Assembly (NCBI RefSeq): GCF_902652985.1
Contig: NC_047026.1
Location: 2,703,307-2,767,306 of the forward strand
Length of the DNA stretch: 64,000 bases
Source of the DNA: Pecten maximus
Taxonomy: Eukaryota
Direction: 5' to 3'
Shown here: positions 1 through 64,000 of the stretch, in pieces
How the letters are laid out: every line of letters starts with the position of its first letter
Position numbering within the stretch: position 1 is the stretch's first letter
Notes under the pieces: generated by a model
What the model was told of the DNA's origin: nothing
Seen by the model: only the letters and a program-made list of their open reading frames with translations
Databases searched by the model: none
Position numbers and translations under genes: made by a program

Positions 1-530
1 AAATATTTATTATTTTGAAGTACATGGCAAATAGTGGCCATGAGCAGTAGGCAAGGCATCAAACTCAAGTAATCATTTTAAAACAATCAAAAGTCAGGAA
101 ACAACAGTTACTTACTTATAGCTTGAAAAAAATACTGTAAAGAGTAGTATATTTAACATTTAATTAAATTTTCTTTTTAATTCTAATAACTATATTCATG
201 GTATGAAACTGTTTTGGTTATTTTACAAAGCTCATGCATATGTACATGTATATACATGTATACAGTACTGCCATAACAATATTAACAGAGGCCGTCTGGG
301 TTGACTTGCTTCTGCTCGACCCTCGGCAGTCTGAGAGGTTCATAATGATGTTACACTTGTTACCTTGCTGACATTATAACTAATTATTACTTCACACCAC
401 AATAAATGATTTTACAAGTTCTTGGTACTAAATTAAATCTGTAGGCTACATCTCTATGCGCAACCTGTAACATGCTGATGGCTACATCACTATGGGAACC
501 TGTTATATAATGATGGCTACATCACTATGG

Positions 531-722
531 GGTATCAAACCTGTTTCCAGGGCTTTTTCCGAGGGCTTTTTGAGGCTGTTAATGGGCCCCATTTCCAATT
601 GGATTTTTTTCATTTCAAAGCCAAATACTCAAAATTTGCAGTTTACTCCTGAAAAAATCTTTCCCAATTCACCGATTTCTTCCCAAAATGAGACAAAAAG
701 AAACCAGTGAGAAAAAGTCCTG
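531..722 (+). mobile_element. Dispersed non-autonomous element of about 195 bp, copy 1, embedded in the 35-bp array
   Basis: Near-identical to 2628-2835. Its 3' half recurs at 39775-39885 and, diverged, at about 63440-63590. Its termini (atcactatgggg..aacctgtt / gcatgctgatgg) match the two halves of the 35-bp satellite unit. Confidence 0.6.
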
Positions 723-2627
723 GTTGCATGCTGATGGTTACATCTCTATGGGAACCTGTTACATGTCGATGACTACATCACTATGGGAACCTGTTACATG
801 TCGATGACTACATCACTATGGGGAGCCTGTAACATACTGATGGTTACATCACTATGGGAACCTGTTGCATACTGATGGCTACATCACTATGGGAACCTGT
901 TATATACTGATGACTACATCACTATGGGAACCTGTTACATACTGATGGCTACATCACTATGGGAACCTGTTTCAAGCTGATGACTATATCACTATGGGAA
1001 CCTGTTTCAAGCTAATGGCTACATCACTATGGGAACCTGTAACATACTGATGGTTACATCTCTAAGGGAACATGTTATATACTGATGGCTACATCTCTAT
1101 GGGAACCTGTTTCAAGCTGATGACTATATCACTATGGGGAGCCTGTAACATACTGATGGTTACATCACTATAGGAACCTGTTTCAAGCTGATGGCTACAT
1201 CACTATGGGGAGCCTGTAACATACTGATGGCTACATCACTATGGGGAGCCTGTAACATACTGATGGCTACATCACTATAGGAACCTGTTTCAAGCTGATG
1301 GCTACATCACTATGGGATCCTGGTACATGCTGATGGCTACATCACTATGGGAACCTGTTACATACTGACGGCTACATCACTATGGGAACCTATTACATAC
1401 TGATGGCTACATCACTATGGAGACCAGGAACCTGTTACATGCTGATGGCTACATCACTATGGGAACCTGTTACATACTGATGGCCACATCACTATGGGAA
1501 CCTGTTACATGTTGATGGCTACATCACTATGGGAACCTGTTACATGTTGATGGCTACATCACTATGGGAACCTGTTACATACTGATGGCCACATCTCTAT
1601 GGGAACCTGTTACATGCTGATGGCTACATCACTATGGGAACCTGTTACTTACTGACGGCAACATCACTATGGGAACCTGTTACATGTTGATGGCTACATC
1701 ACTATGGGAACCTGTTACATACTGATGGCTTTGTCACTATGGGAACCTGTTACATGATGATGGTTACATCACTATGGGAACCTGTTACATACTGATGGCT
1801 ACATCACTATGGGAACCCGGTACATGCTGATGGCTACATCACTATGGGAACCTGGTACATGTTGATGGCTACATCTCTATGGAACCTGTTACATGTTGAT
1901 GGCTACATTTCTATGGGAACCTGTTACATACTGATGGTTACATCACTATGGGAAACCAATTACATACTGATGGCTACATCACTATGGGAACCTGTTACAT
2001 GTTGATGGCTACATCACTATGGGAACCTGTAACATACTGATGGTTACATCACTATGGGAACCTGTTACATACTGATGGCTACATCACTATGGGAACCCGG
2101 TACATGCTGATGGCTACATCACTATGGGAACCTGGTACATGCTGATGGCTACATCACTATGGGAAACCAATTACATACTGATGGCTACATCACTATGGGA
2201 ACCTGTTACATGTTGATGGCTACATCACTATGGGAACCTGTTACATACTGATGGTTACATCACTATGGGAACCTGTTACATACTGATGGCTACATCACTA
2301 TGGGAACCCGGTACATGCTGATGGCTTTGTCACTATGGGAACCTGGTACATGCTGATGGCTACATCACTATGGGAACCTGTTACATACTGATGGCTACAT
2401 CACTATGGGAACCTGTTACATACTGATGGCTACATCACTATGGAAACCTGTTACATACTGATGGCTTTGTCACTATGGGAACCTGTTACATGCTGATGGC
2501 TACATCACTATGGGAACCTGTTACATACTGATGGCTACATCACTATATATGGGGAACCTGTTACATGTTGATGGCTACATCACTATGGGGAACCTAGTTC
2601 ATGCTGATGGCTACATCACTATGGGGA

Positions 2628-2835
2628 ATCGAACCTGTTGCCAGGGCTTTTTCTGAGGGCTTTTTGAGGCCGTTAATGGGTCCCATTAATTTCCAATTGG
2701 ATTTTTTTCATTTCAAAGTCAAATTCTCAAAATTTGAAGTTTACTCCTGAAAAAATCTTTCCCAATTCATCAATTTTCTTCCCAAAATGAGACAAAAAGG
2801 TCCCATCCGAAACCAGTGAGAAAAAGTCCTGGCTG
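2628..2835 (+). mobile_element. Dispersed non-autonomous element of about 195 bp, copy 2
   Basis: See copy 1. The flanks are the same. Confidence 0.6.
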
Positions 2836-4697
2836 CATGCTGATGGCTACATCACTATGGGAACCTGTTACATGCTGATGGCTACATCTCCATGGAAACC
2901 TGTTACATGCTGATGGCTACATCACTATGGGAACCTGTTACATACTGATGGCTTGATCATTATGGGAACCTGTAGCATGTTGATGGCTTGATCATTATTA
3001 GGGGGAACCTGTAGCATACTGATGGCTACATCAATATAAATTAGCTAAATTTTACTGTAAAGTCATTGTTATGCACTGTTGTAACTTCCCTTGACCTTTA
3101 CCCTCTGCAGTAACCTGTAAAGAATATATGTCTGATGTATATCTTGTTGTATGTCATAAGGCCATACAGCAACTAATTGTTGGGCCTTCTGCAGGATTAA
3201 TTGGAGGTGGTAAGGTTCTTCAATGTCTTCTGTTTAGGGGGCATATTGGAGAATCCAAGAAAAAGGCCTATTTATGATCATATTGCCTGTTGATCATAGA
3301 AAGCAAACTGTTAAAGGATAATGAAGACATTGACATAGATCTGAAGCCCCTTAATTTTGCAACAATTGAAATAATCATCCTTTCATGATCATTTGCCCAG
3401 TCTTTCCTATCTTTCTTGTCTGCTGTTTCTTTTTGCAATTTGTTTTCTGACTTCTAATGACCTTGGCTGTTGTAAGAACATTAAATCCATAAAAACAAAC
3501 TCTACCTTATGTTTTATTTTATAAAAAGCCTATACCTCTTCTAATTGGAATTTCTTACAAGCTCATTTGATTCATATCTATTGAGTTCATTGAAAATGAT
3601 AGCAAATGCAACTTCGATTTCATTGTCCTGCAATAATTCTGTCACAAAATTTGAGAAAAAAACTTCTCTCACTGGGTTATTCGCGATGGCATGAAATTAA
3701 TAATTATATAATGATAATAGAATCGTCGATTTCATCACCCCATATAACTGAAAAGTCAGATAACTCTATAGATCTAGTTACACCTGCATTGTGCATGCCA
3801 ATTAAACCAAAGTAATTGGTTTTGATTGAATTCATGTTTGTTAGCTGTCTAATATAACAGAATAATATATATTACTTAAAACGGGAAAAATAATAATTGC
3901 CAGACATTGCTTAAGAATTCTAGAATATATTTAATGCGAGATGTTTTTAATTATTTTTTTCATAATTACACTGACATTTTCCCACTCTGGATAATTGCCT
4001 ATGTGTGATTCTGTTATCGATTATCATATGTCCCTTTGCATGAGACTCTTCAAGAGCAGACGCTCAAATATGACTGATGATGATGATCAACGCATTTAAT
4101 TAAAAAAATAATGAAGATGTGTTGATATATTCTGCCAACGTCGCATTTCAGGAAAACAGAGCGGTCGGTCCATTACACCATCTTTTTGATGTTTACCTTT
4201 CAATGAGCAACAACTACGTCCCCTGTTCTGGTTCATCCATCGATCTAGAACTTCCTTTCACTCCGATAAATAAAATTACAATTAATTCTTCAACTATATG
4301 CACTGTCCACTTGTAGATAGGCCTAATATGTTCACTCTTCTGTCAAACGTCAAAGACACCATACTGTTGGGAGCCCGGATGCAGGGATCGTTCATTGTAC
4401 ATGTTTGTATTCTTTTGAATATTTTATCGGTTGGGTATCTTTAAAACATGAAATATATCAGATTTATATCTTATTAATATTTGAATATAGAAAATAACAA
4501 TAAGAGAAATAATCAAAGGTTAAGTGTAATATATAAATATAATTACTTGAAATCGAAAAGAAAATGCGGAAATAATTGCCCGACAATGACTTGACATTTG
4601 TATTTGCATTACCCCGTCATTCAGACGCTTATTCTTTGATTGTATTCTTTACTGACAAACGTTCAGTTACGCTAGATTTTAATCCCAAACTGGAGAG

Positions 4698-4816
4698 ATG
4701 GCGGACATTTCAACTTTTCAAGCACTTGATCTTCCACCGATTTCAAAGATTAAATTTGATTTGGTTCGCGCAACAAGGGAATGCTCACAGAGAAAACTCC
4801 TTAATAGTGCAAAATG
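4698..4816 (+). CDS. CDC23: CDC23/APC8 coding exon 1 (start codon; MADISTFQALDLPPISKIKFDLVRATRECSQRKLLNSAKW)
   Basis: ATG at 4698 in a gagATGg context, matching the ORF track 4698..4898. The encoded peptide aligns to the human CDC23 N-terminus (DFSDLREIKKQLLLIAGLTRERGLLHSSKW). The donor is GTTTGT at 4817, splitting the Trp codon (tg|g) to fit the phase of exon 2. Confidence 0.7.
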
Positions 4817-5192
4817 GTTTGTATTTAGCGTTATACGAGAGCTGAATTCTAGTGCAAAACTACACTGCCTTCCTGCACTATGCATTGTCAGCTTATAATT
4901 AGAATCATCATATCCTTCCACAAGTCAATATGATCATGATATCGGGGCCCAAAGACCGACCGAAGTAGCCACTGCCTCCTTAAATAGAGCGAACAGCCAT
5001 TGTCTAATTCGAACAGTATATTACCTCAGTGAAGCGGAAATATCTAAAAAAAAATCAAGAAATTAAAACTAGATTAAACAGGTCAGGGTGAAGTCCTGAT
5101 TTCACTATTACTACAATATAGCTATTCGCTGGTTGGGGAAAACCACAAACATGCCTATTATACAACAATTCAGGTATAGCTTTGTAACTAGG

Positions 5193-5997
5193 ATAACCAA
5201 AATCCTTATAAATTATCTTTGTAAAAAATTTCGTCCAAGTCTAATTTATAAAGTTTTGAAACACAAAAATGGAATTTATTTGTGTGAGGAAAATTCAAAT
5301 TGATGCAATATTTCTGGGGAAGTAACACCAAAAAAAATAAAACTTTCTAAGTAGCCAATGCTTTCAGTAAATATCTTTTGGTAAAATATTTACCTTAATT
5401 GTCATAAATGAATGCGATATTAATTAATATATTGCAAAATTCATGGTTCAAGATATTTTGGCTATTATTAATAACAAATCCGGGATCCATACTCCAGCTG
5501 GTATGCGATAGGCGAGTAAGCATATTATATGGCAGTTGGTGCTTGGTGCTTTCCCTAACCTGTTACAGTATTACAAGTATTAGCTTTCCAAAAATGTAAT
5601 AATGACCAAAATCCTTATAAATGAACTTTGTAAAAATTTCATCCAAGTCAAATTTATTTTGTTTTGAAACACAAAAAAAAACTAAATTTATTTGTGTGTG
5701 GGAAATTACCAAAAATTCAAATTGATGCAATATTTCTGGTGGAGTAACACCAAAATAAACTACTTTCCAAGTAGCCAATGCTTTCAGTAATATCTTTTGG
5801 TAAAATATTTACCTTAATTGTCATAATGCGACATTGATTAATATATTGCAAAATTTATGGTTCAAGAAATTTTGGCTATTATTAGTAACAAATCCATACT
5901 CCAGCTGGTGTCCGATAGGCGAGTAAGCATATTATATGGCAATTGGTGGTTTCCCCCAACCTGTTACAGTATCACAAGTATTAGCTTTCCAAAAAGG
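5193..5997. repeat. Tandem duplication of an approximately 405-bp unit, two copies (5193-5597 and 5601-5997), in CDC23 intron 1
   Basis: The two units are about 90% identical by direct comparison. Confidence 0.85.
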
Positions 5998-6131
5998 TTA
6001 AGAGGGCTAACAGTATTATTATTATTAGTAAGCAGTTATATATAGTAAAGTTTGAGATAGTTGGGTATCACGTAGTTAAGCTTAGGAGTTATTTATGAGA
6101 TATAACTTGATATTAAGTGCATCCACGAATA

Positions 6132-6350
6132 GGGGCCGCGGTGGCCGAGTGGTTAAGGTGTCCCGACACTTTAACACTAGCCCTCCACCTCTGGGTTGCG
6201 AGTTCGAAACCTACGTGGGGCAGTTGCCAGGTACTGACCGTAGGTCGGTGGTTTTTCTCCGGGTACTCCGTCTTTCCTCCACCTCCAAAACCTGGCACGT
6301 CCTTAAATGACCCTGGCTGTTAATAGGACGTTAAAGAAAAACAAACATCC
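6132..6350 (+). mobile_element. tRNA-derived SINE, copy 1 (A box tggccgagtggttaagg, B box gggttgcgagttcgaaacc, conserved tail gaccctggctgttaataggacgttaa, A-rich end)
   Basis: Three copies in the window share more than 85% identity (6132, 11974, 31793). Confidence 0.7.
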
Positions 6351-6870
6351 ACGAATGGACAACTCTTAACCTGTTGGGCAGGTGTTGTGGAGTTCCTGTC
6401 ATACACATGCTTCCATGATTTTATTGATTTCTGACCATGACCATAGTTAAACAACAGCAGTGCTGTGCATAGAATTTCAGATTTTGGTATATTTTATTGA
6501 AAACCACAACTTTTTGTTTATCAAAAACACTGCTGTTTGAAGACTTTTCACTGATTTTCACCAATTTTGATGTTTCTGAAATTGCCATTTTTCGAAAGCT
6601 GTAAAAACTAAGAAATTTGTCAAAAAATGAAAACTGTTCGAAAAAAAAGTTGTTGGCACTCTCAATCGTAAAATGAAAAGAATCTCACAAAATCTATACT
6701 GCTTTGACTTCTGAAGGAGTTCTCAAACTATTGAAATTAAAATGTGACATTTCAATTGATCATGAGCTGTTATTCTGGTGTGACAGTTTTTTCGTGTGTT
6801 ACCGTTCCTAAACAGTGATAACTTTAACCTATGTATCATTGTGACATTTGTTTTCTTTAATCATTTTCAG

Positions 6871-6940
6871 GGCTGCTGAAATGTCATATGGTTTAGAAGT
6901 TCAGCTAGAACCATCTCAGTTGCGACATCAAGACAGGGAT
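6871..6940 (+). CDS. CDC23: CDC23 exon 2 ((W)AAEMSYGLEVQLEPSQLRHQDRD)
   Basis: Acceptor tcattttcag|g and donor |gtaagt. The phase links exon 1 to exon 3. KW-AAEMSYGL parallels human KW-SAELAFSL. Confidence 0.7.
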
Positions 6941-7656
6941 GTAAGTTTGTATGACATGACGACATGATGTTCTACCAAAGTTACACTTCCGGCATGATCA
7001 ACCTGTATGATCTGGGAAACAGTTACTTTTGAATTGTAATGGAAGATAATTGAAACAATGATGGAGGACAACTGTTGTTGGTTTAGCATTCAAGTTTAAT
7101 CCTTAATCTTTAACTATCTTCTATCTTATTTTGATAACTTTTAGAAAGGTTGTTGTATTGAAGGGGTTTCCCTGACACAGGTTTCCTGCATCTTAGATGC
7201 AGAAATATACATAAACAACTCCCAAACTAAATGTCTGTGTATCCTTGAGATGCATTATAATTCCAAAATCTTCCCATTCAGTGAAAAAATAACATTTAAT
7301 TTCAACTGACACTAGTATTTTATTGCATTTGTGTATTATTACTTAAGGCAACAGGGTTATATATACTTAATGACCATCTTGGATGCTGGAACTGCTAATT
7401 AAAATTAGACTTGTTATTTCCATTCCTCTAAGATACTCTACGATACACTGCAATACAATTTTTCATAGAGGAATGGAAATAACAAGTCTAATTTTAATTG
7501 TGCTTTACCATGATTTTGTCTCTTTCAAAATGTCATGGGACTCCTGGATTTCAAAATGGGACTTCCAATTTTCACATCTGATAGTCTGTGCCACCCTGCA
7601 TAACAAAATTACACGGAAAACCCTGGTATTGTACATGTATACTGTATCTGTTCTAG

Positions 7657-7837
7657 GACTTTCTGAAAGAGTATGACCAGTATACTCTAGCGGTTAGTTA
7701 CTTTGACCTGAAGGAGTATGACAGGGCTGCCCACTTCGTCCATGATTGTCACAGCAGCCAGGCCTACTTTCTTTACATGTACTCTCGCTATCTTGCCGAG
7801 GAGAAACGCAAAAATGACAATGCATCAGACTCCATAG
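7657..7837 (+). CDS. CDC23: CDC23 exon 3 (DFLKEYDQYTLAVSYFDLKEYDRAAHFVHDCHSSQAYFLYMYSRYLAEEKRKNDNASDSI)
   Basis: Acceptor ctgttctag| and donor g|gttggt. Strong identity to human YTLAKAYFDVKEYDRAAHFLHGCNSKKAYFLYMYSRYLSGEKKKDDE. Confidence 0.85.
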
Positions 7838-8634
7838 GTTGGTTGAATGTAGACTTAAAGTATTGTAAACTTAGAAGTGGAGTTAATGAAAAAGACATTA
7901 ATGGTACACAGCATCAAATTACTTCTTAATGCAAGGAAGTTTAAGAAAATGAAGCACTGAAATCTCATCTCAGGAATAAGTTTCTTAAATGTCTTGTCTA
8001 AACTATTTTACCACGCAGAGAGAAATGATTATCCAATGGAATATTTTCATTCAATTTGGTTGATAATTGAATTTCTTTTATCTTTAACAAATCCGGTTTA
8101 ATGATTTTATTTTATTTTATTTTATCTGGTTACCGGTCAATACAAGCATTAAAAATGTGTGGCAATCTTATTGGACAAAAACAGGTAATGATATATAAGG
8201 GGATTTGTACTGTATGTTACATCTTTTTCACACACAAAAAGTGTTAATACAGGTATTATTCAATAAGCACTCCTTGTTAATCTTATGTTCTAATTAGTAA
8301 CATTGATGTTGCTCAGGTAAGTATCAAGACCCCATGGACCTCTTGCTATCAATACATTGTAAAACCTGGTACTCTGATCAAGGCAAATAAGAGTGATTAA
8401 GATAAGTTTAATGATAACTTGTTTTGTTGATATATATACGTGTTGCAAAACAATAAATCAAAAGTTTATAATTTTTAAATATTTTGGTTGAAATTTGTGA
8501 TTGTTTTTTCTTCACACAAATACATTAGTCAAGGTATAATAGACAACTAGCTATTTGATTGCTTTACAACCCTGAGGTATGGACAGATGTTTGAAAATGT
8601 TTTTATCTTGATTTTGACAAAATTTATTATAAAG

Positions 8635-8734
8635 GTCCCCCTAATAAACTGGAAAATGAGCAGTTGAAGACCCTCAAAATGGAGCTGTGTAAAAAATATG
8701 CCAACAAGGAACTCGATGGATTTTGTTTGTATCT
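8635..8734 (+). CDS. CDC23: CDC23 exon 4 (GPPNKLENEQLKTLKMELCKKYANKELDGFCLYL)
   Basis: Acceptor aaag| and donor ct|gtaagt. Matches human LGPLEKGQVKNEALRELRVELSKKHQARELDGFGLYL. Confidence 0.85.
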
Positions 8735-9220
8735 GTAAGTGGTGATAAAGTGTTTTTGTAAAAATATCTTATATTGTAAGTGATTAGTTTATAAAACGCA
8801 ATAGTCTTGCTGTAATTTGATGTAAATGTGTTTTGAGAAGTTTAAGTTTAATACAGCTGTTTATTTTATGCATAATAATTTTATTTTACACTTTTTGGTT
8901 TTATTTGAATATTATATGCATGTCTCCAGGAAAAATGATTTTAATGCATGGTATTATTTATCTATTGATATTTGTTTGGATACCTGGTAACTACATACAA
9001 TTCTTTGGTAGGGTTTAACCATTTTGTTTACTTACAGGTGTAATATTTAAGTAGTTCTATACAGAATTAGTTTCAATACTCACTTTAATCAGAGCAAACT
9101 TTCATGGACAACTAGCTAGCTATAAAATAGTTGTTTCCATTAAATGTTTGCCGCTGATTTTATCACCATCTCTTCGATTGAGTATGTGTATCATCAAACA
9201 TATTGATTTCATGGTTAAAA

Positions 9221-9630
9221 CAGAGTTGTTGCCCTTTGTGTAAAACATTACAGAGTTATTGCCCATTATGTAATACATTACAGAGTTATTGCCCCTTGTG
9301 TAAAACATTGCATAGTTATTGTCCTTTGTGTATATCATTACAGAGTTATTGCCCTTTGTGTATAACATTACAGAGTTATTGCCCTTTGTGTATAACATTA
9401 CAGAGTTATTGTCCTTTGTGTAAAACATTACAGAGTTATTGCCCTTGTGTATAACATTACAGAGTTATTGTCCTTTGTGTAGAACATTACAGAGTTATTG
9501 CCCTTTATGTATAACATTACAGAGTTATTGCCCTTTGTGTATAACATTACAGAGTTATTGTCCTTTGTGTAGAACATTACAGAGTTATTGCCCTTTGTGT
9601 AGAACATTACAGAGTTATTGCCCTTTGTGT
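9221..9630. repeat. 30-bp minisatellite (cattacagagttattgccctttgtgtataa), about 14 copies, in CDC23 intron 4
   Basis: The 30-nt period is visible. It generates the spurious CPLC-repeat ORFs 9203..9454 and 9439..9687. Confidence 0.9.
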
Positions 9631-9796
9631 ATTGAAGAGATCACAGAGAATATGGTACACTCAAAAATAAATGTCTTTTTCATCTGAAATAAGATGTCAT
9701 ATAAGCTCACAATTTACAAAACGATTTGTTTGCCTATTCGCTTAGCATATTGATTGTTACATTGGCAAAGAAGTATATCTGTAAACTATTCACCAG

Positions 9797-9929
9797 GTAT
9801 GGAGTAGTTCTGAAGAAGTTGGAGCTGATTAAAGAGTCTATGGAGATATTTGTAGAGGCCATAGCACAGGAGCCATTACACTGGGGGGCGTGGCAGGAGC
9901 TGGCTGGTCTTATTACAGATAAGGAAACG
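9797..9929 (+). CDS. CDC23: CDC23 exon 5 (YGVVLKKLELIKESMEIFVEAIAQEPLHWGAWQELAGLITDKET)
   Basis: Acceptor caccag| and donor acg|gtaagt. Matches human YGVVLRKLDLVKEAIDVFVEATHVLPLHWGAWLELCNLITDKEM. Confidence 0.9.
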
Positions 9930-10380
9930 GTAAGTGTTTCAGCAGTCACTGTTATAAAGGCTACACATTAGATGGTCTTCATGTGAAGCGATGATAGCTC
10001 AGTTGGTAAGCAATGTAGCCTTGAGTGAAGATTCATGACAAGTGTCAATCAAAGTTGAGACGGAAGACAAGCTTGCGTAGATGTAGTTGTGGTTGTGTCT
10101 TTCAGAAAGATACTTTACTCTAGTTGCTCTGGATTAGAGATAGCATGCAATAGGTTTTTTACATGTTGTTCAATGAGGTAGTCACCAGCTACTACAAATG
10201 AAACACTGTCTCAAAATAGCCCTAACGAATAAATCCAGCTAACTATCCTCTATAGATGATTTAATTCATTTGGACGATCAGATCAGATTCTATTTATTGA
10301 AATAATGTATCTATAAAAAAAAAGATAAAATAAATCTTAAATCTAAAATAAAGACATTTACATGTGTGGTGCTGTTACAG

Positions 10381-10558
10381 CTACTATCACTGTACCTGCC
10401 AAATCACTGGATAAAGAACGTGTTTCTAGCCCACATATACCTCCAGCTTCAACTCAACGAGGAGGCCATGAAGATCTACCAGAGCTTGGCGGAGAATGGC
10501 TTCGCCAAGAGTTCCTATATTGTATCCCAGATAGCTGTGGCTTACCACAACATGAGAG
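10381..10558 (+). CDS. CDC23: CDC23 exon 6 (LLSLYLPNHWIKNVFLAHIYLQLQLNEEAMKIYQSLAENGFAKSSYIVSQIAVAYHNMR)
   Basis: Acceptor gctgttacag| and donor g|gtcatt. Matches human FLAHIYTELQLIEEALQKYQNLIDVGFSKSSYIVSQIAVAYHNIR. Confidence 0.9.
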
Positions 10559-10574
10559 GTCATTAAATCATGTA

Positions 10575-10788
10575 CTGTAAACGCTGAAATTAATGCAAGG
10601 GGGAAATCTACGCTAATTACGCTGACTCCATTTGTTCGCGAAAATTTCCCTCACATGTATTATTTTGATATCAATTTCAATGATCTTGAACTACAAGGAA
10701 AAGTGGATCGATCGCAAAAATTACCCCCACGCATATAGTTTACGTATTGAAATCGGGAAATTAACCCCCGCGAAAATAATGTTTACAG
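10575..10788 (+). mobile_element. MITE copy 1, Tc1/mariner-like, terminal inverted repeat CTGTAAACG...CGTTTACAG, flanked by TA
   Basis: The inverted termini are visible. Homologous copies lie at 12694-12921, 36103-36348 and 38211-38431. Confidence 0.7.
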
Positions 10789-10847
10789 TATTTTGTTCCA
10801 ACAAAAGAACTCCAGGTTTCATACTTTAGATATAGAGGATCCTACAG

Positions 10848-11155
10848 GCTAGTTGAATTTCGTAACAGAAGGGAATAATTCTGTGCTATCGGATTATTGG
10901 GGATTCTGTAGTTCAATTTTGTGACAGAAGGGAATATTTCTGTAATATCAGATTATTGGGGGTTCCGTAGTTTGATTTTGTGATGGAAGGGAATATTTCT
11001 GTAATATCAGATTATCGGGGGTTCCGTAGTTTGATTTTGTGTCAGAAGTGAATATTTCTGCACTGTCAAATTATTGGGGGTTCCATAGTTTGATTTTCTG
11101 ACGGAAGGGAATGTTTCTGTAATATCGGATTATAAGTGATTCCGTAGTTTGATTA
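10848..11155. repeat. Tandem repeat of about 60 bp, 5 copies, in CDC23 intron 6
   Basis: tagtttgattttgtgatggaagggaatatttctgtaatatcagattatcgggggttccg is reiterated. Confidence 0.85.
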
Positions 11156-11181
11156 TTGACTTTGACCTTTTTTTGTTTCAG

Positions 11182-11279
11182 ATGTTGATCAGGCAATGAC
11201 AGTGTTTACAGAGCTACAAGAAATGGATCCCTACAGATTAGAAAACATGGACATCTTCTCCAATCTGTTGTACATCAAG
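11182..11279 (+). CDS. CDC23: CDC23 exon 7 (DVDQAMTVFTELQEMDPYRLENMDIFSNLLYIK)
   Basis: Acceptor ttttgtttcag| and donor aag|gtaata. Matches human DIDKALSIFNELRKQDPYRIENMDTFSNLLYVR. Confidence 0.9.
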
Positions 11280-11973
11280 GTAATATTTAATACATTATAG
11301 TTAGTTATTTTCGCACTTAAAAAAATTCACAACTTTCATTTAAAATGAAAGAATTTATTAGAAAATTCAATAAATTTAATTTTGGCAGTATGGCTATTAA
11401 AAAGATCATTATCAAAGTTTTACGATTATTGATTGAGCATGCAAACACCAGTATGGTTCAACGAGATCGAATGATTATTTATGTTTATAAATTTTTCAGT
11501 TTTGTTGATGTAAACTTTCTTACTCATTCACCGTTGATATCTGTAGATCAGATGTAGTCACAGGAAAATAAATAATTAGTCCCCTACCGGTGAAACTTGG
11601 GGAGGTTATGGGTTTCCTCCCCTTCCTCCTTACCATCTTATGCATATGTACGCATCACCAAGTTTATCAGCGATCTAGTTGCTTCATTCCTTGAAGGATT
11701 TTTATAAAATTTCATACAATGATTAAGGACTAAAATGTCTTGGACAAGTTCAAGTTTAAGGGTTTTTGTGTCAAGGTCACTGTTACTGTTTATAGCAGGG
11801 GTCAGGGGACTTTGAGTCAAGGTCACTGTGACTATTTAAAGCGGGGGTCAGTAGGGGACATGTATTGCTTAAGCAATACTTACTGTATGCTTGGTTTGTT
11901 AAAAAAAATGTTACATTGTATGACAGTGTATGAGGTAGGTCAACTCACCAGCGCCATGTGGTGGGAATTTCCA

Positions 11974-12180
11974 GGGGCCGCGGTGGTTAAGTTGTTCCGA
12001 CACTTTATCACTAGCCCTCCACATCTGAGTTGCGAGTTCGAAACCTAAGTGGGGCAGTTGCCTGGTACTGACCATAGGCCAGTGTTTTTTTTCCGGGTAC
12101 TCCGGCTTTCCTCCACCTCCAAACCTGGCACGTCCTTAAATGACCCTGGCTGTTAAAAGGACGTTAAACAAAACCAACCA
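11974..12180 (+). mobile_element. tRNA-derived SINE, copy 2
   Basis: Same family as 6132-6350. Confidence 0.7.
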
Positions 12181-12359
12181 AATGGGAATTACAATTTATC
12201 CTAGCGATATGAGAACAAGTGTTGCTACGTGGCATATGGCCAGTGTACTGTTCGTTACTCTTTTCTTTTACAAATGGATAATATGTTGTACAACAATATC
12301 TGACATTACTACTACAACCCCTTACCTGTTAAGTCTGTGACGGTTCCTCTCTATTGTAG

Positions 12360-12441
12360 GAGATGAGGGCTGAGCTGGCCAACTTAGCTCACAAGTGCTG
12401 TGACATCGATAAATACCGAGTTGAGACCTGCTGTGTTATTG
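12360..12441 (+). CDS. CDC23: CDC23 exon 8 (EMRAELANLAHKCCDIDKYRVETCCVI)
   Basis: Acceptor ctctattgtag| and donor g|gtgagt. Matches human SELSYLAHNLCEIDKYRVETCCVIG. Confidence 0.9.
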
Positions 12442-12693
12442 GTGAGTAATCTAGTTACTGACATACCCATACACCCACCACAGCTCTGGCCAGCCCAGTC
12501 ATAAGTTACCATTAATCCAGTTTTCTTTTCATTATTCGGCCATCTTTAATCCAGTTGTCCCACTATCAACCAACCATTTTTGAGATTTTTCTTTCTCTCT
12601 ACATTGTACCATCATTGACACAAAACTCAACAGTTTGAATCTCCTATTGTGCTTATGAATTTAATATCTTCTGAAATATTGGGATGAATTATA

Positions 12694-12921
12694 CTGTAAG
12701 TGTGGACTTACACGAGGAAGAAAATTATGCTAATTACGGGGAGTCATTTTGATCATGAAAATTTCTCCACATATATTATGACTGTATTTGTATATCAATT
12801 TGCCTAATCTCGAACTATACTGCAAATGGTTGGATCAATCGTGAAAATTACTGCCTAGCATATAGTTTAAATATTGACATCGCGAAATTAACCTCCCCTC
12901 GAAAATAACAATGTTTACAGT
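12694..12921 (+). mobile_element. MITE copy 2, slightly diverged terminal inverted repeat CTGTAAGTG...GTTTACAG
   Basis: About 80% identical to copy 1 along its length. Confidence 0.6.
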
Positions 12922-13079
12922 TAATTTTCTTAGAACTATTTAATTTGATGTATTACAGTCATGTGTGTGTATGTTCTTGTTACGTGTGGTCGTTCTTGAG
13001 AGTGGTCGTAAATAGAGGACCACTGTACCAATGTATCATGGTCATTTGTATGTACTCCTTAATATTGTTTATAATGTAG

Positions 13080-13244
13080 GTAACTACTACTCCATACGAC
13101 AACAACACGAGAAAGCTGTGCTGTACTTCCAGCGGGCACTAAAACTGAATCCACACTACCTCTCAGCCTGGACCCTCATGGGCCACGAGTTCATGGAACT
13201 GAAGAATACATCTGCCGCTCTACAAGCTTACAGACAGGCTATAG
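13080..13244 (+). CDS. CDC23: CDC23 exon 9 ([55 protein letters not shown])
   Basis: Acceptor ataatgtag| and donor g|gtaaac. Near-identical to human [54 protein letters not shown]. Confidence 0.9.
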
Positions 13245-13834
13245 GTAAACCAGGAATTAATGTAGTGAATCCAATCCTGTTGTAATTGCAAGAGAAAAAA
13301 AAACTATTAAAACTTCAAGGTGAAAGAAACGCATTTGAATGTCATGCACCATGGAACATCCACCAGACAAGGAATGGTAAATAAAAATTAAGATAAATGT
13401 TGGCTGATTTGAACAGTAAGATAGCTGTCTTGGTCTTGTCCATTTTGCTAAGTGTGCCTGTTGCAGGGCTCAAAGTAGATATATTTAACAGGTGGCCTAT
13501 TTGGCTACCAAGTCATAAAGTCCAGGCGCCAATTGGAGAAGTTAGTCGCCCGGCCAAGTTGTCTAACATTTGAAAAGAAAAATCTTTTAATTCTTTAGTT
13601 CAGTGCAACATCTCTCTGAAACTTTTTCAATTGTGAACGTCATTTTAGAACTGACTGCAATTTTTGAAAGATTAAACAAATCACAAATTTTAACGGACAT
13701 GCAGTGCCTTATACGTCAATAACTGGTCGCCAATGGTGAATTTAAGGTGCCATGGCCACTAAAATAGGCGCCACTTTGAGCCCTGTGTTGATCCTGCTTC
13801 ACAAGAGTTAAATTTACTGCCTGTGTTTTATCAG

Positions 13835-13943
13835 AGGTTGAGCGGAGAGACTACCGAGCATGGTACGGACTTGGACAAACCTACGAAATCCTCAAAATGC
13901 ACTACTACTGTCTCTACTACTACAGACAAGCTCAGAAACTCAG
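13835..13943 (+). CDS. CDC23: CDC23 exon 10 ([36 protein letters not shown])
   Basis: Acceptor gttttatcag| and donor ag|gtgagt. Matches human [36 protein letters not shown]. The donor at 13944 is the first copy of a 37-bp tandem array. Confidence 0.9.
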
Positions 13944-15070
13944 GTGAGTCACCATATCATTGTCAGGCTCAGAAACTCAGGTGAGTCACCATATCATTGT
14001 CAGGCTCAGAAACTCAGGTGAGTCACCATATCATTGTCAGGCTCAGAAACTCAGGTGAGTCACCATATCATTGTCAGACTCAGAAACTCAGGTGAGTCAC
14101 CATATCATTGACAGGCTCAGAAACTCAGGTGAGTCACCATATCATTGTCAGGCTCAGAAACTCAGGTGAGTCACCATATCATTGTCAGGCTTAGAAACTT
14201 GGGTGAGTCACCATATCATTGTCAGGCTCAGAAACTCAGGTGAGTCACCATATCATTGTCAGGCTCAGAGACTCGGGTGAGTCACCATATCATTGTCAGG
14301 CTCAGAAACTCAGGTGAGTCACCATATCATTTTCAGGCTTAGAAACTCAAGTGAGTCACCATATCATTGTCAGGCTCAAAAACTCAGGTGAGTCACCATA
14401 CCATTGTTAAACTCTAAAACACAGGTGGGTCACTATATCATTGTCAGACTCGGGTGAATCACCATATCATTGTCAGGCTCAGAAACTCAGGTGAGTCACC
14501 ATATCATTTTCAGGCTTAGAAACTCAAGTGAGTCACCATATCATTGACAGGCTCAGAAACTCAGGTGAGTCACCATATCATTGTTAGACTCTAAAACACA
14601 GGTGGGTCACTATATCATTGTCAGACTCGGGTGAATCACCATATCATTGTCAGGCTCAGAAACTCAGGTGAGTCACCATACCATTGTTAGACTCTAAAAC
14701 ACAGGTGGGTCACTATATTATTGTCAGACTCTGGTGAATCACCATATCATTGTCGGGCTCAGAAACTCAGGTGAGTCACCATATCATTGTCAGGCTCAGA
14801 GACTCAGGTGAGTCACCATATCATTGACAGGCTCAGAAACTCAGGTGAGTCACCATATCATTGTTAGACTCTAAAACACAGGTGGGTCACTATATCATTG
14901 TCAGACTCGGGTGAATCACCATATCATTGTCAGGCTCAGAAACTCAGGTGAGTCACCATATCATTGACAGGCTCAGAAACTCAGGTGAGTCACCATACCA
15001 TTGTCGGGCTCAGAAACTCAGGTGAGTCACCATATCATTGACAGGCTCAAAAATTTGGGTGTGTCACCAT
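13944..15070 (+). repeat. 37-bp tandem array (gtgagtcaccatatcattgtcaggctcagaaactcag), about 30 copies. It begins exactly at the exon 10 donor, and each unit repeats the exon's last 13 nt plus the GTGAGT donor
   Basis: The first unit is the authentic splice junction ctcagaaactcag|gtgagt. Confidence 0.95.
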
Positions 15071-15390
15071 ATTACTGTTAGTCCCAGAAATAGTATTCAG
15101 GTATATATATCACTTTCACTGTTACCACCATAAGAAAGTTAAAGTCAATTCACTGTTACCACCATAAGAAAGTCAATTTAATAATTTCTACCAAAAAATG
15201 GTTAAGAAATGTTCCTTCGAATATTTGGCAAAACTGAAAACAAAGTGAACCATTCAAAGCATGCTTTACAGTATTGATAATTCCTTTAGAATACATTCAG
15301 GTAATTTGTATGGAGGTATACATATGTTGACTCTTGTAGCTATAAACTATGGAATGATTAATTTCTCATGCTTGTAAATGTTCCTTTCAG

Positions 15391-15528
15391 ACCGAATGAC
15401 TCTCGGATGGTGATGGCCCTGGGAGAGACATACGAGAAATTAGAGAGGCTGCAGGAGGCTAAGAAATGTTTCTGGAAGGCCAACTGTATAGGAGATATGG
15501 AGGGAACTGCCCTCATCAAACTAGCCAG
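15391..15528 (+). CDS. CDC23: CDC23 exon 11 (RPNDSRMVMALGETYEKLERLQEAKKCFWKANCIGDMEGTALIKLA)
   Basis: Acceptor ttcctttcag| and donor ag|gtcagt. Matches human RPNDSRMLVALGECYEKLNQLVEAKKCYWRAYAVGDVEKMALVKLAK. The last 44 nt of the exon plus the donor form the first unit of a 56-bp tandem array. Confidence 0.9.
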
Positions 15529-16452
15529 GTCAGTAATAACTGTATAGGAAATATGGAGGGAAATGCCCTCATCAAACTAGCCAGGTCAGTAATAACTGTA
15601 TAGGAGATATGGAGGGAAAATCCCTCATCAAACTAGCCAGGTCAGTAATAACTGTATAGGAGATATGGAGGGAAATGCCCTCATCAAACTAGCCAGGTCA
15701 GTAATAACTGTATAGGAGACGTGGAGGGAACTGCCCCCATCAAACTAGCCAGGTCAGTAATAAGTATGTAGGAGATATGGAGGGAACTGCCCTCATCAAA
15801 CTAGTCAGGTCAGTAATAAGTATGTAGGAGATATGGAGGGAACTGCCCTCATCAAACTAGCCAGGTCAGTAATAACTGTATAGGAGACATGGAGGGAAAT
15901 GCCCTCATCAAACTAGCCAGGTCAATAATAACTATGTAGGAGATATGGAGGGAACTGCCCCCATCAAACTAGCCAGGTCAGTAATAAGTATGTAGGAGAT
16001 ATGGAGAGAAATGCCCTCATCAAACTAGCCAGGTCAGTAATAACTGTATAGGAGATATGGAGGGAAATGCCCTCATCAAACTAGCCAGGTCAGTAATAAC
16101 TGTATAGGAGATATGGAGGGAAATGCCCTCATCAAACTAGCCAGGTCAGTAATAACTGTATAGGAGATATGGAGGGAACTGTCCTCATCAAACTAGCCAG
16201 GTCAGTAATAACTGTATAGGAGATATGGAGGGAACTGTCCTCATCAAACTAGCCAGGTCAGTAATAAGTATGTAGGAGACGTGGAGGGAACTGCCCTCAT
16301 CAAACTAGCCAGGTCAGTAATAAGTATGTAGGAGATATGGAGGGAACTGCCCTCATCAAACTAATCAGGTCAGTAATAAGTATGTAGGAGATATGGAGAG
16401 AAATGCCCTCATCAAACTAGCCAGGTCAGTAATAACTGTATGGGAAATATGG
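15485..16452 (+). repeat. 56-bp tandem array, about 17 copies. It begins 44 nt before the end of exon 11, and each unit is the exon's 3' end plus the GTCAGT donor plus 6 nt of intron
   Basis: The unit tgtataggagatatggagggaactgccctcatcaaactagccag|gtcagtaataac repeats with a 56-nt period. Confidence 0.95.
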
Positions 16453-18745
16453 AGGGATCTTTCTCAAATTTCATATGTAGGTTCCCCTTGGTGCCTAGTT
16501 ATGCATATTGCGTTTTGAGACCAATCTGAAAACAACATGGCCGACAGGCAGCCATCTTGGATTTTGACAATTGAAGTTTGTTATCGCTATTTCTGAGAAA
16601 GTACTGAAGGGATCTTTCTCAAATTTCATATGAAGGTTCCCCTTGGTGCTTAGTTATGCATATTGCGTTTTGAGACCAATCGGAAAACAACATGGCCGAC
16701 AGGCAGCCATCTTGGATTTTGACAATTGAAGTTTGTTATCACTATTTCTGAGAAAGTACTGAATGGATCTTTCTCAAATTTCATATGTAGGTTCCCCTTG
16801 GTGCTTAGTTATGCATATTGCGTTTAGAGACCAATCCGAAAACAACATGGCCGACAGGCAGCCATCTTGGATTTTGACAATTGAAGTTTGTTATCACTAT
16901 TTCTGAGAATGTACTGAATGGATCTTTCTCAAATTTCATATGTAGGTTCCCCTTGGTGTCTAGTTATGCATATTGGGTTTTGAGACCAATCTGAAAACAA
17001 CATGGCCGACAGGCAGCCATCTTGGATTTTGACAATTGAAGTTTGTTATCGCTATTTCTGAGAAAGTACTGAAGGGATCTTTCTCAAATTTCATATGAAG
17101 GTTCCCCTTGGTGCCTAGTTATGCATATTGCGTTTTGAGACCAATCGGAAAACAACATGGCCGACAGGCAGCCATCTTGGATTTTGACAATTGAAGTTTG
17201 TTATCACTATTTCTGAGAAAGTACTGAAGGGATCTTTCTCAAATTTCATATGTAGGTTCCCCTTGGTGCTTAGTTATGCATATTGCGTTTTGAGACCAAT
17301 CCGAAAACAACATGGCCGACAGGCAGCCATCTTGGATTTTGACAATTGAAGTTTGTTATCACTATTTCTAAGAATGTACTGAATGGATCTTTCTGAAATT
17401 TCATATGTAGGTTTCCCTTGGTGTCTAGTTATGCATATTGGGTTTTGAGACCAATCTGAAAACAACATGGCCGACAGGCAGCCATCTTGGATTTTGACAA
17501 TTGAAGTTTGTTATCGCTATTTCTGAGAAAGTACTGAAGGGATCTTTCTCAAATTTCATATGAAGGTTCCCCTTGGTGCCTTGTTATGCATATTGCGTTT
17601 TGAGACCAATCCGAAAACAACATGGCCGTCAGGCAGCCATCTTTGATTTTGACAATTGAAGTTTGTTATCGCTATTTCTGAGAATGTACTGAATGGATCT
17701 TTCTGAAATTTGATATGTAGGTTTCCCTTGGTGCCTAGTTATGCATATTGCGTTTTGAGACCAATCAGAAAACAACATGGTCGACAGGCAGCCATCTTGG
17801 ATTTTGACAATTGAAGTTTGTTATCACTATTTCTGAGAAAGTATTTAAGGGATCTTTCTCAAATTTCATATGTAAGTTTCCCTTGGTGCCTAGTTATGCA
17901 TATTGCATTTTGAGACCAATCAGAAAACAACATGGCTGACAGGCAGCCATCTTGAATTTTGACAATTGAAGTTTGTTATCGCTATTTCTGAGAAAGTACT
18001 GAATGGATCTTTCTGAAATTTCATATGTAGGTTTCCTTTGGTGCCTAGTTATGCATATTGCGTTTTGAGACCAATCAGAAAACAACATGGTCGACAGGCA
18101 GCCATCTTGGATTTTGACAATTGAAGTTTGTTATCACTATTTCTGAGAAAGTACTGAATGGATCTTTCTGAAATTTCATATGTAAGTTTCCCTTGGTGCC
18201 TAGTTATGCATGTTGCATTTTGAGACCAATCGGAAAACAACATGGCCAACAGGCAGCCATCTTGGATTTTGACAATTGAAGTTTGTTATCGCTATTTCTG
18301 AGAAAGTACTGAAGGGATCTTTCTCAAATTTCAAATGGAGGTTCCCCTTGGTGCCTCGTTATGCTTATTGCATTTTGAGATCAATTGGAAAACAATATTT
18401 CTGACAGACTGCCATCTTGGATTTTGACAATTGAAGTTTGTTATCTCTATTTCTCAAAGTACTGAATGGATCTTTCTCAAATTTCATAAGTAGGTTCCCC
18501 TTGGTCCCATGTATTGCATTTTTGGACCAGTCTGTCCTGAAAACAACCTGGCAAACAAACAGCCATTATCGTTAAATCTCAAATTTCTTATATAGCTAGG
18601 ATTCCCTTGTTTGAAAAGTACTGGAGGGATGTCTCAATTTGCACAGATTAGTAAAATGAAGGGAAAAGTAGAGAAAAGATCAATCTGACATGGAACCTAT
18701 GAAGATCATTCAATGGTGGGCGCCAAGATCCCTCTGGGATCTCTT
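16453..18745 (+). mobile_element. Satellite-bearing composite element: about 13 copies of a 154-155-bp satellite plus a roughly 250-bp tail ending in a GATCCCTCTGGGATC hairpin
   Basis: The period is visible (gggatctttctc recurs at 16455, 16609 and 16764). The terminal sequence cattcaatggtgggcgccaagatccctctgggatct is shared, reverse-complemented, with the elements at 43893, 49865 and 51757. Confidence 0.8.
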
Positions 18746-18997
18746 GTTTCTTTTCTTTTTTTTTAATTTCTGGTCATTTTTATGGCAGTTGTGTCTCTTT
18801 CGGTTATGATTGTAAAAAGAATCTTTTCCAGACAATTTCCTTGCCGTCTCCATCCAAACTTGTTTGGAAATTTCACTGATGTAGTCACCATACACTATGC
18901 ACTTGCTGTTTTACTGTTTTAACTGTTTTATTATGGCAGTTATGGTAGACACTGTAATCATTAAACTAGCCAGGAGGGTGTAGTTAATGGGAAATTT

Positions 18998-19001
18998 GTG
19001 T

Positions 19002-19050
<49 letters not shown>
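18998..19050. repeat. (GT)9 followed by G35, a homopolymer
   Basis: Visible directly. Confidence 0.9.
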
Positions 19051-19197
19051 CTTGTTATATCCTAGAAACTGCAAATTGCAAAACCATTTTTGTCATGAAT
19101 CAATATTTCAAAAAATTACACACATGAAATTGTATTTCAAATAGGCCATTCAAAATATTTGATGTGATTATAATAAACATTTCTATCATTGTCACAG

Positions 19198-19276
19198 ACT
19201 TCATGAGAAACTACATGAGGAAGACCAGGCAGCCTCTGCCTACACAGACTACATCAACGAGGCCAGTCGACAGGGG
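19198..19276 (+). CDS. CDC23: CDC23 exon 12 ((R)LHEKLHEEDQAASAYTDYINEASRQG)
   Basis: Acceptor tgtcacag| and donor ggg|gtaagt. Matches human LHEQLTESEQAAQCYIKYIQD. Confidence 0.8.
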
Positions 19277-19502
19277 GTAAGTCTACTTCATCAGGCGTGC
19301 TTTAATGTCACCTGTCATATATTGTCAACAGGGAGATAATGACATGTACTTATGATAAGTGCTTTGTTTGTCGTTAATGTTTATGGTGTAAATAAATGAA
19401 TGTAAGAAATGTCATTTTAGTGTAAACGTGTATCAATGTATAATTCAGTAATTAGTAAGGAGATACTTTTGCCAAAAAACTAGACTGATTTTTTTCTGCC
19501 AG

Positions 19503-19619
19503 AACTACAATCCTGAGGACCAGAGTCAAGCGTACAAGTATCTAGCTAACTACCACCTAAAACTTGGACAGCTAGACGAGGCGTTCACTGCTGCCCAGAA
19601 GTGTTCTGAATTCCCAGAG
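19503..19619 (+). CDS. CDC23: CDC23 exon 13 (NYNPEDQSQAYKYLANYHLKLGQLDEAFTAAQKCSEFPE)
   Basis: Acceptor ttttctgccag| and donor gag|gtttgt. Matches human AFRYLAQYYFKCKLWDEASTCAQKCCAFNDTRE. Confidence 0.85.
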
Positions 19620-19849
19620 GTTTGTAGTCATTGCCATCTTCTCTCTCTTCATGTTTACTGTAACAATGATGTGGTCGTTGACCATCACTAGATAGTGTTT
19701 ATAATTCTACCCAAGTGAATTAGGTCAGTTCAAGCGTGATGTAAGATATATTTGGTTATATTTGCTGAGGATTTAGTTTCCTTATAACCGCGGTCATTAA
19801 ATTCAACACGAAAATAAAAACCAGCGAAGTGTGCGTTAATATGCCTGAC

Positions 19850-20240
19850 AATTGAAACAGAATGTAGTTAATGCTTAAATAAGCCCATGCCTGGTAAACA
19901 GAATATAGTGTAATGCTTAAATAAGCCCATGCCTGGTAAACAGAATGTAGTGTAATGCTTAAATAAGCCCATGCCTGGTAAACAGAATATAGTGTAATGC
20001 TTAAATAAGCCCATGCCTGGTAAACAGAATATAGTGTAATGCTTAAATAAGCCCATGCCTGGTAAACAGAATGTAGTGTAATGCTTAAATAAGCCCATGC
20101 CTGGTAAACAGAATATAGTGTAATGCTTAAATAAGCCCATGCCTGGTAAACAGAATATAGTGTAATGCTTAAATAAGCCCATGCCAGGTAAACAGAATGT
20201 AGTTAAATGCTTAAATAAGCCCATGCCTGGTAATAAGCCC
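19850..20240. repeat. 42-bp minisatellite, about 9 copies, in CDC23 intron 13
   Basis: aagcccatgc recurs at 19881, 19923 and onward. It generates the spurious ORF 19868..20242 (the MGLFKH repeat). Confidence 0.9.
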
Positions 20241-20400
20241 ACCCTGGTCTATGGCAGTTTATGTGTTGGCCCACTGGGTTGATTACAGGATAAATACGGT
20301 AATAATTAACAATTATAGCTTTTATACAAGTTTAGAGAAGAAAGATGTAGTTGCCTGGTAATTAATCTAAAAGTGAGTTTAACCAATTTTTCACCTGCAG

Positions 20401-20583
20401 ACCAGAGAAGAGGCAAAGGGTATTCTTCGAGATATACAGAGTCTTCGTGCACAGAAGGAAGGCCTGAGTACTCCAATGAGAATGGACGACAGTATGGGGT
20501 CCATCACGACGGAGCGCTTCCACACCAACGATCATACGCCGATTGGTCGCCTCTCTCCTGTCAACCTCAAGTTCACACCCTGA
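20401..20583 (+). CDS. CDC23: CDC23 terminal coding exon (TREEAKGILRDIQSLRAQKEGLSTPMRMDDSMGSITTERFHTNDHTPIGRLSPVNLKFTP*)
   Basis: Acceptor tcacctgcag|. The stop TGA is at 20581-20583. The C-terminus GRLSPVNLKFTP parallels human RRVSPLNLSSVTP. Confidence 0.85.
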   Translation, partial: TREEAKGILRDIQSLRAQKEGLSTPMRMDDSMGSITTERFHTNDHTPIGRLSPVNLKFTP

Positions 20584-20991
20584 CAAAAGTTGTAGCTACA
20601 GACTTGAAATCTAACATTGCATAACTTTTGATAGTGTAACCAACAGCAGAGAGCAAGGATATTGTCAGAAAAAAAATGTAATTTGAATGAATTGAGCAAG
20701 GATCTTGTGCCATAACCAGTCTGGGCAAGTTGCAGCTATCCTTGTTAGATAAGTGAGGTTAATCTGATTGATAGCAAACGTACCCCAATCAACTTATATT
20801 CCAAAGTATGAACATTCACATCAAAAGATTATGAATCTCTTGAATGTTTCTACTGACGATTTTTACGGGAATCTTTTTAAACTTCCACCTAGTGAAGTAA
20901 TCAGAAGAGAGGCTGTACCGACAACTAACTACTGTTCTGTACTGTGTTAGCGATCGTATACTTTTTTGTTGTTACTGTATTATCATGTTAT

Positions 20992-20997
20992 AATAAA
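20992..20997 (+). promoter_or_regulatory. Candidate AATAAA polyadenylation signal for CDC23, about 410 nt after the stop
   Basis: This is the first AATAAA downstream of the stop codon. Confidence 0.35.
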
Positions 20998-21099
20998 ATA
21001 TAACTACCTATTTTTGTTTTATTTCATTATCCTTATTACCATGTAATCTGATTACTAAATAATTTTATGTGTGTAGATATTGTCTATGTTAGAGGAAAT

Positions 21100-21365
21100 T
21101 CCAGTCCTGTATTTACGAGGAAATTCTGAATAAAGTTTTGTACTCTTGAGGGAATTCCGGTCCTATATCCCCGAGGGAATTCCAGTCCTGTATCCATGAG
21201 GGAATTCCAGACCTGTATCCATGAGGGAATTCTGGTCCTGTATCCCTGAGGGAATTTCCAGTCCTGTATCCCTGAGGGAATTTCCAGTCCTGTATCCCTG
21301 AGGGAATTTCCAGTCCTGTATCCCTGAGGGAATTCCAGTCCTGTATCCCTGAGGGAATTTCCAGT
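21100..21365. repeat. Minisatellite of about 25-26 bp (gagggaattccagtcctgtatccct), about 10 copies
   Basis: Visible directly. It generates ORF 21113..21376. Confidence 0.9.
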
Positions 21366-23548
21366 CCTGTATTCATGAAACAGTTTCCTTTCTCAAGTTA
21401 TGTGCTCTAAACATCTGAACACAAGTCAGAACAGCACTCATAATTTCACCGATAATTAAATATTCTAGTACGTTCTCACAGTACAGACTCCGAGGATGAG
21501 CCAAAGAGGGGCTACTCGTGTCAAAACGATGCTTCCACTGCCATATATGTATAAGACCACCCATGGTGATTCCGTTACCATGGAAACAGGTTATTCTGTT
21601 CATACAATATATATTTTATATATATCACTGTACACACACTATGTGTATTTGTCTATAACAAAAGAATAAGACACCTGTCATATTCAGATAATTTTATTTC
21701 GTTTAATGCTGCAATATACATACTGTATTTTAGCTGTTAAATATAAAACCACCTATTTCCCATGATATTCGGTTAGCCTGATAACCCACTCACTTATTTA
21801 TAAATACTACGATCACTTACACCTCATACCATATACTTGTCATTAAGGTAGAGTCCCATCACTTACACACCTTCATCAGAATTGTTTTTGTATAAATTTA
21901 TCTTTATTTCCTTATTCATACACAGTTTAATTATGTTATAGATTTTCGTCCCTTTACAGGGAAGCAACTCTTATTCAGAAATATTGGAACTCTTCTTTGT
22001 AGGAGATACAATAAAGATCACTGGGACATTCTACCTTAAGGCAATGTTGTTTATGATTTTTAACACCTATATAAAACTTAGGACTGGTATATCAGTATTA
22101 ACTCAAAATAAATATATCTACTCCAGTATGGCAAGATAATAGTGTTCTAGACTGTAATTAAAAAACCTAGCTATAATGCTATTTATATTGAGTTTGTAGG
22201 TATATAGAGATATACATTATTAATTTCACTTTACTACAAATCTGAATGTTAAATTCAGAATGTCAGCCAAGTTTGTTCTTTATAAAAGTTGTGAATTTCT
22301 AGCATTTTGTATACACAAAATTTCACATGATATTTTTCCATAATTACACGCAAGAATATGAACTCGGACGGAAAGGTCATGCATTTCTGTAGAAAATGAA
22401 ATAATCACTAAAATTTAATGATTCCGAATTAAATTAACTTCTACAAAAACTGTTAAGACTTCCTGAGTTTATACTTAAATTACAAAACTTTAACAAACAT
22501 TATTCTAGCTAGTGTAAACAAAAACAAACATTTGGTGTATACATATACTGTATACAGAAATTTCTCTCCAAAGTGACATTTTCACAGTACAGTGAGTTCA
22601 AAGTGATGCTGAATGAATGTACTGATTTGAGTAAGACTACATATCTAGCACTCATGACACATGTACTACTACAAACTACTGTCAGTAAGGAGTAAAATAA
22701 AATTATTGATAAAACATTTTTGTCCTCTTGTCAAGTGATAGTTTCCCCATATACATTAAATTTGTGGTTTAAATTTTAAGGTTTCAAGATCATGCTGTAA
22801 AATCTGCTTCTCTATAAAACTGTAAATGTAGAAAAGTATATTAATTTTACATTATCATCTTGTAACCGTAAATTCAAACCACAAATTTTGGTAAATGTAA
22901 ACTTTATTTTACAACAATTGTGAAACAAGATATATCAACTTAGTAATATATCAATCATGCTTGTTGGTCCAGTATAAAGCATGTTAGGTGTCTTACTGTG
23001 GGAGGAAACCGGAGTACCGGGGAAAACCCACGCGGTCGGGCAGGTGACCCCATACCTTTTCACGTCCAATTGGAAAATTTTAAAATTAGTACATGTACTG
23101 TATATATGAAAACTTTCACTTGAATAGAGGGCAACATTAGAAATAAAGTTTGAGGTTAAAGCTGAATTTTATTATTACCGATGGAAATCATTGAGAGCAA
23201 TAGTAGACAAATTTACCACAGGGCCAAAAAGAATCAAGTTTATGTAAGGACGAAAAAAGCTTGGTGAATCTTTCATAATATAGAGCAATGCACTAATTTG
23301 TATATTCACAAATGTAAAGATCTCTGTGACATCCGCGATAAATAGACTAGTCCTTTTTTTATAAAAATTATGAGAAAAAAAATCAAGAAAAAAAACTGAT
23401 TAAGTTAAATGTACATAATACATACTTATGTTGTATGAATCTAAACAAAGGATTTATCTTCTCATTTTCACATAACAAACAAAAAATGTTTAAGAAAAGG
23501 TACAGGCACCTTTCTGATATAAACTCCACGAAAACATGGTCCCATGTG

Positions 23549-23578
23549 CACACACACACACACACACACACATACACA
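23549..23578. repeat. (CA)n microsatellite
   Basis: cacacacacacacacacacacatacaca. Confidence 0.95.
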
Positions 23579-24962
23579 GATATTGGCATATGTTTAACAA
23601 TTTCAGATCTATAATTGTGTACTTCGGTCTCAGAACACTGTCTATATACAAAATTAATGTATTTCCAGGCCGCAAGCAAAATTTTCTAATGCCACTGTTT
23701 TTCAAGAATAGTTTTCACAAAAATGTTTTTGGCAATATAACGAAGAAAATTCATTATGTGACGGCAAAGGAAAACTATTTGACTTCCCAGCTGCTTGAGC
23801 ACTATATAGGTACTGGTAAAATTCAGTGGTAGACAACATTTCCACTTTTGATTACTAAATACAATTATGTCAAGATTTTGACACCATATTTTAAGGCTAA
23901 GCATGTTATATATATACATATCACAGAAGTTAAATGTCCGAGACAACCTCATCCAAATTATATTTGATACACACAATATATCACAGACACTCACCAGCAT
24001 ATTTAAACACAAACCAACGTACACATGTAGCAAATTGTCCTTCTAACAGATGTTCTTGAAATTAACCGAAATATGGCACATTTTAAATTCATCATCTCAT
24101 TTGAGAATTATTCATAATATTTCGTTTTCACAAAATGTTTATCCAAAAATATGTATGCCAATTTTTTCCATTTTCCATTTCTAAAACATATTTCACATAA
24201 AATTTGAATGATATTACTATCTTAAATTTTATGTATATTGAAGGAAATGTAATTTTTTATCGAGGATTTATTTACAAATCTGCCTAGTAAGATGGTCCTA
24301 CACTATGAATAAATTAACTAACTTGTCTATGATGCTATGGAAACAAATTCTACACTGATACAAGAATCCAGGTCTTTTCAAAGAAGAGGCTAACTTTGTT
24401 TGTCAGATTTCTGTAATACAGTCCGCTGGACTTTCTACAACAAGAAAATAAAAACATTTCATTAAATAAATTTCATATCAGAATCGAAAATTTCAGCAGT
24501 TGCAGCAGTCAATTTTTATGCATGACTTTCTGGGTTTTCATTTGCATTTTTTATATTTTCGATTTGTACAGGACTTTCTTTAAACATTACTCATTTTGCA
24601 ATTTACACATTACTGGTACAGAAGTCATGACACCTCAAGTATATATATACAGTATATATATAGATCACTTTGAAAGAATTCTGAACAGTTTGCAAATCCT
24701 AGTCATCCTGGGTTTTGAATCCAAAACGTGGGTTTTTTTGAAAACTTGCTGGGTTAATAAGGGTTATTTACTCTCAGACTGGGTGTTTTCAAAAACCAGA
24801 TCAACCCGGGAAATCGCGTGAGTTATAAACACTACAAAGTGGCTTCTGATAATTTTCTGAATATATTATATGGACTTACAATTATGTGAACTAAAGTCAC
24901 TGTACTTAATATGGTAATACATGTACTAAAATTTGCTAATTTAAAGGCAATTGCTGAGAAAA

Positions 24963-24968
24963 TTTATT
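24963..24968 (-). promoter_or_regulatory. Candidate AATAAA polyA signal of the giant gene, about 150 nt after its stop
   Basis: AATAAA on the minus strand. The 3'UTR between the stop and this signal contains a C29-A14 homopolymer tract at 25009-25051. Confidence 0.35.
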
Positions 24969-25008
24969 TCAGACACAGTTGCATTACTTAAACATGCTAG
25001 TCAGACAA

Positions 25009-25012
25009 TTTT

Positions 25013-25051
<39 letters not shown>
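25009..25051. repeat. T14 followed by G29 homopolymer tract, inside the predicted 3'UTR of the giant minus-strand gene (C29-A14 on the mRNA strand)
   Basis: Visible directly. Confidence 0.9.
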
Positions 25052-25115
25052 TAGTTAGGCAGGAGGAGAAAAATATTAAGAAACAATATCTTTTAACTTT
25101 TTTTCTTGAAGCGTT

Positions 25116-25230
25116 TTAAACATGACATACCCTATTGAAGACTCTTGCTCTGAGACGATTCAGGGAGTAATCTTCGTCTCGTTTCTTTACATACTTCATG
25201 GCCTGCACTTCAGGGAGTTTCTTGTACAAC
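25116..25230 (-). CDS. Giant gene terminal coding exon ((R)LYKKLPEVQAMKYVKKRDEDYSLNRLRARVFNRVCHV*)
   Basis: Acceptor ttctctcag|. The stop TAA is at 25116-25118, matching ORF 25116..25316. LPEV and NRLRA.VF are conserved ALMS-motif positions. Confidence 0.65.
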
Positions 25231-25566
25231 CTGAGAGAAAAGATTTTGCATAAATTTACACCAAAATCATTAATGATTACTTCAGATAATTCAACCCAAT
25301 GAAATAAATGTTCCAATTGTATATTTTATTTTGTTTTGCTGACGATAGAATTCCTAGAAACTTGGGTCAGTAAAGATGGAAAACGTTGCCTTTACAAGTA
25401 CAGAGTGTATTTTTATTCTTTTTTTTTTTTTATAAATATTTTACAATTAAGAACTTGCTTGATTAATTTATATACATTAAATGTCTATTCATGTTACAAC
25501 TTGCCACAATATTTATGCTTGAATTATTAAAATTTAATGAAATAGAAGAAAATCTTTTAAACCAAC

Positions 25567-25630
25567 CTCTTGGTTATTTCTTTCATTTCCTTCTTGGACA
25601 TGGATCGTCTTTTTGGCTTGTGTAGATTTT
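25567..25630 (-). CDS. Giant gene exon ((E)NLHKPKRRSMSKKEMKEITK)
   Basis: Acceptor atttccag| and donor ag|gttggt. The phase is consistent. NLHKPKRRSMSKKEM parallels ALMS1 NLFKPKERCISEKEM. Confidence 0.55.
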
Positions 25631-25872
25631 CTGGAAATGATACAAATGTAAATCTAAAGTTATCAGAATGTCAAAAATAAATAATTTTTCAAAGATGGTG
25701 ATAAATTACTAGCGCCTATATGTGTCCAACAACAGTCTTTATATTAGATCTAGTGATTCGTTCGCTAGTAAAATATGATTCTTGACTACAAAACTGATTG
25801 CATTCATATTGACTATAAATGCCCTGGCCAGGCAGTTCAATGCTTAAGTATTGGGTTGTTGGCTTCACTTAC

Positions 25873-26050
25873 CACTATAAGGATGTGCGTCGGGGTTCGA
25901 CTCTTTCTTGTTGCCTTGGTTGTCAAACAGTTCCTTTCGCTCTTGTTCCAAGTAATGCTGCAGTTGGCGCTCGTGTGCTGCCAACAGGACTCTCTTCTGG
26001 CGCTCACCAACCCGAGATATCGTGTTTGGTTTGAAAGTCTTAAAGGCCTC
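25873..26050 (-). CDS. Giant gene exon carrying the start of the ALMS-like motif (EAFKTFKPNTISRVGERQKRVLLAAHERQLQHYLEQERKELFDNQGNKKESNPDAHPYS)
   Basis: Acceptor tttctttacag| and donor g|gtaagt. SLQEAF..KP..I.R..ER resembles the start of the ALMS-motif consensus. Confidence 0.65.
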
Positions 26051-26213
26051 CTGTAAAGAAATGGTATTCATGCGCTTATAAATACCATCTAAGAAATGTG
26101 TTTCTGACTCTCCAGTTCTAGAATTTTTAGCTAAACTTTTAATAATTTTCTATTTAAATGTATAATTTATATTTACAATTTATAATATTATAATTAACAA
26201 GTATTTCACTAAC

Positions 26214-26494
26214 CTGCAAGGACATTTTATTCAAAGGCTTTGGATCATAATTTTCTTCGTCAGAGCTGTTGGCATCCACATGTCCGTCGTCTTTCCGATG
26301 ACCTTTGGGGTCAAGGTCAAACTTTGTGTCCCGTGATTTATTGAGAATGTCACTACCGACGACAGCCTTCCAGTCTGCTGGGTGCATAGCTTTCGGTTGC
26401 CATGGTTTCTGTTTCACAGCATGTGCTTGCTGCTCCTTAAGAGGCTGTCTCCAAGGTCGGGATTCAGGCAAAGGAATATACCAGGACACGCCCC
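26214..26494 (-). CDS. Giant gene exon ((R)GVSWYIPLPESRPWRQPLKEQQAHAVKQKPWQPKAMHPADWKAVVGSDILNKSRDTKFDLDPKGHRKDDGHVDANSSDEENYDPKPLNKMSLQ)
   Basis: Acceptor tgtttcag| and donor cag|gttagt. Phase 1 in, phase 0 out. Confidence 0.65.
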
Positions 26495-26915
26495 CTGAAA
26501 CATTAAACACAACTAGTAAATAACAGTTATGATATTTTACAATATTTCTATAATATTCATGCATGTTGTTTTTCGACCATTTCTGGGAAGTTTTTTTTTC
26601 TTAATGCTTTACAATGATATCAAGACAAAAAAATGGTGTTTTCTGTTAAATTGTATATGTTTGAAAAAATGAAGTAGGTAATTTTTTTAGAAAAAATATC
26701 ATGACTTTTAACAGTGCTTCCTTGAAAATTGTCATAAGAAAATTTAGGGTAGATACAAATGTAGTGTAAGGAAACTGGAAACATATTATTTCTGTTTATC
26801 AGTTGTTCTGAGCTCAAACATAATTTTAACAACCTATTTTTAGATTAATTAGTTACAGGTTTGTTTAATGACTACATATCTATGCCTATTGCTAGGTTTG
26901 GCCTTAACAACTTAC

Positions 26916-28811
26916 TGTTAGGACTGTCCTGGAGTTTGGCTATACAGGTGTCTTCCGGAGTTTCCGGAGTAAACATCCGAGATTTAGGAGGTGGGACTGC
27001 CTTGGACATGTATCCATAATCAATGTCCGTCTTTGGAGATGGTGACCTTGGCCTCCTCCTAACCTCCTTTGACCTGTCGGGTGACATGCTTATCTCAAAT
27101 GATGTTGTCCTCTTGTTTTCCTGTGACTTTGACCTTGACCTTGACCTTAGAGGTGAACGTGATGATGCAGTACTTTTGTGAGCTGACCTTTGCCTAATAG
27201 GAGAGCGTGTGGTTGACCTGGTGGGTGAGGTCGAGATATTCTTATGCCGTCTCTCTGGTGACATCAGAGGAACTGGGAATGACCCCTCTGTCGTTGTGAG
27301 AGGGGATATAGGGGCTTGTCTGGATAGCCTCCGACACCATTGTGACCTTCCCAGATTTTTTGCTGCGTTGTCGAGGTGGACTGACATGTATGGGAGAAGG
27401 ATACATGGTTGACACAGACTTGTACTTTCGTGACGATGGTGACCTCGATTTCCTTGGCTTTTCAAACTCGTCCACATCTATACCATTATCCTCCATCTGT
27501 GCTAAAAACTCTTCCACGTTTTCTTTATTTCTGCGGTTGAGTTTCGGTTCCTGGTAGATATCGGCGGTACTCGTCTTCGTTTTCTTGTTTTTCTGTTTTC
27601 CTTTCTTTTCACTGCTGAACTTTTCTCCTCTTTGTTTGGCTGAGAACGGCCGATGAAAAATGCTGTCTTCATTTTGCGACTCTGAATCTTCTGTTTGTAC
27701 AGGGCCTTTCATTGGGACCCTCCCTCTTGTTGGGCCCCTACCCTTATCCAGAAATGCTACTTGTCGACTTTTATTTGGAGGCTGGAAGTGTACATCGGTG
27801 CTACTATCTTTTGATGAAGTATCGGCGACAGCAACATTGGAATCTCCCTGCGAGTTGAGAGTCGAATCTGTATCTAAAAGAGTGGACGAATCTGTCATGG
27901 ATATAGACGTTGTTGACGACACCAAGTCTAGTTCAACTCCAATAGCTTTGTCAGAAAGTCTGCCCTTCTGTTTAGCATTGAGCAACATTTCTAATTTCTT
28001 GAGTTTGTCCATTCTACGAATCTCCTTCTTTCTCTCTTTGTCAATTTTATCCCGTTGGTGTATGACCTTGTCGTGGAGTTTAGCCATGAGCGGATCGATG
28101 ACATGACGGCGCCGGTTACGTTTGGCCTTTAACATCAGATCAGATTCATTCAATGCACTCGGTGTTGTTGCTTCAAAGCTTGTGTCCTCTGGTATAGAGT
28201 AAAGTGTGTCTGCACTCTCTCCAAGCTTCTGGGCTCGAGCTGGTTTTGCTTCCTTGTTTCGGTTATTATTCTCCTTATTTTTCTTTTCTTTTTCTGCACG
28301 CTTCTTCTTTTCCTGATGAGCGAGGATCTCGGCGTAACTGCCATTGCTCTCGTCATCTCCACTCAACCTCTTCCTATACTCGGCTTCACGTCTCAATCGC
28401 TCGGCCTCTTTTCGTTGCCTTGCTGATTTTTCCACTTCCTGTTTCTGAGTTGTCTGCCCTTCATCTGCCTCTTCATTCAATGTGTTAAGCTCTTTCATCA
28501 ACCGGTTCTCCTTAGCACGTTCATACGTAACATCGTCCATGTACTTCTGGACAACATGCTTTGTGGGGTTCTTAATTAAGCTCGTAAGTGTATCCATCCG
28601 CGGGGTGTTCATACTGCTCTCGCTGGCATTGCTGGGATCCACATCCTTAAACCTCTGCCACATGTCGTTGATGTTTGGATGGACTGACTCACGATATTCC
28701 TTCTCAAGACTCTCACGAAGGATGACAACGCGCTTGCTGGGAGGCCTCTTGTCGAACTCTTCATCATATTCACTCTCATCGTCCACCAAGGGAACAAATT
28801 TGTGTTGAGAC
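26916..28811 (-). CDS. Giant gene large exon ((R)SQHKFVPLVDDESEYDEEF... coiled-coil K/E/R-rich segment ...SP/RS-rich tail ...LQDSPN)
   Basis: Acceptor atctgtag| and donor a|gtaagt. ORFs 27242..28789 and 26872..27477 overlap by 235 nt in frames offset by 1, a second frame break. The length is 1896 nt, so the boundary phases require a net shift of 1 nt. Confidence 0.6.
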
Positions 28812-29088
28812 CTACAGATGAAAGAAAGATTTCAGTTGTATACAATTTTTTTTTGTCTTCCATACCAAGTCCCTTGAATTACATACTTTTTTCAAAATTC
28901 TCCCAAAATGACCTTTGACCTGTAACCTTTAAACAATGATCAACTGACCCCTGATCTGTACACTTATTCATCTGTTAGTTGACCCCTGACCTGACCTCAC
29001 TGAATTGTGACCTTTGAAGTTTTAATTGACCCCTGTTTTGTGACCCCCAAACAACTATTAGCTGACCTTCGACCCTTTATGCACTTAC

Positions 29089-29189
29089 CTGGCTTTCATC
29101 TCCAGGTCCCTGATCAGTTTGTCCCGTTTCTCCTTCAGCAGTTTTTCTTTCTCCTCATTTATAGCATCCTCAAAGTCAGAATCAGGCAG
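29089..29189 (-). CDS. Giant gene exon (LPDSDFEDAINEEKEKLLKEKRDKLIRDLEMKA)
   Basis: Acceptor ctgacacag| and donor ag|gtaagt. Phase 0 in, phase 2 out. Confidence 0.65.
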
Positions 29190-29894
29190 CTGTGTCAGAC
29201 AATGAACAAGCATGTTATATCATGTGTTAATCTTAGTAAGCAATACTTATAGCAAAGAAAATATGTCACACTGATGTGATGTCATAGATAATTTATGATG
29301 TCATAATAAAAACATGGAAATCACACAATTGTCCATAGGGGAAAATATACCATCCAAGTCGAAAATGGCCTATCTTATGTAGAAATTGATTTGAGTTCTA
29401 ATTTACATTACGCATAAATATGAGTCAAGTGATCAACAGAATCTTACACTTGTGGATATACAAACTGGACATGAGGAATTGAAATTATACATGTTTACAA
29501 ATAATATTAAAGTGATTAAACATTTAACAACAAAGTAGAAAACTTTGGAGATAGAAAACACTTCAAATCTGAAATAAAAATTTAAGCCATGTTAATCTGG
29601 GCCGTTTTCGTTTTTGCGGTCCGAACGGTTAATCAAGTTGGACCGGTGTTGTTCGTTTATGAAATTAAGACGGACCTGGTGATTTTATATTGTTTTTAGA
29701 CGAGCCTTGACAAAGACTTCCAAGGCCTGTATTAACATTTGCAGGTCTGTCAAGATATATGTCTGAAATATTACATTTAGAAAACTGACAAACCGGTTTG
29801 TCCGCATAAACGAACAGGCCCATGCAGTGTCTGGGTTAAGGGGAGATAATCACACTACCCAGCACACAGAGGTAATATATATGTGTATAATCAC

Positions 29895-31335
29895 CTGCTC
29901 AAGCTCCCTAAACTGCCCATCTCCCTCTGGGTCCGTGTAAGCAGATCCTCGAGGATTATCGCGGTCCGAGTTCCTACCCATCACCTCAGCGAAATCTGCC
30001 CCTGGCTCCAAGGGTCGGGCTATCAGCCCTGGGCCTGGTTCAAGAGGTCTGTCTATCCGCGGTTCAAGTGGGTGGTCAGCACCTGGATTGTAGCCTCGGT
30101 CCACTGGTTGTCCAGTTTTATCACAGTAGGTGGCCGTGACCTCAACTCTGCCATCAGCCCTGGTTTTGATTTGCCCACGATGGACTCATGAGTCGCTGAC
30201 GCTCAGCCTGGGTGACATACTCTACTGGTGCATTATCTCCCCTTGATCTGTACCGACCATCAATACCACCGTTATCTGATGTGCCCCGTCCAGTCTCTCG
30301 TCTATTTTGATAGATCTCCCTATCAGAGTGGTAGTTATCTCTTGCAGACGGGCGCTGATAGATGTCTCTTGCATCTAGTTCTCTGTAATGTTCTCCTGGT
30401 TCAAGTGACCTTGACCTCAATCTAGGATTGTAATCAATTTCTTTGTCCAAAGGATCAAATTTCTCTAGATCTTTATAGTCTTTTCCTCTCTCCAAAGATC
30501 TCTGTTGAAGCCTCTCTTCCATGTACTTTGCCATATGATCCTGGGCTTGACCTGGCTTGGGGCTTCCCCTGCCGCCAGCAATCGCTGGGGAATCCATTGT
30601 CGTATGATGAGAGAAAATTGGAGATGGTTGGCATGACAACTCCATTAACCTTGTGTTGTGAACTGGTGAGGAATTCCTGTGACTCTCTGGACTGAGGGCA
30701 ATAAGATCTGTCTCTGACTTTGACCTTGACCTTGTGGCCCCGACAGGGTCCTGTTGGTAGTAGTTCCTTCCTTCAGAGTACCTGTCCAAAGGGTAGACAG
30801 ACAGGTCACCCTCCCGGCCTGGGTGTGGGGTGAAGATGTCGCCAGGGTCCGACCTTGTAGTGACAGACAGGGGATCGTCTTTACTTTCTGTACCACTGTT
30901 AATTCTCTCCTTGGGTCGCGTCTCTGTGGAGGTCAGTCCTGAATAATCTGATCCAATACTTCTATATCTATGACTGCTGGTTCCTGTGTCAGCTGCGAAT
31001 CGGTTGCCAAGGAAGTCATCCCCAGGCACCAGACGGCGTTCATCCCTGTGCTGACTTTCTGATGCCAGTCTGGAGGGATTGTAACTCCCTTGATATTCTC
31101 GGTCTTTCAAGGGCAGATCACTCCGTGAACGAAGGTCCGCAGAAGTTGGTTTTGAGCTCCTGTATGGCACAACCTCATCCTGGTCACTTTCCTGTCTCCC
31201 GGGACGACCTGAGAGGAGTTCAAGGCCACTGTCTGGACGTTGTTCTGTTGAAACAGTGTTATCTCCCCTTGAATTGCCGGAATGCATGGATCTCCTGTCT
31301 AAGCCACTGTCTGTCCCAGACTTATCCCGGTCATC
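29895..31335 (-). CDS. Giant gene large exon (DDRDKSGTDSGLDRRSMHSGNSRGDNTV...YVTQAERQRLMSPSW... then (D/H)RPLEPG repeats ...FRELEQ)
   Basis: Acceptor tgttgacag| and donor cag|gtgatt. ORFs 30154..31287 and 29850..30104 sit in frames offset by +1 around 30104-30156, so the exon holds a frame break: either a 1-bp indel or a very short intron (for example a 55-nt candidate, 30146..30200). Confidence 0.6.
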
Positions 31336-31792
31336 CTGTCAACACAGAATAAAAAAATTTAAAATTTAAACCCCCACCAAAAACTAGGATTTTAAAGATT
31401 TACTTGAATGTATCTTTTTCACCAAACCAGCCTTTCAGTGTAACAATGTAAATCCACTTTGCACAAATATGGATTTTTTTTTGTAAATAAAATCATTTTT
31501 TCTCCTACTAAATAAGGAGTATACCTTTACCCTTCTGTGGTCAGATCAATGACGAGCAGTCGCACCATGTAACCTAAAATTATTTCTATTGGGCTTGGTG
31601 CTCCAATTAATAAGTGAAAACCCTTATTTTAGAGTCAGTTCACTATCTCTCTAATTTCAATATAATGATTCTTTACATAAGCAATTGATATGTTGTCCCA
31701 TTATTCAAACATTTTGTACAGTCTGATAAATCTCTGATTGGTTGAGGTAATGGTGTTTCATATAATCTTGAAAATCAAAATACCCAACCCTC

Positions 31793-32000
31793 CCCCGCGG
31801 TGGTTAAGGTGTCCCGACATTTTATCACTAGCCCTCCACCACTGAGTTGCGAGTTCGAAACCCAAGTGGGACAGTTGCCTGGTACTGACAGTAGGCCGGT
31901 GGTTTTTCTCCAGGTACCCCAGCTTTCCTCCACCTCCAAAACCTGACACGTCCTTAAATGACCCTGGCTGTTAATAGGACGTTAACTGAAAACAAACAAA
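31793..32000 (+). mobile_element. tRNA-derived SINE, copy 3, 5'-truncated, in an intron of the giant minus-strand gene and antisense to it
   Basis: Same family as the other two copies. Confidence 0.65.
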
Positions 32001-32049
32001 CACCCCTCCCCCCTCCTAGTCTTCCATCCTATATACAATGACCACTTAC

Positions 32050-32189
32050 CACCAAGGATTTCTCCTCAATAGTGGAGAGTCCATCAGATGAAGGTTTGTG
32101 ATTACTGTAGATACCGCCAGATTTAGGGCCGTCCAGTCTTGATCCCAGGCAATGGGAAGGGAATGATGGCCCAATCGCGTCATCGGAAC
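32050..32189 (-). CDS. Giant gene exon ((G)SDDAIGPSFPSHCLGSRLDGPKSGGIYSNHKPSSDGLSTIEEKSLV)
   Basis: Donor gtg|gtaagt. Acceptor tgttgtag| (phase 1). An alternative acceptor ttcttcag| at 32219 would add LIVDVAHVV. Confidence 0.55.
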
Positions 32190-33840
32190 CTACAACATGG
32201 GCAACGTCGACAATTAGCTGAAGAAACAACAGTTCTGTGGTCTACATACACATCGACCATTCTGGCCCGAATTAGCACAGTGTGCTTGCAAAGAATGGTG
32301 TACTTATTGAAACTATTCTACGAGATAAGTTCTGTGTCAAATCAGGGTTGAAAGGAAAATCATGTATTTTTTTTTTTTTTTTTTTTCAGAAATTGAAAAC
32401 TATGGATAATATCGGTAGATCAAGTCACACAAGCAACTTTTTCAAATGCGTTGAGCCTTTGATCAAGCATACCCATCCCCTTTCTTGTTGGAAAAAGTGT
32501 GTCTATGTTTGAGCAGTCACACTTAAAAAGAAATGAATACAACATAATTTGGAGTTTGCCTGAAAGTTGTGTTCAGACCACCATTTCTCTGATCTCCAGC
32601 AACGGGTAATCTTATTTGGTTGACAAATAAATATTTAACAAATAAGGAGCAAAATTATTTTACATTGAAATTAAAACAAAATAGCCGAACAGTTTTTTGC
32701 GACTTAATTCATTCTACATTTAATCTTGTAGTAGCTAATATCTCAGATAGAGGCAGCAGTTTCCAATTAATAACTTTGCGATATTCACGGTACCACTGTA
32801 ATTATTTTATTAAGTTGACAGATATTACACATGTAAATATGAGGTTATTATTAATAGGCTATATAGATACATGCGAGTTAAGCACAATTATACAGTCAAG
32901 TTAAAAAGACAATAAATATAAAAGAAGTTAAGAACATTTTCCTAATTATTAACAATAAATCAAATACATCTCCTGCTGTGTTAAAATTAATTTTGCCAAA
33001 TTTTTTCTCTCTCTTTCTGAAATGAAAATTAATCAACCTGTAATAATTGTCACACTTTTCCATCCCTTTTAAGCTTTAAAAACATGCATCCAGTACAAAG
33101 TTATGTATATACACACAAATATACATAAACAGGGCCTACAGGATAAAACACATACTGATATTATACATAAACTGGGCCTTCTCATACAAATACTAGTGCA
33201 GACTGTCAGCTGAAAGAATTACTTATATTACCAGGAATATACGAAATGTACATATAGACCTGCCTACGGTCAGATATACCTGGTATGAGTTTAAAGATGA
33301 CCTACTCAAACACTTGCTATTATAAACAGGGCTTAATTCAGAGGAATATGAACAGACAGCTGAAGTTATTAAATATTAATAAGCAGACACCTGTCAAGGG
33401 TGTTTCAGGATATCTAATTGTATGGGATTAATATTGATCAATTCTTAGCTTTCGTAGCTCAACCTATACCTTCGTATCTACAGTAACAGACTGGACCTAT
33501 TGAATATATCTAATAAACACCAAGTTATACAAAACTGACAGATATTGTTTACCATGCTCATTACTGGAAATGTATGAATTATCGTGGGTTCCAAATTTGA
33601 TATTTAAAATCAGTTGAATTATACATTAAACAGACAGACAGTTATCGTCAGTAAATTACCTATCAATATTCTATAAAGATTAGACACAACTTTTGTAAAT
33701 ATAATTTTACCAATTTAAATTTGTTAAAATCTGTTATGTCACAATTTCTACGAAGCGGAAATAAAAACGACATTTGTTACAGTTACATGTAGCGATTATT
33801 GTTAGGCCTTGTATTATAGAAACAACCAACAACGGGATAC

Positions 33841-34665
33841 CTCGGGGGTCCTTCCACGAGACGCTGTGTCGTCCACCGACATAGTCACTATGGAAACCAT
33901 AATGACGTTCCTTGTAATCACCATGACGACCTAGACCATTCTGATAATCTTTGCGATAATCTCTCATGTAATCAGAAGAAAAGTTAGTTTTTCCGTGATC
34001 ACGCTGGTATTCCTTCCTCTCGGAGTTATAAACATGTGATTTACGATGATCGTTTTCCGAATGAATATCACCGACAACATCGAGTTTGCTATTATTTTGT
34101 TTCTCGTAATCACGTTTGTGTTTATCACTGTCGTATTTGCGATAATCAGAATAAGTTCCAGATTTGTAATCCAATTTCTGTGTATAATCGTTAAATTTGT
34201 TAGGGGTGTCGACCGACGACGTATAACCGTTATATTTGGTTTGTGTGTCGACTGACGAGGTAGAACCGTTATATTTATTCTGGGTATTGGCCGATGGTGT
34301 ATAACCATTATATTTGGTTTTGGTGTCGACCGATGGCGTACAACCGTTATATTTGTTATGGGTGTCGACCGATGGCGTATAACCGTTATATTTGGTTTTG
34401 GTGTTGACCGATGGTGTATAACCGTTATAATTGGTTTTGGTATCGGCCGACAGCGTAGAACCATTATATTTGTTCTGAGTATCGCCCGATGGTGTATAAC
34501 CGTCATATTTGCTTTTGTAATCAGTGGGATAGCTCTTGTAAGTATCGGCGGGAGTGGTCTGGTCGTCACGGAGATATTTGAAAGTATCGTCACTATGGTC
34601 CCAGTTTCTGTATGCGTCGTCTGTAGTACAATAAAAATATTCTCCTGTACTGGCCACAGAAATAA
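33841..34665 (-). CDS. Giant gene exon: a Tyr-rich region with about 9 tandem 12-aa repeats (KYNGYTPSVDTxT), followed by a DY/RK-rich stretch
   Basis: ORF 33734..34657. Donor cga g|gtatcc at 33835-33840 with phase 1. The overlapping ORF 33964..34593 in the other frame hits a stop before the donor. The 5' boundary is uncertain; a weak acceptor attgtag| at 34666 keeps phase with the upstream exon. Confidence 0.5.
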
Positions 34666-36102
34666 CTACAATGTCTACTCTACACTTATAATTAAATACG
34701 TAACTTCCGTTAACGTTCTATTGAATTATTCGAAGAAGGGCAATTATATAAATAAACATTGTTTTAGATCTACTGGCAATCAGTCATTTAGGAGGGAAAT
34801 AATTTTAAGAAAATTTCCTGAAAGAAAATGTCAATCTTAATTTGCCAGCTTAAAAGTCTACAAGTCTCCAACTTAAATCAGCACATACACTCTCTCAACT
34901 TTTTTCACAACATAATCGAAATCCCAATACATAACAACTTTTCAAAGATACAAGATTAGTCCACTAATTTTGCAAGACTTTAATCTCACAGTACTGGGTA
35001 AAGCTTTAATCAATGAAAGTGAAAAGTGAATTGCACAGCGCAGTGCCTTAGCATTTATCTCGGAGTAGTTACACCTATCAATCAGTCTTTAGACCTGTCA
35101 ATCATGATGCCAGGAAACGAAAAAGTCTTTAAATCTCACTAAAAAGCCCAAGCTGCAATGAAGCTATTTAACTAATACTAGGGGTGTAACCCTTGGATTT
35201 TGAAAATGGGAATTATCACTTGGAATGGTATTCATGATTTTTCCTGAGCTTTAATATATGTCCAATACATTGTATACTGACTTTCATTATACTGGCATTA
35301 ATTAGCAGAACCAGAAATGTACCCAGGTAAGACTTAATGAATTTAAAAGGAAGCAGATCTAGATTGAAAAGACAATCAAATCACAAATAAAAACATAATT
35401 TGAAACAACTTGTGTGCTATTAGCACAAATGACTCAAACAAAAATGTTTGTTTTTGAAACATAAAAAAAAAAAAAAAAATGAAAAAAATAACCATGAACA
35501 AATTAGAATTATACCAACCATCACTCAGGATGTAAAATGGGTTATCTAAGAAAAAGAAATGAAAGAATGGCTCATTCCGAGGTCATTTACACACTGACAC
35601 AGTGATTTGAAACTGGTACAAGGAACATCGGGGGAAGGATGACATGCTTGGAGTGTAAAATTAAAACCAGGTTTCTGGGGTCAAATCAGAAAAATTACGG
35701 AAAAAAATTCACAAAATTCAATCATGTCCAACAGATGAAAGCAATTTCAAATCTTTTAAGAAGTATTTCACACATAAGGAAAGGTCAAATGAAATTTATA
35801 TTTGGTTTGTATACTGACTAGAGTATAAACACAAAGATTTGATATACAACAACAGAGATATTATGTACCTAGCAAGGTTAACTACAGATGATACGTATAC
35901 AATTGTATATATAATATACACAGATATACTGAAGTAGAGAAGCCAAATTATAGGTATAATTTTTCAATTTCATAATGTCAAAATCTGTTTTTCAACATAA
36001 ATTAAAGAAAGTGAATTCGAAGAGGCCAATTATAATTTCATAAAAAAATGTATCTTTTTAAATTGTTACTGTGATCTACCAGGTAATTTTATTTTTTGTC
36101 TA

Positions 36103-36289
36103 CTGTAAACGTGGAAATTTACGCGAGGGGGAAATTTACGCTAATTACACGGAGTCCTTTTGATCGCGAGAATTTCCCCAACACGTATTATTTTGATATC
36201 ATTTGAATAATCTCGAACTACAAACGAAGGTGGATCGACCGCGAAAATTACCCCAAGGCTAATAGTTTACATATCGAAATCGCGAAATT

Positions 36290-36329
<40 letters not shown>

Positions 36330-36348
36330 AAAATAACCACGTTTACAG
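36103..36348 (+). mobile_element. MITE copy 3, with its internal C5 expanded to C37 (36292-36328)
   Basis: The terminal inverted repeats are intact and flanked by ta...ta. Confidence 0.65.
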
Positions 36349-37140
36349 TATCTTAAATAAAAAGAAGTTAATTACTTGAACCTCTAAGAAAACTTGGACT
36401 CTGCATGTCACATGCCTCCAGAGATTTTCAGTATAAGATAATATTATAACTATAGTATAGAATATGTACCTGTGCTTGTATGAATATATTATGTATGATA
36501 CTTAAATACATAAAGTGAAGTTGATTTGTTCAATTTAAAATTTCTTATCACTCAGATTGGAACATAGGAAGGATTAGCAGAGAAAGAAGGAGTGATAGAC
36601 AGAGGGAGATTCACCTGAGTGTGAGCTTTCCATGGTAGAATTTACAGCTGCAAAGAATCGGCAATGGAAGATATATTACCAGTTTATACAACATGCGAGT
36701 CAGAGGATGAAGTGTCCAGTAAATAGTGTGTAAAGATGATATACCATGCACTTCTTTATCCATCAACTACATCATGAACATTCCTAAGAAGTAATGGCTA
36801 AACAAATGACTCATGCATGCTGTACCAAAAAGAAACAGGACAGAAATTTGTGTTTTTGCAAAGCAGAACCACACAGCAAAATATTTCTATATCAAACCCC
36901 TTATCACTCACAAGATCACTATTACCTATGGGCCTCTATAACAAATCCCTGAGGACCTGTGAGTTCACTATTGGCATATAACGAACTACTGTGGATCTTT
37001 AAGTTCAATATGGATCTGTAAAAAATCCCTGAAGATCTGTGGGTTCACTTTTAGCCTGTAACAAATCCCTGAGGACTTATGAGTTCACTATGGGCCCATA
37101 ACAAATTACTGAGGATATGCAAGTTCACTATGGGTCTAAG
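36349..37140 (+). repeat. Segmental repeat unit U, copy 1 (about 790 bp), immediately 3' of MITE copy 3. It ends in a 40-bp tandem sub-array
   Basis: More than 95% identical to 38432-39230. Confidence 0.8.
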
Positions 37141-38210
37141 AAAATTTCAAGACTCAAAAAACCCCAATTTTCTTTTAAAATTTTTTGAAAGAGTTATAAT
37201 TTACTAATTTTAAACCAACTTTTCCCATTAAATTTTTTAACCTTTCCCCTAAAATTTTAAATTTTCCACAAACTCATCCCCCTTTTAAACTAACTCCAAA
37301 ATTTTTAACAAATAAAATATATAAATTTAGTTTAAAGTTATCTATCTAAATTTTTAACTAAATCTAAAAAATCAATTTAAACTTTATTCCCCCAACATAA
37401 TTTCCTACTCCCCTTCCACTTTTCCCCATTCTTCCCAAAATAAATTTTCCCTAATTTCCCACTAATAACGTTTTTTAAAAATTTATGAACCCCAAATTTC
37501 AACAATTAAATTAGGGATCTATTCCACATCATCTTAACCCTTTTTCTCAACTTTTTTAAAACAAATCTCCAAAAAACTTTGTTTTAAAAAAACAGATCTA
37601 TTTTAAAAATAATTCCAAAACCCAAAATTTTTCGAAAAAATAAAAAAAGGTTTAAAAAAAATAAAAGAAAAAGAAAAATTTAATTTAAAAACTAAAAAAA
37701 TGTTTAAAAAAAAAAAAAAAAAATTAAAAACTGACATTAAAATTTAAAAAATTAAAAGTTTAATGAAAAAAAAAAATTGTAAATTAACCGGCTTAAACAA
37801 ATACCAAAAAATATAAAAAATTAATACTGCAATTGAAATTAACTCTAAAATTTAAATTGTTTTAGAAAGGAAATTTGGTTTAATTTTTTTTAATAAGCAA
37901 ACAATTTCAAAAAAAAAAAAATTCAAAAATTAAATCAGTAAAATGAAAAATTATTCTTTTTAATAAGTATTTCACAAAAGGGGGTAATAAATTTATATTT
38001 TTTTGAATAAGAAAAAAAAGATTGAATAAACAAATATTTATAAAATTATTTTTTAATTATAAAAAAGAATTAAAATTCCAAGGGGAAATTTAAAAATTTC
38101 AAAACATCCTTTTAAAAAAATTAAAAAGAAAAAAACCAAATTAAATTCAAAAAAAATTTTAAAGAAAAAACCATTAATTATATAATAAAAGCACTGAAAA
38201 AGGAAATACG
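37140..38210. other. Low-complexity block of about 1.1 kb, strongly G-depleted (A/T/C only), between the two U copies
   Basis: It has almost no G on the + strand across more than 1 kb and is dominated by homopolymers. It reads like a degenerate copy of its neighbours. Confidence 0.6.
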
Positions 38211-38354
38211 CAGGGGGAAATTACGCTAATTACAAACCGGAAGATCACTTTTACCCACAAAAAATATATACAACAACCAAAACCCACACCCCCCCCCCCC
38301 CCCCCCCCCCCCCACCCCCACCCCCCCCCCCACCCCCCCCCCCCCCCCCACCAC

Positions 38355-38412
<58 letters not shown>

Positions 38413-38431
38413 AAAATAACCACGTTTACAG
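38211..38431 (+). mobile_element. MITE copy 4, 5'-truncated, with an internal C-rich tract of about 120 nt (38289-38411)
   Basis: Its 3' half and the 3' inverted repeat match copy 3. Confidence 0.55.
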
Positions 38432-39500
38432 TATCTTAAATAAAAAGAAGTTAATTACTTGAACCTCTAAGAAAACTTGGACTCTGCATGTCACATGCCT
38501 CCAGAGATTTGCAGTATAAGATAATATTACAACTATAGTATAGAATATGTACTTGTGCTTGTATGAATATATTATGTATGATACTTAAATACATAAAGTG
38601 AAGTTGATTTGTTCATTTAAAATTTCTTATCACTCAGATTTGAACATAGGAAGGATTAGCAGAGAAGGAAGGAGTGATAGACAGAGGGAGATTCACCTGA
38701 GTGTGAGCTTTCCATGGTAGAATTTACAGCTGCAAAGAATCGGCAATGGAAGATATATTACCAGTTTATACAACATGCAAGTCAGAGGATGAAGTGTCCA
38801 GTTAATAGTGTGTACAGATCATATTCCATGCACTTCTTTATCCTTCAACTACATCATAAATACTCCTAAGAAGTAATGGCTAAGCAAATGACTCATGCAT
38901 GCTGTACCAAAAAGAAACAGGACAGAAATTTGTGTTTTTGCAAAGCAGAACCACACAGCAAAATATTTCTATATCAAACCCCTTATCACCCATATAGATC
39001 ACTATTACCTATGGGCCTCTATAACAAATCCCTGAGGACCTGTGAGTTCACTATTGGCCTGTAACGAACTTCTGAGGACCTGTGAGTTCACTTTTGGCCT
39101 ATAATCAATCCCTGAGGATCTGTGAGTTCACTATGGGCCTATAACAAACTACTGAGAGTCTGTGAGTTCACTATTGGCCTGTAATGAACTTCTGAGGATC
39201 TGTGAGTTCACTATGGGCCTGTAATAAATCCTTGAGAGTCTGCGAGTTCACTATGGGCCTGTAACAAACTCCTGCAGATCTGTAAGTTCACTATGGGCCT
39301 ATTACAAACTTCTGTGGATCTGTGAGTTCACTTTTGGCCTATAATCAATCCATGAGGATCTGTGAGTTCACTATGGGTTTGAAACAAATCTCTAAGAACC
39401 TGTAAGTTCACTATGGTCCTAAATTGAACTTTTTTGGACCCCTAAGTTCAATTAAAGCCTATAACGAGCCCATGAGGATCTACAAGTTCACCATTAATGA
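38432..39500 (+). repeat. Segmental repeat unit U, copy 2, plus an expanded 40-bp tandem array (ctgaggatctgtgagttcactatgggcctataacaaact, about 12 copies, 38995-39500)
   Basis: Direct comparison with 36349-37140. Confidence 0.8.
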
Positions 39501-39993
39501 GTTCACTAAGGACCTGCAATGGTATCATGAACCCCTACTAGCTATAGATTTGGTTGGTGGTGGGGCAATCACTTGATAGATAATCTTATCATATAATTTC
39601 ATTTCTGCTCAAAATCCCTTTTATTATGAACACTACCAGAAGAACATGCATTCATAGGCAAGTGAATGCAGTATTATCAGTTTGATATTGGCTATGATTA
39701 TATATTGCCTTTTATGGAGTTTTGGTTTGAAGTGAGTTTAACATCCTTTCAACAGCCATGGTGAGGGAAAGTCAGTTGCATAATTTACTCTTGAAGAAAT
39801 CTTTCCCAATTCATCGATTTTCTTCCCAAAATGACACAAAAAGGCCCCTTCCCAAACCAGTGAGAAAACGCCCTGAAGATTTGTGTTTATAATACACATG
39901 TTTTACGGAGATGTACATAGCAGTTGTGAGATTTTAAGAGAAATGCTGTACCTGTGTTGTTCAATATACGGTTAAGGTTAGCAGTGTACATAC

Positions 39994-40088
39994 CTGTGTG
40001 TGTACTTTCTACTGTGGCGATGCTGTCCATCAGTGACCCAGAGTCGTCATTGTCCTCGGTATAGTACAGGTCACGGCTCCCGTAGGGT
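39994..40088 (-). CDS. Giant gene exon ((R)PYGSRDLYYTEDNDDSGSLMDSIATVESTHT)
   Basis: Acceptor ctctgacag| and donor g|gtatgt, in the frame of ORF 39887..40108. Its phase is consistent. Confidence 0.55.
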
Positions 40089-40439
40089 CTGTCAGAGCAA
40101 ATCATCACATATTACTTACCAATTCTTATTCAATCAAAAACTGCTGACCATATTTATCTTGAACATAAGCCCAGGCCCAGCAATAAGCTGACTGAAATCT
40201 ACTTTGCTGTTTAGTAAAATATTAAGAGTGGAATATTGCAATACCAAATATCCCAATTTCAATATTCAATATAAACCAAACTACTGCCACATACCGAACC
40301 CCCAACCCCCAACAAGATTATGTGATATTCTAGTGTACTATTATATATCAGTAAAATGTATTGTCCCATAAAAAGTACCCACCCAAACCCCAAACCCCAA
40401 ACCCCCAACCCCGATTTTGAGTAAGAGGTTATGTGCTTG

Positions 40440-40660
40440 CCCCAACGTAATTTGAGACAGTTATTTGTATTGCCCCATAGAATTTGAGACAGTTATCTGT
40501 ATTGCCCCATAGAATTTGAGACAGTTATTTGTATTGCCCCATAGAATTTGAGACAGTTATTTGTATTGCCCCATAGAATTTGAGACAGTTATTTGTATTG
40601 CCCCATAGAATTTGAGACAGTTATCTGTATTGCCCCATAGAATTTGAGACAGTTATTTGT
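40440..40660. repeat. 32-bp minisatellite (tgccccatagaatttgagacagttatttgtat), about 7 copies
   Basis: The period is visible. Confidence 0.9.
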
Positions 40661-40949
40661 AAAGTATCCAGATAAAGATAACCTAGGGATTAAAATTTAC
40701 TACCATGACATCTTGTATAAGACATCCCTGTTATGATGTAATGTTGTGTACAGGTGTTTAACACTACATGCATAGATAACTCCTTAATTGAGTTTTAACA
40801 GCAAGAAACATTCAGAGAAAATGACCGATTACATACATCAGGTGGTAAATCATATCCCAATCCATCATATCAAACATAAGGTCAAGGTCACGGATGGTCA
40901 AGCCTTGGTCAGATTGTACCCAACGATGTAGACTGCACATCATATCACT

Positions 40950-41380
40950 ATGACAACGATCCAATCAAACATATCCTATCACTTCTGTTAACGATCCAAT
41001 CAAACGTGTCCTTTCACAACCGTCAACGATCCAATCAAACGTTTCCTATCACGACTGTCAACGATCCAATCAAACGATCACGACTGACAACGATCCAATC
41101 AAACGTTTCCTATCGCTTCAGTTAACGATCCAATCAAGCGTATCCTTTCACAACCGTCAACGATCCAAACAAATGTTTCCTATCACGACTGTCAACGATC
41201 CAATCAAAAGATCACGACTGACAACGATCCAATCAAACGTTTCCTATCAAGACTGTCAACGATCCAATCACACGTATCATATATCACGACTGTCAATGAT
41301 CCAATCACACGTATCCTGTCGTGACTGTCAATGATCCAATCACACGTATCCTATATCACGACTGTTTATGATACAGTGTG
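40950..41380. repeat. Variable-unit minisatellite of 37-45 bp (caacgatccaatcaaacgtttcctatcacgactgt), about 10 copies
   Basis: Visible directly. Confidence 0.85.
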
Positions 41381-42264
41381 TACATTACAGTCTTTCTCAA
41401 GTTTTTAGTTTTTACAGAAAAATTCAAAATCTCATGGCCGACAATGCTCCTGATTATGTAACACTTAAAAACTTCATCTCAAGGTCACGGATGTTCATCT
41501 CAAGGTCATGGATGTTGACCTTGAGATGTCCCAGCACCAGTTACACAGTAATACAGTGAAACTCTCCCAAAACTGTTACCAATATTTCCACATCACATGA
41601 AAATGGCCATCTTTTTTTCTGCAGAAGTATTTGAAACTACCCTAACTAAACCTCAGCTTTGGAGAAAGGATGTCCAACTTTCCGAGTCCTTCATAACGTC
41701 AGAAGATCAATGTTACTAAATTCACTTATTTGTAATAAATTATAACCCAATGTCAGGTCTACTTCCAATTAATATCAGAATTTAGGATACTAGTAATGCT
41801 TCAATCAACAAATTTATACTCCTTATAGTAACTGATACAATATGGAACTGACGAACGAAAACATTGTACAACATGGTGATCAGATTGATGAGGCTTCCAG
41901 CATCTCCACTGTAACATATTTGGTATGCAATGGATCTCATTGCCGTCTGCCACTCTGATAGTCATCAATACACCTGCTTTAATTAAATACCAACTCAATT
42001 TCCCAGTACTGTCCCAGGGGATGAATTCTACAACTAGTCTGACCATCTCCCCAGAGATTTGGGTGAGTCCATGTGCAAAATCAGATTAGGTATGCATGTC
42101 CCAGAAGAGTCCATTATTCAAATGTCTGGGGAGGGGGGGTTGGTTTCTGAAATTGGTTACACTTTGTTACAGGGTTTTTACCTGTATATCCCAAAAAAGT
42201 CCATTTCTCAAAGTGTCTGGCCGAGTATTTCTCAGGGTTATGAAATTTTTTTAGAGTGTCTTAC

Positions 42265-42358
42265 CTATATGGGCGGAGCCTTGAGCCCTCCCGGCGACGT
42301 GAACTGTTGTCAGAGTCGTTGGGTGAAATCACACCTCCACTGCTGGATGGACTGCCCT
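42265..42358 (-). CDS. Giant gene exon ((E)GSPSSSGGVISPNDSDNSSRRREGSRLRPY)
   Basis: Acceptor ctatag| and donor ag|gtaaga. It has a single open frame with consistent phase. Confidence 0.55.
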
Positions 42359-43892
42359 CTATAGAAAATCCCAACAAAACACCAATAAATGGCCAGTAAT
42401 GGTCATTGGATTGAGGTCAATCATGTAGAGGTCACCCATTAGAAGAGTGGTGACCACACACAATAGGACAAAGGCATTGTCAGAGATATAATGGTACTTG
42501 TTCTAATTACCATATATATTACATGAATATTATAATTTTATTTTATTAGGTCTGATTGGTTATGGTGGTATTTCATTTTCAGATGTCAGTAAGTTGGAAA
42601 TCAAGGATATTTTTACCATGGACAATTTTAGCTAGAAAATGAAATATTGAAACTTCTTGACATCTAGAGGACCTCATTACCCTGGATTTAGCATGCAGTC
42701 CATAGAATTTTCATGATTTCATACAATTTAAAGCAAAAAAGGGTGCAGTTTTTGCTAAAATAATCAAACAGACTATATTTTTTTCTATTTAATGAATTCT
42801 AATTATATCTTTTCTCACAAAATTTTACTCTATCTTTGAAAATACAGGAAAACTGATAGGCTAATTGAAAAAAAATATCTTCTATTAACACTCGATCATC
42901 CAGTTTCTGTCAAGTGGAACTCTTTTTACAATGGAGGCATATATTCAAAATGTATCATACACCCTTAATGTTTAATATGATAAGTACCCTGTCATTTAAC
43001 AATATCGACTAGCTGATTTCCCATGGGTACTTAACACCTAAAAGATACAGTCTTTGTCCTGACAGTACAGTTATAGCCTCCTTTAAAGCTATATGTCTGG
43101 TGCCTTACTTAATTATGCATGACCACAGCTGTTCTGAGTCACTTGCTGGTATTTCTTTGGAAGCTGATTTCTCAATATTTTAAAGGGTCACACAATCATG
43201 TATCACAGGTTTATTGACTGAAGTATTTCCTTTTCTTTATTTATGTTTTAATTAAGTTTACTACTTGCAACACTGAAATGTATCTTGGGTACTATATATT
43301 TGGAACAGACAATACAAGAGAATACAAAACAAATGGTAGTCTGTCAATTTATTTAAACTGTATTATTGAAATTCTACATACTATTGTTTTTTTGGTTTTT
43401 GTTTTCTTTTTCAATTTCAAAATATTCAAACATCTTATATTTTCAATTTTAATGTTATTTTCAATAAATCCTACAAATGGACAACAATGTCACTTTAATT
43501 AAATCACAAACATTGAGTACATAATTGAAGATTTTCGGAAGTTTTTTTTCTGAAATAAAAGTTTTAGTCAATATCACATTAATACACACTCATTGTTAAC
43601 AAAATTCAAAACTTTTTTTCCAGAAAACACACAGCAGACAATAAAAGATTAAATTAGGTTTTCTCTTTTGTGATAAAATGATACATGTACAAATCGTTTA
43701 GTTTTAAACAATTGTATTGTAAGATACAATCTTCTGTTGTTTGTTGTCGTTGTTGTTGTTTCTGTAACATTTCACAGGAATCCTTCGAAGTCATAGGATC
43801 AACGATATCCACATGACAAAAATTTGTCCAGTTTTCAGGTGGGCAACTCTCAAGACGAATAAATGAATATAGTAAGAAATCCCAAAGGGATC

Positions 43893-44420
43893 TTGGTGCC
43901 CACCATTGAATGATCTTCATTAGCTCTATGTCAGACTGACCTTCTAACTACGTTTCCCTACTTTCTTCTTTTCCTCTTAATAATCTGATAACAAGAACAA
44001 GTGGAACCTATTTGTGAAGTTTGAGGAATATCCCTCCAGTACTTTTCAAGAAATAGCGATGAACAAATTTCAATTCTCAAAATTCAAGATGGTCGCCTCA
44101 GCCATTTTGCTTTCCTGATCAAATATTAAAATCAAATTGGCATAAATAGGGACCAAGGGGTCTTAAACATCAAATTTGAGGAGTATCCCTCCAGTTCTTT
44201 TCAGGAAATAGTGACTACAAACTTCAATTCTCAAAATTCAAGATGGTCGCCTCAGCCATTTTGCTTTCCTGATCAAATATTAAAATCAAATTGGCATAAA
44301 TAGGGACCAAGGGGTCTTAAACATGAAATTTGAGGAGTATCCCTTCCAGTTCAGATGGCTGTCTGTCAGCCATTTTGTTTTTCTGTTCAAAAATCCAAAT
44401 TGAATTGGCACAAATAAGGA
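43893..44420 (-). mobile_element. Degenerate copy of the satellite-bearing element: terminal hairpin end plus about 2.5 diverged satellite units
   Basis: It carries the atcccaaagggatcttggtgcccaccattgaatgatc terminus and units resembling aatagcgatgaacaaatttcaattctcaaaattcaagatggtcgcctcagccattttg. Confidence 0.55.
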
Positions 44421-45755
44421 GCAAGGGGAACCTACAGGTGAAAATTAAAATGATCCAGTTAATTTTTAATATAGATTTCCCACCTGTAGAGACATGTCCA
44501 CTATCAGTGTTAAAATTTCCTATACCACAATCCAAAGGAACAAAATTGTGCCATGGATTACAGCAAAAACACACAAATTAAATTTCTCAAATACATCCAT
44601 GATTAGTCAAAAAAACATATCAATAGGCTTCTTCTTAAATGTTGTTTAATTATGTGAATGTTGGTTTTTTTTCCTGTAAAAAGAGTCAGTGCTCAAAAAT
44701 CTCAATCAAAAGCACATGCACATGTCACACAAGGTTACATGTAAGTTACATATGTACGTGTTAGGAAAATCAATGTTGTGTTATATAATTAGCGCACACT
44801 GTCTACCTCTGCGATGACGACGGTATCTTTTCTTTCTACGAGCTGAAAATATTGTAAGCATTGGCATGCACAATATGTAATATGTATATACATGTATATT
44901 CAGATACGAGCTGAAAATATTGCAAGCATTGGCATGCACAATATATAATTTGTATATATATATGTATATTCAGATACAACATAATATTGTTACACACTAT
45001 CAAATTAAAACTAACTACAGTCTCCGATTCACTTACCTGGTATGAGAAAGCTCATCATGATGGCGTACTTATTTACATCACACAATTTTTACAGTACTGT
45101 AGATGTTTATAATTAGAACATTAGTCTTAGGCATGAATATTTTCTCCAAGCCGAGAAAAATAGATGAAAAGAAGAAAATATCAACGATGATGTTAAATGA
45201 GAAAAGTTGCTTGTCTTTTTAACATCAGCAGCATTTTTATTTTTAGCGAGAAAAAATTCAGAACAACAAGCATAATGGGCATTGCTGAAAAATATATGTC
45301 CCCTTACCGGCCCCTGCTAGAAATAGCAACAGCGACCTTGACCCCAAATCTCTGAAACTCGAATTTGATTGAGAAATTATTGTCCTTTGTCATTGTGTGA
45401 AGTTTTATCAAAATCCCTCAAAGAATGAAGCCGCTAGAGCGCTGACAAACTTTGGCGTTACACAAGTACATACAGGACGGACAGAGAGCTCGAGGAAACC
45501 TATAGTTCCCAGGCACATCACCAGCCGAGGATCTCTTGGACTTATAATGTACTATATTTTTCATGCAAAGGTTGAAATTCAAGGACTTTTTATAACTGTG
45601 TGAACCATGTGTTAGGTGATAATTATAGCCTGATGATCTACAAATTCTACGAACAGAGAGACGGAGAAAGGAAGAACTAAATATAGAATAATTTCAAACA
45701 GCAAAACAGCTAAGCAGTAGACATGTGACATGCTATAATTTGTGTGTGTACTGAC

Positions 45756-45853
45756 CATGCTGTGGACTGTTGCCTCCGTAAGTTTCCTGACGGTCACTAC
45801 TTCCAGATCGCGACAGACGGGCGCTCTTACTACTGGAAGGACGACCATCTTCT
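45756..45853 (-). CDS. Giant gene exon ((G)EDGRPSSSKSARLSRSGSSDRQETYGGNSPQH)
   Basis: Acceptor ttttcag| and donor g|gtcagt. Its phase is consistent with the flanking exons. Confidence 0.55.
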
Positions 45854-46268
45854 CTGAAAAACGCAGGGAGTTGGTGAAGAACAGTGTTTCAAAATTATAT
45901 CAATTAATATCTTTGTAATTTTCTTTTTTAATTTAAAGTTTATGTTGTTTTTTTTCAAAGATCACTTTAATAGATGTTAATGTAATGTATTTATATATTT
46001 TGCAAGAATTGCAAAACAAGTTATATCAATTTCTGTAGGCCAATGACTGACTAATACCCATCTCTACACCTCATTTTTAACCACAGCAACTAAATGACAT
46101 CTATTGTTTTGTAGAAAAAACAACACAATTGTATCCACTGTCCCTCAAAACACTTATATACCAATTTTCAGCTAAATGAGACAATATCTCAAAATATCTC
46201 ATCGTTGAAGGGGGTCATAGCGAAAAACTGAAATTTTCCAAATCTCTAGGAAGGTGAATATTTCTTAC

Positions 46269-46370
46269 CCGTGCGGTGATGAAGAAAATCTGCGATCAGT
46301 TGGCGAAGTTGAGTTGTTGTCATGACCTAACGGTGCTGCCTCCTCCGACCTACTTCTGATATGTCGTTCC
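46269..46370 (-). CDS. Giant gene exon ((R)ERHIRSRSEEAAPLGHDNNSTSPTDRRFSSSPH)
   Basis: Acceptor atttag| and donor gg|gtaaga. It has a single open frame, and its phase fits both neighbours. Confidence 0.55.
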
Positions 46371-47439
46371 CTAAATATAGACATCAGTTTATCAGTAAAA
46401 CTTTCTATTAACAAAAATCTATTTCAATGAAAAATTAAAGCATATCTCATTTTTTTCTCATAAAAAAAAATGTTTTAAGCAAAATATTTTTGAAATCTCA
46501 AAAGAAATACCAAAGATATTACTATCAGGACAAAAAAATATTTAGGTAGGACATAATGCCTATTCAAAAATAGACTTCAGTAACTAGCTTAACTGGAAGG
46601 TCTGTTCAGCTATAATGAAAAGGCCTATAGGGCCTGTAATACTTACAAGGATATTTCAGAAATAATTGCAAGATTCTTGAACCTAGAGATTCTATAGTTC
46701 TATACGAAGTTTTCAACATTGATTTCCCCCGTTACCTTGAAAGAAGGTCAATTGGAAGGTCACTTACAAAAGAAAAGAGAGAAAGTAACTCTGTAACACA
46801 CACCCGATCCAATGTACAATATACCTACTGGCCAGCATTACTCTAGCAAGATCTTCTGAACTTGTGAGAAAAATTGTTACAATTTTTTACTAAATGTGAA
46901 ATTTTGACAAGCTGACCCTTGACCTAAACACAATTTATCAGAAAAAGATCTGCACTATGGCTTTTTGCAATACACCTACCATAATATCATCACTATTGAT
47001 GATTATTGGGCCTTCAAATAATGTTGTTCGAAGTTTTTATCATAGTTAAACCAAGTGACCTTGACAGTAAGTCAGGGTCATTTATATATAAGTTAGTTTT
47101 TGTCACTTCAAACCAGGAAATTCCTGGACAAAGACGTCGACGATGACTGTGGCCGGGAAGAAATGCTTTAACAATTAATGACCACGTCCCTGTGACCTCT
47201 TAAGTAGGTCAAGGTCATTTACTTGAGGAAAGGAAAATGTATCAAATACCAAGTTCTTGGATCTTCCAAAACTGGAGAAGTCATTCCTGCTAAAATTCTT
47301 TTATAATGTACTAAACTTACTGTGGTAGACAATAGTGAAAACAAATATGAAATATAAATGGATCCAATGAGGCAAACCTACTGAGGTAGAAATAATGACA
47401 CTTGAAAGAATCAATGTCACTCAGAGGTGAAAGCCAGCA

Positions 47440-48660
47440 AGGTATGAATAAATAGACTGAGATTTCTGATTATACCAATAAATAAATAAAATAATTACAC
47501 CGAGATATCAATACACTCTGATTACACCAATAAATAAATAAAATAATTACACCGAGATATCAATAAACTATGATTACACCAATAAATAAATAAAATAATT
47601 ACACCAAGATATCAATACACTCTGATTACACCAATAAATAGATAAAATAATTACACCGAGATATCAATACACTCTGATTACACCAATAAATAAATAAAAT
47701 AATTACACCAAGATATCAATACACTCTGATTACACCAATAAATAGATAAAATAATTACACCGAGATATCAATACACTCTGATTACACCAATAAATAGATA
47801 AAATAATTACACCGAGATATCAATACACTCTGATTACACCAATAAATAAAATAATTACACCGAGATATCAATACACTCTGATTACACCAATAAATAGATA
47901 AAATAATAACACCCAGATATCAATACACTCTGATTACACCAATAAATAAATAAAATAATTACACCGAGATATCAATACACTCTGATTACACCAATAAATA
48001 GATAAAATAATTACACCAAGATATCAATACACTCTGATTACACCAATAAATAGATAAAATAATTACACCAAGATATCAATACACTCTGATTACACCAATA
48101 AATAAATAAAATAATTACACCAAGATATCAATACACTCTGATTACACCAATAAATAGATAAAATAATTACACCGAGATATCAATACACTCTGATTACACC
48201 AATAAATAGATAAAATAATTACACCGAGATATCAATACACTCTGATTACACCAATAAATAGATAAAATAATTACACCGAGATATCAATACACTCTGATTA
48301 CACCAATAAATAGATAAAATAATTACACCAAGATATCAATACACTCTGATTACACCAATAAATAGATAAAATAATTACACCGAGATATCAATACACTCTG
48401 ATTACACCAAGAAATAGATAAAATAATTTCACCGAGATATCAATACACTCTGATTACACCAATAAATAGATAAAATAATTACACCGAGATATCAATACAC
48501 TCTGATTACACCAATAAATAAATAAAATAATTACACCGAGATATCAATACACTGAGATTTCTAATTACACTGATACCGATAAATAAAAAAAATAAATACA
48601 CCAAGAAATAAATAAACTGAGATTTATGATTACACCGATAAATAAATAAAATAAATACAC
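47440..48660. repeat. 52-bp minisatellite (48-bp variants also occur; cgagatatcaatacactctgattacaccaataaataaataaaataattacac), about 23 copies
   Basis: The period is visible (cgagatatca at 47501 and 47553). Confidence 0.9.
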
Positions 48661-49035
48661 CAAGATATAAAGTTCAAATAGCCACTGCAAATGGACATTG
48701 CAAAAGAATGGATTCTGATTGAAGCATGCAAATATGTACTTAGAAATGCACCGGTATGTTGATTATTAAAATATCTCAGACAAATATATATCATGTGATT
48801 GTACATGTACATACATCAAATATACATTGATATACATTATTCCACAAAATGCTTCAAGTGCATCAAACACCTCTGGAATCTTGGGTGGGGATTATATGAG
48901 ACAAGTTGGCCAATGAAATCGCTGCATAAGTAATGGAATGATTTATAATTATATTGAATAAGCTTAAAATGTCGATCACTAAACCTACTCAAGGCACTAA
49001 ATTATATATTTAAGAAATAATTAACGATGATTCGT

Positions 49036-49140
49036 GTATTATTGCAGGATATACAACGAGGACGAGGATATTTTGCAATTAAATTAACATTGCAAAATAT
49101 CCGAGTCCGAGTTGTATATCCTGCAACAATACACGAGTCA
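49036..49140. repeat. Near-perfect palindrome with arms of about 47 bp and a 9-bp loop (cgtgtattattgcaggatatacaac...gttgtatatcctgcaacaatacacg)
   Basis: Reverse-complement comparison of the two arms. Confidence 0.8.
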
Positions 49141-49864
49141 AAGTTGATTATTTCTATTCTACCATGTACTGTTTAGTTCTGAGATCGACCTCTTTCTAAT
49201 AGAAAAACAGCAAAGAAACCCTGGGAAAACCTTATTTCTTGAGTATTGTATTATTTGTTGATGAAATATACAGGCAATAAAGTAATACGATCAAGAGCAT
49301 CTATCATATGGCATTGATTTTGAAAATTTAATCAAAGTACTGAAAGTACTGAAGACACAAACGAAAACAAATTATTTTAACTGCTTTTGTTTAGTGGGGA
49401 CATGGTCAACTTTGTATGGAACATCACCAATACCTGATTAGGACTAGGACAAAATATTGGCAAGAAAAGAAATTCATATCTACTTTTGATTGCAAGTGCG
49501 TCTTGGCAGATAATTGTCAGAATAGGTACTCAGGTAATCTTATTTGACATCTTCATTGGGTTAATGTATACGTAGTTGTAGATGTAATATGAAGGTCCTA
49601 GATTACCTGTAAAATTAATGAGGCCTTTCTTTTCAAACTTTTGAGGATCCCATGCCTATAAGCGTTTCACAAATTATCATTATCATTAGCCATTGAAAAG
49701 ATATTTATACATTTGATGTAGCGCCCCATCTAGCTACCAGCTTTTAGATAAGAGAGAGCTCAGGTTAAAAACTCTTGTGTGATTGTTTTAGGATTTTATC
49801 GTGTGTGTGAGCCCTGGTTTGAATGATGTAATGTCAAGGTTTTGAATGATATTTTGTGGCAGAT

Positions 49865-50455
49865 TGTTCTATCCCTTCAGTACCTTCTGTAAAATAGCGA
49901 TAACAAACTTCAATTGTCAAAATACAATATGGCTGCCTGTCGGCCATTTTGTTTTCCGATTAGTCTCAAAATTCAATATCCATACCTAGGCACCAAGGGG
50001 AACCTACATATAAAATTTGAGAAAGATCCCTTCAGCACTTTCTGAGAAATAGCAATAACAAACTTCAATTGTCCAAATCCAATATGGCTGCCTGTCGGCC
50101 ATATTGTTTTCCGATTGGTCTCAAAATGCAATATGCATAACTAATGTTAGCACCAAGAGGAACCTACATATGAAATTTGAGAAAGACCAATTCAGTGCTT
50201 TCTGAGAAATAGCAATAACAAACTTCAATTGTCAAAACCTAAGATGGCTGCCTGTCGGCCATATTGTTTTCCGATTGGTCTCAAAATGCAATATGCATAA
50301 CTAGAAACCAAGAGAAACCTATATATGAAATTTTAGAAGATCCCTTCAGTACTTTGAGAAATAGCGATAACAAGAATTGTTTACGGATGGAGGGACGGAC
50401 GGACCACGGACGCAGGGCGATTTGAATAGCCGATGGTGGGTTAAAAACACCTGGG
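49865..50455 (-). mobile_element. Satellite-bearing element, short copy: about 3.5 units of the 155-bp satellite, then a GGAC-repeat and cagggcgatttgaatagcc terminus
   Basis: Reverse complement of the 16453-18500 satellite. Its end is shared with 52995-53110. Confidence 0.75.
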
Positions 50456-51756
50456 TCTGATAAACAGACTCTGGAGGCGTAGAATGTGGATGTAGACAGG
50501 GCAGGGTATACCATCACAACGGGCACATTAAACTAAGCACTATATTCAAAACTTAGAATTATATGCTCATATCAGCTCAGACTTGAGAGAGTTTCTTAAT
50601 CGCTCATTAGAGTGAACATGATTTTCATATAGCACTCTACGTTATATGTTTACACTCCATACTGTGTAGCTACAAATAATCTATACAACAAAAACACATT
50701 CATTCACATGTACAGTTCAAATCAATTTGAAGTGGAATTTTGTTTTTCACTTATGTACATTGCATCAAATATTCTCCGCAATAGTATATGTACCATATAC
50801 ATAACTGTAACTGCATGATACATATATATATGTATGGTATATATATCATGTTAATTAATGTTAGTGAGATGTGAATGTAGCTATATGTATTGATATCATC
50901 GATTTCAAAATCAGAGGTTTTTTTTTAATCTGCAGCATCTGTCAGATGAAAATGTAGTTCGAATGCCCAAACTGGATGAACTGTACATGTAGTAGCATTC
51001 TTCAAAGTCCGTTATGAATGCTTTTCATACAAATGTATTTCTTTCAATTGTTCATGTGTTTAAAATATTAGAACACTGAAGTAATTTTTATTTTCATAAA
51101 AATGAAAGTACTGCTTATCTTTAAAACTAAATTGGATATTGATAAGATAAATTTGCCAAAATGTTAAAAATCAAACCTTATTAAGTAGAATCTAAACAGT
51201 TGTAAATGGCTAAGCCCACTATTCTTAACAACAAAATTACTAATTTTGATTCTCTGTCAAATATAATCAGGTTACTTGAAGACTTTGTCAGAAAAGTTAA
51301 CACATACATTGTATATACATTATTAATAGTTGCTTTAATTAAATTAATCTGAATTTGAACATTAAACCGACTTAACAATTTAAATGAAAAAAATGTGTTT
51401 TCACCATTGACCATAATTGATAAGAAAATAATTATTTAACTCAACCTATGATATAGTATGTAACAGCCATCAAGACAATACTATTATCTTTAGTCATGCC
51501 AAGTTATTTCACAATAGGATATATGCACAACACAAAAAAGTTTTACACATTTTTGTTGTTTAGAAGAATAATGAACTTAGTAATTTTTGCTGTTCTTCTC
51601 AAATAATATGTACTAGTGTTGTAAAGAAAAAAAGATTAAATAATAATAATAAATCTAAGTTATAATAAATTATTTGCATTGATTTATCAATACTTTAGTG
51701 TGCATTAGTTTAAAGGTTAATTTAATTCAGAAGCTGAAATGATTTAAGACAGAAAC

Positions 51757-53115
51757 AAGAGATCCCAGAGGGATCTTGGCGCCCACCATTGAATGATCTT
51801 TATAGGTTCCATGTCAGATTGATCTTTTCCCTACTTTTCCCTTCCTCTAAGTCTTACTTATCTGTGTAAATTCAGAAACAGCCCTCTAGTACTATTCAAA
51901 CAAGGGGAACCTATATATAGAATTTAAGATTTAGCTATAATGGCTGTCTGTCGGCCATGTTGTTTTCGTATTGGTCCCAGTATGCAAAACTAGGCACTGA
52001 GGGGAACCTACATATGAAATTTGAAAAAGATCCCTTCAGTACTTTCACAGAAATAGCGATAACAAACTTCAATTGTCAAAATCCAAGATGGCTGCCTGTC
52101 AGCCATGTTGTTTTCTGATTAGTCTCAAAATGCAATATGCATAACTAGGCACTGAGGGGAACCTGCATATGAAATTTCAGAAAGATCCCTTCATTACTTT
52201 CACAGAAATAGCGATAACAAACTTTAATTGTCAGAATCCAAGATGGCTGCCTGTCGGCCATGTTGTTTTCTAATTAGTCTCAAAATGCAATATGCATAAC
52301 CAGGAACAAAGAGGAACCTGCATATGAAATTTGAGAAAGATTCCTTCAGTACTTTCACAGAAATAGCGATAACAAACTTCAATTGTCAAAATCCAAGATG
52401 GCTGCCTGTCGGCCATTTTGTTTTCCGATTGGTCCCAAAATGCAATATGCATAACTAGGCACCAAAGGGAACCTATATATGAAATTTGAGAAAGATCCCT
52501 TCAGTATTTCCTCAGAAATAGCGATAACAAACTCAAATTGTCAAAATCCAAGATGGCTGCCTGTCGGCCATGTTGTTTTCCCGATTGGTCCCAAAATGCA
52601 ATATGCATAACAAGGCACCAAAGGGAACCTACATATGAAATTTGAGAAAGGTCCCTTCAGTATTTCCTCAGAAATAGCGATAACAAACTCAAATTGTCAA
52701 AATCCAAGATGGCTGCCTGTCGGCCATGTTGTTTTCTGATCGGTCCCAAAATGCAATATGCATATCTAGGCACCAAGGGGAACCTACATATGAAATTTGA
52801 GAAAGATCTCTTCAATACTTTCTCAGAAATAGAGATAACAAACTTCAATTGTCAAAATCCAAGATGGCTGCCTGTCGGCCATGTTGTTTTCCGATCAGTC
52901 CCAAAATGCAATATGCACAACTAGGCACCAAGGGGAACCTACATATGAAATTTGAGAAAGATCCCATCAGTACTTTCTCAGAAATAGCGATAACAAGAAT
53001 TGTTTACGGACGGAGGGACGGACGGACGGACGGACGGACGGACGGAGGGACGGACGGACGACGGACCACGGACGCAGGGCGATTTGAATAGCCCACCATC
53101 TGATGATGGTGGGCT
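51757..53115 (-). mobile_element. Satellite-bearing element, apparently complete copy
   Basis: It starts with (A)|TCCCAGAGGGATCTTGGCGCCCACCATTGAATGATC, runs through about 7 satellite units (51900-52990), then a (GGAC)n tract and cagggcgatttgaatagc, and ends in an 11-bp-stem hairpin CCCACCATCtgatGATGGTGGGcTAA. Confidence 0.75.
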
Positions 53116-54329
53116 AAAAACCACAGATGTAGGAATATAACATTTCAACTGCCTTTAAATATCTCTGGTTAAATTTAGCAATCAGTACATTTTCATGAAA
53201 AATGGTGTTTTCTAAAGAGTTACTGCCCTTTAACCGTCCCTGAAGCGTTCAAAACTCCACCAAAGGTCTATGTAGATGTACATCGTAGACCCCTTTCTTT
53301 TTTATAATATGCTTCGACTGTTATGTAATATTTCAAATGATAATGATAGATCATTTTCTATTTTTTTTAAACCATCACGAATATTAGAAAAAAAGAATCA
53401 GTCGCTATAATTAGAAATGAAATTTTCAGTGACGTCTACATCTGCATGCAGACAGCCACGTTAATGCGGTACGCGTTCTGTAAACGAAAAACTTCATGTG
53501 CATTACGTAGGATATAATCAATAGATCCGAAGTCAATATTAATATTCACAAGTCCATTTGACATTTCGAAACCCTATTCAGTGAGAATTTATTTAACTTT
53601 TTATTTGCAAACATGCGTATGGTACTGGTATGGACTGCCGTTGTTGTGATATTGTCATGATGAATAGACAACTTTTTTTCTTTCGTAAAAAAACATCTAT
53701 ATAATCTAACCATCTGCAGACTACATCAATCACATGCAAGTTAATATTTCAGTGAGAAAATGACAGTCAAAGTTGGGTTTGATCACCTACTCTTGCTTTT
53801 ATTATTGTTTACATTACTGAAAGATGGCGGACAAAATCGGATGCTGGATGAGTGATTTTCAATGTACAAAATAACAACGATATTCCGACGAAACTTTATC
53901 AATATTATAACCCATTCAGTAACATGCCACCGAAGAAAAAAAACACATAGATGTCGATGATGAAAATTCAGCGTGATGTTAGTAGATTTTTCTTCCGGGT
54001 CACAGGTAAGCAGCAATATGGCGCCAGCGAAAAGTCGATTGTATCATTCCGCGTGAAGTCTAATGCGTTCAACGCGGAAAAATATTCTTACGTATCATCG
54101 ACAGAACATACTTAAATTAAATACTTTGAAAACGATCTATTTGTGAGGTTCTGTTGTTTTGTCATATATCTATCGAAACTGCAGTGTTGCATTTGACTCC
54201 GTAAGTCACGGGACTATTTTTTTTTTTGCGATTGAATATGATTGTGAAGTGGCAGTGGAAGTTGTGTCAGAGCGAACGAAAATGCCAAAAAAAAAACCAC
54301 ATTGTCCTGTGAGCTTCTAAAATACAACA

Positions 54330-54757
54330 AAACAAAAGGTGATATTTTTTAATAGCTGAACTTCATTGTATGTCATTTTTTATCGTGAAGTTAAACAAAT
54401 ATTTACTGCATAACATTACGGAGTTACTGTAAAGCAACGTTTAGATTGGCCAACAGCAGTATCCGCCAGAGGGCATCGTAGATTTTGTCAGCTACCCTCA
54501 AAAGCGCTGACATAGACTCAAACTTACGTTTGTGTCTACGGTTGTGTCAACAAAACAAAAGGTGTTTTTTATTTACTATATGTCATTTTTTATCGTGAAT
54601 ATTTACGATATTTACAAATATTTACTGCATAGCATTACGGAGTTACTGTAAAGCAACGGTTAGATTGGCCAAGGCAGTATCCGCCAGAGGGCATCGTAGA
54701 TTTTGTCAGCTACACCTCAAAAGCGCTGACATAGACTCAAACTTACGTTTGTGTCAA
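54330..54757. repeat. Tandem duplication of about 210 bp, 2 copies
   Basis: 54330-54537 versus 54548-54757, about 90% identical. Confidence 0.8.
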
Positions 54758-54794
54758 AAAAAAAGGATAAAAAAAAAAGAAAAGAAAAAGAAAA

Positions 54795-54880
54795 AAAAGG
54801 AGGGCCTCCGTAGGATTCGAACTCGCGTCGTGATAAAAATATATTGAAAGACTAACCCATTAGCCCACTCGGCTATAGTA
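54795..54880 (-). ncRNA. tRNA-like Pol III-type unit (A box TAGCCGAGTGGGCTAA, B box GAGTTCGAATCC, immediately followed by a T9 run); not foldable into a canonical cloverleaf by eye
   Basis: On the minus strand it reads GGTTACTATAGCCGAGTGGGCTAATGGG...GACGCGAGTTCGAATCCTACGGAGGCCCTCC TTTTTTTT. Confidence 0.3.
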
Positions 54881-55866
54881 ACCTTTTATGAAACGGGTGA
54901 ATATTAGATATTTAAAATTGTGACAGCCTTGACTCACGACCGTGTATTATTGGCACGAGCGTGGGTTATTGGAAAATAATACATGGTTTTAAACCAATCA
55001 AAACCGGCGTTACATAGCAAACATGGTAGAATAGGCAGTAATTAATTCGTTAATGTGTAATAATGAATATGCTACAGGGATAAATTATTTATAACATATA
55101 TCATATTGTTGATCAATGTCCAGCTTTGATTAATCATTGTTTGAAGTACAAGTTTTTAACATTCTTGGAGATTATAATTATAAAATAATTAGTAATTCTG
55201 TATGTAACTAAATAACTTAAGGCTCATTGAAGGCTCTTGTTACGAGTGTTACCAATACATATACACACTACAACTAACAGCAGATCATGCCTGAATTGAT
55301 TATAATCTACAGTAGAGTACTGTTAAAGAAAAACATCTTTAACTAAAAATATTTTTAATTGAATTTCAATGGTTCCAGTAGACAATCACGGATATGTTAA
55401 ATGTAGAATTTCAGTTATTAAGAAAAAGTGCATTATATTGGGTGGTGTGTTAATATATGTAAGACATGCATGCTTGGGAGTCTAAAGGCAAATACAAATG
55501 TACTCGAGTATAAAGAACTGTGGATGCATATTGTAAAACAATATCAAGAATGTCCCTCACTAGACAATTCCTTTGGTGGCCTTGTATCACTACATTTGGT
55601 ATATTTATTTAAAAGCACTCCATTTTGTGTCTCATGATCATCGATCTTGAAATTAATGTCATTTTGAAAAAACTTAATGCTTTTCCAAATAAAAAAAAAA
55701 AATTCCTTTCTGGTACCTGTTTCCCTTAATGAAAGTTTATTTAGGTGCATTGCTCTCTAAAGGAAAACCCCTTAAAGGTTCACTGACCAGGCAAGCAACC
55801 TTTTGGGGGCCTCATTTTATAAAGAAGGACCCCTTTGGGAGCCTCACTGATGGCCACACACTGTAC

Positions 55867-55980
55867 CTGTCGGGACTAATCCTGAAGTCAGGCGAGAGGT
55901 CACGAGGGTCACTGTAGCGTCGTTGTTGGTCCCGCTGCTGGACCGGGCTGTTGTCCAATTCATTAAGAAAAAAACGTTCA
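55867..55980 (-). CDS. Giant gene exon ((N)ERFFLNELDNSPVQQRDQQRRYSDPRDLSPDFRISPD)
   Basis: Acceptor tgttttgcag| and donor ag|gtacag. Phase 2 in and phase 2 out, linking the 59062 donor to the 46370 exon. It is the only open frame of ORF 55812..56063. Confidence 0.55.
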
Positions 55981-56157
55981 CTGCAAAACAGGATTGGTGG
56001 TGATAGGTAGGAGTGAGGGGTACACTCGGGGCACACAGGGCAGGCAAATCTCGAAAACTCCATGCTGCTTCGAATCTTAACAAGTTATGATATGAACTAA
56101 AAATGGTCAACCTTTCTACCCTGTTGAGCTAGTTTTAGGGGTGCATTACAATCAATA

Positions 56158-56265
56158 ATAATTCTTTTTTTTGATAATAAATTTCTTAATAATTTAATAA
56201 ATTTCTTAATAATTTAATAAATTTCTTAATAATTTCATAAATTTCTTAATAATTTCATAAATTTC
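56158..56265. repeat. Tandem repeat of about 22 bp (aataatttaataaatttcttaa), about 5 copies
   Basis: Visible directly. Confidence 0.85.
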
Positions 56266-59061
56266 TTTGATAATTCTTGTTTATCTATGAAGAAAATACT
56301 GTATAAGAGAATTTGATAAACAAAGTGCCACAACTTATATCTATAGGTAATAATGAAATTATCCACCCTAACAAGGTGACACTTATGTTTATTAGCTCTA
56401 TGACTTAGTTTTAGTATTTGATTTTGAGCTAGATCTAAGCGTCCATGGTAAGAAAGTGACATGAAACATTTTCTTTAGAAAATTCATCTTCTATCTTTTG
56501 GTAATCATATCAAAGTGGTTTGGAAACAAGGTCACAAACTTAATTACTTTAGGTAATCAAAATTCTGTGTTTAGGTAAGTAGTCTTTGTTAAGAAGTTGC
56601 AATATCGGCTTACTTTAGGAATTTTTATTCTATATTTGGGTGATTATCTAAGATTATCTAAAGCAGATTTCAAAAGCTGATATGTACAATGCTCCATAAC
56701 CAAATTATATATTGAATGCTTAAATATTGACAAAATCCAAAAGCCGCAAGCAAGCCCAGGCCAGTTAACAGAAGTCGTATTGTCAACTGATAACGAAATC
56801 AAATGATGCTGGATAGGATCACGAATAGATAAATATTTTATGCGATTACAAAATATGACTGTCCCAACCATGACATAAATCAAATATGCAAGCAATGGTA
56901 TATACATGCATACCTATATGAAGAACATTAACTTCCAGTACATAAATTAAGTACTTTATTCACATTTAGCTATGTCTCGATTTGAATTGCCTCATGGTCA
57001 GTCAATGTTAAATACATGTATAATCATTTAATTTGATAGATGATGAGTTTACTGTTTTAGATTTAAAGAGATACTTAAAAAGAAATATTTAGAAATTAAA
57101 CTCAATTTTTATCAAACTAATTTCACATAATGACAAAAATTAAAAAAAAAAAAAAAAAAAAAATCACTTAAGAAAATATAATATATAACAGATGATTTTG
57201 TGTGCAAACCATATCACCAACTTCAAATATATGAAGAGTGTTATTTATGAGTTCAACATTTTTTAGGAAGTTTTTCTCATTTTTAGTGTTATTTATGGTT
57301 TTATATTTCTATTATATAGCAGTCATGCAAGCCTCTTGCCCACCCTGTTGCCATGGAGACATGCACTATCTGACCTTCAAACAGTGACACATGAACATGT
57401 TCGAGAGAAAACACACACAACACCAATGTGACAAAAAAATAAAGTGATTCAATACATGGCCAATGTCTGGAGCTAACAAGCACAAATAATGGTAATTACA
57501 TTTAAATCTTGCCTATATAAACTAAAAATTCTGCATTTATTTGAATTTCCTTAAAAACTTAAAAAGTTTGGGTTTTTTTTTTGTCAAATTCATGATCACC
57601 TTTCACTTATAATTCTATTTCAGTAATATTAAAAATTAATTTCTGTATATAGTATGTGAATACAAAACATTAGTATAACTCAAAGTTTCTTTATAAAATC
57701 ATGAAGATTTTTATCATTAAGAAAATACTTCGACAATACTATAGCTACAATACTTCGAAAGCACATTTTGATCGTTAGAGTAGCTTCGTTTTATATCTAT
57801 ATATAGACTACACAATCGTTAGGTCCAGACAATGCCATACTGGGGAACAACACATGATGAAACACTCGTAAAACAGGTTGTGATGTGATACAGTGAATTA
57901 AATCAGAGAAGTCAACAATTGCATGAATACCACTGGTACTAAAATGTAAATCTGTAGATCAGAATTAACTCTGATTAACTAGAACATATACCTACACATC
58001 CTATCTATATATGTGTGAAATTTCCCTAGAGACTGACCATAAGCAGTCATGCATATTCATTATTATGTCATAAATATCTGGAGTCGTCATGACAACAGAC
58101 CAAAACAACTTTTACAAGGGAGTTAACTCTTTCTCGGATATATTGATACATTGTATAATTATTATGCAGTTTATTCTGTAACCTATAGATCTTTGAGTAA
58201 ATTATATCTGACATACACCCTTAACCGGTCCCGAATACAATGCAGTTTTGGATCTGAAGCAAGAATTTATTTACCTAACGTAATATTATTGATATTTTTC
58301 CATAAAATTACTTTTATTGTGTATTTATCAAAGTCTATGTTTTTATAGCTAAAATGCGAAGTGATATGTGAAATGAAGTGTATGGGTTGAAAACCTGTGA
58401 GCAAATGACTGTGCAGCAATGAAAATTGAGATGTTTGTGTTTGTTGAAAATGAGAGTGATTTCATGATTTAAGAAAACGCCACAGATGTAGATTCTATTT
58501 TCGTTGATTATTTGTTTGGATCACATTTTATTGTGTGAAGTGAAATTATGTGGATCCCATTTAAATGTGAGATGAGTCTATGCCAAGGTGATACATTACA
58601 ACAGCGAATGTGAACAATGAACAGTAAATATTAGAAAAAGTTTCAGAAAATCTGCTAAAATGAGAAAATGAAATGAAAATAAAGAGACACAAAAATTAAA
58701 AAGTGTAAAATAATGGTGCAAATGAAAATGTTTTACGATTTTTTTTTTTCATTGTTCTAAGCAACAGTACTAGTGATAGACACTACTAATTATAACAGTT
58801 TTTTCGGCAATATACGAAGAAAGAAAAGATTTCACAATGTATGAATCTAAGGATGCATCCTATATATATGTCTACTGTAAATCTATTGGTGAAAACAGAA
58901 CACAAAAATAACTAAATTGAAATTAAACAACTGAAGAAGTTGAACCTTATAGAAATAAATTTCAGTTATATTTCTACGGTGCAAAAAAAGAGTCAATATG
59001 GTATTCATCCAATTTTTCTCTATATATAGCAAAGAGGGAGATCACTCATAAAAACACTTAC

Positions 59062-62043
59062 TTGGCAAGCTGTGGTGTTACGGTATCTTTGAGTTCCAGT
59101 TCCCTCGAGGGTCGCGCTGGTGATGGTTCCAATTCACGGTAAACCTCTTCATCTTTGCTCTCTGTATCGCCCCGACTTGCACCCTGGTCTTGCCATGCCT
59201 CTCTGGTGACGCCTGGAGTTACCTGCCCTTGGTTGTCACGGTACACAGGGTAGCAGTCGATGACCTGACGGTATGGTGTCCGTAGGTTTATACTATGGTC
59301 AAACGTACGGTCAGTAGTTTTCTGGATCTGAGACGATAGGTACTTTTCCGCATTCCCAAGGGCATTGAAGGGCGCATGCTTGCCGCCCTTCAGGAAGGAC
59401 AACTCCGATGCAGCTGTTTTGTCAGGATGCATACTTCCGTTCAAAGAACTCATCTGCGACCACTCCAGTTGTTTCTTTATGTCCCTGTCACGAACTATAA
59501 AACTGCCGTTTGGGGATTCGTAGCTGTCGTAGCTAGAGTCCATCTTTGGCCGGTTAGCAATCCTCTCCATCATCACTCGTTCCTGTTGCATAGCTTCCTC
59601 CAGTATACCAAACACTTGTTTCTGGGGTGGTTCTTTAGTGAGAATGGTGAAAACACGACTCGCCAAGCCAGAGGTGTCCAACGCCTCTTCATCTCCTTTC
59701 TTAGACTGATACTTTCTAATAATCTCCTCCACATCAGGTGCAAGGTTTCTTGGCCGACCATCCGCATCCAGCTCGGGTTCCGAATCCAGTTGGTCACCTA
59801 CAATATCCACTTTCCTGCGTCCGTGATCGGGCGACGGCCTCTCATCGTCTGTGTTCGGCCTGGATTCCCCAAGTGCAGTCAGACCTAGTGTATCAGTTTC
59901 GGTTTCTGTGTCGTTTTTCATAGTCCCAAGGAACACCCCTGCCCCACTGACATTTATTCCAAAGTCAGCTGCATGGTCCCAGAGGAGTTTACGGTTTCGT
60001 GCACTCTCAGGGATTTGAAGAGAAACTTTCACCACTTCTGTCCATATCTGGGCCTCTAGACCTCGGAGCCTGACTGCTGTACTCGGTCTCCCCTACCTGA
60101 TGGTGGAGGCTATTCTGAATGTCCTGAAGGTCCCTCTGTAACATTGAGTAGTCTATTTGTACAGGATTACCATTAAATGGTTTATCGCTATGTCGTGTTT
60201 GTTCCGGAGGTGGGTACTGCATTTTTTCGACGTATGCTGTTTTTGCTAAAACATTCTGGACTCTTTGACCAAGAGAATCTCCTGAATCCGTACTGCGATC
60301 TGAATTAAGACGAGCACGCGTCTCCTCAAGAAGCCTCTCAGTCTCTCGTTCTTGTCGATAGTAGCGCTGCAAAGACTCCAATTCAGCAGCACTTTCATTA
60401 CTGAGGTCCCTTTCCTCTGTCACAGACTTGAGGTCAAGCTTCAGACTGCCAGCACTAGCAGAATCTCCCTTCACCAGCAGTTTAGCCACTTCTTCACCGA
60501 GGGAAGAGGTCATGCTCTGTTCAGATTTTGACAAATTTTCCGTATTTGACCCTAAGGAACCAAGACTTCGAGACTGACTCTCCAGGTTTTCCTTCACTTC
60601 CTCGATCTTTCTCTCGGCCTGGACTACATCGTAGGGAGGTGGAGGTGGTCTAGAGTCTATGGGACATGGTAATGGCCTATCCATGGACCCTAGTGGTCTA
60701 GACTCCAGTAATGGCCTATCCATGGTCCCTAGTGGTCTAGAATCTAGTAACGGTCTGTCTTTGTTGTGCTGGTCGCCGTCACCAAGACCTAACGACTCTC
60801 TACTGTACAATTGTTTATGAAGAGAAGCCCCTAATGAACTGGCATCATCAAGAAGTTTTGCGACACGATGTGACATGTCACTGCGGGACTGCGTATCTGT
60901 CCCTTGAGTTGTAGTGGCAGTATCTGTAGTTGCTAGGGGTGCAGTCATTGTCTGACGATGACCGTTTTCTGACGTCACACTCTGAAAATTTTCTGATTTC
61001 TGTGTTTCCGAGTCGGCGCGAGGCAGCCCTATCAAACGTTCTCTGTCAAGTACTGGAACATACACAACATCTTTCCGTTTTTGTCCCGTTTCTGAGTCTG
61101 CTGCTGATGAAGACTTCTTCAGAGCATCATTCAAACCTGACTCACCAGGTTTGCTACCTACTAACCTAGAATCAGATACAGAACTCGTCTGAGATTTTGA
61201 CTCTCGACCTTGAGACCTGTGATTATTATCTGAACCAGAATTTCTGTCATTCTCCTCCAATGATCGCCTCAAAACTAGAGTAGGCGCATCAGACTTTCTT
61301 TGTCCATTTTCTGATTTGAATTCTGGTAGGGCCTCTCCCGAATCTCTCCTGGTTAACCTTTGACTTTCATAACCTTGACCCCCTGGCACCTGCATGCCTC
61401 CATCACGACTTTGGTCAGAAAATATTGCATAAAACTGCTGGGTAGAAGGTTGGGAAGATCCGCTGGTTTTGTCAGAGTCTTCACCTGATCCAGTGTCAGA
61501 GCCTGACTTAGCACTCGGAGCACTGTCAGTGTTGGATAAAGCACTAGCCATAGTATTAACAGTCTGTGTGCTGTGGTACCCAGAGTCCTTGCCTCTCTGT
61601 GTATTTACAGAGGCCATTGTGTCTAACATTGGGTTTCTTGCAGGACCTTCACCTTCAAGTGACCTTGGGGTTGGTTCAGGGTTATAGTCTGATTCATAAG
61701 GGTTCCATTCGACATCCGACATCCCCGTCGCGGATTCCGGGTAATTAGCATAAACAGCCCCCCTGGGATCACCAGTCGACCCCTTATGGTCTCCATCCGA
61801 GTTGCTGTCACTGTCCCCAGAACCCACCACACACCTCATGGGGGAGAAATTCCCTGAGATAAAGTCCTTAGATACTTCTGTTATAGCGGTAGACAAGGCC
61901 TCATCATTAATACTTCCACCATCATGAGCCGAGTCATATCCTGACTTGTCATCCAAAGGGTACTGTGACAAACTAAGGTTACCTAAAACAGAAAAAGACA
62001 ACACCGTTACAATAAGTACCCGGTACCATGATTTCATATACAT
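59062..62043 (-). CDS. Giant ALMS-motif gene, exon 1. ATG at 62043 to donor GTAAGT at 59056-59061; the N-terminal MYMKSWYRVLIVTVLSFSVLG stretch resembles a signal peptide
   Basis: ATG with an in-frame TAG two codons upstream. ORF track 60007..62043 (678 aa) and 59058..60035 (325 aa) lie in adjacent frames. A 49-nt GT-AG intron (60048..60096, CAG|GTAGGG...CCCAG|ATA) joins them exactly and yields the phase-2 exit required by the next exon. The product is Ser/Asp/Arg-rich with DRPLL(D/E)SRPLG repeats. Confidence 0.6.
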
Positions 62044-62199
62044 GTACTAATAGTCTGCAACTAAATTAACACCCCAACTTCCATATAAAAATGTATGCAC
62101 GGAAAATTATTAAAGGGATGTAACCCTCTGGCAAAATGAGACATCAGTAGCTGCTTTAGGTATTGATCATGTGTATCAAGTTTCATAAAAAGTTTGCAA

Positions 62200-63060
62200 G
62201 AGATTAGGGAATATTACCACAGACAAATTTCTGATGTCTACTTAAGCATTGAACGGCTTTCAGTTGGCATTCATATTGACTATGAATGCCAACTGAAAGC
62301 CGTTCAATGCTTATATTTACCATCTGCGATTTTTTATTTGTCGTGCGATTTTTTTTTGAAATTTTCAAATTCAAATTTCAGTTGGCAGTTCATAAGCTGG
62401 TGAACTCGCAACTGAATTGGTAGGGTTATATAGTGGCAGTGCCATACAATGGTAAATATAGATGGATGGACAAACAAACAAACATCATAACTCTAATATA
62501 ATCCCCATATCCTGTTGCCAGAAGTATGATAATGAAGCAAGCACTTTAACTCTTCTGCCAATATCTATCTAACTCTAAATAATATTGCATTATCTGCAAA
62601 TAATATATGCCCATTTCTTCATTTATGAAAAATCGTTTGATTTCAAAATAGTAAGCTATATCAAGAGTGGTTCACAAAAATGCCCTGAAGCCTTCCCAAT
62701 CAATTCTAATCTTCTAGGATATGGGAGGGGGTTTATTTAAGCATTGAACGGCTTTCAGTTGGCATTCAGTCAATATGAATGCCAACTGGACAGAGGCAAA
62801 TTCAACATGAAGCGTAGCGCGCTTCATGTTGAATTTGCCTCTGTCCAGTTGGCATTCATATTGACTATGAATGCCAACTGAAAGCCGTTCAATGCTTATA
62901 TTTACCATCTGCGATTTTTTATTTGTCGTGTGATTTTTTTTTTTTTGAAATTTTCAAATTCAAATTTCAGTTGGCAGTTCATAAGCTGGTGAACTCGCAA
63001 CTGAAATGGTAGGGTTATATAGTGGCAGTGCCATACAATGGTAAATATTTGAGGATAAAT
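62200..63060. repeat. Two copies of a roughly 260-bp foldback repeat (62200-62460 and 62730-63060). Each starts with a perfect hairpin of about 32-bp arms (aagcattgaacggctttcagttggcattcata|ttgac|tatgaatgccaactgaaagccgttcaatgctt). The second copy carries an extra nested palindrome (ggacagaggcaaattcaacatgaagcg|ta|cgcttcatgttgaatttgcctctgtcc)
   Basis: Reverse-complement inspection. Located 150-1000 bp upstream of the giant gene's ATG. Confidence 0.8.
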
Positions 63061-63609
63061 GCGGTTATCAGCTGGCATTGAATCCCCAATACACTGAATA
63101 TATATACATCCATATTTTATAAATTTCTAAATTAAATTTTCTGGACACAACCAAAATGAACATTGAGACTAGGAGGAACAAAATCCCTTGACTAGTCTAT
63201 TGATTGTAACATTAATCTAACCATCTGAGGTTTCTGTTTCTGATCTCCATCCTGATCCCTCGTCAGAAGAAAATCCTCGATGAGCAGACGGTGAAGAAAC
63301 TTGGTTCGAGCTGTCATCCCTTCCACTGTCATTGGTAGAGCCCGTCTACAAAAGCAAAGAACATTGAGTACAATTTTTAGTTAATATCCCTTTAATACAT
63401 CACAAGGCTATAATATTCAGGATTTTTTCTGTAAGTCTTTTTGGGCCAGTTATGGGCCACATCCCCAACTAAATTATTTCATATTTAAGCTTCCCAAAAT
63501 AAGCAGTTTACTTTGGAGAATTTCTTTCCTGATCCACCAATTTTCTTTTCAAAATGAACTAGGCAAAAAGTCCCAATCCCTGTTTAGGGGGACATGTAAT
63601 CTGACCATA

Positions 63610-63990
63610 TGATGTATATCCTGCCATAAAAGTAGAGCATAAGGTCATCTTACTAGCTCAGACTAGTGGAAATTTCCCTTTAGCCTAAGGTGGAAGGGTG
63701 TTTGCCTTGAGAGCAAGAGGTCCCTCATTCGAATCCCAGCACGGACAGTGCATTTTTTATTATATTACCCCTTTCTACTACTGCTAATTAAGAGCTGGGT
63801 TGTGATTGTGGGCATAGACTTTGTGAAGGAGGGAGTATATATAGTGTCAAAAGTATAGAGTATAAGGTCGCCTTACTAGCTGAGACAAGCAGGAATTTCC
63901 CTTTAGCCTAGTGGTAGGATATATTGATGTTTGCCTTGAGAGGGAAAGGTCGCTAGTTCAGAAGCCCGGCATGGGCAGAGAATTTTCCAT
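63610..63990 (+). mobile_element. Two tandem diverged copies of a tRNA-related, SINE-like unit of about 150 bp (tagcctaaggtgg...gaggtccctcattcgaatccc...TTTTTT)
   Basis: 63610-63760 and 63840-63990 are about 75-80% identical, with A-box and B-box-like motifs. The second copy runs off the window edge. Confidence 0.35.
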
Positions 63991-64000
63991 TACTCCTTAC

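Follow-up and report, generated by a model that had tools for sequence, protein, structure and literature searches.

Tc1/mariner-derived MITEs (i.e., the Stowaway-like elements of plants and animals) are the closest described counterparts of a small scallop element that we analyzed here. The likeness extends to size (214 to 246 bp), lack of coding sequence, terminal inverted repeats, TA flanks, intronic and dispersed sites, and divergence among copies (17 to 26%). The scallop element differs in its termini, which begin with CTGTAAAC rather than with the CTCCCTCC of plant Stowaway elements or the usual CAGT of Tc1; its TA duplication is putative, and the whole element folds into a hairpin no better than shuffled sequence does (z = -0.06). 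A second related system is the transposon-seeded microsatellite, in which proto-microsatellite runs expand by slippage. Similarly, a C5 run in one copy of the scallop element corresponds to a pure C38 run at the same position in another, but here a G/C mononucleotide is repeated, it lies within a subterminal inverted repeat, and just one of three or four similar C4 to C5 runs in the element expanded. The third system is the false heterotype duplication of genome assemblies (Ko et al. 2022, PMC9516828). The scallop locus shares with it the tandem duplicates on one scaffold, a divergence near heterozygosity, a bad region between the duplicates, and the lack of reported haplotig purging. It differs in having no run of N (the gap was apparently filled with garbled consensus). 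We consider it likely that three MITE insertions, slippage of a C run in the third of them, and a false haplotypic duplication that produced a supposed fourth copy together best explain the locus (Table 1).

Table 1. Positions of the element copies, homopolymer tracts, and repeated block
Feature	Position	Strand	Description
MITE copy 1, 214 bp	10575-10788	+	TA on both flanks; C5 at the homologous site (10765-10769)
MITE copy 2, 227 bp	12694-12920	+	TA on left flank, TT on right; CTCCCCTC at the homologous site
G35 after (GT)9 (context)	19016-19050	+	Clean unique sequence, outside any MITE
T14 then G29 (context)	25009-25051	+	Clean unique sequence, outside any MITE
First, clean representation of the block	34733-37137		Left limit approximate; ends inside 40-bp minisatellite (36913-37137)
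MITE copy 3, 246 bp	36103-36348	+	TA on both flanks; 12-bp perfect terminal inverted repeat (CTGTAAACGTGG/CCACGTTTACAG)
Uninterrupted C38 within copy 3	36291-36328	+	Right-arm partner of left-arm GGGGG (36127-36131)
Garbled stretch	37138-38288		G-poor, deletion-riddled version of 34733-36290
"Copy 4," second representation of copy 3	38194-38431	+	Left end and interior garbled; last 20 bp and flank identical to copy 3
C-rich tract, 123 nt	38289-38411	+	117 C and 6 A; length unreliable
Clean right half of second block	38412-39220		Compared with 36329-36899; then runs into full 40-bp minisatellite

The window (i.e., the whole 64-kb stretch of DNA that was analyzed) encodes all 583 of the 583 residues of Pecten maximus (king scallop) CDC23 identically, which identifies it as DNA of this species, and it contains three independent copies of the element, for which blastn and an nhmmer profile gave identical matches. 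The earlier note had counted four copies; three of these stand, while the fourth shares both flanks with copy 3 inside a tandemly repeated block of approximately 2.1 to 2.4 kb, so that three insertions are left. The exon map confirmed the placement of copies 1 and 2 in coding introns 6 and 8 of CDC23, respectively, with copy 1 starting 15 bp inside its intron. The interval first given for copy 2 (12694 to 12921) needed correction only at its end, which had taken in one flank base. Copies 1 and 3 are 83% identical, and copy 2, the most diverged of the three, is 74% identical to either. The homology among the copies stops precisely at the CTGTAA...TTTACAG termini, beyond which the flanks are unrelated except for TA. 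The terminal inverted repeat is perfect over 8 bp in copy 1 and 6 bp in copy 2 (compare copy 3 in Table 1) and extends imperfectly to approximately 35 bp; within this extension, the G5 run of the left arm is mirrored by the C5 run of the right arm. The element has no coding capacity, the longest open reading frame overlapping copy 3 being 36 amino acids. With inverted repeats at sharp homology boundaries, a small noncoding body, and copies dispersed at unrelated sites, the three copies bear out their reading as MITEs: they are independent, old insertions of a nonautonomous DNA transposon of approximately 215 to 245 bp.

The assignment of the element to a superfamily is less firm. TA had been described as the flank of the element in general, which is correct for five of the six flanks and incorrect for the right flank of copy 2. 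The frequency of the TA dinucleotide is 0.083. These flanks suggest that the element is plausibly a Tc1/mariner-type derivative; judged from them alone, a transposase of this type may have cut at the CTGT...ACAG ends and inserted the element at TA. The TA could equally be part of the repeat, because TA-CTGT...ACAG-TA is itself palindromic, and these copies by themselves do not allow the dinucleotide to be assigned to the target. The element may accordingly belong to another superfamily, with TA as its own terminal dinucleotide and not a target-site duplication. The TT beside copy 2 would fit such an origin, as would the lack of a visible autonomous partner in the window (no transposase-like open reading frame was seen there) and the termini, which read CTGTAAAC(G) and thus depart from the plant Stowaway consensus in the strict sense (CTCCCTCCGT). 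We nevertheless regard this origin as unlikely, given the predominance of TA at the flanks over its background frequency and given that none of the three copies has a longer (3- to 9-bp) duplication, which rules out hAT, PIF/Harbinger, piggyBac, Mutator, and most of the remaining superfamilies. Empty sites were also sought in M. yessoensis, A. irradians, and Y. balloti, where the exons alone align and the introns are unrelated.

The supposed fourth copy is the copy 3 locus present a second time. Its end had been placed correctly by the earlier note (38211 to 38431), but its start lies further to the left, and it is embedded in the only duplication in the window other than short-unit tandem arrays and a tandem pair of approximately 400 bp (5193 to 5995; 84%). 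On the right side of the C tract, both representations of the block are clean, and their comparison over 571 bp gave 15 substitutions and 1 indel (i.e., 2.6%). To the left, the second representation is garbled. Its G content is 3 to 8%, 60% of its bases lie in runs of at least 3, and its mean run length is 2.2 to 2.3 versus a window mean of 1.43 (standard deviation, 0.16); across the 64 kb, run-length statistics exceed the mean by more than 3 standard deviations only at 37138 to 38290. In the garbled left half, only 55% of the bases of the good copy are matched and approximately 35% are deleted, and insertions are nearly absent; the deletions are biased by base (G, 54%; C, 49%; A, 24%). The position at which the quality switches is precisely the C tract. 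The garbled stretch is collinear with 34733 to 36290 (z = 3.7 and z = 2.9, each the highest of its comparison set), its first part (37138 to 37900) matching the proposed source weakly (z = 2.9). A comparison of 37138 to 37700 with 39221 to 39900, made in case the former was a degraded extension of the minisatellite and the sequence downstream, was not significant. The possibility that C's overwrote the interior of copy 4 with its length kept (238 versus 246 bp) was set aside as weak, since deletion-rich degradation alone shortens the copy. The tract described earlier as approximately 120 C's with rare A's is bordered by 1.15 kb of anomalous sequence, and its length is not trustworthy.

The published P. 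maximus assembly was produced from PacBio CLR reads with wtdbg2, Arrow, and freebayes, and Arrow served also for gap filling; its description reports a heterozygosity of 1.71% and does not mention haplotig purging (PMC7191990). The published criteria for false heterotype duplication include haplotypes that diverge and duplicates that lie on one scaffold with a gap between them (PMC9516828). In the assembled sequence, the two representations of the block diverge by an amount near the reported heterozygosity and are separated by an anomalous stretch that is unique in the window. We propose that two haplotypes of a heterozygous animal, approximately 2.6% apart here, were placed one after the other where a contig ended or a gap was filled in a noisy long-read assembly, with the 40-bp minisatellite on one side of the break and the C tract on the other. 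To the left of the second C tract, the sequence would then be unpolished consensus that is short of about a third of its bases, and the tract of approximately 120 C's would be a product of this consensus or, at best, an allele of unmeasured length.

A real tandem duplication of 2.1 to 2.4 kb (i.e., a young segmental duplication, 2.6% diverged, with copy 3 in both units and a badly assembled interior) would give an identical picture in the right halves. These halves differ nearly only by substitutions (31 transitions and 23 transversions), and the region is rich in minisatellites, which promote unequal exchange. In that case, the two C tracts would be paralogous and might truly differ in length. 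We judge such a duplication to be improbable: right at the C tract, the divergence passes from 2.6% to approximately 45% unmatched bases with base-biased deletions, which no mutational process brings about; 2.6% is close to the reported heterozygosity of 1.71%; and the layout (duplicate, bad stretch, duplicate) is that described for false duplications (PMC9516828).

Under the preferred explanation by false duplication, the two expansion events proposed earlier (from C5 to C37 and to approximately C120) do not survive, because both long tracts are one locus represented twice. What remains is a single expansion in copy 3, where the right-arm run of the G5/C5 subterminal inverted repeat went from C5 to C38. 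The runs reported at the homologous site of copies 1 and 2 are as described, and that of copy 3 proved to be one C longer than the 37 reported; the C5, CTCCCCTC, and C38 (assembled length) runs occupy identical alignment columns. Growth by slippage is the usual route by which transposons seed mononucleotide microsatellites, and the right-arm C run of copy 3 probably exceeded the slippage threshold and was lengthened by replication slippage to the long pure tract assembled as C38.

As assembled, the C38 of copy 3 is probably a real transposon-seeded homopolymer, because the G35 and G29 tracts are present elsewhere in clean sequence; long G/C homopolymers are thus not confined to the garbled region. 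By contrast, the orthologous loci of three other scallop genera (184 kb) gave no G/C run of at least 15, so that long G/C tracts could be a peculiarity of this assembly and not of the genome. If so, all of them, including C38, would be consensus artifacts, and the true copy 3 tract would be short, like the C5 of copy 1. Noisy long reads are at their least reliable in the length of homopolymers, and runs of at least 30 are beyond repair by short-read polishing. We find this reading very doubtful. The long C tract occurs at the same site in both representations of the locus, and the G35 and G29 tracts lie in otherwise normal sequence beside (GT)9 and T14, as is ordinary for compound microsatellites. 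Moreover, the inflation of a 5-base run to 38 is rare among PacBio errors. The suspicion of an assembly artifact raised in the earlier note is therefore justified for the second tract and its surroundings but probably not for the existence of a long tract in copy 3. We give little credence to true hyperinstability of the copy 3 tract, in which the haplotypes of one animal would carry approximately 38 and approximately 80 to 120 C's and this length polymorphism would have broken the assembly. If it were true, this tract and the nearby G35 and G29 tracts would indicate that the P. maximus genome is unusually rich in very long G/C homopolymers, some of which were seeded by this MITE family.

The value of these observations is mainly practical. 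In a scallop assembly of reference type, they flag a likely false tandem duplication and a garbled stretch of approximately 1.15 kb, with a long homopolymer beside a minisatellite as the marker of the assembly break. Surveys of repeats, copy number, and microsatellites in this assembly would include a MITE copy and an extreme C tract that should not be counted. Biologically, the C tract of copy 3 would be a further example of a mononucleotide microsatellite that arose from a run within a transposon, which is a well-known process.

Neither blastn nor the nhmmer profile detected the element family in the 184 kb of orthologous loci of the three other scallop genera, and its conserved core (GGGGGAAATNTACGCTAATTAC) had zero matches in metagenome and prokaryote genome collections. 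A literature search gave nothing specific on a published scallop MITE of this kind or on a survey of scallop G/C mononucleotides. Two pairs of occurrences of the terminal motif TACTGTAAAC (133/258 and 53476/53807) were considered as related elements and rejected, both being without an extended inverted repeat. Overall, this motif had 21 matches, compared with 5.8 expected by chance.

Three full copies of the small inverted-repeat element (MITE; copies 1 to 3) are alignable end to end, copies 1 and 3 being 83% identical and copy 2 being 74% identical to either. An nhmmer profile built from them gave full-length matches in the 64 kb at these three places only, and the same profile, along with blastn, detected no family member in the orthologous loci of Mizuhopecten yessoensis, Argopecten irradians, and Ylistrum balloti (184 kb in all). 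The earlier note had counted a fourth copy ("copy 4"), which is the copy 3 locus again. Homology among the copies is limited exactly to CTGTAA...TTTACAG, and the flanks beyond are unrelated. The terminal inverted repeat, previously put at 9 bp, is present, but its perfect length is 12 bp in copy 3 (CTGTAAACGTGG), 8 bp in copy 1, and 6 bp in copy 2, and it goes on imperfectly to ~35 bp. Within this extension, GGGGG in the left arm stands opposite the right arm's C run, so that what had been called an "internal C tract" forms the right-hand half of a subterminal G5/C5 inverted repeat. Two or three direct repeats of the motif GAAA(A)TT(A/T)CCCC are present within the element, which has no coding capacity and folds into a hairpin no better than shuffled sequence does. 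The family is real, ordinary in kind, and probably undescribed so far.

TA is found at five of the six flanks of copies 1 to 3, the exception (i.e., TT) being the right flank of copy 2, the most diverged of the three. Given the TA dinucleotide frequency across the window (0.083), this is not due to chance. No duplication longer than TA was found at any of the three copies, which argues against most other superfamilies. Since TA-CTGT...ACAG-TA is palindromic, only an empty site could prove that TA is a duplicated target, and the Tc1/mariner assignment is plausible rather than demonstrated. The suggested fit to Stowaway does not extend to the termini, which are unlike those of plant Stowaway elements.

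The sequence downstream of copy 3 (36349 on) is the same as that downstream of "copy 4" (38432 on), and 36291-37137 is repeated at 38374-39220 (offset, ~2083 bp). Over 571 bp of nonrepetitive flank, 15 substitutions and one indel separate the two versions (2.6%); both then enter the same 40-bp minisatellite, where the first stops after ~5 units and the second continues for ~12. On the left side, 37900-38288 follows 35690-36290 in collinear order through the left flank and the left terminal repeat, which reads CTGAAAAAGG in place of the 12-bp repeat of copy 3; GGGGGAAATTACGCTAATTACA of copy 3 is likewise matched. The element of "copy 4" therefore spans 38194-38431. Of the bases of the good copy, only 55% have a match in the left part of "copy 4" and 35% are deleted there, with insertions nearly nil, and deletion is base biased (54% of G, 49% of C, 40% of T, and 24% of A). 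The best match of 37138-37900 in the entire window (z = 2.9; top of 420 comparisons) is 34733-35690, which lies directly upstream of 35690-36290, so that the order is kept. The stretch 37138-38290 contains 3 to 8% G, with 60% of its bases in runs of at least 3, and is the sole place in the window exceeding 3 sd in run-length statistics (mean run length, 2.2 to 2.3, where the window averages 1.43 with an sd of 0.16). It is exactly at the C tract that 2.6% divergence gives way to this garbled state. The left part of "copy 4" is no ordinary diverged copy.

The P. maximus assembly was generated by wtdbg2 from PacBio Sequel CLR reads, Arrow and freebayes serving for polishing; heterozygosity was measured at 1.71%, and no haplotig purging step is mentioned (PMC7191990). 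In false heterotype duplications, the two haplotypes end up on a single scaffold, where a gap divides them (PMC9516828). Adjacent copies distinguished by clean substitutions at approximately the heterozygosity level, with a stretch of nonbiological degradation between, fit such a duplication, as does the assembly history (i.e., noisy reads, no purging, and Arrow-filled gaps). We infer that the block represents two haplotypes joined in tandem by the assembly: the first contig would end inside the minisatellite at 37137, the next, from the other haplotype, would begin ~2.4 kb before that point, with a start that had little support and stayed unpolished. A real and young duplication with only its middle badly assembled seems unlikely beside this. 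Whether the duplication is false or real, "copy 4" does not stem from a transposition of its own.

Of the proposed expansion from C5 through C37 to about C120, a single event stands, namely, C5 (copy 1) or CTCCCCTC (copy 2) versus a pure C38 (copy 3). The further step is probably an assembly artefact, with the copy 3 locus represented twice and a garbled neighbor; the 123-nt tract (117 C and 6 A) borders unreliable consensus, and its length is therefore unusable. That both representations hold a long C tract at the identical site points in favor of a real long tract in copy 3, of length 38 as assembled only. A second point in favor is that G35 after (GT)9 and G29 after T14 occur away from any MITE in otherwise normal sequence; long G/C homopolymers are thus confined neither to the MITE nor to the garbled region. 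Such tracts may be a platform-specific effect, since no G/C run of at least 15 occurs in the 184 kb from the three other scallop assemblies. C38 is pure, yet the element is 17 to 26% diverged from its relatives, which fits an active microsatellite but is also compatible with a consensus artefact. The tract appears to be a transposon-seeded homopolymer of a known kind, likely to have come from ordinary replication slippage at the seeded run.

The exon map of CDC23 (located by tblastn with human CDC23) bears out the placement of copy 1 in coding intron 6 and of copy 2 in coding intron 8. The top database match is XP_033757440.1, the CDC23 protein of Pecten maximus, of which 583/583 residues are encoded identically, which identifies the window as king scallop DNA; the Ylistrum, Mizuhopecten, and Argopecten orthologues have 8 to 22 differing positions each. 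Across these genera, only exons align, and the first intron bases past the splice site already differ. Several CDC23 intron minisatellites have a unit made up of the upstream exon's final codons and 5' splice site. Every unit holds a potential splice donor, and the exon involved differs from species to species. The first coding intron (between exons 4698-4817 and 6872-6964) carries a tandem pair of ~400-bp units (84% identical).

Positions of elements, repeats, and reading frames (window coordinates unless a locus of another scallop genus, L002 or L003, is named)
Feature	Position	Strand	Remark
MITE copy 1	10575-10788		
MITE copy 2	12694-12920		
MITE copy 3	36103-36348		
CDC23 gene	~4.7-20.6 kb	+	
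~400-bp tandem pair	5193-5594, 5602-5995		
37-bp minisatellite, P. maximus CDC23			~32 repeats; starts within end of coding exon 10 (GCTCAGAAACTCAG/GTGAGT)
56-bp minisatellite, P. maximus CDC23			~17 repeats; starts within end of exon 11
Exon-derived minisatellites, P. maximus CDC23	13930-15090, 15482-16457		
55-bp array, Y. balloti CDC23			derived from end of exon 6
75-bp array, A. irradians CDC23			derived from exon 8
Exon-derived CDC23 arrays, other scallops	L003 19671-21370; L002 55853-57089		
(GT)9-G35	19000-19050		G35 at 19016-19050
T14-G29	25009-25051		G29 at 25023-25051
~155-bp satellite	16453-18505	+	
~155-bp satellite	49871-50373, 51940-52996	-	
~155-bp satellite	44020-44352		
307-aa ORF	33734-34657	-	overlaps 39-bp array at 34182-34517

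The ~155-bp satellite forms arrays at several places in both orientations, one of them in a CDC23 intron, and these are ~90% identical to one another. In the 307-aa ORF, the 39-bp minisatellite codes for a repeat of 13 residues (...YNGYTPSVDTKTK...), and the ORF lies upstream of large minus-strand ORFs (26.9-31.3 kb); the downstream neighbor of CDC23 in the other scallops codes for an ALMS-motif protein (~2,600 to 2,800 aa).

Follow-up and report, generated by a model that had tools for sequence, protein, structure and literature searches.

A 155-bp satellite of Pecten maximus as probable cargo of a non-autonomous Helentron-type (HINE) element

We found four copies of a 155-bp satellite array in a 64-kb stretch of Pecten maximus DNA (the window), one of them complete (51754-53116), two truncated at the 5' end and one at the 3' end. 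The copies very probably represent a non-autonomous Helentron-type element, a HINE (DINE-1-like or pearl-like), in a pectinid scallop. Comparison of the copies supports the view that the satellite is carried as internal cargo within a composite, non-coding mobile element and would be dispersed together with its end modules. The initial annotation had suspected a Helitron or Helentron: the Helentron/HINE part of this assignment fits the data (eight copies, fixed junctions, unrelated flanks, T-rich sites and module order), but the canonical Helitron part fails. We infer transposition, the exact termini and the absence of a target-site duplication, since the loci compared include no empty (pre-insertion) site. 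The scallop family is an ordinary, probably undescribed member of the known HINE class, and it leaves the known working of such elements unchanged. It would add the family Pectinidae to a bivalve pattern in which non-autonomous Helentrons spread short satellite-like arrays through gene-rich DNA.

Anatomy of the element and its end modules

Read from 5' to 3', the element consists of a T run, a 5' hairpin, a (GTCC)n tract, the array, one decayed monomer, about 105 bp of unique sequence, a 3' subTIR, a palindrome, CTTGTT and a T. The complete copy (copy 2; 51754..53116, minus strand, ~1363 bp, with the T run at 53117-53120) has both end modules, six full monomers and unique flanks. Its 5' end is formed by the subTIR GCCCACCAT, which starts 1 nt downstream of the T run, and by an inverted repeat (IR) 4 nt away. 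Together they make up the hairpin TAGCCCACCATC-atca-GATGGTGGGCTA (53089..53116, minus strand), with a perfect 12-bp stem (12 nt, 100% complementary) and a 4-nt loop, which folds at -16 kcal/mol (z = -6.5, none of 200 shuffles as good). We observed this hairpin in the complete copy and in one copy outside the window (L004, 1437-1464), and it is lost from copy 3, where an 11-nt deletion in the left module has removed it. The initial annotation had ended the element on this side at cagggcgatttgaatagc, but the conserved sequence extends across the hairpin as far as A[G/A]CCCACCATC, with a T run before it, in all three copies that have this end. The end module on this side occurs twice in the window against 0 expected occurrences, and the left module is recognizable by the signature T-run + AGCCCACCATC..GGCTATTCAAATCGCCCTG. 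All three left modules contain the (GTCC)n tract, ranging from 3 to ~17 units: ~17 in the complete copy (53006..53074, minus strand, ACGG on the plus strand; 16 matches vs 0.6 expected), ~4 in copy 3 (~50384-50412, minus strand) and ~3 in L004. The tetranucleotide tract reported initially is confirmed, and the window has it in a long and a short version.

The array of the complete copy (51940..52997, minus strand, 6.9 units) opens with a partial monomer (positions 124-153), which is followed by the six full monomers. A decayed monomer starts at 52033, its first ~100 nt lying within the 51940-52997 array part, and the ~170 nt from its start are colinear with 1.1 monomers at ~72% identity. Sequence alignment assigns 51790..51939 (minus strand) to the late half of this decayed monomer and the start of a next one, followed by the ~105 bp of unique sequence of the right (R) module. 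The 3' subTIR, ATGGTGGGC (51781..51789, minus strand), is a perfect complement of the 5' subTIR over 9 nt (10/12 matched), 1316 nt away in the complete copy. Four nucleotides past it, and 6 nt short of the terminus, lies the palindrome AGATCCC-tct-GGGATCT (GATCCCtctGGGATC) with a 7-bp stem, which together with the tail CTTGTT occupies 51754..51776 (minus strand). The two subTIRs are placed asymmetrically, ~1-6 nt from the 5' end versus 36 nt from the 3' end, and the palindrome is outside the 3' repeat. In the 64 kb the subTIR GCCCACCAT occurs five times (0.3 expected), every time at an element end, and the 28-nt end motif ATGGTGGGCRCCAAGATCCCTYTGGGAT occurs three times (0 expected). The R module is recognizable by the signature ATGGTGGGCGCCAAGATCCCTCTGGGATCTCTTGT.

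These observations bear out the asymmetric conserved termini with hairpins described initially, in that both hairpins (12-bp and 7-bp stems) are real, except that the hairpin of copy 3 has been destroyed. The 3' boundary is different from the one first proposed, which began at TCCCAGAGGGATC after an A: 12 more conserved nucleotides, GA + TCTCTTGTT(T), lie outside it before the copies diverge, in 4 out of 4 intact main-family ends (two in the window and two in Pecten maximus contigs), and part of this tail is present in the divergent copy 4. Across seven 3' ends the palindrome is intact in four; that of L001 has a single stem mismatch, substitutions weaken that of copy 4, and that of L003 is truncated.

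The element lacks coding capacity. Its longest ORFs (40-80 aa) derive from the monomer or the microsatellite; a homology search of a 5.8-billion-protein collection returned no homologue of the 76-aa monomer ORF, and an exact protein look-up returned no match for the commonest 44-aa monomer ORF. No Rep/helicase ORF is present in the 64-kb window, in which all ORFs of 110 aa or longer correspond to host exons or repeats; the autonomous partner of the oyster Cg_HINEs is itself unresolved. A SINE or non-coding RNA origin was rejected, as the window contains no tRNA and the region from 43 to 54 kb has no relevant Rfam match at E <= 0.1.

Copies within and beyond the window

As stated in the initial annotation, the arrays recur at four sites of the window and on both strands (16453-18505, 51940-52996, 49871-50373 and 44020-44352). 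Copy 1 (16453..18748, plus strand) is truncated at the 5' end and lacks the left module; it comprises 13 monomers, the decayed monomer and the R module. Its array (16453-18505, 13.3 units, 93% matches) adjoins a 56-bp exon-derived minisatellite at an AGGGA microhomology, and its right end has the 3' subTIR at 18713-18721, the palindrome at 18726-18742 and the tail at 18743-18748. Copy 3 (49871..50442, minus strand) is truncated at the 3' end and consists of a left module, a short (GTCC)n tract, and a partial monomer plus three monomers (array 49871-50373, 3.2 units), breaking off after ...GTACTGAAGGGAT. It lies 1.3 kb from the complete copy, in the same orientation. Copy 4 (43874..44455, minus strand), also 5'-truncated, represents a divergent subfamily with ~2.7 monomers of 154 bp (array 44020-44352, 2.1 units) and an R module. 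Its monomers are 94.8% identical to each other and ~72% identical to the main family, and its R module is ~63% identical; the 3' subTIR is unchanged (43898-43906) and the palindrome is weakened (GATCCCtttGGGATt). The palindrome terminus that had been ascribed to each copy is therefore found in three out of four, being absent from 49871-50442, which is cut within a monomer. Nor is it identical throughout, as had been claimed, since 43874-43906 differs at three positions. A profile search with nhmmer detected no further monomer relics in the window outside the four copies. By eye only, and below the profile threshold, we noticed a monomer-like stretch at ~45300-45480 near a remnant of CTGTCCGTCC.

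Four more copies (L001-L004), with the same end modules and unrelated flanks, are present in Pecten maximus contigs NSIT01, which come from a gill metagenome (PMC5772249). Coverage of this host-contaminated metagenome is low (2.5 M reads) and only contigs of at least 3x were kept, so the presence of the element there implies a high copy number. R modules are 99.6% identical between different loci in two pairs, copy 1/L003 and L002/L004, which by this similarity appear to be recent copies. Our comparison of ends thus covers seven 3' ends and three 5' ends from eight loci (four in the window and four in NSIT01), with both ends present in two of the eight copies. All 10 flanks are unique, and the copies cease to be homologous at the same nucleotide, give or take a few T's. 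The last bases before the element are TTTTT, TTTTT and TTATT, so that TT precedes it in all three 5' flanks, a T follows ...TCTTGT in all four intact main-family 3' ends, and the number of flanking T's varies among copies. These junctions are consistent with insertion into TT or oligo-T. The insertion sites are T-rich instead of the A|T dinucleotide proposed at first.

The left-end 19-mer gave two matches in 596 Gb of bacterial and archaeal genomes, where ~4 are expected by chance, and the match L005 had no adjacent hairpin; a scan of viral contigs gave none. Searching for the orthologous pectinid locus via host genes, we found that a 678-aa exon matched only Argopecten irradians (71%) and that a CDC23 query returned no pectinid proteins.

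Class assignment and comparison with known elements

HINEs of Crassostrea gigas (Cg_HINE; PMC7492417), DINE-1 and mite HINEs (PMC4067079) follow a scheme of 5' subTIR, IR, (GTCY)-type microsatellite, tandem repeats in the same orientation, 3' subTIR and 3' palindrome. Module for module, the scallop element has this published architecture, which is that of DINE-1, pearl, DTC84 and Cg_HINE, although its perfect subTIR of 9 nt is shorter than the 11-15 nt published for other HINEs. The oyster elements (Vojvoda Zeljko et al. 2020, PMC7492417; Repbase Helitron-N*_CGi) share with it a 5' subTIR and IR, a GTCC/GTCY microsatellite, a variable spacer, short fixed-orientation arrays of 140-180-bp satellite-like repeats, and a 3' subTIR with palindrome. 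Their insertion sites are oligo-T without evident target-site duplication, as those of the scallop element would be, and they likewise have related subfamilies that diverge in all modules together and truncated derivatives that are frequent in gene introns. Differences are found in the host (Pectinidae, not Ostreidae), in the subTIR (9 nt perfect versus 11-12 nt) and in array length, copy 1 holding 13 monomers where Cg_HINE typically has five or fewer.

The link to Cg170-like satellites suggested in the initial annotation holds for architecture but not for monomer sequence. Against one CL1 array (Cg170 family) the best local score of the monomer was 22, within the shuffled range (18.7 +/- 2.6, equalled by 27 of 200 shuffles), with the Cg_HINE ends compared by architecture alone. 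On the basis of this one CL1 array, we rejected membership of the Crassostrea Cg170/HindIII satellite family at the sequence level. A k-mer search of the literature with the monomer and end sequences returned no relevant paper.

The DINE-1/HINE elements of Drosophila, mites and mosquitoes (Thomas, Vadnagara & Pritham 2014, PMC4067079) are similarly non-coding, with subTIRs, a short 3' stem-loop, a (GTCY)-type microsatellite, optional central tandem repeats, a TT target and T runs at their boundaries. Their IR is 3-22 nt from the 5' subTIR (4 nt in the scallop). In mites, the 3' subTIR and the palindrome are slightly farther from the 3' end (38-60 and 8-35 nt) than in the scallop (~36 and ~6 nt). 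DINE-1 has a known autonomous Helentron partner, whose ends are >95% identical.

Pearl (Crassostrea virginica, Anadara) and DTC84 (Donax trunculus) were originally described as tandem-repeat MITEs with an AA target-site duplication (PMC3879986). Likened by description and not by sequence, they share with the scallop element an L module, core repeats of ~160 bp in variable number, the tetranucleotide ACGG (= GTCC/CCGT), an R module, an inverted motif placed subterminally at one of the ends, and a constant junction between array and microsatellite. In the published orientation the microsatellite comes after the repeats, which is the same element on the opposite strand. This history raises the alternative of a cut-and-paste MITE mobilized by a TIR transposase, which would have short inverted repeats and duplicate 2 bp of its target (TT/AA). 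The 9-nt inverted repeats near both ends would suit such an element, as would the T-rich flanks (TT before and T or TT after), which can be read as a TT duplication. However, the asymmetric placing of the inverted repeats, the 3' one having a palindrome on its outer side, is a HINE signature, and the number of flanking T's varies among copies. In addition, the DINE-1-like/pearl group has been reassigned to Helentrons because autonomous partners share the same ends (PMC4067079; PMC7492417). We thus regard a MITE as improbable.

An explanation without transposition, in which segmental duplication and breakage of an ordinary satellite array produced the copies and the apparent ends are co-duplicated neighbouring sequence, draws on the truncation of three of the four window copies, on the closeness and common orientation of two of them, on the microhomology junction of copy 1 with another tandem array and on an evident local duplication of three monomers. 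We consider it very improbable, as homology ends at the same point in all copies next to 10 unrelated flanks, the copies are at no fewer than eight separate loci or contigs, the metagenome points to a high copy number, and the ends hold structured signals in the form of the low-energy hairpin and the complementary subTIRs.

Least probable of all is a canonical Helitron in the orientation first proposed (TC after a host A, hairpin and CTAA at the 3' end, A|T target). On the opposite strand TCCCAGAGGGATC does follow an A, and CTAA follows the 12-bp hairpin in two of three copies, but the TC lies inside the 3'-terminal palindrome and cannot be terminal given the 12 conserved nucleotides outside it. 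What was taken for a 3' hairpin is the 5' subTIR/IR hairpin of an element read in reverse; it abuts CTAA directly, where a Helitron would have ~11 nt between hairpin and end (PMC4067079), and the next base is A and not T in three out of three copies (TTAA replacing CTAA in copy 3). Subterminal inverted repeats, an IR, a microsatellite and a T-rich target are, moreover, traits of Helentrons/HINEs and not of Helitrons. With these landmarks failing (TC internal, CTAA hairpin at the 5' end, A after CTAA), membership of the canonical Helitrons fails. What the scallop element has in common with them is the broad rolling-circle (Rep/helicase) group, a hairpin near the 3' end, a capacity for carrying foreign or repeated DNA and, presumably, insertion without a target-site duplication; unlike them, it has subterminal inverted repeats, and neither a terminal 5'-TC nor a terminal CTRR-3' nor an A|T target is present. 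With orientation and boundaries corrected, a genome-wide search would use the right termini, and the exact end modules of the Helentron-type element (the GCCCACCAT subTIR, the 12-bp 5' hairpin and the GATCCCtctGGGATC palindrome) can be used for genome-wide annotation and in a search for the autonomous partner.

Array history and proposed mechanism

The arrays are constant in orientation and phase relative to the ends, and their junctions are fixed: arrays with a left module enter at monomer position ~124, and those with a right module end in the same decayed monomer. Comparing monomers across loci, we found identities of 96.7% (c1_m13/L3_m2), 97.4% (L2_m5/L4_m6) and 95.5% (L2_m1/L4_m1), and each of these monomers has its closest match in its partner at the other locus. 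The closest relatives thus sit at matching array positions across loci, which argues that array and ends were copied as one unit. Monomers 1-7 of copy 1 form a higher-order repeat of three monomers (465 bp; m1~m4~m7, m2~m5 and m3~m6, each 98.7% identical), which points to later local expansion, and the truncation of three of the four window copies indicates that local rearrangement also shapes these loci.

We propose that the two end modules act as mobility signals and that the whole unit, array included, would be copied to new T-rich sites. As described in the Helentron literature, the Rep/helicase(/endonuclease) of an autonomous Helentron elsewhere in the genome would recognize the ends, rolling-circle replication starting at the 5' end and stopping at the 3' hairpin would peel off one strand, and the stripped strand would be inserted between two T's without a target-site duplication. 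The array itself probably derives from internal sequence of the element that was duplicated in tandem, since the decayed monomer runs on into the 3' module. Once inserted, arrays lengthen or shorten locally and copies lose their ends by deletion.

Every monomer contains AGGGATCT, which is also the sequence of the terminal palindrome's 3' arm. Both main-family breakpoints in the window fall within this motif (the copy 1 fusion ...GGAGGGA|TCTTTC and the copy 3 truncation ...GAAGGGAT|), and the 3' end of L003 stops within the palindrome. It is conceivable, though unlikely, that internal motifs of the AGGGATCT type serve as cryptic Rep nicking or termination sites, so that the transposition machinery, and not unequal crossing-over, makes the gains and losses of monomers and the truncations. 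If true, such cryptic nick sites would link Helentron activity mechanistically to satellite array dynamics.

Copy 1 is located in an intron of a CDC23/APC8 gene, in sense orientation. Separately, the CDC23 exons ending at 13943 and 15528 appear to have 19 and 16 duplicated donor sites, in two arrays.

Anatomy and boundaries of the element

Tandem Repeats Finder delimits four satellite arrays in the window: 155-bp arrays in copy 1 (16453-18505, plus strand; 13.3 units, 93% matches), the complete copy (51940-52996, minus strand; 6.9 units) and copy 3 (49871-50373, minus strand; 3.2 units), and a 154-bp array in copy 4 (44020-44352, minus strand; 2.1 units). A profile built from all monomers found zero additional copies in the 64 kb. 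The first three arrays show 86-94% mutual identity, and that of copy 4 is a divergent relative outside this main family (~72% identity to the other three, against 94.8% between its own two monomers). Element orientation corresponds to the plus strand for copy 1 and to the minus strand for the other three.

The sole complete copy among the four (51754-53116) directly follows host sequence ...GGTTTTT and opens with a 5' hairpin, TAGCCCACCATC-atca-GATGGTGGGCTA, then TTCAAATCGCCCTGCGTCCGTG, (GTCC)~17, a partial monomer from position ~124 (GTAAACAATTCTTGTTATCGC...) and six full monomers. These lead into a decayed monomer that passes, still in register, into the first part of a further monomer (~72% identity across 170 nt), a unique stretch of ~105 nt, the 3' subterminal inverted repeat (subTIR) ATGGTGGGC, GCCA, the palindrome AGATCCC-tct-GGGATCT and CTTGTT, after which host sequence resumes with T. 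The left hairpin has a 12-bp perfect stem (-16 kcal/mol, z = -6.5; 0 of 200 shuffles equally stable), and the stem of the right palindrome is 7 bp. Near the two ends, GCCCACCAT and ATGGTGGGC are perfect 9-nt complements, and all five window occurrences of this subTIR 9-mer lie at element ends (0.3 expected by chance). Open reading frames of the element reach at most 80 aa; a homologue search found none, and the element showed no tRNA and no Rfam match.

The left module is present in two window copies, and both ends in one. Copy 1 (16453-18748) has 13 monomers and a full right module without a left module, and its array begins exactly at the end of a 56-bp minisatellite, with AGGGA common to both. 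Copy 3 (49871-50442) retains the left module, its hairpin abolished by an 11-nt deletion, followed by a short (GTCC)n and three monomers; it stops after ...GTACTGAAGGGAT, without a right module. Copy 4 (43874-44455) consists of monomers and a right module only, the latter ~63% identical overall, with an identical subTIR and a weakened palindrome. The palindromic terminus that the initial annotation ascribed to every copy is thus found in three of the four, and is absent from copy 3.

Scanning public metagenome contigs with a right-module 21-mer returned four contigs (L001-L004), all from project NSIT01, which sequenced the gill metagenome of king scallops (Pecten maximus; PMC5772249). That project assigned ~70% of its species-matched protein-coding sequences to the host and, starting from just 2.5 million reads, discarded every contig shorter than 1 kb or below 3x coverage (PMC5772249); host contigs that pass this filter must be multi-copy. 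A second complete element lies in L004, with its left end at 1437, six monomers and a right module that continues to the contig end, and L001-L003 carry right ends, that of L003 being 99.6% identical to the right module of copy 1.

Aligning seven right and three left ends, we found that the element ends are sharp and the targets T-rich. All four intact main-family right ends read ...GATCCCTCTGGGATCTCTTGT-T (L001 with one palindrome substitution), beyond which the flanks diverge completely (TCTTTTC, TCTGTCT, TAATTTT and ACGGGAT). Copy 4 reads GATCCCTTTGGGATTTCTT, then ACTATA; L003 breaks off within the palindrome, and the L004 contig ends before the terminus. The left ends agree in A[G/A]CCCACCATC in all three cases, after TTTTT, TTTTT and TTATT. 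The flanks (250-300 nt each) were unique and unrelated to one another in 10 of 10 cases, and no target-site duplication beyond ambiguous T's is visible in the aligned ends.

Probable relationship to Helentron-associated elements

The element was initially read on the opposite strand, with canonical Helitron landmarks mapped onto it, and this assignment does not hold. The proposed 5'-TC start after a host A lies inside the 3' palindrome, with 12 conserved nucleotides further out. The supposed 3' hairpin with CTAA is actually the 5' subTIR/inverted repeat hairpin, which adjoins the end rather than lying ~11 nt inside; in copy 3 the motif is TTAA, and the host base that follows is A rather than T. 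With the TC and CTAA landmarks misplaced, canonical Helitron membership fails, and a Helentron/HINE assignment fits.

HINEs are non-coding, non-autonomous partners of Helentrons that target oligo-T sites; their modules follow the order 5' subTIR, adjacent inverted repeat, GTCY-type microsatellite, central tandem repeats, 3' subTIR and 3' palindrome (PMC4067079, PMC7492417). This architecture was established from DINE-1 of Drosophila and from elements of mites and mosquitoes (PMC4067079), and is shared by eleven satellite-carrying Cg_HINE families of the Pacific oyster (PMC7492417). Earlier descriptions of the same build concern pearl (Crassostrea virginica) and DTC84 (the clam Donax), down to an ACGG microsatellite, which is equivalent to GTCC (PMC3879986). 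The scallop element has the same module order and, as a probable HINE, agrees with this scheme in every structural feature compared, except that its subTIR is somewhat short (9 nt, perfect). The proposed link to Cg170-like satellites survives for architecture and not for sequence: against a Cg170-family CL1 array the 155-bp monomer scores 22, no better than shuffled monomers (18.7 +/- 2.6). Elements of this kind are already well known in bivalves; among the papers searched, none describes this one in Pecten. Judging from work on Helitrons and Helentrons, a Rep/helicase(/endonuclease) protein would mobilise the element in trans, displacing one strand by a rolling-circle mechanism that starts at the 5' end and stops at the 3' hairpin, and the element would insert between two T's. 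The conserved structured ends and the T-rich sites are directly observed.

Joint copying of array and ends

Three observations show that the array and end modules travel together. First, the junctions are fixed: arrays with a left module all start at monomer position ~124, directly after the microsatellite, and those with a right module all finish in the same decayed monomer. Second, positional counterparts across loci are mutual nearest relatives (copy 1 monomer 13 and L003 monomer 2, 96.7%; L002 monomer 5 and L004 monomer 6, 97.4%; L002 monomer 1 and L004 monomer 1, 95.5%). Third, right modules of different loci reach 99.6% identity, which indicates recent copying.

Local expansion and truncation came later than the copying of the unit. 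Monomers 1-7 of copy 1 form a 3-monomer (465-bp) higher-order repeat (m1~m4~m7, m2~m5 and m3~m6, 98.7% each), which accounts for its unusual length. The decayed monomer grades into the right module, suggesting that the array originated from the element's own sequence. Every monomer contains AGGGATCT, which also forms one arm (3') of the terminal palindrome. The main-family arrays in the window break twice, on the left of copy 1 and on the right of copy 3, each time within this motif, and L003 is truncated at its 3' end within the terminal palindrome. Three cases make this small regularity no more than a lead.

Neighbouring repeats

In the CDC23/APC8 gene (PF04049, E = 1.6e-18), two consecutive exon ends are amplified (13930-15090 and 15482-16457, plus strand) into minisatellites that start exactly at the exon end and comprise the last exon nucleotides and the GT splice donor. 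In the first, a 37-bp unit occurs 32 times (...AQKLR, then GTGAGT; 19 exact copies of CAGGTGAGT), and in the second a 56-bp unit occurs 17 times (...NCIGDMEGTALIKLAR, then GTCAGTAAT; donor in 16 exact copies). Since neither 37 nor 56 is a multiple of 3, splicing at any of the downstream donors would change the reading frame. Such duplicated donors are odd in an essential gene; they may be genuine, polymorphic or an artefact of assembly. Copy 1 is joined to the 56-bp array via AGGGA microhomology (16453-16459), and a degenerate 56-bp unit (...ATCATTAAACTAGCCAGG...) lies ~190 bp past its 3' end (18932-18974), so that copy 1 apparently lies inside the minisatellite or on its margin. A long exon in the window has 71% identity to an Argopecten irradians protein; taken with the near-identical right modules of copy 1 and L003, this places the window in Pecten maximus or a very close relative.

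Minisatellites of 30-59 bp are unusually dense in the window, with up to 54 units and several within CDC23 introns (723-2625, 9220-9632, 10850-11154, 19855-20233, 40437-40661, 40939-41365 and 47465-48553). The 35-bp array at 40939-41365 is followed by a 13-bp perfect hairpin (41496-41528). Between a 52-bp array and copy 3 lies an inverted repeat (49013-49155; 67-nt arms, 87% complementary, 9 nt apart) with a weak, sub-threshold Rfam match to mir-6302 (26 bits vs a gathering score of 90). At 45300-45540 (minus strand), ~1 kb upstream of copy 4, a CTGTCCGTCC remnant is followed by ~150 bp with a start and end like those of the 155-bp monomer (GTTTGTCAGCGCT...GTCGCTGTTGCTATTTCTAGCAGG), too diverged for detection by the monomer profile; a distantly related element may have left this relic. 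A coding repeat of 39 bp/117 bp (..TKTKYNGYTPSVDT.. motifs) lies in a 307-aa reading frame (33734-34657, minus strand), which has no Pfam match. Long homopolymers (G35, 19016-19050; G29, 25023-25051; C38, 36291-36328; ~C123, 38289-38411) may be real or sequencing or assembly artefacts; the 123-nt C run is flanked by two arrays of one 40-bp repeat (36926-37138 and 39009-39481). Finally, two copies of another repeat (62243-62313 and 62768-62866) carry long perfect palindromes (arms of 33 nt and 47 nt, loops of 5 nt), the second with an additional palindrome nested in its loop. They have in common the motif CAGTTGGCATTCATA and the same ~120 bp downstream, adjoin on the upstream side a large minus-strand reading frame (60007-62043), and probably represent a foldback-type element.

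Follow-up and report, generated by a model that had tools for sequence, protein, structure and literature searches.

Proteins with an ALMS motif occur in many ciliated eukaryotes. ALMS1, the centrosome and basal-body protein affected in Alström syndrome, carries this motif at its extreme C-terminus. The C-terminal 994 residues of ALMS1 contribute to centrosome targeting (PMC2965680), and similarity to ALMS1 outside the motif has been reported as detectable in chordates only (PMC2965680, PMC6327082). An additional 47-aa ALMS repeat domain (PF18727) is specific to mammals (PMC6327082), so that it defines mammalian ALMS1 and not the whole orthologue group. The CEP295/KIAA1731 family (Drosophila Ana1) is a family of giant centriole proteins that also has a C-terminal ALMS motif, while C10orf90/FATS is a protein of ~700-800 aa with an ALMS motif of its own. 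Among invertebrate ALMS-motif proteins, Drosophila Alms1a and Alms1b are regarded as ALMS1 orthologues. They are found at the proximal centriole and in the pericentriolar material and are required for centriole duplication (PMC12000580), and they offer the best guide to what an invertebrate ALMS1 does.

We analyzed a window of 64,000 nucleotides from the king scallop Pecten maximus, in which a minus-strand region had been flagged as a giant multi-exon gene ending in an ALMS-like motif. This region is the RefSeq gene LOC117338796, whose 2664-aa protein is titled "LOW QUALITY PROTEIN: uncharacterized protein". The gene and its ALMS motif were known beforehand, since both are present in RefSeq and UniProt-type resources. 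Judging from sequence comparison, LOC117338796 is very probably the Pecten maximus orthologue of ALMS1. The scallop protein and vertebrate ALMS1 both have the ALMS motif at the extreme C-terminus and, upstream of it and in the same order, the conserved blocks described below as B (weakly), CD, E, and F. Both are also huge, largely low-complexity proteins that are partly encoded by giant exons. With 2.6-2.9 kaa, the scallop protein resembles the ALMS1 of frog, lizard, and shark in length more than that of mammals (~4.2 kaa). It differs in lacking the 47-aa repeat, with no PF18727 match in either the RefSeq Pecten protein or its Tyr-rich exon (bat ALMS1 has 34 repeats), and in having a Tyr-rich cassette exon, specific to pectinids, that contains a 13-aa repeat of its own.

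At least 19 coding exons of the gene lie within the window, all on the minus strand, and in a frame-corrected spliced model every junction is GT-AG and in phase, which bears out the multi-exon minus-strand gene proposed in the preliminary description. Many exon matches of the RefSeq Pecten protein to the window are at 100% identity by tblastn, and the spliced model equals that protein except at two of three frame corrections. A word-indexed protein search returned a single Pecten protein. The earlier estimate of a product of ~2800 aa was close, with 2879 aa encoded in the window when every cassette exon is included and another 45 aa upstream, and the composition (S 12.5%, D 8.8%, R 8.8%, E 7.3%, K 6.9%, Y 3.7%) agrees with its characterization as Ser/Arg/Asp/Glu/Tyr-rich. 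Most of this product is presumably disordered and of low complexity; conservation is seen in a handful of short blocks, in the long K/E/R-rich helices, and in the C-terminal helical ALMS motif. The neighbouring gene is CDC23, and scanning the window for Rfam families and tRNAs gave no match.

Both ends of the gene differ from those first proposed. The gene enters the window from beyond position 64000, where its first 45 codons and the first coding exon (MDGAASGHHNQ) lie, and the second coding exon of the RefSeq model (E2, 124 nt, 63222-63345) was recovered by tblastn with an AG acceptor and a GT donor. E2 encodes TGSTNDSGRDD...SETETSD(G), which is conserved in Mizuhopecten and Ylistrum, and in the orthologues and RefSeq the protein reads ...SETETSD^GNLSLSQ across the intron between E2 and the giant exon E3 (carets mark exon boundaries). 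E3 (2921 nt, 59062-61982) has the acceptor ...ctgttttag^GT and the donor GCTAA^GTAAGT and contains conserved blocks A and B. The ATG at 62043 that had been taken as the start is therefore intronic, since 62043-61983 is intron and the exon begins at 61982. The TAA at 25116 is likewise an intron read-through beyond the donor AGG^GTATGT that follows 25131, and the gene ends in a last coding exon (E19, 24390-24434) that is conserved in orthologues and encodes KVQRTVLQKSDKQS followed by a TAG at 24392-24390. E19 lies outside the interval of 25116-62043 originally assigned to the gene.

The starts proposed for five short exons (55980, 46370, 45853, 42358, and 40088) are exactly the acceptor-defined starts of RefSeq-supported exons. 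The accompanying claim of a single open frame in each is correct for 46370, 42358, and 40088 and wrong for 55980 and 45853, which have two stop-free frames each. These exons are E4c (114 nt, phase 2-2, 55867-55980), which is in the RefSeq Pecten model; E5 (102 nt, 46269-46370), with its single open frame; E6 (98 nt, 45756-45853), with its two; E8 (94 nt, 42265-42358), where conserved block CD starts; and E9 (95 nt, 39994-40088), which encodes PYGSRDLYYTEDNDDSGSLMDSIATVESTHT(G) and is the first half of block CD, the most conserved block outside the motif. Between them, the Pecten RefSeq model places a mini-exon, E7c (36 nt, 44807-44842), encoding ARRKKRYRRHRR. Downstream of E9 are a second mini-exon, E10a (33 nt, 38697-38729), encoding (A)VNSTMESSHS(G), and the Tyr/Asp/Lys-rich exon E10Y (780 nt, phase 1-1, 33841-34620). 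The second half of block CD is encoded by E11 (140 nt, 32050-32189) as (G)SDDAIGPSFPSHCLGSR...GIY.

Further downstream, the large exon E12 (1441 nt, 29895-31335) is followed by E13 (101 nt, 29089-29189), encoding LPDSDFEDAINEEKEKLLKEKRDKLIRDLEMKA, and by the large exon E14 (1896 nt, 26916-28811), which opens with block E, continues with long K/E/R-rich helices at ~28570-27911, and closes with an S/R/P-rich tail. A K/E/R-rich coiled coil had been suggested at 28.0-28.5 kb, and long helices are indeed predicted there with block pLDDT up to 96; two AlphaFold models of parts of the scallop protein are extended helices with pTM 0.24-0.28. E15 (281 nt, 26214-26494) contains block F (GVSWYIPLPESRPWRQPLKEQQ), and its final codons open the ALMS motif. 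The motif then continues through E16 (178 nt, 25873-26050), which encodes its helix 1, E17 (64 nt, 25567-25630), encoding ENLHKPKRRSMSKKEMKEITK(R), and E18 (100 nt, 25131-25230), encoding ...LYKKLPEVQAMKYVKKRDEDYSLNRLRARVFNR, into E19, so that it spans five exons at 24408-26231. The C-terminal peptides originally quoted for the gene are encoded at 26050-25131. Searching the spliced C-terminus against Pfam PF15309 confirmed the motif at 101.1 bits (E = 8.5e-29; cutoff 27), and the RefSeq Pecten protein scored 99.7 bits over residues 2531-2659 of 2664, covering profile positions 2-132 of 133. The predicted fold of the motif is helix, conserved loop, helix, helix (block pLDDT 75-92).

The preliminary description had left ALMS1, CEP295, and C10orf90 as candidate families, and five collinear blocks outside the motif, absent from CEP295 and C10orf90, narrow this choice to ALMS1. 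We built HMMs from invertebrate non-motif segments and scored them on 13 vertebrate ALMS1, 8 CEP295, C10orf90, and reversed decoys. A human CEP295 sequence served only as bait for fetching CEP295 proteins named as such by their source, and no conclusion rests on the bait. Block CD scored 21.6-79 bits and block E 6.5-24.9 bits on 13/13 vertebrate ALMS1, and block F scored 24-37 bits on 12/13 in that run, while the same three blocks reached at most 3.4 bits on CEP295 (n=8), 1.8 on C10orf90, and 3.4 on reversed decoys. For blocks A and B the support in vertebrates is weak, and some of their scores are no higher than those of decoys. Along the sampled vertebrate ALMS1 proteins the block matches occur in the same order as in invertebrates, and the signatures shared with vertebrates are TTxESTHxGSxDAxxPxFP, LNxLWxxYQ...RLDxLxxLLxNPxxH, and GxSWFxPV..KPWRxPLxE. 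Full-length collinear orthologues are found in bivalves and gastropods, and collinear blocks in annelids, hemichordates, and amphioxus. In an exhaustive HMMER search of 1.84 billion representative proteins, the named large vertebrate matches that were looked up were all ALMS1, and several large fish and shark matches had no informative name. When the C-terminal alignment was used in a word-indexed search, it retrieved short fragments only and no vertebrate proteins. Since the non-motif blocks match ALMS1 while CEP295 and C10orf90 score at decoy level, we consider the scallop gene an ALMS1 orthologue.

An assignment to CEP295/KIAA1731 (fly Ana1) would account for the similar size (~2600 aa) and for the C-terminal ALMS motif common to both, but the motif of CEP295 is divergent, and CEP295 has PF28375 and a Ddc8-like N-terminus, both lacking in the scallop protein, and none of the ALMS1 blocks. 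Our mollusc C-terminal profile scored 76-93 bits on 13/13 ALMS1 and only 17-24 bits (max 24.4) on 7 of the 8 CEP295, with a negative score on the eighth, and the Pfam ALMS_motif score of the Pecten protein, 99.7 bits, compares with 28 for human CEP295. In the precomputed Pfam annotation from which we read its presence or absence, the CEP295-specific PF28375 is listed for CEP295 proteins and absent from 11/11 mollusc proteins, which have PF15309 only. With the non-motif blocks at decoy level as well, a CEP295 identity is effectively refuted, and we give it next to no probability. C10orf90/FATS has a motif of the same subtype as ALMS1, very similar to the mollusc profile (95 bits), but is far shorter than the scallop protein, and the motif is all that the two have in common. 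A different objection is that an unrelated disordered protein may have acquired an ALMS motif, in which case the ALMS1 label would be unjustified. The published restriction of non-motif similarity to chordates would fit this, but CD, E, and F recur in vertebrate ALMS1 without a change of order, carry clear sequence signatures, and score far above decoys, which makes such an acquisition highly improbable.

It could also be argued that the interval holds 2 or more genes, one N-terminal and Ser-rich and one C-terminal with the ALMS motif, which have been artificially fused. Long introns separate the exons from 59 kb to 32 kb, and several of these exons are tiny or optional. Against this, the junctions are all in phase, and at least 12 mollusc species have been annotated independently with a single protein in which the blocks keep the same order. 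A split into 62043-40000 and 34665-25116, named in the preliminary description as what would undo the single gene, finds no counterpart in these species, as both halves are joined, in unchanged order, in single proteins of 2100-3000 aa annotated in Mizuhopecten, Ylistrum, Tegillarca, Mytilus, Ostrea, Saccostrea, Crassostrea, Sinanodonta, Littorina, Haliotis, Candidula, and Elysia. The order of B, CD, E, F, and motif is furthermore kept within one polypeptide in annelids, hemichordates, amphioxus, and vertebrate ALMS1. An artificial fusion is thus very unlikely, and we treat the locus as a single ALMS1 gene.

The raw sequence does not form the unbroken phase-consistent chain that had been proposed, as E3, E12, and E14 each change frame once within conserved coding sequence. 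Without frame correction the ORF stops at aa 699, and the chain is open after removal of 1 nt at each of three places. Site 1, AATCC[C]TGAGAGT (60010-60012), has one base extra relative to the orthologues, which read ...SFSSNPESARNRK. Site 2 (30153-30168) has one extra base in the stretch from ...SWAN to GRVEV, and its position is ambiguous: our model drops a G (~30160) of the GGG at 30160-30158, and RefSeq drops the A at 30154. Site 3, ATTCC[C]AGTT (27275-27277), also has one base extra, and here the orthologues and RefSeq both read ...DRGVIPVPLMSPERR. We considered mini-introns at the switches (91 nt, 60096-60006; 85/94 nt, 27337/27346-27253), which keep phase and are bounded by GT-AG, yet rejected them as spurious because the orthologues encode conserved residues through those stretches.

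The three switches are probably single-base insertion errors of the assembly and not biological. The P. maximus genome was assembled with wtdbg2 from PacBio Sequel (CLR) reads (PMC7191990), and it was polished with three rounds of Illumina data limited to homozygous edits, in a genome with a heterozygosity of 1.71% (PMC7191990). The stop at aa 699, in an assembly that has been through three rounds of polishing, might be taken as a sign that the switches are real and reflect a pseudogene copy or allele or an unusual decoding event. However, the new frame after each switch is open and conserved for hundreds of codons, the orthologues read without interruption through all three sites, and in E14 they are 85-88% identical over 220 aa. 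All three changes are +1 insertions, which are typical of long-read consensus error, two of them lie in CCC runs and the third in a stretch with GGG and AAAA runs, and polishing was restricted to homozygous edits at this level of heterozygosity. RefSeq also makes corrections at the same three places. Real frame switches are accordingly a decidedly unlikely explanation, and we retain that of assembly error. The RefSeq protein can nevertheless be improved, since its correction at site 1 is misplaced, ~20 codons too early, and the Tyr-rich cassette exon is missing.

By homology with vertebrate ALMS1 and Drosophila Alms1a/b, the scallop protein would most likely be located at the proximal end of centrioles and basal bodies, where it might act as a scaffold for centriole-associated factors. 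Docking would then fall to the conserved C-terminal blocks, with the long variable regions serving as spacers. In mammalian ALMS1, CD, E, and F are found within roughly the last 500-900 residues, and by their distance from the C-terminus we infer that they would fall inside the human 3176-4169 centrosome-targeting region (PMC2965680). These blocks are short candidate functional elements in a disease protein whose mechanism is poorly understood. As far as conserved sequence can indicate, the collinear blocks extend true ALMS1 orthologues to Spiralia, which goes beyond the "chordates only" statement of the literature; evidence for orthology outside the motif now reaches molluscs, annelids, and hemichordates, where published ALMS1 reviews had given chordates only. 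The gene can be named ALMS1 instead of "uncharacterized protein". None of these gains, in naming, gene model, or blocks, is surprising to a specialist.

Four exons look like cassettes when the NCBI gene models and one Mizuhopecten isoform, on which this status is based, are compared: E4c (55980-55867), E7c (44842-44807), E10a (38729-38697), and the Tyr-rich E10Y (34620-33841). E4c, which is in the Pecten RefSeq model, is absent from the Mizuhopecten X2 and Ylistrum models, and E7c is in the Pecten RefSeq model only. E10Y, whose start had been put at 34665 when it is in fact at 34620, is omitted by the RefSeq Pecten model, and Mizuhopecten isoform X2 is the only model with a homologue of it (76% and 53% identity to P0002). 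Within E10Y, a 39-nt tandem repeat is present in 8.6 copies at 34182-34517. The preliminary description had considered giant exons with internal tandem repeats typical of ALMS1; a tandem repeat is present, but the likeness is one of analogy only, as the 13-aa Tyr-rich scallop repeat bears no relation to the 47-aa ALMS repeat of mammals.

Outside the motif, the signature that most strongly marks ALMS1 from scallop to mammals is ...TT(M/V/I)ES(T/S)H(T/S)G^S(D/N)DA(I/V)xPxFP... in block CD, and in scallops an exon junction splits this TT..ESxH..DA signature. E10a and E10Y, both lineage-specific cassettes, insert exactly at this junction. If the cassettes are used, alternative splicing would switch a conserved ALMS1 interaction surface between an intact and an interrupted form, a speculative proposal that we regard as rather doubtful. 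The 33-nt mini-exon E10a re-encodes a variant of the first half of block CD, and it has a second identical copy at 36615-36647, with intact splice sites, inside a 2082-bp tandem duplication.

Joined into a draft, the large open stretches on the minus strand, between which the sequence is AT-rich and filled with repeats, matched 11 proteins, the best of them RefSeq P0001 (2664 aa; P. maximus gene LOC117338796), whose sole Pfam domain is PF15309. Many exons matched P0001 at 100% identity by tblastn, from 63345 down to 25131, so the window, of eukaryotic composition (GC 29-47%), comes from the P. maximus genome and the gene is the one already annotated. Since both the ALMS-motif gene and its domain are in public annotation, the novelty of finding them is minimal. 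The preliminary description had recognized this motif, and had named ALMS1, CEP295/KIAA1731 and C10orf90 as the families sharing it. Pfam ALMS_motif bears out the identification, with 101.1 bits on the C-terminus encoded in the window and 99.7 bits on P0001.

These families were compared first by the motif itself. An exhaustive HMMER search with a profile made from the C-terminal 225 aa of seven mollusc sequences matched 487 representative proteins at E <= 0.001, with the motif mostly at or near the C-terminus among the 150 matches listed. Among the 30 matches checked by name, the informatively named large vertebrate proteins were all ALMS1, one 760-aa match was C10orf90, and CEP295 did not occur. 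A mollusc C-terminal profile (E15-E19) scored 76-93 bits in 13 vertebrate ALMS1 proteins, at most 24.4 bits in eight CEP295 proteins and 95 bits in C10orf90. Additional HMMs, made from invertebrate segments that exclude the motif, were run against the same ALMS1 proteins, reversed decoys, C10orf90 and the same CEP295 proteins, which had been retrieved with a human CEP295 sequence as bait only and take their names from NCBI. Block CD (E8, E9 and E11; LRPYRPxGSxEVYY...TTxESTHxGSxDAxxPxFPxxxLGxR...GIY) scored 21.6-79 bits in the 13 ALMS1 proteins versus no more than 3.2 in CEP295 and -2.7 in C10orf90. For block E (start of E14; LNxLWxxFQ...RxDxLxxLxxNPxxH) the values were 6.5-24.9 bits, all negative and -0.7, respectively. 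Block F (E15; GxSWYxPx...KPWRxPLKE) gave 24-37 bits in ALMS1, matching 12 of the 13 in the run that included CEP295, versus at most 2.3 in CEP295 and 1.8 in C10orf90. The CEP295 maximum over all blocks, the weak A and B included, was 3.4 bits, as was that of the best reversed decoy, and every ALMS1 keeps an identical block order. CEP295 also carries PF28375 in the precomputed Pfam column, which lists it for none of the mollusc proteins. The 47-aa ALMS repeat of mammalian ALMS1 had no match in the scallop protein; this repeat is described as mammal-specific (PMC6327082). Judged by these sequence scores inside and outside the motif, and by the contrast with CEP295 and C10orf90, the scallop gene is an ALMS1 orthologue, which supports the earlier interpretation and narrows it to ALMS1. 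The comparison gives evidence that ALMS1 orthology outside the motif reaches Spiralia, with a better gene name and a corrected protein model as further by-products.

For the gene model, every junction was placed from the sequence and the spliced translation was then compared with P0001. On the minus strand the coding exons are E2 (63345-63222), the giant E3 (61982-59062), cassette E4c (55980-55867), E5 (46370-46269), E6 (45853-45756), cassette E7c (44842-44807), E8 (42358-42265), E9 (40088-39994), cassette E10a (38729-38697), the Tyr-rich cassette E10Y (34620-33841), E11 (32189-32050), E12 (31335-29895), E13 (29189-29089), E14 (28811-26916), E15 (26494-26214), E16 (26050-25873), E17 (25630-25567), E18 (25230-25131) and E19 (24434-24390), which closes with the stop TAG. 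Every junction is AG...GT and keeps phase, and the window encodes 2879 aa when every cassette exon is included. Codons 1-45 of P0001 are absent, so the gene extends past the right end of the window.

The preliminary description was largely right about this structure but wrong at both ends, and did not mention three frame breaks. Its five short-exon starts (55980, 46370, 45853, 42358 and 40088) are exact; the single open frame ascribed to each holds for three, while in the exons at 55980 and 45853 two frames are free of stops. The size and residue composition of the product agree, and the C-terminal peptides are encoded as it quoted them. The proposed start ATG at 62043 lies in an intron tail that runs to 61983 and translates as MYMKSWYRVLIVTVLSFSVL; orthologues and RefSeq instead splice in from exon 63345-63222 (...SETETSD|GNLSLSQ). 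Likewise, the proposed stop TAA at 25116 is reached by intron read-through (VCHV and then TAA) beyond a donor AGG|GTATGT after 25131, and the conserved C-terminal tail KVQRTVLQKSDKQS* is encoded at 24434-24390. A split into two genes had also been considered, but bivalve and gastropod annotations contain collinear full-length orthologues of 2100-3000 aa, and in proteins of annelids (Owenia, Capitella), hemichordates (Ptychodera, Saccoglossus) and amphioxus the conserved blocks follow one another in the same order. This speaks for a single gene.

The supposedly continuous open chain in fact halts at aa 699 in the raw ORF, with E3, E12 and E14 each switching frame once. Short GT-AG introns at the breaks (e.g., 60096-60006, which keeps phase) were rejected because the conserved residues are encoded throughout in Mizuhopecten and Ylistrum, whose proteins span all three sites (...SFSSNP|ESARNRK, SWAN...GRVEV and ...VIP|VPLMSPERR). 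One ORF runs through once a single base is deleted at each of 60012-60010 (CCC), the GGG near 30160 and 27277-27275 (CCC), and it departs from P0001 only at the first two of these sites. At the first, RefSeq switches frame near 60070, about 20 codons early, so that some 20 residues (LRGLEAQIWTEVVKVSLQIP; 60010-60092) are not in the frame read by the orthologues of Mizuhopecten and Ylistrum. Since wtdbg2 built the assembly from PacBio Sequel reads, with Illumina polishing limited to homozygous edits and a heterozygosity of 1.71% (PMC7191990), the simplest explanation is that the three breaks are putative assembly indels.

Two optional exons enter at the E9|E11 junction, which splits the core of block CD (ESTHTG|SDDA). 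E10a (33 nt) encodes VNSTMESSHSG, apparently a duplicated version of the conserved sequence at the end of E9 (ATVESTHTG). The mini-exon is present twice, identical and with intact AG/GT (36647-36615 and 38729-38697), because of a 2082-bp tandem duplication in the E9-E10Y intron (36291-36832/38374-38914; 96-98% identical); the RefSeq model uses one copy. For E10Y (780 nt), the only homologous sequence is part of isoform X2 in Mizuhopecten (P0002; 76% and 53% identity). An open frame of 260 codons, GT-AG borders of compatible phase and its conservation speak for E10Y being a real exon and a candidate for use in Pecten. The internal tandem repeats described earlier lie within it (39-nt unit, 8.6 copies), and the Pecten exon has extra 13-aa repeat units.

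The C-terminal ~1000 residues of ALMS1 contribute to centrosome targeting (PMC2965680), and centriole duplication requires fly Alms1a/b (PMC12000580). In mammalian ALMS1, blocks CD, E and F and the motif occupy about the last 900 residues and, by distance from the C-terminus, would fall inside the targeting region. AlphaFold2 predicted for the motif a long helix, a conserved loop NPDAHPYSENLHKPKRR and two more helices, with no compact fold (pTM 0.24), and the K/E/R-rich region noted earlier at 28.0-28.5 kb is likewise predicted as long helices (block pLDDT up to 96). Most likely, scallop ALMS1 would be a long, mostly disordered scaffold, with the conserved C-terminal module most likely docking it at the centriole.

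Exons of a CDC23/APC8 gene lie at 9726-13285 on the plus strand, convergent with the ALMS1 gene (Pfam ANAPC8 on ORF 9726-9971, E = 2.3e-9; TPR_1 on ORF 13031-13285, E = 2.1e-14). Across the whole window, an Rfam scan found no family at its gathering score and a tRNA scan of both strands found no gene. Short tandem repeats at 9120-9687, 19868-20242 and 21113-21376, probably in introns or intergenic DNA around CDC23, produce repetitive but spurious ORFs, for example (LQSYCPLCIT)n and (LPGMGLFKHYTIFC)n. An intronic homopolymer of 123 nt (38289-38411; C on the plus strand, 90% pure) could be an artefact of assembly or a poly(G/C) tract of unusual length. Tandem arrays with a 154-160-nt unit occur at three places in two introns (44020-44352, 49871-50373 and 51940-52996; 87-94% matches, up to 6.9 copies); two seem to have a unit in common, and they look like a satellite or MITE-type repeat of bivalves. 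Intronic minisatellites are found at 47465-48553 (52 nt x 21 copies, 96% matches), 40437-40661 (32 nt x 7) and 40939-41365 (35 nt x 12.5), and at 39009-39481 and 36926-37138, where each copy of the duplicated segment in the intron contains a 40-nt unit.

Follow-up and report, generated by a model that had tools for sequence, protein, structure and literature searches.

Frameshift artefacts are among the faults documented for genome assemblies made from long reads or with collapsed haplotypes (PMC12007338, PMC8445201). In such consensus indel errors, isolated length errors of 1 nt are found at short mononucleotide runs, conserved genes are split into ORFs in adjacent frames and the errors are localised via orthologues. 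The scallop (pectinid) gene analysed here, which lies in a window of 64,000 nt (the whole stretch of DNA submitted to the analysis), presents a similar picture at three sites and differs from the known cases in that its runs are of only 2-3 bases, the surplus base at one site may be a lone A, and all three lesions are insertions. A second system to which these sites can be compared is programmed +1 ribosomal frameshifting, as known at the antizyme (UCC_UGA_U) and prfB (CUU_UGA_C) sites. The scallop sequence near 60010 reads CCC_UGA_G and the one near 27277 reads CCC_A, where a P-site tRNA could likewise re-pair in the +1 frame, the likeness being one of resemblance only. Regarding the gene product, the closest described proteins are those carrying the ALMS motif (ALMS1, CEP295/KIAA1731 and C10orf90; PF15309), with which it shares large size, low complexity and the position of the motif at the extreme C-terminus. 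PMC2965680 describes this motif family and its association with the centrosome.

The gene is located on the minus strand, is made of multiple exons and extends at least from 63.3 kb to 25.1 kb of the window. Judging from its sequence, it is most likely functional and would code for a large protein, disordered for the most part, that carries at its C-terminus an ALMS motif of the ALMS1/CEP295/C10orf90 type. The motif is borne by four downstream exons (26494-26214, 26050-25873, 25630-25567 and 25230-25131, together 25131..26494, minus strand), which showed 76-92% identity to the orthologous protein P0001 by tblastn. Pfam scan of the raw ORFs returned nothing significant, and the ALMS motif (PF15309) emerged only after joining these exons, with an E-value of 3.2e-27 and a score of 96 bits (Pfam gathering threshold 27) over positions 2-123 of the 133 in the profile. 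It is the sole recognisable domain of the protein, is intact and stands downstream of all three breaks. Unlike the known ALMS-motif proteins, the scallop protein displayed no similarity to a named family beyond the motif in the Pfam scan, and its assignment stays at the level of the motif. Comparisons were made with Argopecten irradians (transcript contig L001 and RefSeq protein models) and two other bivalve species; a protein or transcript from the same species was also sought in large protein databases, in which nothing above ~75% identity was retrieved.

The first of the two long coding exons considered here (exon X, 29895..31335, minus strand) is bounded by an acceptor AG at 31337-31336 and a donor GT at 29894-29893, and aligned at the nucleotide level to positions 514-1822 of the A. 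irradians transcript. As claimed in the original prediction, the ORF 30154..31287 (minus strand) ends in this exon with ...MSPSWANQNQG at a TGA (30156-30154). This premature stop in frame A (30154..30156, minus strand) is made by the extra base, while the +1 frame opens directly below its own stop at 30188-30186 and continues as far as the donor GT, its translation including ...RADGRVEVTATYCDKTGQPVDRGYNPG.... The sole uncompensated gap in the exon X alignment that is not a multiple of three corresponds to a single surplus base in CCAGGG (30158..30163, minus strand). Removal of A30161, or of one C, gives ...WANQN-R-ADGRVEVTATY by codon comparison with L001 and L005, the most parsimonious surplus base being the A between CC and GGG and not the extension of a run. 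Three orthologous proteins (P0001, P0008 (XP_069140868) and P0010) pass through the site without a gap as WAN(S/Q)NRADG(K/R)V(D/E)VTATYCDK. A Dcm-like CCWGG context was considered and dropped, since it fits break 1 only.

The second long coding exon (exon Y, 26916..28811, minus strand; acceptor AG at 28813-28812, donor GTAAGT at 26915) aligned to positions 1924-3704 of the same transcript and holds break 2. The two ORFs announced there, 27242..28789 and 26872..27477 (minus strand), do overlap at 27242-27477 in adjacent (+1) frames, the length of the overlap being 236 nt with the stop counted and not 235 nt as first given. The sole net frame change in the alignment of this exon is a single surplus base in ATT CCC A GTT (27274..27277, minus strand), where the orthologues read ATT CCT GTC and CGG CCT GTA (codon comparison with L001, L003 and L004), and a premature TAA in frame A2 (27242..27244, minus strand) follows 11 codons past the extra base. 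Orthologous proteins (P0001, P0024 (XP_069140865) and P0009) are again gapless through the site, reading SHNDRGVIPVPLMSPERR.

Between exons X and Y lies a mini-exon of 101 nt coding for LPDSDFEDAINEEKEKLLKEKRDKLIRDLEMKA-R (29189-29089, minus strand), with AG/GT boundaries and 90% nucleotide identity to L001/P0001 (blastn, tblastn). Once it is counted, deletion of 30161 and 27277 yields 1353 stop-free codons with consistent splice phases, so that the claim that the phases of the flanking exons demand a net shift of 1 nt holds given this mini-exon. All splice sites inspected were canonical. The third break, to which the original prediction alluded (60007-60035), is present in a 5' exon (61983-59061, minus strand) and is likewise a +1 shift, due to a single surplus base in AAT CCC T GAG (60009..60012, minus strand) which is the sole net frame change against L006. 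Four orthologous proteins (P0003, P0005, P0026 and P0004) read SFSSN(P/A)ESARNRK there without a gap, and deletion of 60010 leaves 974 stop-free codons.

Comparison with orthologues across the break points, a check that had been proposed from the outset, revealed that at least two independent orthologues bridge each site with no residue missing or extra. The flanks of breaks 1 and 2 are, on both sides, 60-89% identical to the orthologous proteins. Since these flanks align to orthologues and the removal of one base per site gives 1353 stop-free codons, the breaks are not chance patterns of ORFs. In the global nucleotide alignments, the remaining gaps either have a length divisible by three or compensate each other locally, leaving a surplus of 1 nt per exon at ~30161, 27277 and 60012. 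Against the A. irradians transcript, dN/dS was 0.145 for the part upstream of break 1, as compared to 0.066 for the stretch between breaks 1 and 2 and 0.055 for the part downstream of break 2. In relative-rate counts, the amino-acid changes unique to the lineage of the window numbered 19, 15 and 12 (total 46) as compared to 38, 32 and 21 (total 91) for A. irradians. Each break is accounted for by exactly one base, not by an intron, and constraint acts on either side of every break.

From these sequence comparisons, we consider it highly probable (about 85%) that the gene is functional and that the three surplus bases are residual single-base consensus insertion errors of a long-read-based assembly. 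The assembled sequence contains one surplus nucleotide in each of CCAGGG (30158-30163), CCCA (27274-27277) and CCCT (60009-60012), every one of which shifts translation to the +1 frame and to a stop nearby. In the true mRNA, one base fewer would be expected at each site, with the protein encoded without interruption, and the collapse of two divergent haplotypes may have aggravated the consensus errors. The lesions are of one kind throughout (+1 nt, at short C/G runs), with no deletion, longer indel or nonsense codon in the ~7.8 kb of coding sequence compared, and such uniformity would speak for a technical origin more than for a spectrum of mutations. The window, in which homopolymers of up to 56 bases are assembled and Ns are absent, also points to a long-read assembly. 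Of the homopolymer-type indels suggested by the original prediction, the surplus of one base in or beside a short C/G run was found, whereas the term itself applies loosely to runs of 2-3 bases. Runs of that size are short for classic homopolymer errors and count against an assembly error, as do the lone A that is the most parsimonious surplus base of break 1 and the implication that an assembly with three errors per ~7.8 kb would be rather poorly polished. A second conserved gene that might serve as a yardstick for the indel rate of the assembly was not identified in the window.

It appears unlikely that the extra bases are instead real germline mutations, in which case the gene would have become a pseudogene very recently, or the sequenced animal would carry a loss-of-function haplotype, and the truncated protein would be devoid of the ALMS motif. 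The sequence as given does contain three frame-disrupting lesions, the window by itself holds no proof of their technical origin and, with dS near 1 relative to the nearest available orthologue, dN/dS would not register an inactivation that dates from the last few tenths of a percent of divergence. On the other hand, dN/dS ranges from 0.055 to 0.145 with its minimum downstream of the breaks, the lineage of the window has accumulated about half the unique amino-acid changes of A. irradians, and nonsense codons are absent from the 2327 corrected codons (0/2327), the inspected splice sites being canonical. Natural indels usually differ in length and are biased towards deletions, whereas all three lesions here are insertions of 1 nt, and three independent lesions without any other damage are improbable. 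An older origin, as a long-standing pseudogene or a decaying duplicate, is excluded by dN/dS and the relative-rate counts. The decaying copy envisaged in the original prediction consequently finds no support, given the low dN/dS, the lack of excess amino-acid changes, the absence of nonsense codons and the intact splice sites, the last being an argument already raised there.

Programmed +1 ribosomal frameshifting over genuine extra bases, with tRNA-Pro slipping on CCC_N in the manner of antizyme or prfB-type sites and the gene kept under constraint, is very improbable. Two of the three sites do consist of CCC followed by one base, which allows the P-site proline codon to pair anew in the +1 frame (CCC_A to CCA, CCC_U to CCU), and at the 60-kb site UGA comes next in the zero frame, the resulting CCC_UGA being a classic context for such a shift. 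At break 2, however, CCC is followed in the zero frame by the ordinary sense codon AGU and no stop is there to stall the ribosome, which makes the fit a partial one, and break 1 has no in-frame slippery codon at all, AAC CAG GGC UGA being unable to re-pair to the conserved N-R-A-D. Unlike the antizyme and prfB sites, the shift is conserved in orthologues at none of the three sites (0/3), A. irradians and the two other species being in frame throughout. We know of no precedent for three programmed +1 sites in one metazoan gene, which was also counted against frameshifting.

Refuted, finally, is the proposal that very short spliceosomal introns of length 3n+1 (55 nt at 30200..30146, 76/85 nt at break 2) account for the breaks, since the GT..AG pairs of fitting length (14 at break 1, 30200/30146 among them, and 51 at break 2) are so numerous that they are expected by chance and carry no weight, whereas the A. 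irradians transcript, the genome-derived proteins and the two other species retain without a gap the residues inside every candidate intron, including the conserved RQRLMSPSWAN...RADG segment that 30200..30146 would excise, and the residues on either side of each shift point directly follow one another in the orthologues (N-R-A-D; I-P-V-P), so that no intron is possible there unless it were 1 nt long.

An annotation that accepted the sequence as it stands would show a truncated protein or a pseudogene, with the sole recognisable domain lost, while the orthologue comparison supplies the exact positions to be corrected or inspected. With consensus errors as the preferred reading, the assembly would hold, for every 2.6 kb of this gene, about one residual indel in coding sequence and, if this is typical, gene prediction would be affected genome-wide. 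Were the bases real, they would signify that a scallop has recently lost a centrosomal ALMS-motif gene or, if frameshifting were also true, which is much less probable, a metazoan gene in need of several programmed +1 frameshifts. In the whole window, tRNA and Rfam scans gave no matches. In the RefSeq annotation of A. irradians, the gene is split into three models whose names are uninformative.

Both frame breaks lie on the minus strand, in an AT-rich eukaryotic region (30-47% GC), and the interrupted ORFs with their reopened +1 frames are present as the original prediction described them. At break 1, the ORF at 30154..31287 ends with ...MSPSWANQNQG and a TGA at 30156-30154, while the +1 frame opens immediately below a stop at 30188-30186, reads ...RADGRVEVTATYCDKTGQPVDRGYNPG... 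and continues to a GT donor at 29894-29893. At break 2, the ORFs at 27242..28789 and 26872..27477 overlap in adjacent frames as reported, over 236 nt instead of 235. A mini-exon of 101 nt (29189-29089, minus strand, LPDSDFEDAINEEKEKLLKEKRDKLIRDLEMKA), 90% identical in nucleotides to the A. irradians transcript, was found between the two long exons; it was not listed in the original prediction and is required for working exon phases. With it in place, the phases agree only when each long exon is shortened by one base, which upholds the net shift claimed previously.

A protein search with the joined ORF translations recovered P0001 (1450 aa, 73% identity), a protein carrying the ALMS motif (PF15309) and encoded by Logan contig L001 (4397 nt, sample SRR19746225), which maps on the window as a spliced transcript at 46372-25131. 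Cluster look-up placed Argopecten irradians XP_069140865 with P0001 at at least 90% identity, and the middle part of P0001 differs from XP_069140868 by one residue over the shared stretch. For the 5' exon of the gene (61983-59061), identity to XP_069109137 and XP_069140861-64 of A. irradians is 72-75%. These matches place the window in a pectinid scallop distinct from A. irradians.

Exons X (31335-29895) and Y (28813-26915), which hold breaks 1 and 2, were globally aligned with L001 at the nucleotide level. All gaps were multiples of three or cancelled within a few bases, save two, each representing one surplus window base, at ~30161 and ~27277. At break 1, A. irradians reads AAT AGT AAC CGT GCT GAT GGC (N S N R A D G) and the window AAT CAA AAC C[A]G GGC TGA; a third species (P0010/L005) is in frame across the site, from MSPTWAN through VEITANYCDKTGQP. 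At break 2, A. irradians reads ATT CCT GTC CCT CTC ATG, a second species (L003/L004) CGG CCT GTA CCC CTG ATG, and the window ATT CC[C] AGT TCC TCT GAT G. The orthologous proteins read in frame through both sites, with the residues flanking each shift adjacent. Break 3, near 60010 in the 5' exon, has a form like that of the other two: orthologues carry SFSSN(P/A)ESARNRK, the window reads AAT CC[C] TGA GAG, and this is the sole net frame change in the alignment with contig L006.

Removal of 30161 and 27277 yields 1353 stop-free codons over seven exons, and removal of 60010 leaves the 5' exon free of stops over 974 codons. The ALMS motif in the corrected C-terminus scores 96 bits against a cut-off of 27 (E=3.2e-27); it lies beyond the last of the three breaks, and an uncorrected reading would forfeit it.

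With one surplus base per site and the frame restored on its removal, assembly indels, the first option of the original prediction, best explain the breaks, at a probability of roughly 85%. The breaks would stem from single-base insertion errors that persisted in a consensus built from long reads; the zero Ns in the window and its homopolymers, assembled to lengths of up to 56 bases, appear to fit such data. PMC12007338 and PMC8445201 document frameshift artefacts of this type, including ones that arise when two haplotypes are collapsed into one mosaic consensus. The breaks are no novel biological feature and are useful as an annotation-quality flag.

The alternative that the frameshifts are real and reflect inactivation in the very recent past is unlikely, yet such an event would be beyond the reach of dN/dS and relative-rate tests given the near-saturated dS (0.9-1.4). 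Against it, nonsense codons, deletions and lost splice sites are all absent from the gene, and its lesions are uniform, being three 1-nt insertions all in or next to short C/G runs. An older decay is refuted by the same tests: Nei-Gojobori dN/dS between the window and the A. irradians transcript was 0.145 upstream of break 1 (361 codons), 0.066 between the breaks (594 codons) and 0.055 downstream of break 2 (313 codons). In relative-rate counts that took a more distant bivalve for the outgroup, unique changes in the window and A. irradians numbered 19 and 38 in the 5' exon, 15 and 32 in exon X, and 12 and 21 in exon Y. The window copy is therefore not faster-evolving, which excludes a long-standing pseudogene or decaying duplicate. 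Programmed +1 frameshifting is very improbable: two of the three sites are CCC_N, one of them CCC_UGA, formally resembling +1 shift-prone sequences, but break 1 lacks a slippery codon and no shift is common to any orthologue. Unusually short introns are refuted by the adjacency of orthologous residues at the shift points (N-R-A-D and I-P-V-P), which leaves room for no intron longer than one base; the 55-nt candidate at 30200..30146 has GT/AG ends but would remove conserved residues of the A. irradians transcript, and phase-correcting GT..AG pairs are so numerous (14 at break 1, 51 at break 2) that their mere existence is uninformative.

Regarding gene models, the A. irradians RefSeq orthologue is divided into three neighbouring models, XP_069140861-64 (P0026), XP_069140866-68 (P0029) and XP_069140865 (P0024), named 'serine-rich adhesin for platelets-like', 'uncharacterized protein' and 'DNA ligase 1-like'. 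Since one ORF in L001 unites the last two, this gene is probably under-merged and misnamed. A 307-aa minus-strand open frame at 33734-34657, with ~13-aa KYNGYTPSVDT-like repeats (39-nt tandem period), matches at its ends an extra exon that A. irradians isoform X1 (P0029, XP_069140866) alone contains and that L001 lacks; the frame probably represents a repeat-bearing exon subject to alternative splicing. A more distant homologue, P0002 (38% identity; L002, Logan SRR30522649, 187-2847), stops abruptly once past a K/E-rich stretch, and a second same-strand ORF lies ~800 nt downstream (3650-4168); here too, a frame break or a retained, unspliced intron may be responsible.

Elsewhere in the window, plus-strand poly-C tracts at 36291-36328 (38 C) and 38289-38411 (~123 nt, C interspersed with A) both precede the same sequence, gaaaataaccacgtttacagtatct, a pattern suggestive of a repeat element that ends in a homopolymer and is present twice. 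Long runs also occur as G35 (19016-19050) and as T14G29 (25009-25051), the latter shortly 3' of the final exon mapped. Large tandem arrays occupy introns and flank at 723-2625 (period 35 nt), 13930-15090 (37 nt), 16453-18505 (155 nt), 47465-48553 (52 nt) and 51940-52996 (155/466 nt). The 155-160-nt unit, in one orientation at 16453-18505 and the opposite at 49871-50373 and 51940-52996, resembles a dispersed satellite or TE-derived repeat; a 154-nt unit at 44020-44352 may be related to it. A minus-strand 124-aa 'PGMGLFKHYTIFCL' ORF was rejected as a gene, being an artefact of a 42-nt tandem repeat at 19855-20242 (9 copies, 96% identity).

Follow-up and report, generated by a model that had tools for sequence, protein, structure and literature searches.

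The 64,000 nucleotides of Pecten maximus DNA analysed here (the window) are rich in satellite sequence, have a GC content of approximately 30-47%, and carry a large gene on the minus strand. Three consecutive exons encoding the C-terminal end of this gene lie within 25119-26149 (open segments 25868-26149, 25560-25670, and 25119-25325). They match the Pfam family ALMS_motif (PF15309) with E-values of 2.7e-11, 1.9e-3, and 4.6e-7, at profile positions 1-61, 67-91, and 88-123 of 133, respectively. Judged by this C-terminal motif, the host gene is of the ALMS1, CEP295, or C10orf90 type, with no paralogue singled out, and the centrosomal type that the original prediction had assumed for it is supported by the same three exons. 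The large open segments of the gene contain no Pfam domain, and a named orthologue was not recovered among its homologues, for which the NCBI name is "uncharacterized protein".

A chain of conserved exons emerged when all open segments of the window were placed on orthologous loci. Six of these loci (L001-L006) were found with the 515-aa exon of the window, and a further one, L007, is Argopecten irradians CM084274.1:41683830-41716115 (GCA_041381155.1). Two small conserved exons of the chain, both on the minus strand, frame the feature under study. The upstream exon, 40088-39994, encodes (K)PYGSRDLYYTEDNDDSGSLMDSIATVESTHT(G), ends with RPYGSRDLYYTEDNDDSGSLMDSIATVESTHT, and shares 94% amino acid identity with L007:9941-10045; its acceptor is in phase 2 and its donor, ACACAG/GTATGT, in phase 1. 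The downstream exon, 32189-32050, encodes (G)SDDAIGPSFPSH...EEKSLV between a phase 1 acceptor (ttgtag/GT), which is also present in L001, L002, and L004, and a phase 0 donor (GTG/GTAAGT). A Tyr-rich open reading frame (ORF) lies in the intron between them. The phase 1 donor at 39994 fits the acceptors at 34620 and 32189 equally; the flanking exons are thus compatible without the Tyr-rich ORF, for which a symmetric phase 1-1 cassette is the only option left. Further upstream, the donor at 59062 is in phase 2, as is the acceptor at 40088, which makes it plausible that the gene also includes the large exons at 59-62 kb. A direct splice from the 59062 donor to an acceptor at 34649 had been considered and was dropped once the conserved small exon at 40088-39994 had come to light.

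Among the large upstream exons, the ORFs 60007-62043 and 59058-60035 overlap at 60007-60096, which is best explained by an intron of about 88 nt in phase 0-0, with the donor CATCAG/GTAGGG and the acceptor ccctgag/AGTGCA. The 678-aa exon contains another in-frame 39-nt repeat on the minus strand at 60669-60750 (2.1 copies, 93% match), which encodes ...DRPLLDSRPLGTMDRPLLESRPLGSMDRPL... and is a further 13-residue unit in the host gene. Downstream, two +1 frameshifts are seen relative to Argopecten irradians and other orthologues, at about 27285 (CCC versus CC) and about 30160 (GGG versus GG). Both fall at short homopolymers in the minus-strand exons 26872-28789 and 29853-31335, where what is a single ORF elsewhere becomes a pair of overlapping ORFs. 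These exons otherwise have a dN/dS of 0.05-0.15, and the frameshifts are either indel errors of the assembly or disabling mutations in this copy of the gene. The Tyr-rich exon itself is intact.

The Tyr-rich exon spans 34620-33841 on the minus strand, is 780 nt long, and is in phase 1-1; it is supported by homology to Argopecten, by dN/dS, and by coding potential. Its inclusion adds 260 residues (D-DAYRNWDHSDD...SWKDPR) between ...VESTHT and GSDDAIGP.... The acceptor has its AG at 34622-34621, preceded by tatttttattgtactacag, and a good polypyrimidine tract; approximately 50 nt of the upstream intron (34621-34671) are conserved with Argopecten. The donor GTATCC follows CGAG and reads from 33840 to 33835 on the minus strand, the final exon base being 33841. 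It is weak, lacking G at position +5, and is identical in Argopecten. The original prediction had placed the 5' end at 34665, which is indeed one possible phase 1 acceptor, and had referred to forward frames; homology moves the exon start to 34620, and the coding sense is that of the minus strand. The acceptors at 34665 and 34644 are less likely than that at 34620, which is favoured by homology, by the polypyrimidine tract, and by the NCBI isoform X1 of Argopecten, whose exon starts at the homologous acceptor.

The Tyr frame corresponds to the ORF 33734-34657 and is open from stop to stop over 33737-34717 (327 codons), while the longest other minus-strand open frame in the intronic space between 34.7 and 59 kb has 97 codons. 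The part of it that lies within the exon continues past the repeat array by about 360 nt on the 3' side and about 110 nt on the 5' side. As had been predicted, it alone reaches the GTATCC donor: a second sense frame is open over the repeat (ORF 33964-34593) and ends in a stop before the donor. The translated exon frame has no methionine before approximately residue 220, and the Tyr frame therefore cannot be a stand-alone gene. Two plus-strand ORFs, 34046-34255 and 34358-34840, were rejected on account of negative coding potential and frames with stops or with pN/pS above 1. The exon sequence matched nothing in Pfam or PDB, and a search of Rfam over 31.5-41 kb found no family. The region is single-copy within the 64-kb window, which makes an origin from a mobile element unlikely.

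The exon contains a tandem array that Tandem Repeats Finder (TRF) places at 34182-34517, with a period of 39 nt, 8.6 copies, 78% matches, and a score of 362; a higher-order period of 117 nt, or three units, scores 415. The period is thus 39 nt and 13 amino acids, and not the 36 nt and 12 amino acids originally given, for which the accompanying motif, KYNGYTPSVDTxT, already had 13 letters. On the basis of TRF, register, and column consensus, eight well-preserved units of the form K-Y-N-G-Y-T-P-S-V-D-T-x-x occupy 34510-34199 on the minus strand. In order, they read KYDGYTPSGDTQN, KYNGSTLSADTKT, NYNGYTPSVNTKT, KYNGYTPSVDTHN, KYNGCTPSVDTKT, KYNGYTPSANTQN, KYNGSTSSVDTQT, and KYNGYTSSVDTPN, with pairwise identities of 67-92%. 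The array is flanked by a degenerate leading unit, ADTYKSYPTDYKS (34549-34511), whose YPTDY is kept in Argopecten, and by a degenerate ninth unit, KFNDYTQKLDYKS (34198-34160), with 51-59% nucleotide identity to the core units. The earlier count of about nine repeats was a fair one.

Y2, G4, T6, S8, and T11 are invariant in all eight units, and K1 and N3 are present in seven. The tyrosine at position 5 is found in five units and is replaced by serine in two and by cysteine in one; the expectation of two fixed tyrosines therefore holds for Y2 and fails for the second. Five of the eight units contain a Thr-Pro site, at the 13-residue spacing of the array. In composition the array is polar (T 19%, N 13.5%, S 11.5%), with few hydrophobic residues. 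A non-repeat tail follows at 34198-33842, also on the minus strand, and comprises 119 amino acids including the degenerate ninth unit. It is rich in D (13%), K (12%), Y (12%), R (9%), and H (8%), and matches the tract dense in DY and RK that had been described downstream of the repeat. The 260-residue insert as a whole contains Y 12%, D 12%, T 11%, S 10%, K 10%, and N 8.5%. The units follow one another head to tail, their period is divisible by three, their frame is open, and their copy number varies between lineages, all of which characterise a coding minisatellite.

The introns of the gene and the rest of the window carry several other repeats. A family of satellite repeats of approximately 155 nt fills several introns, at 16453-18505, 44020-44352, 49871-50373, and 51940-52996, and also in the Argopecten intron downstream of the homologous exon (L007:17051-18700); it looks like a bivalve-wide satellite or a Helitron-associated repeat. 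A poly-C tract of 123 nt (38289-38411) adjoins a duplicated segment of 98.6% identity (36291-36500 and 38374-38583), and related 40-nt tandem arrays are present at 36926-37138 and 39009-39420. The duplicated segment and the paired arrays together suggest a tandem duplication of about 2 kb within the intron. There are also numerous other minisatellite arrays, whose periods are 35, 30, 37, 56, 42, and 52 nt, at 723-2625, 9220-9632, 13930-15090, 15482-16457, 19855-20233, and 47465-48553. Some minisatellites create long spurious ORFs, such as 9120-9428 and 19868-20242.

Argopecten irradians: The spliced flanking exons, used as a query, retrieved XP_069140868.1 (P0053), the Argopecten irradians "uncharacterized protein isoform X3", which is 73% identical. 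This isoform reads ...VESTHTGSDDAIAPSF... and is thus joined without the cassette exon. The 90% cluster of X3 also contains isoforms X2 and X1, and isoform X1 (XP_069140866.1) has a 148-residue insert exactly between VESTHT and GSDDAIAP. The insert starts with DRNWDHSDDTFKYLHDDQT... and ends with ...YQNGLGRHGDHRECPNGFQRNGGQITWKDLR, and is homologous to DAYRNWDHSDDTFKYLRDDQT...YQNGLGRHGDYKERHYGFHSDYVGGRHSVSWKDPR of the window. The isoforms X1-X3 are automated gene models of NCBI. The Argopecten exon lies at L007:13897-14340, is 444 nt long, and is bounded by the acceptor tgtactacag/AC and the donor CGAG/GTATCC, both as in the window; exon order and synteny are the same in L007 as in the window. 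These boundaries fix the acceptor AG of the window at 34622-34621 and the exon at 34620-33841, and the coding exon in the Tyr frame that the original prediction ended at the GTATCC donor is supported by this homologue with its matching splice sites.

The tail is the part best conserved with Argopecten (SDYMRxYRKxYQNGLGRHGD), with a blastn identity of 71% over 260 nt. The repeat is represented there by one unit, KYNVYTSDSHN (L007 13997-24), which is 86% identical to a unit of the window over 28 nt. As to the presence of the repeat in orthologues, which had been proposed as a check, isoform X1 has a homologous exon with a single KYNVYT unit, and the array is not shared. The L007 locus is split by NCBI into an "uncharacterized protein" ending with ...FKELEQVIIHLYKQSL and a downstream gene of 763 aa with the ALMS_motif, while the mRNA of another species (L003) spans both parts continuously. 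The split may be an artefact of annotation or reflect a short, intron-retaining isoform.

Other orthologues: L003 is a Logan contig of 4.2 kb (run SRR30522649) and the source of P0017. It represents a spliced mRNA of a distant orthologue that runs through to the ALMS motif and joins the homologue of exon 40088 directly to the next conserved exon, without the cassette. The stretches covered upstream of the next exon (6.3 kb in L001, 2.9 kb in L002, and 0.8 kb in L004) contain no Tyr-rich ORF and stop short of the upstream exon. On these sequences, the cassette exon may be restricted to pectinids. A word-indexed search for homologues of the exon came back empty, and HMMER over 1.84 billion representatives returned 31 hits, the best at 1e-37, with no true homologue among them. 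The hits were rejected as homologues because they are mutually unrelated (mucin-like, gag-like, phage-fibre-like, and vertebrate proteins) and match only through periodic repeats of about 13 aa of their own. The searches with the exon missed the Argopecten homologue because X1 is clustered under the representative X3, which does not contain the exon. Cassette exons in general are liable to be missed when, as here (P0053 / P0058), an exon-bearing isoform is stored under a 90% cluster representative that lacks the exon.

Over 146 alignable codons, the comparison of the exon with Argopecten gives a dN of 0.20, a dS of 0.97, a dN/dS of 0.21, and 64% amino acid identity, whereas the neighbouring exons have a dN/dS of 0.05-0.17 and 79-84% identity. 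By this measure the cassette is constrained, though somewhat less than its neighbours. Mean pairwise diversity among the eight units rises from 0.126 at the first codon position to 0.176 at the second and 0.316 at the third. The pN/pS among units is 0.37 in the Tyr frame versus 1.5-1.9 in the other sense frames, and apart from an antisense frame that contains stops, the Tyr frame is the only one with a low value. The variation among units thus indicates protein-level selection on the Tyr frame. With a codon model trained on the other exons of the host gene, the coding log-likelihood ratio (LLR) of the exon is +0.32 bits per codon, within the +0.26 to +0.58 of those exons, compared with -0.80±0.22 (maximum -0.29) for an intron null of 3000 samples. 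The non-repeat tail scores +0.34. The exon is also a GC island, with a GC fraction of 0.41 against 0.31 in the flanks.

The two species differ in the number of units, with 8-9 in the 780-nt exon of the window and one in the 444-nt exon of Argopecten; the difference in exon length, 336 nt, equals 8.6 units. The mean synonymous difference among units (pS 0.40) is below that between the species (pS 0.54), which fits amplification after the lineages split, although gene conversion could also lower pS among units. In this comparison of two species, unrooted by an outgroup, expansion of the array in the lineage of the window appears likelier than contraction in Argopecten. A single KYN-x-YT unit would have been amplified to 8-9 units of 39 nt through slippage or unequal exchange, and the amplified array would since have been maintained by selection on the protein.

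The whole of this evidence is best accounted for by a genuine optional cassette exon of a pectinid ALMS-motif gene, in which one unit has been amplified and the insert serves as an isoform-specific module, a reading to which a probability of roughly 0.78 is assigned. The exon length of 780 nt is a multiple of three, the donor at 39994 and the acceptor at 32189 are both in phase 1, and isoforms with (X1) and without (X3) the exon are annotated in the Argopecten orthologue. Skipping would cost nothing in reading frame, since exons 40088-39994 and 32189-32050 join in frame directly. The neighbouring exons have the donors GTAAGT and GTATGT, whereas the weak GTATCC of the cassette is conserved in Argopecten, as is expected of a regulated exon. 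Splicing of the exon in Pecten maximus would follow the same pattern, judging from the annotation of the orthologue and the compatibility of the phases.

A constitutive exon in Pecten maximus, with the array as a fixed part of the protein that is always included, would agree with the good polypyrimidine tract, the intact ORF, and the purifying selection; it is nevertheless an unlikely alternative, if one to be taken seriously, in view of an orthologue annotated both with and without the exon, flanking exons that are phase-compatible in its absence, and a donor whose weakness relative to its neighbours has been conserved. It is far less probable that the region is an intronic pseudo-exon, a chance ORF held open by the repeat, or a decayed and unused exon. 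A period that is a multiple of three does keep frames open, with two sense frames open over the array; moreover, no homologue of the exon was found in the distant orthologues, and two neighbouring exons of this copy carry frameshifts. However, the open frame extends well beyond the array on both sides, codon usage is exon-like even in the non-repeat part, the splice sites are conserved, and the dN/dS of 0.21 is measured against a homologous exon that is annotated in Argopecten. Hardly credible at all is a separate nested gene for a secreted, adhesive Tyr-rich protein of the mussel foot kind, or a derivative of a mobile element. The tandem composition rich in K, Y, T, P, and S recalls adhesive decapeptide repeats, and one of the repeat-only hits (P0024) is a gag-like protein with a 13-aa repeat. 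Against this, the frame starts without a methionine or a signal peptide, the exon is on the same strand as the flanking exons of the host gene and in phase with them, its region is single-copy in the window, and all 31 database hits, from proteins unrelated to one another, are confined to the periodic part.

The optional exon could also differ in what its array does, and a folded repeat domain has been considered, in which each 13-aa unit would contribute a beta strand and an Asn-Gly turn to a meander or solenoid with a tyrosine ladder as a binding surface. Asn-Gly is a classic former of beta turns, and the units keep G4 without exception and N3 in seven cases out of eight. AlphaFold2, run on the single sequence, predicts a beta-strand meander for the array with one strand per unit, mostly of 8-10 residues, and turns at N-G-x-T, at a pLDDT of 52-58. 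On the other hand, the model is of low confidence (mean pLDDT 44.7, pTM 0.30, and no residue above 70), its tails are unstructured, the polar array offers few hydrophobic residues, neither Pfam nor PDB gave a match, and Argopecten manages with a single unit, all of which makes such a fold unlikely. In the preferred reading of an optional cassette exon, the insert would be an isoform-specific, probably disordered module of low complexity. With its period of 13 residues, the array would multiply Thr-Pro sites and tyrosines that act as "stickers", and the module would tune multivalent or phospho-regulated interactions of a centriole or cilium scaffold protein. This putative role is suggested by composition, and a part in phase separation is likewise putative.

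Comparison with known systems: The nearest relative is the exon of Argopecten isoform X1, which shares its position between VESTHT(G) and (G)SDDAI, its phase 1-1, its splice-site sequences, and its DY/RK-rich tail. It differs in having 444 nt and one KYNVYTSDSHN unit, whereas the exon of the window has 780 nt and 8-9 units. In-frame expansion of a minisatellite in a disordered, alternatively spliced exon is a well-known kind of event and belongs to ordinary protein evolution. With the exon boundary and the repeat period corrected, the locus offers a clean and datable example of how a disordered scaffold protein may enlarge one of its optional exons, with one unit in one scallop and 8-9 units, still under selection at the protein level, in another.

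Tyr-containing repeats of low complexity are known from the C-terminal domain (CTD) of RNA polymerase II, with its heptad YSPTSPS, and from FUS-type proteins with [G/S]Y[G/S] motifs. Like the scallop array, they consist of short tandem units with a fixed tyrosine and Ser/Thr-Pro, and they could be candidates for a functional analogy as multivalent segments tunable by phosphorylation. In contrast, they share no homology with the array and differ from it in unit length and context. The decapeptide repeats of mussel foot proteins, such as AKPSYPPTYK, belong to secreted proteins with signal peptides and DOPA chemistry. Both they and the scallop array are tandem peptides of a bivalve that are rich in K, Y, T, P, and S, but the array has a different consensus and lies in an internal exon of a gene of an intracellular, centrosome-type family. 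The resemblance to adhesive proteins seen in the original prediction is thus unsupported for an exon that has neither its own start codon nor a signal peptide and is in phase within an ALMS-motif gene.

The composition had also been called unusual in a centrosomal protein, a description that does not hold for this family, of which repeats are rather a characteristic: human ALMS1 has a large domain of tandem 47-aa repeats (PMC6327082). That domain is encoded by exon 8 and consists of about 34 copies of the unit. It is Ser/Pro-rich with little potential for secondary structure, has an unknown function, and appears to be specific to mammals (PMC6327082). Both the human domain and the scallop array are lineage-restricted tandem segments upstream of the ALMS motif. 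In contrast to the human domain, the array has units of 13 aa instead of 47 and 8-9 copies instead of about 34, is rich in Tyr, Thr, Asn, and Lys, and lies in an optional exon. ALMS1 and other proteins of the ALMS family were absent from all hits of the exon, which has no sequence similarity to the 47-aa repeat; any link between the two repeats would therefore be one of convergence. The literature library searched contained nothing relevant on ALMS1 of scallops. A bolder proposal, put forward only tentatively and rather improbable as a whole, is that ALMS-motif proteins gained tandem repeats independently in mammals (47 aa) and in the scallop lineage (13 aa), and that the scallop array is switchable between isoforms, with its copy number tuning the assembly of a centriole or cilium scaffold either as a Tyr-ladder beta-hairpin or as a Thr-Pro-regulated condensate segment. 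Next to human ALMS1, the scallop array gives another, independent case of tandem repeats in an ALMS-motif protein, and being smaller and switchable by splicing, it could be the more tractable of the two for asking what such repeats do.
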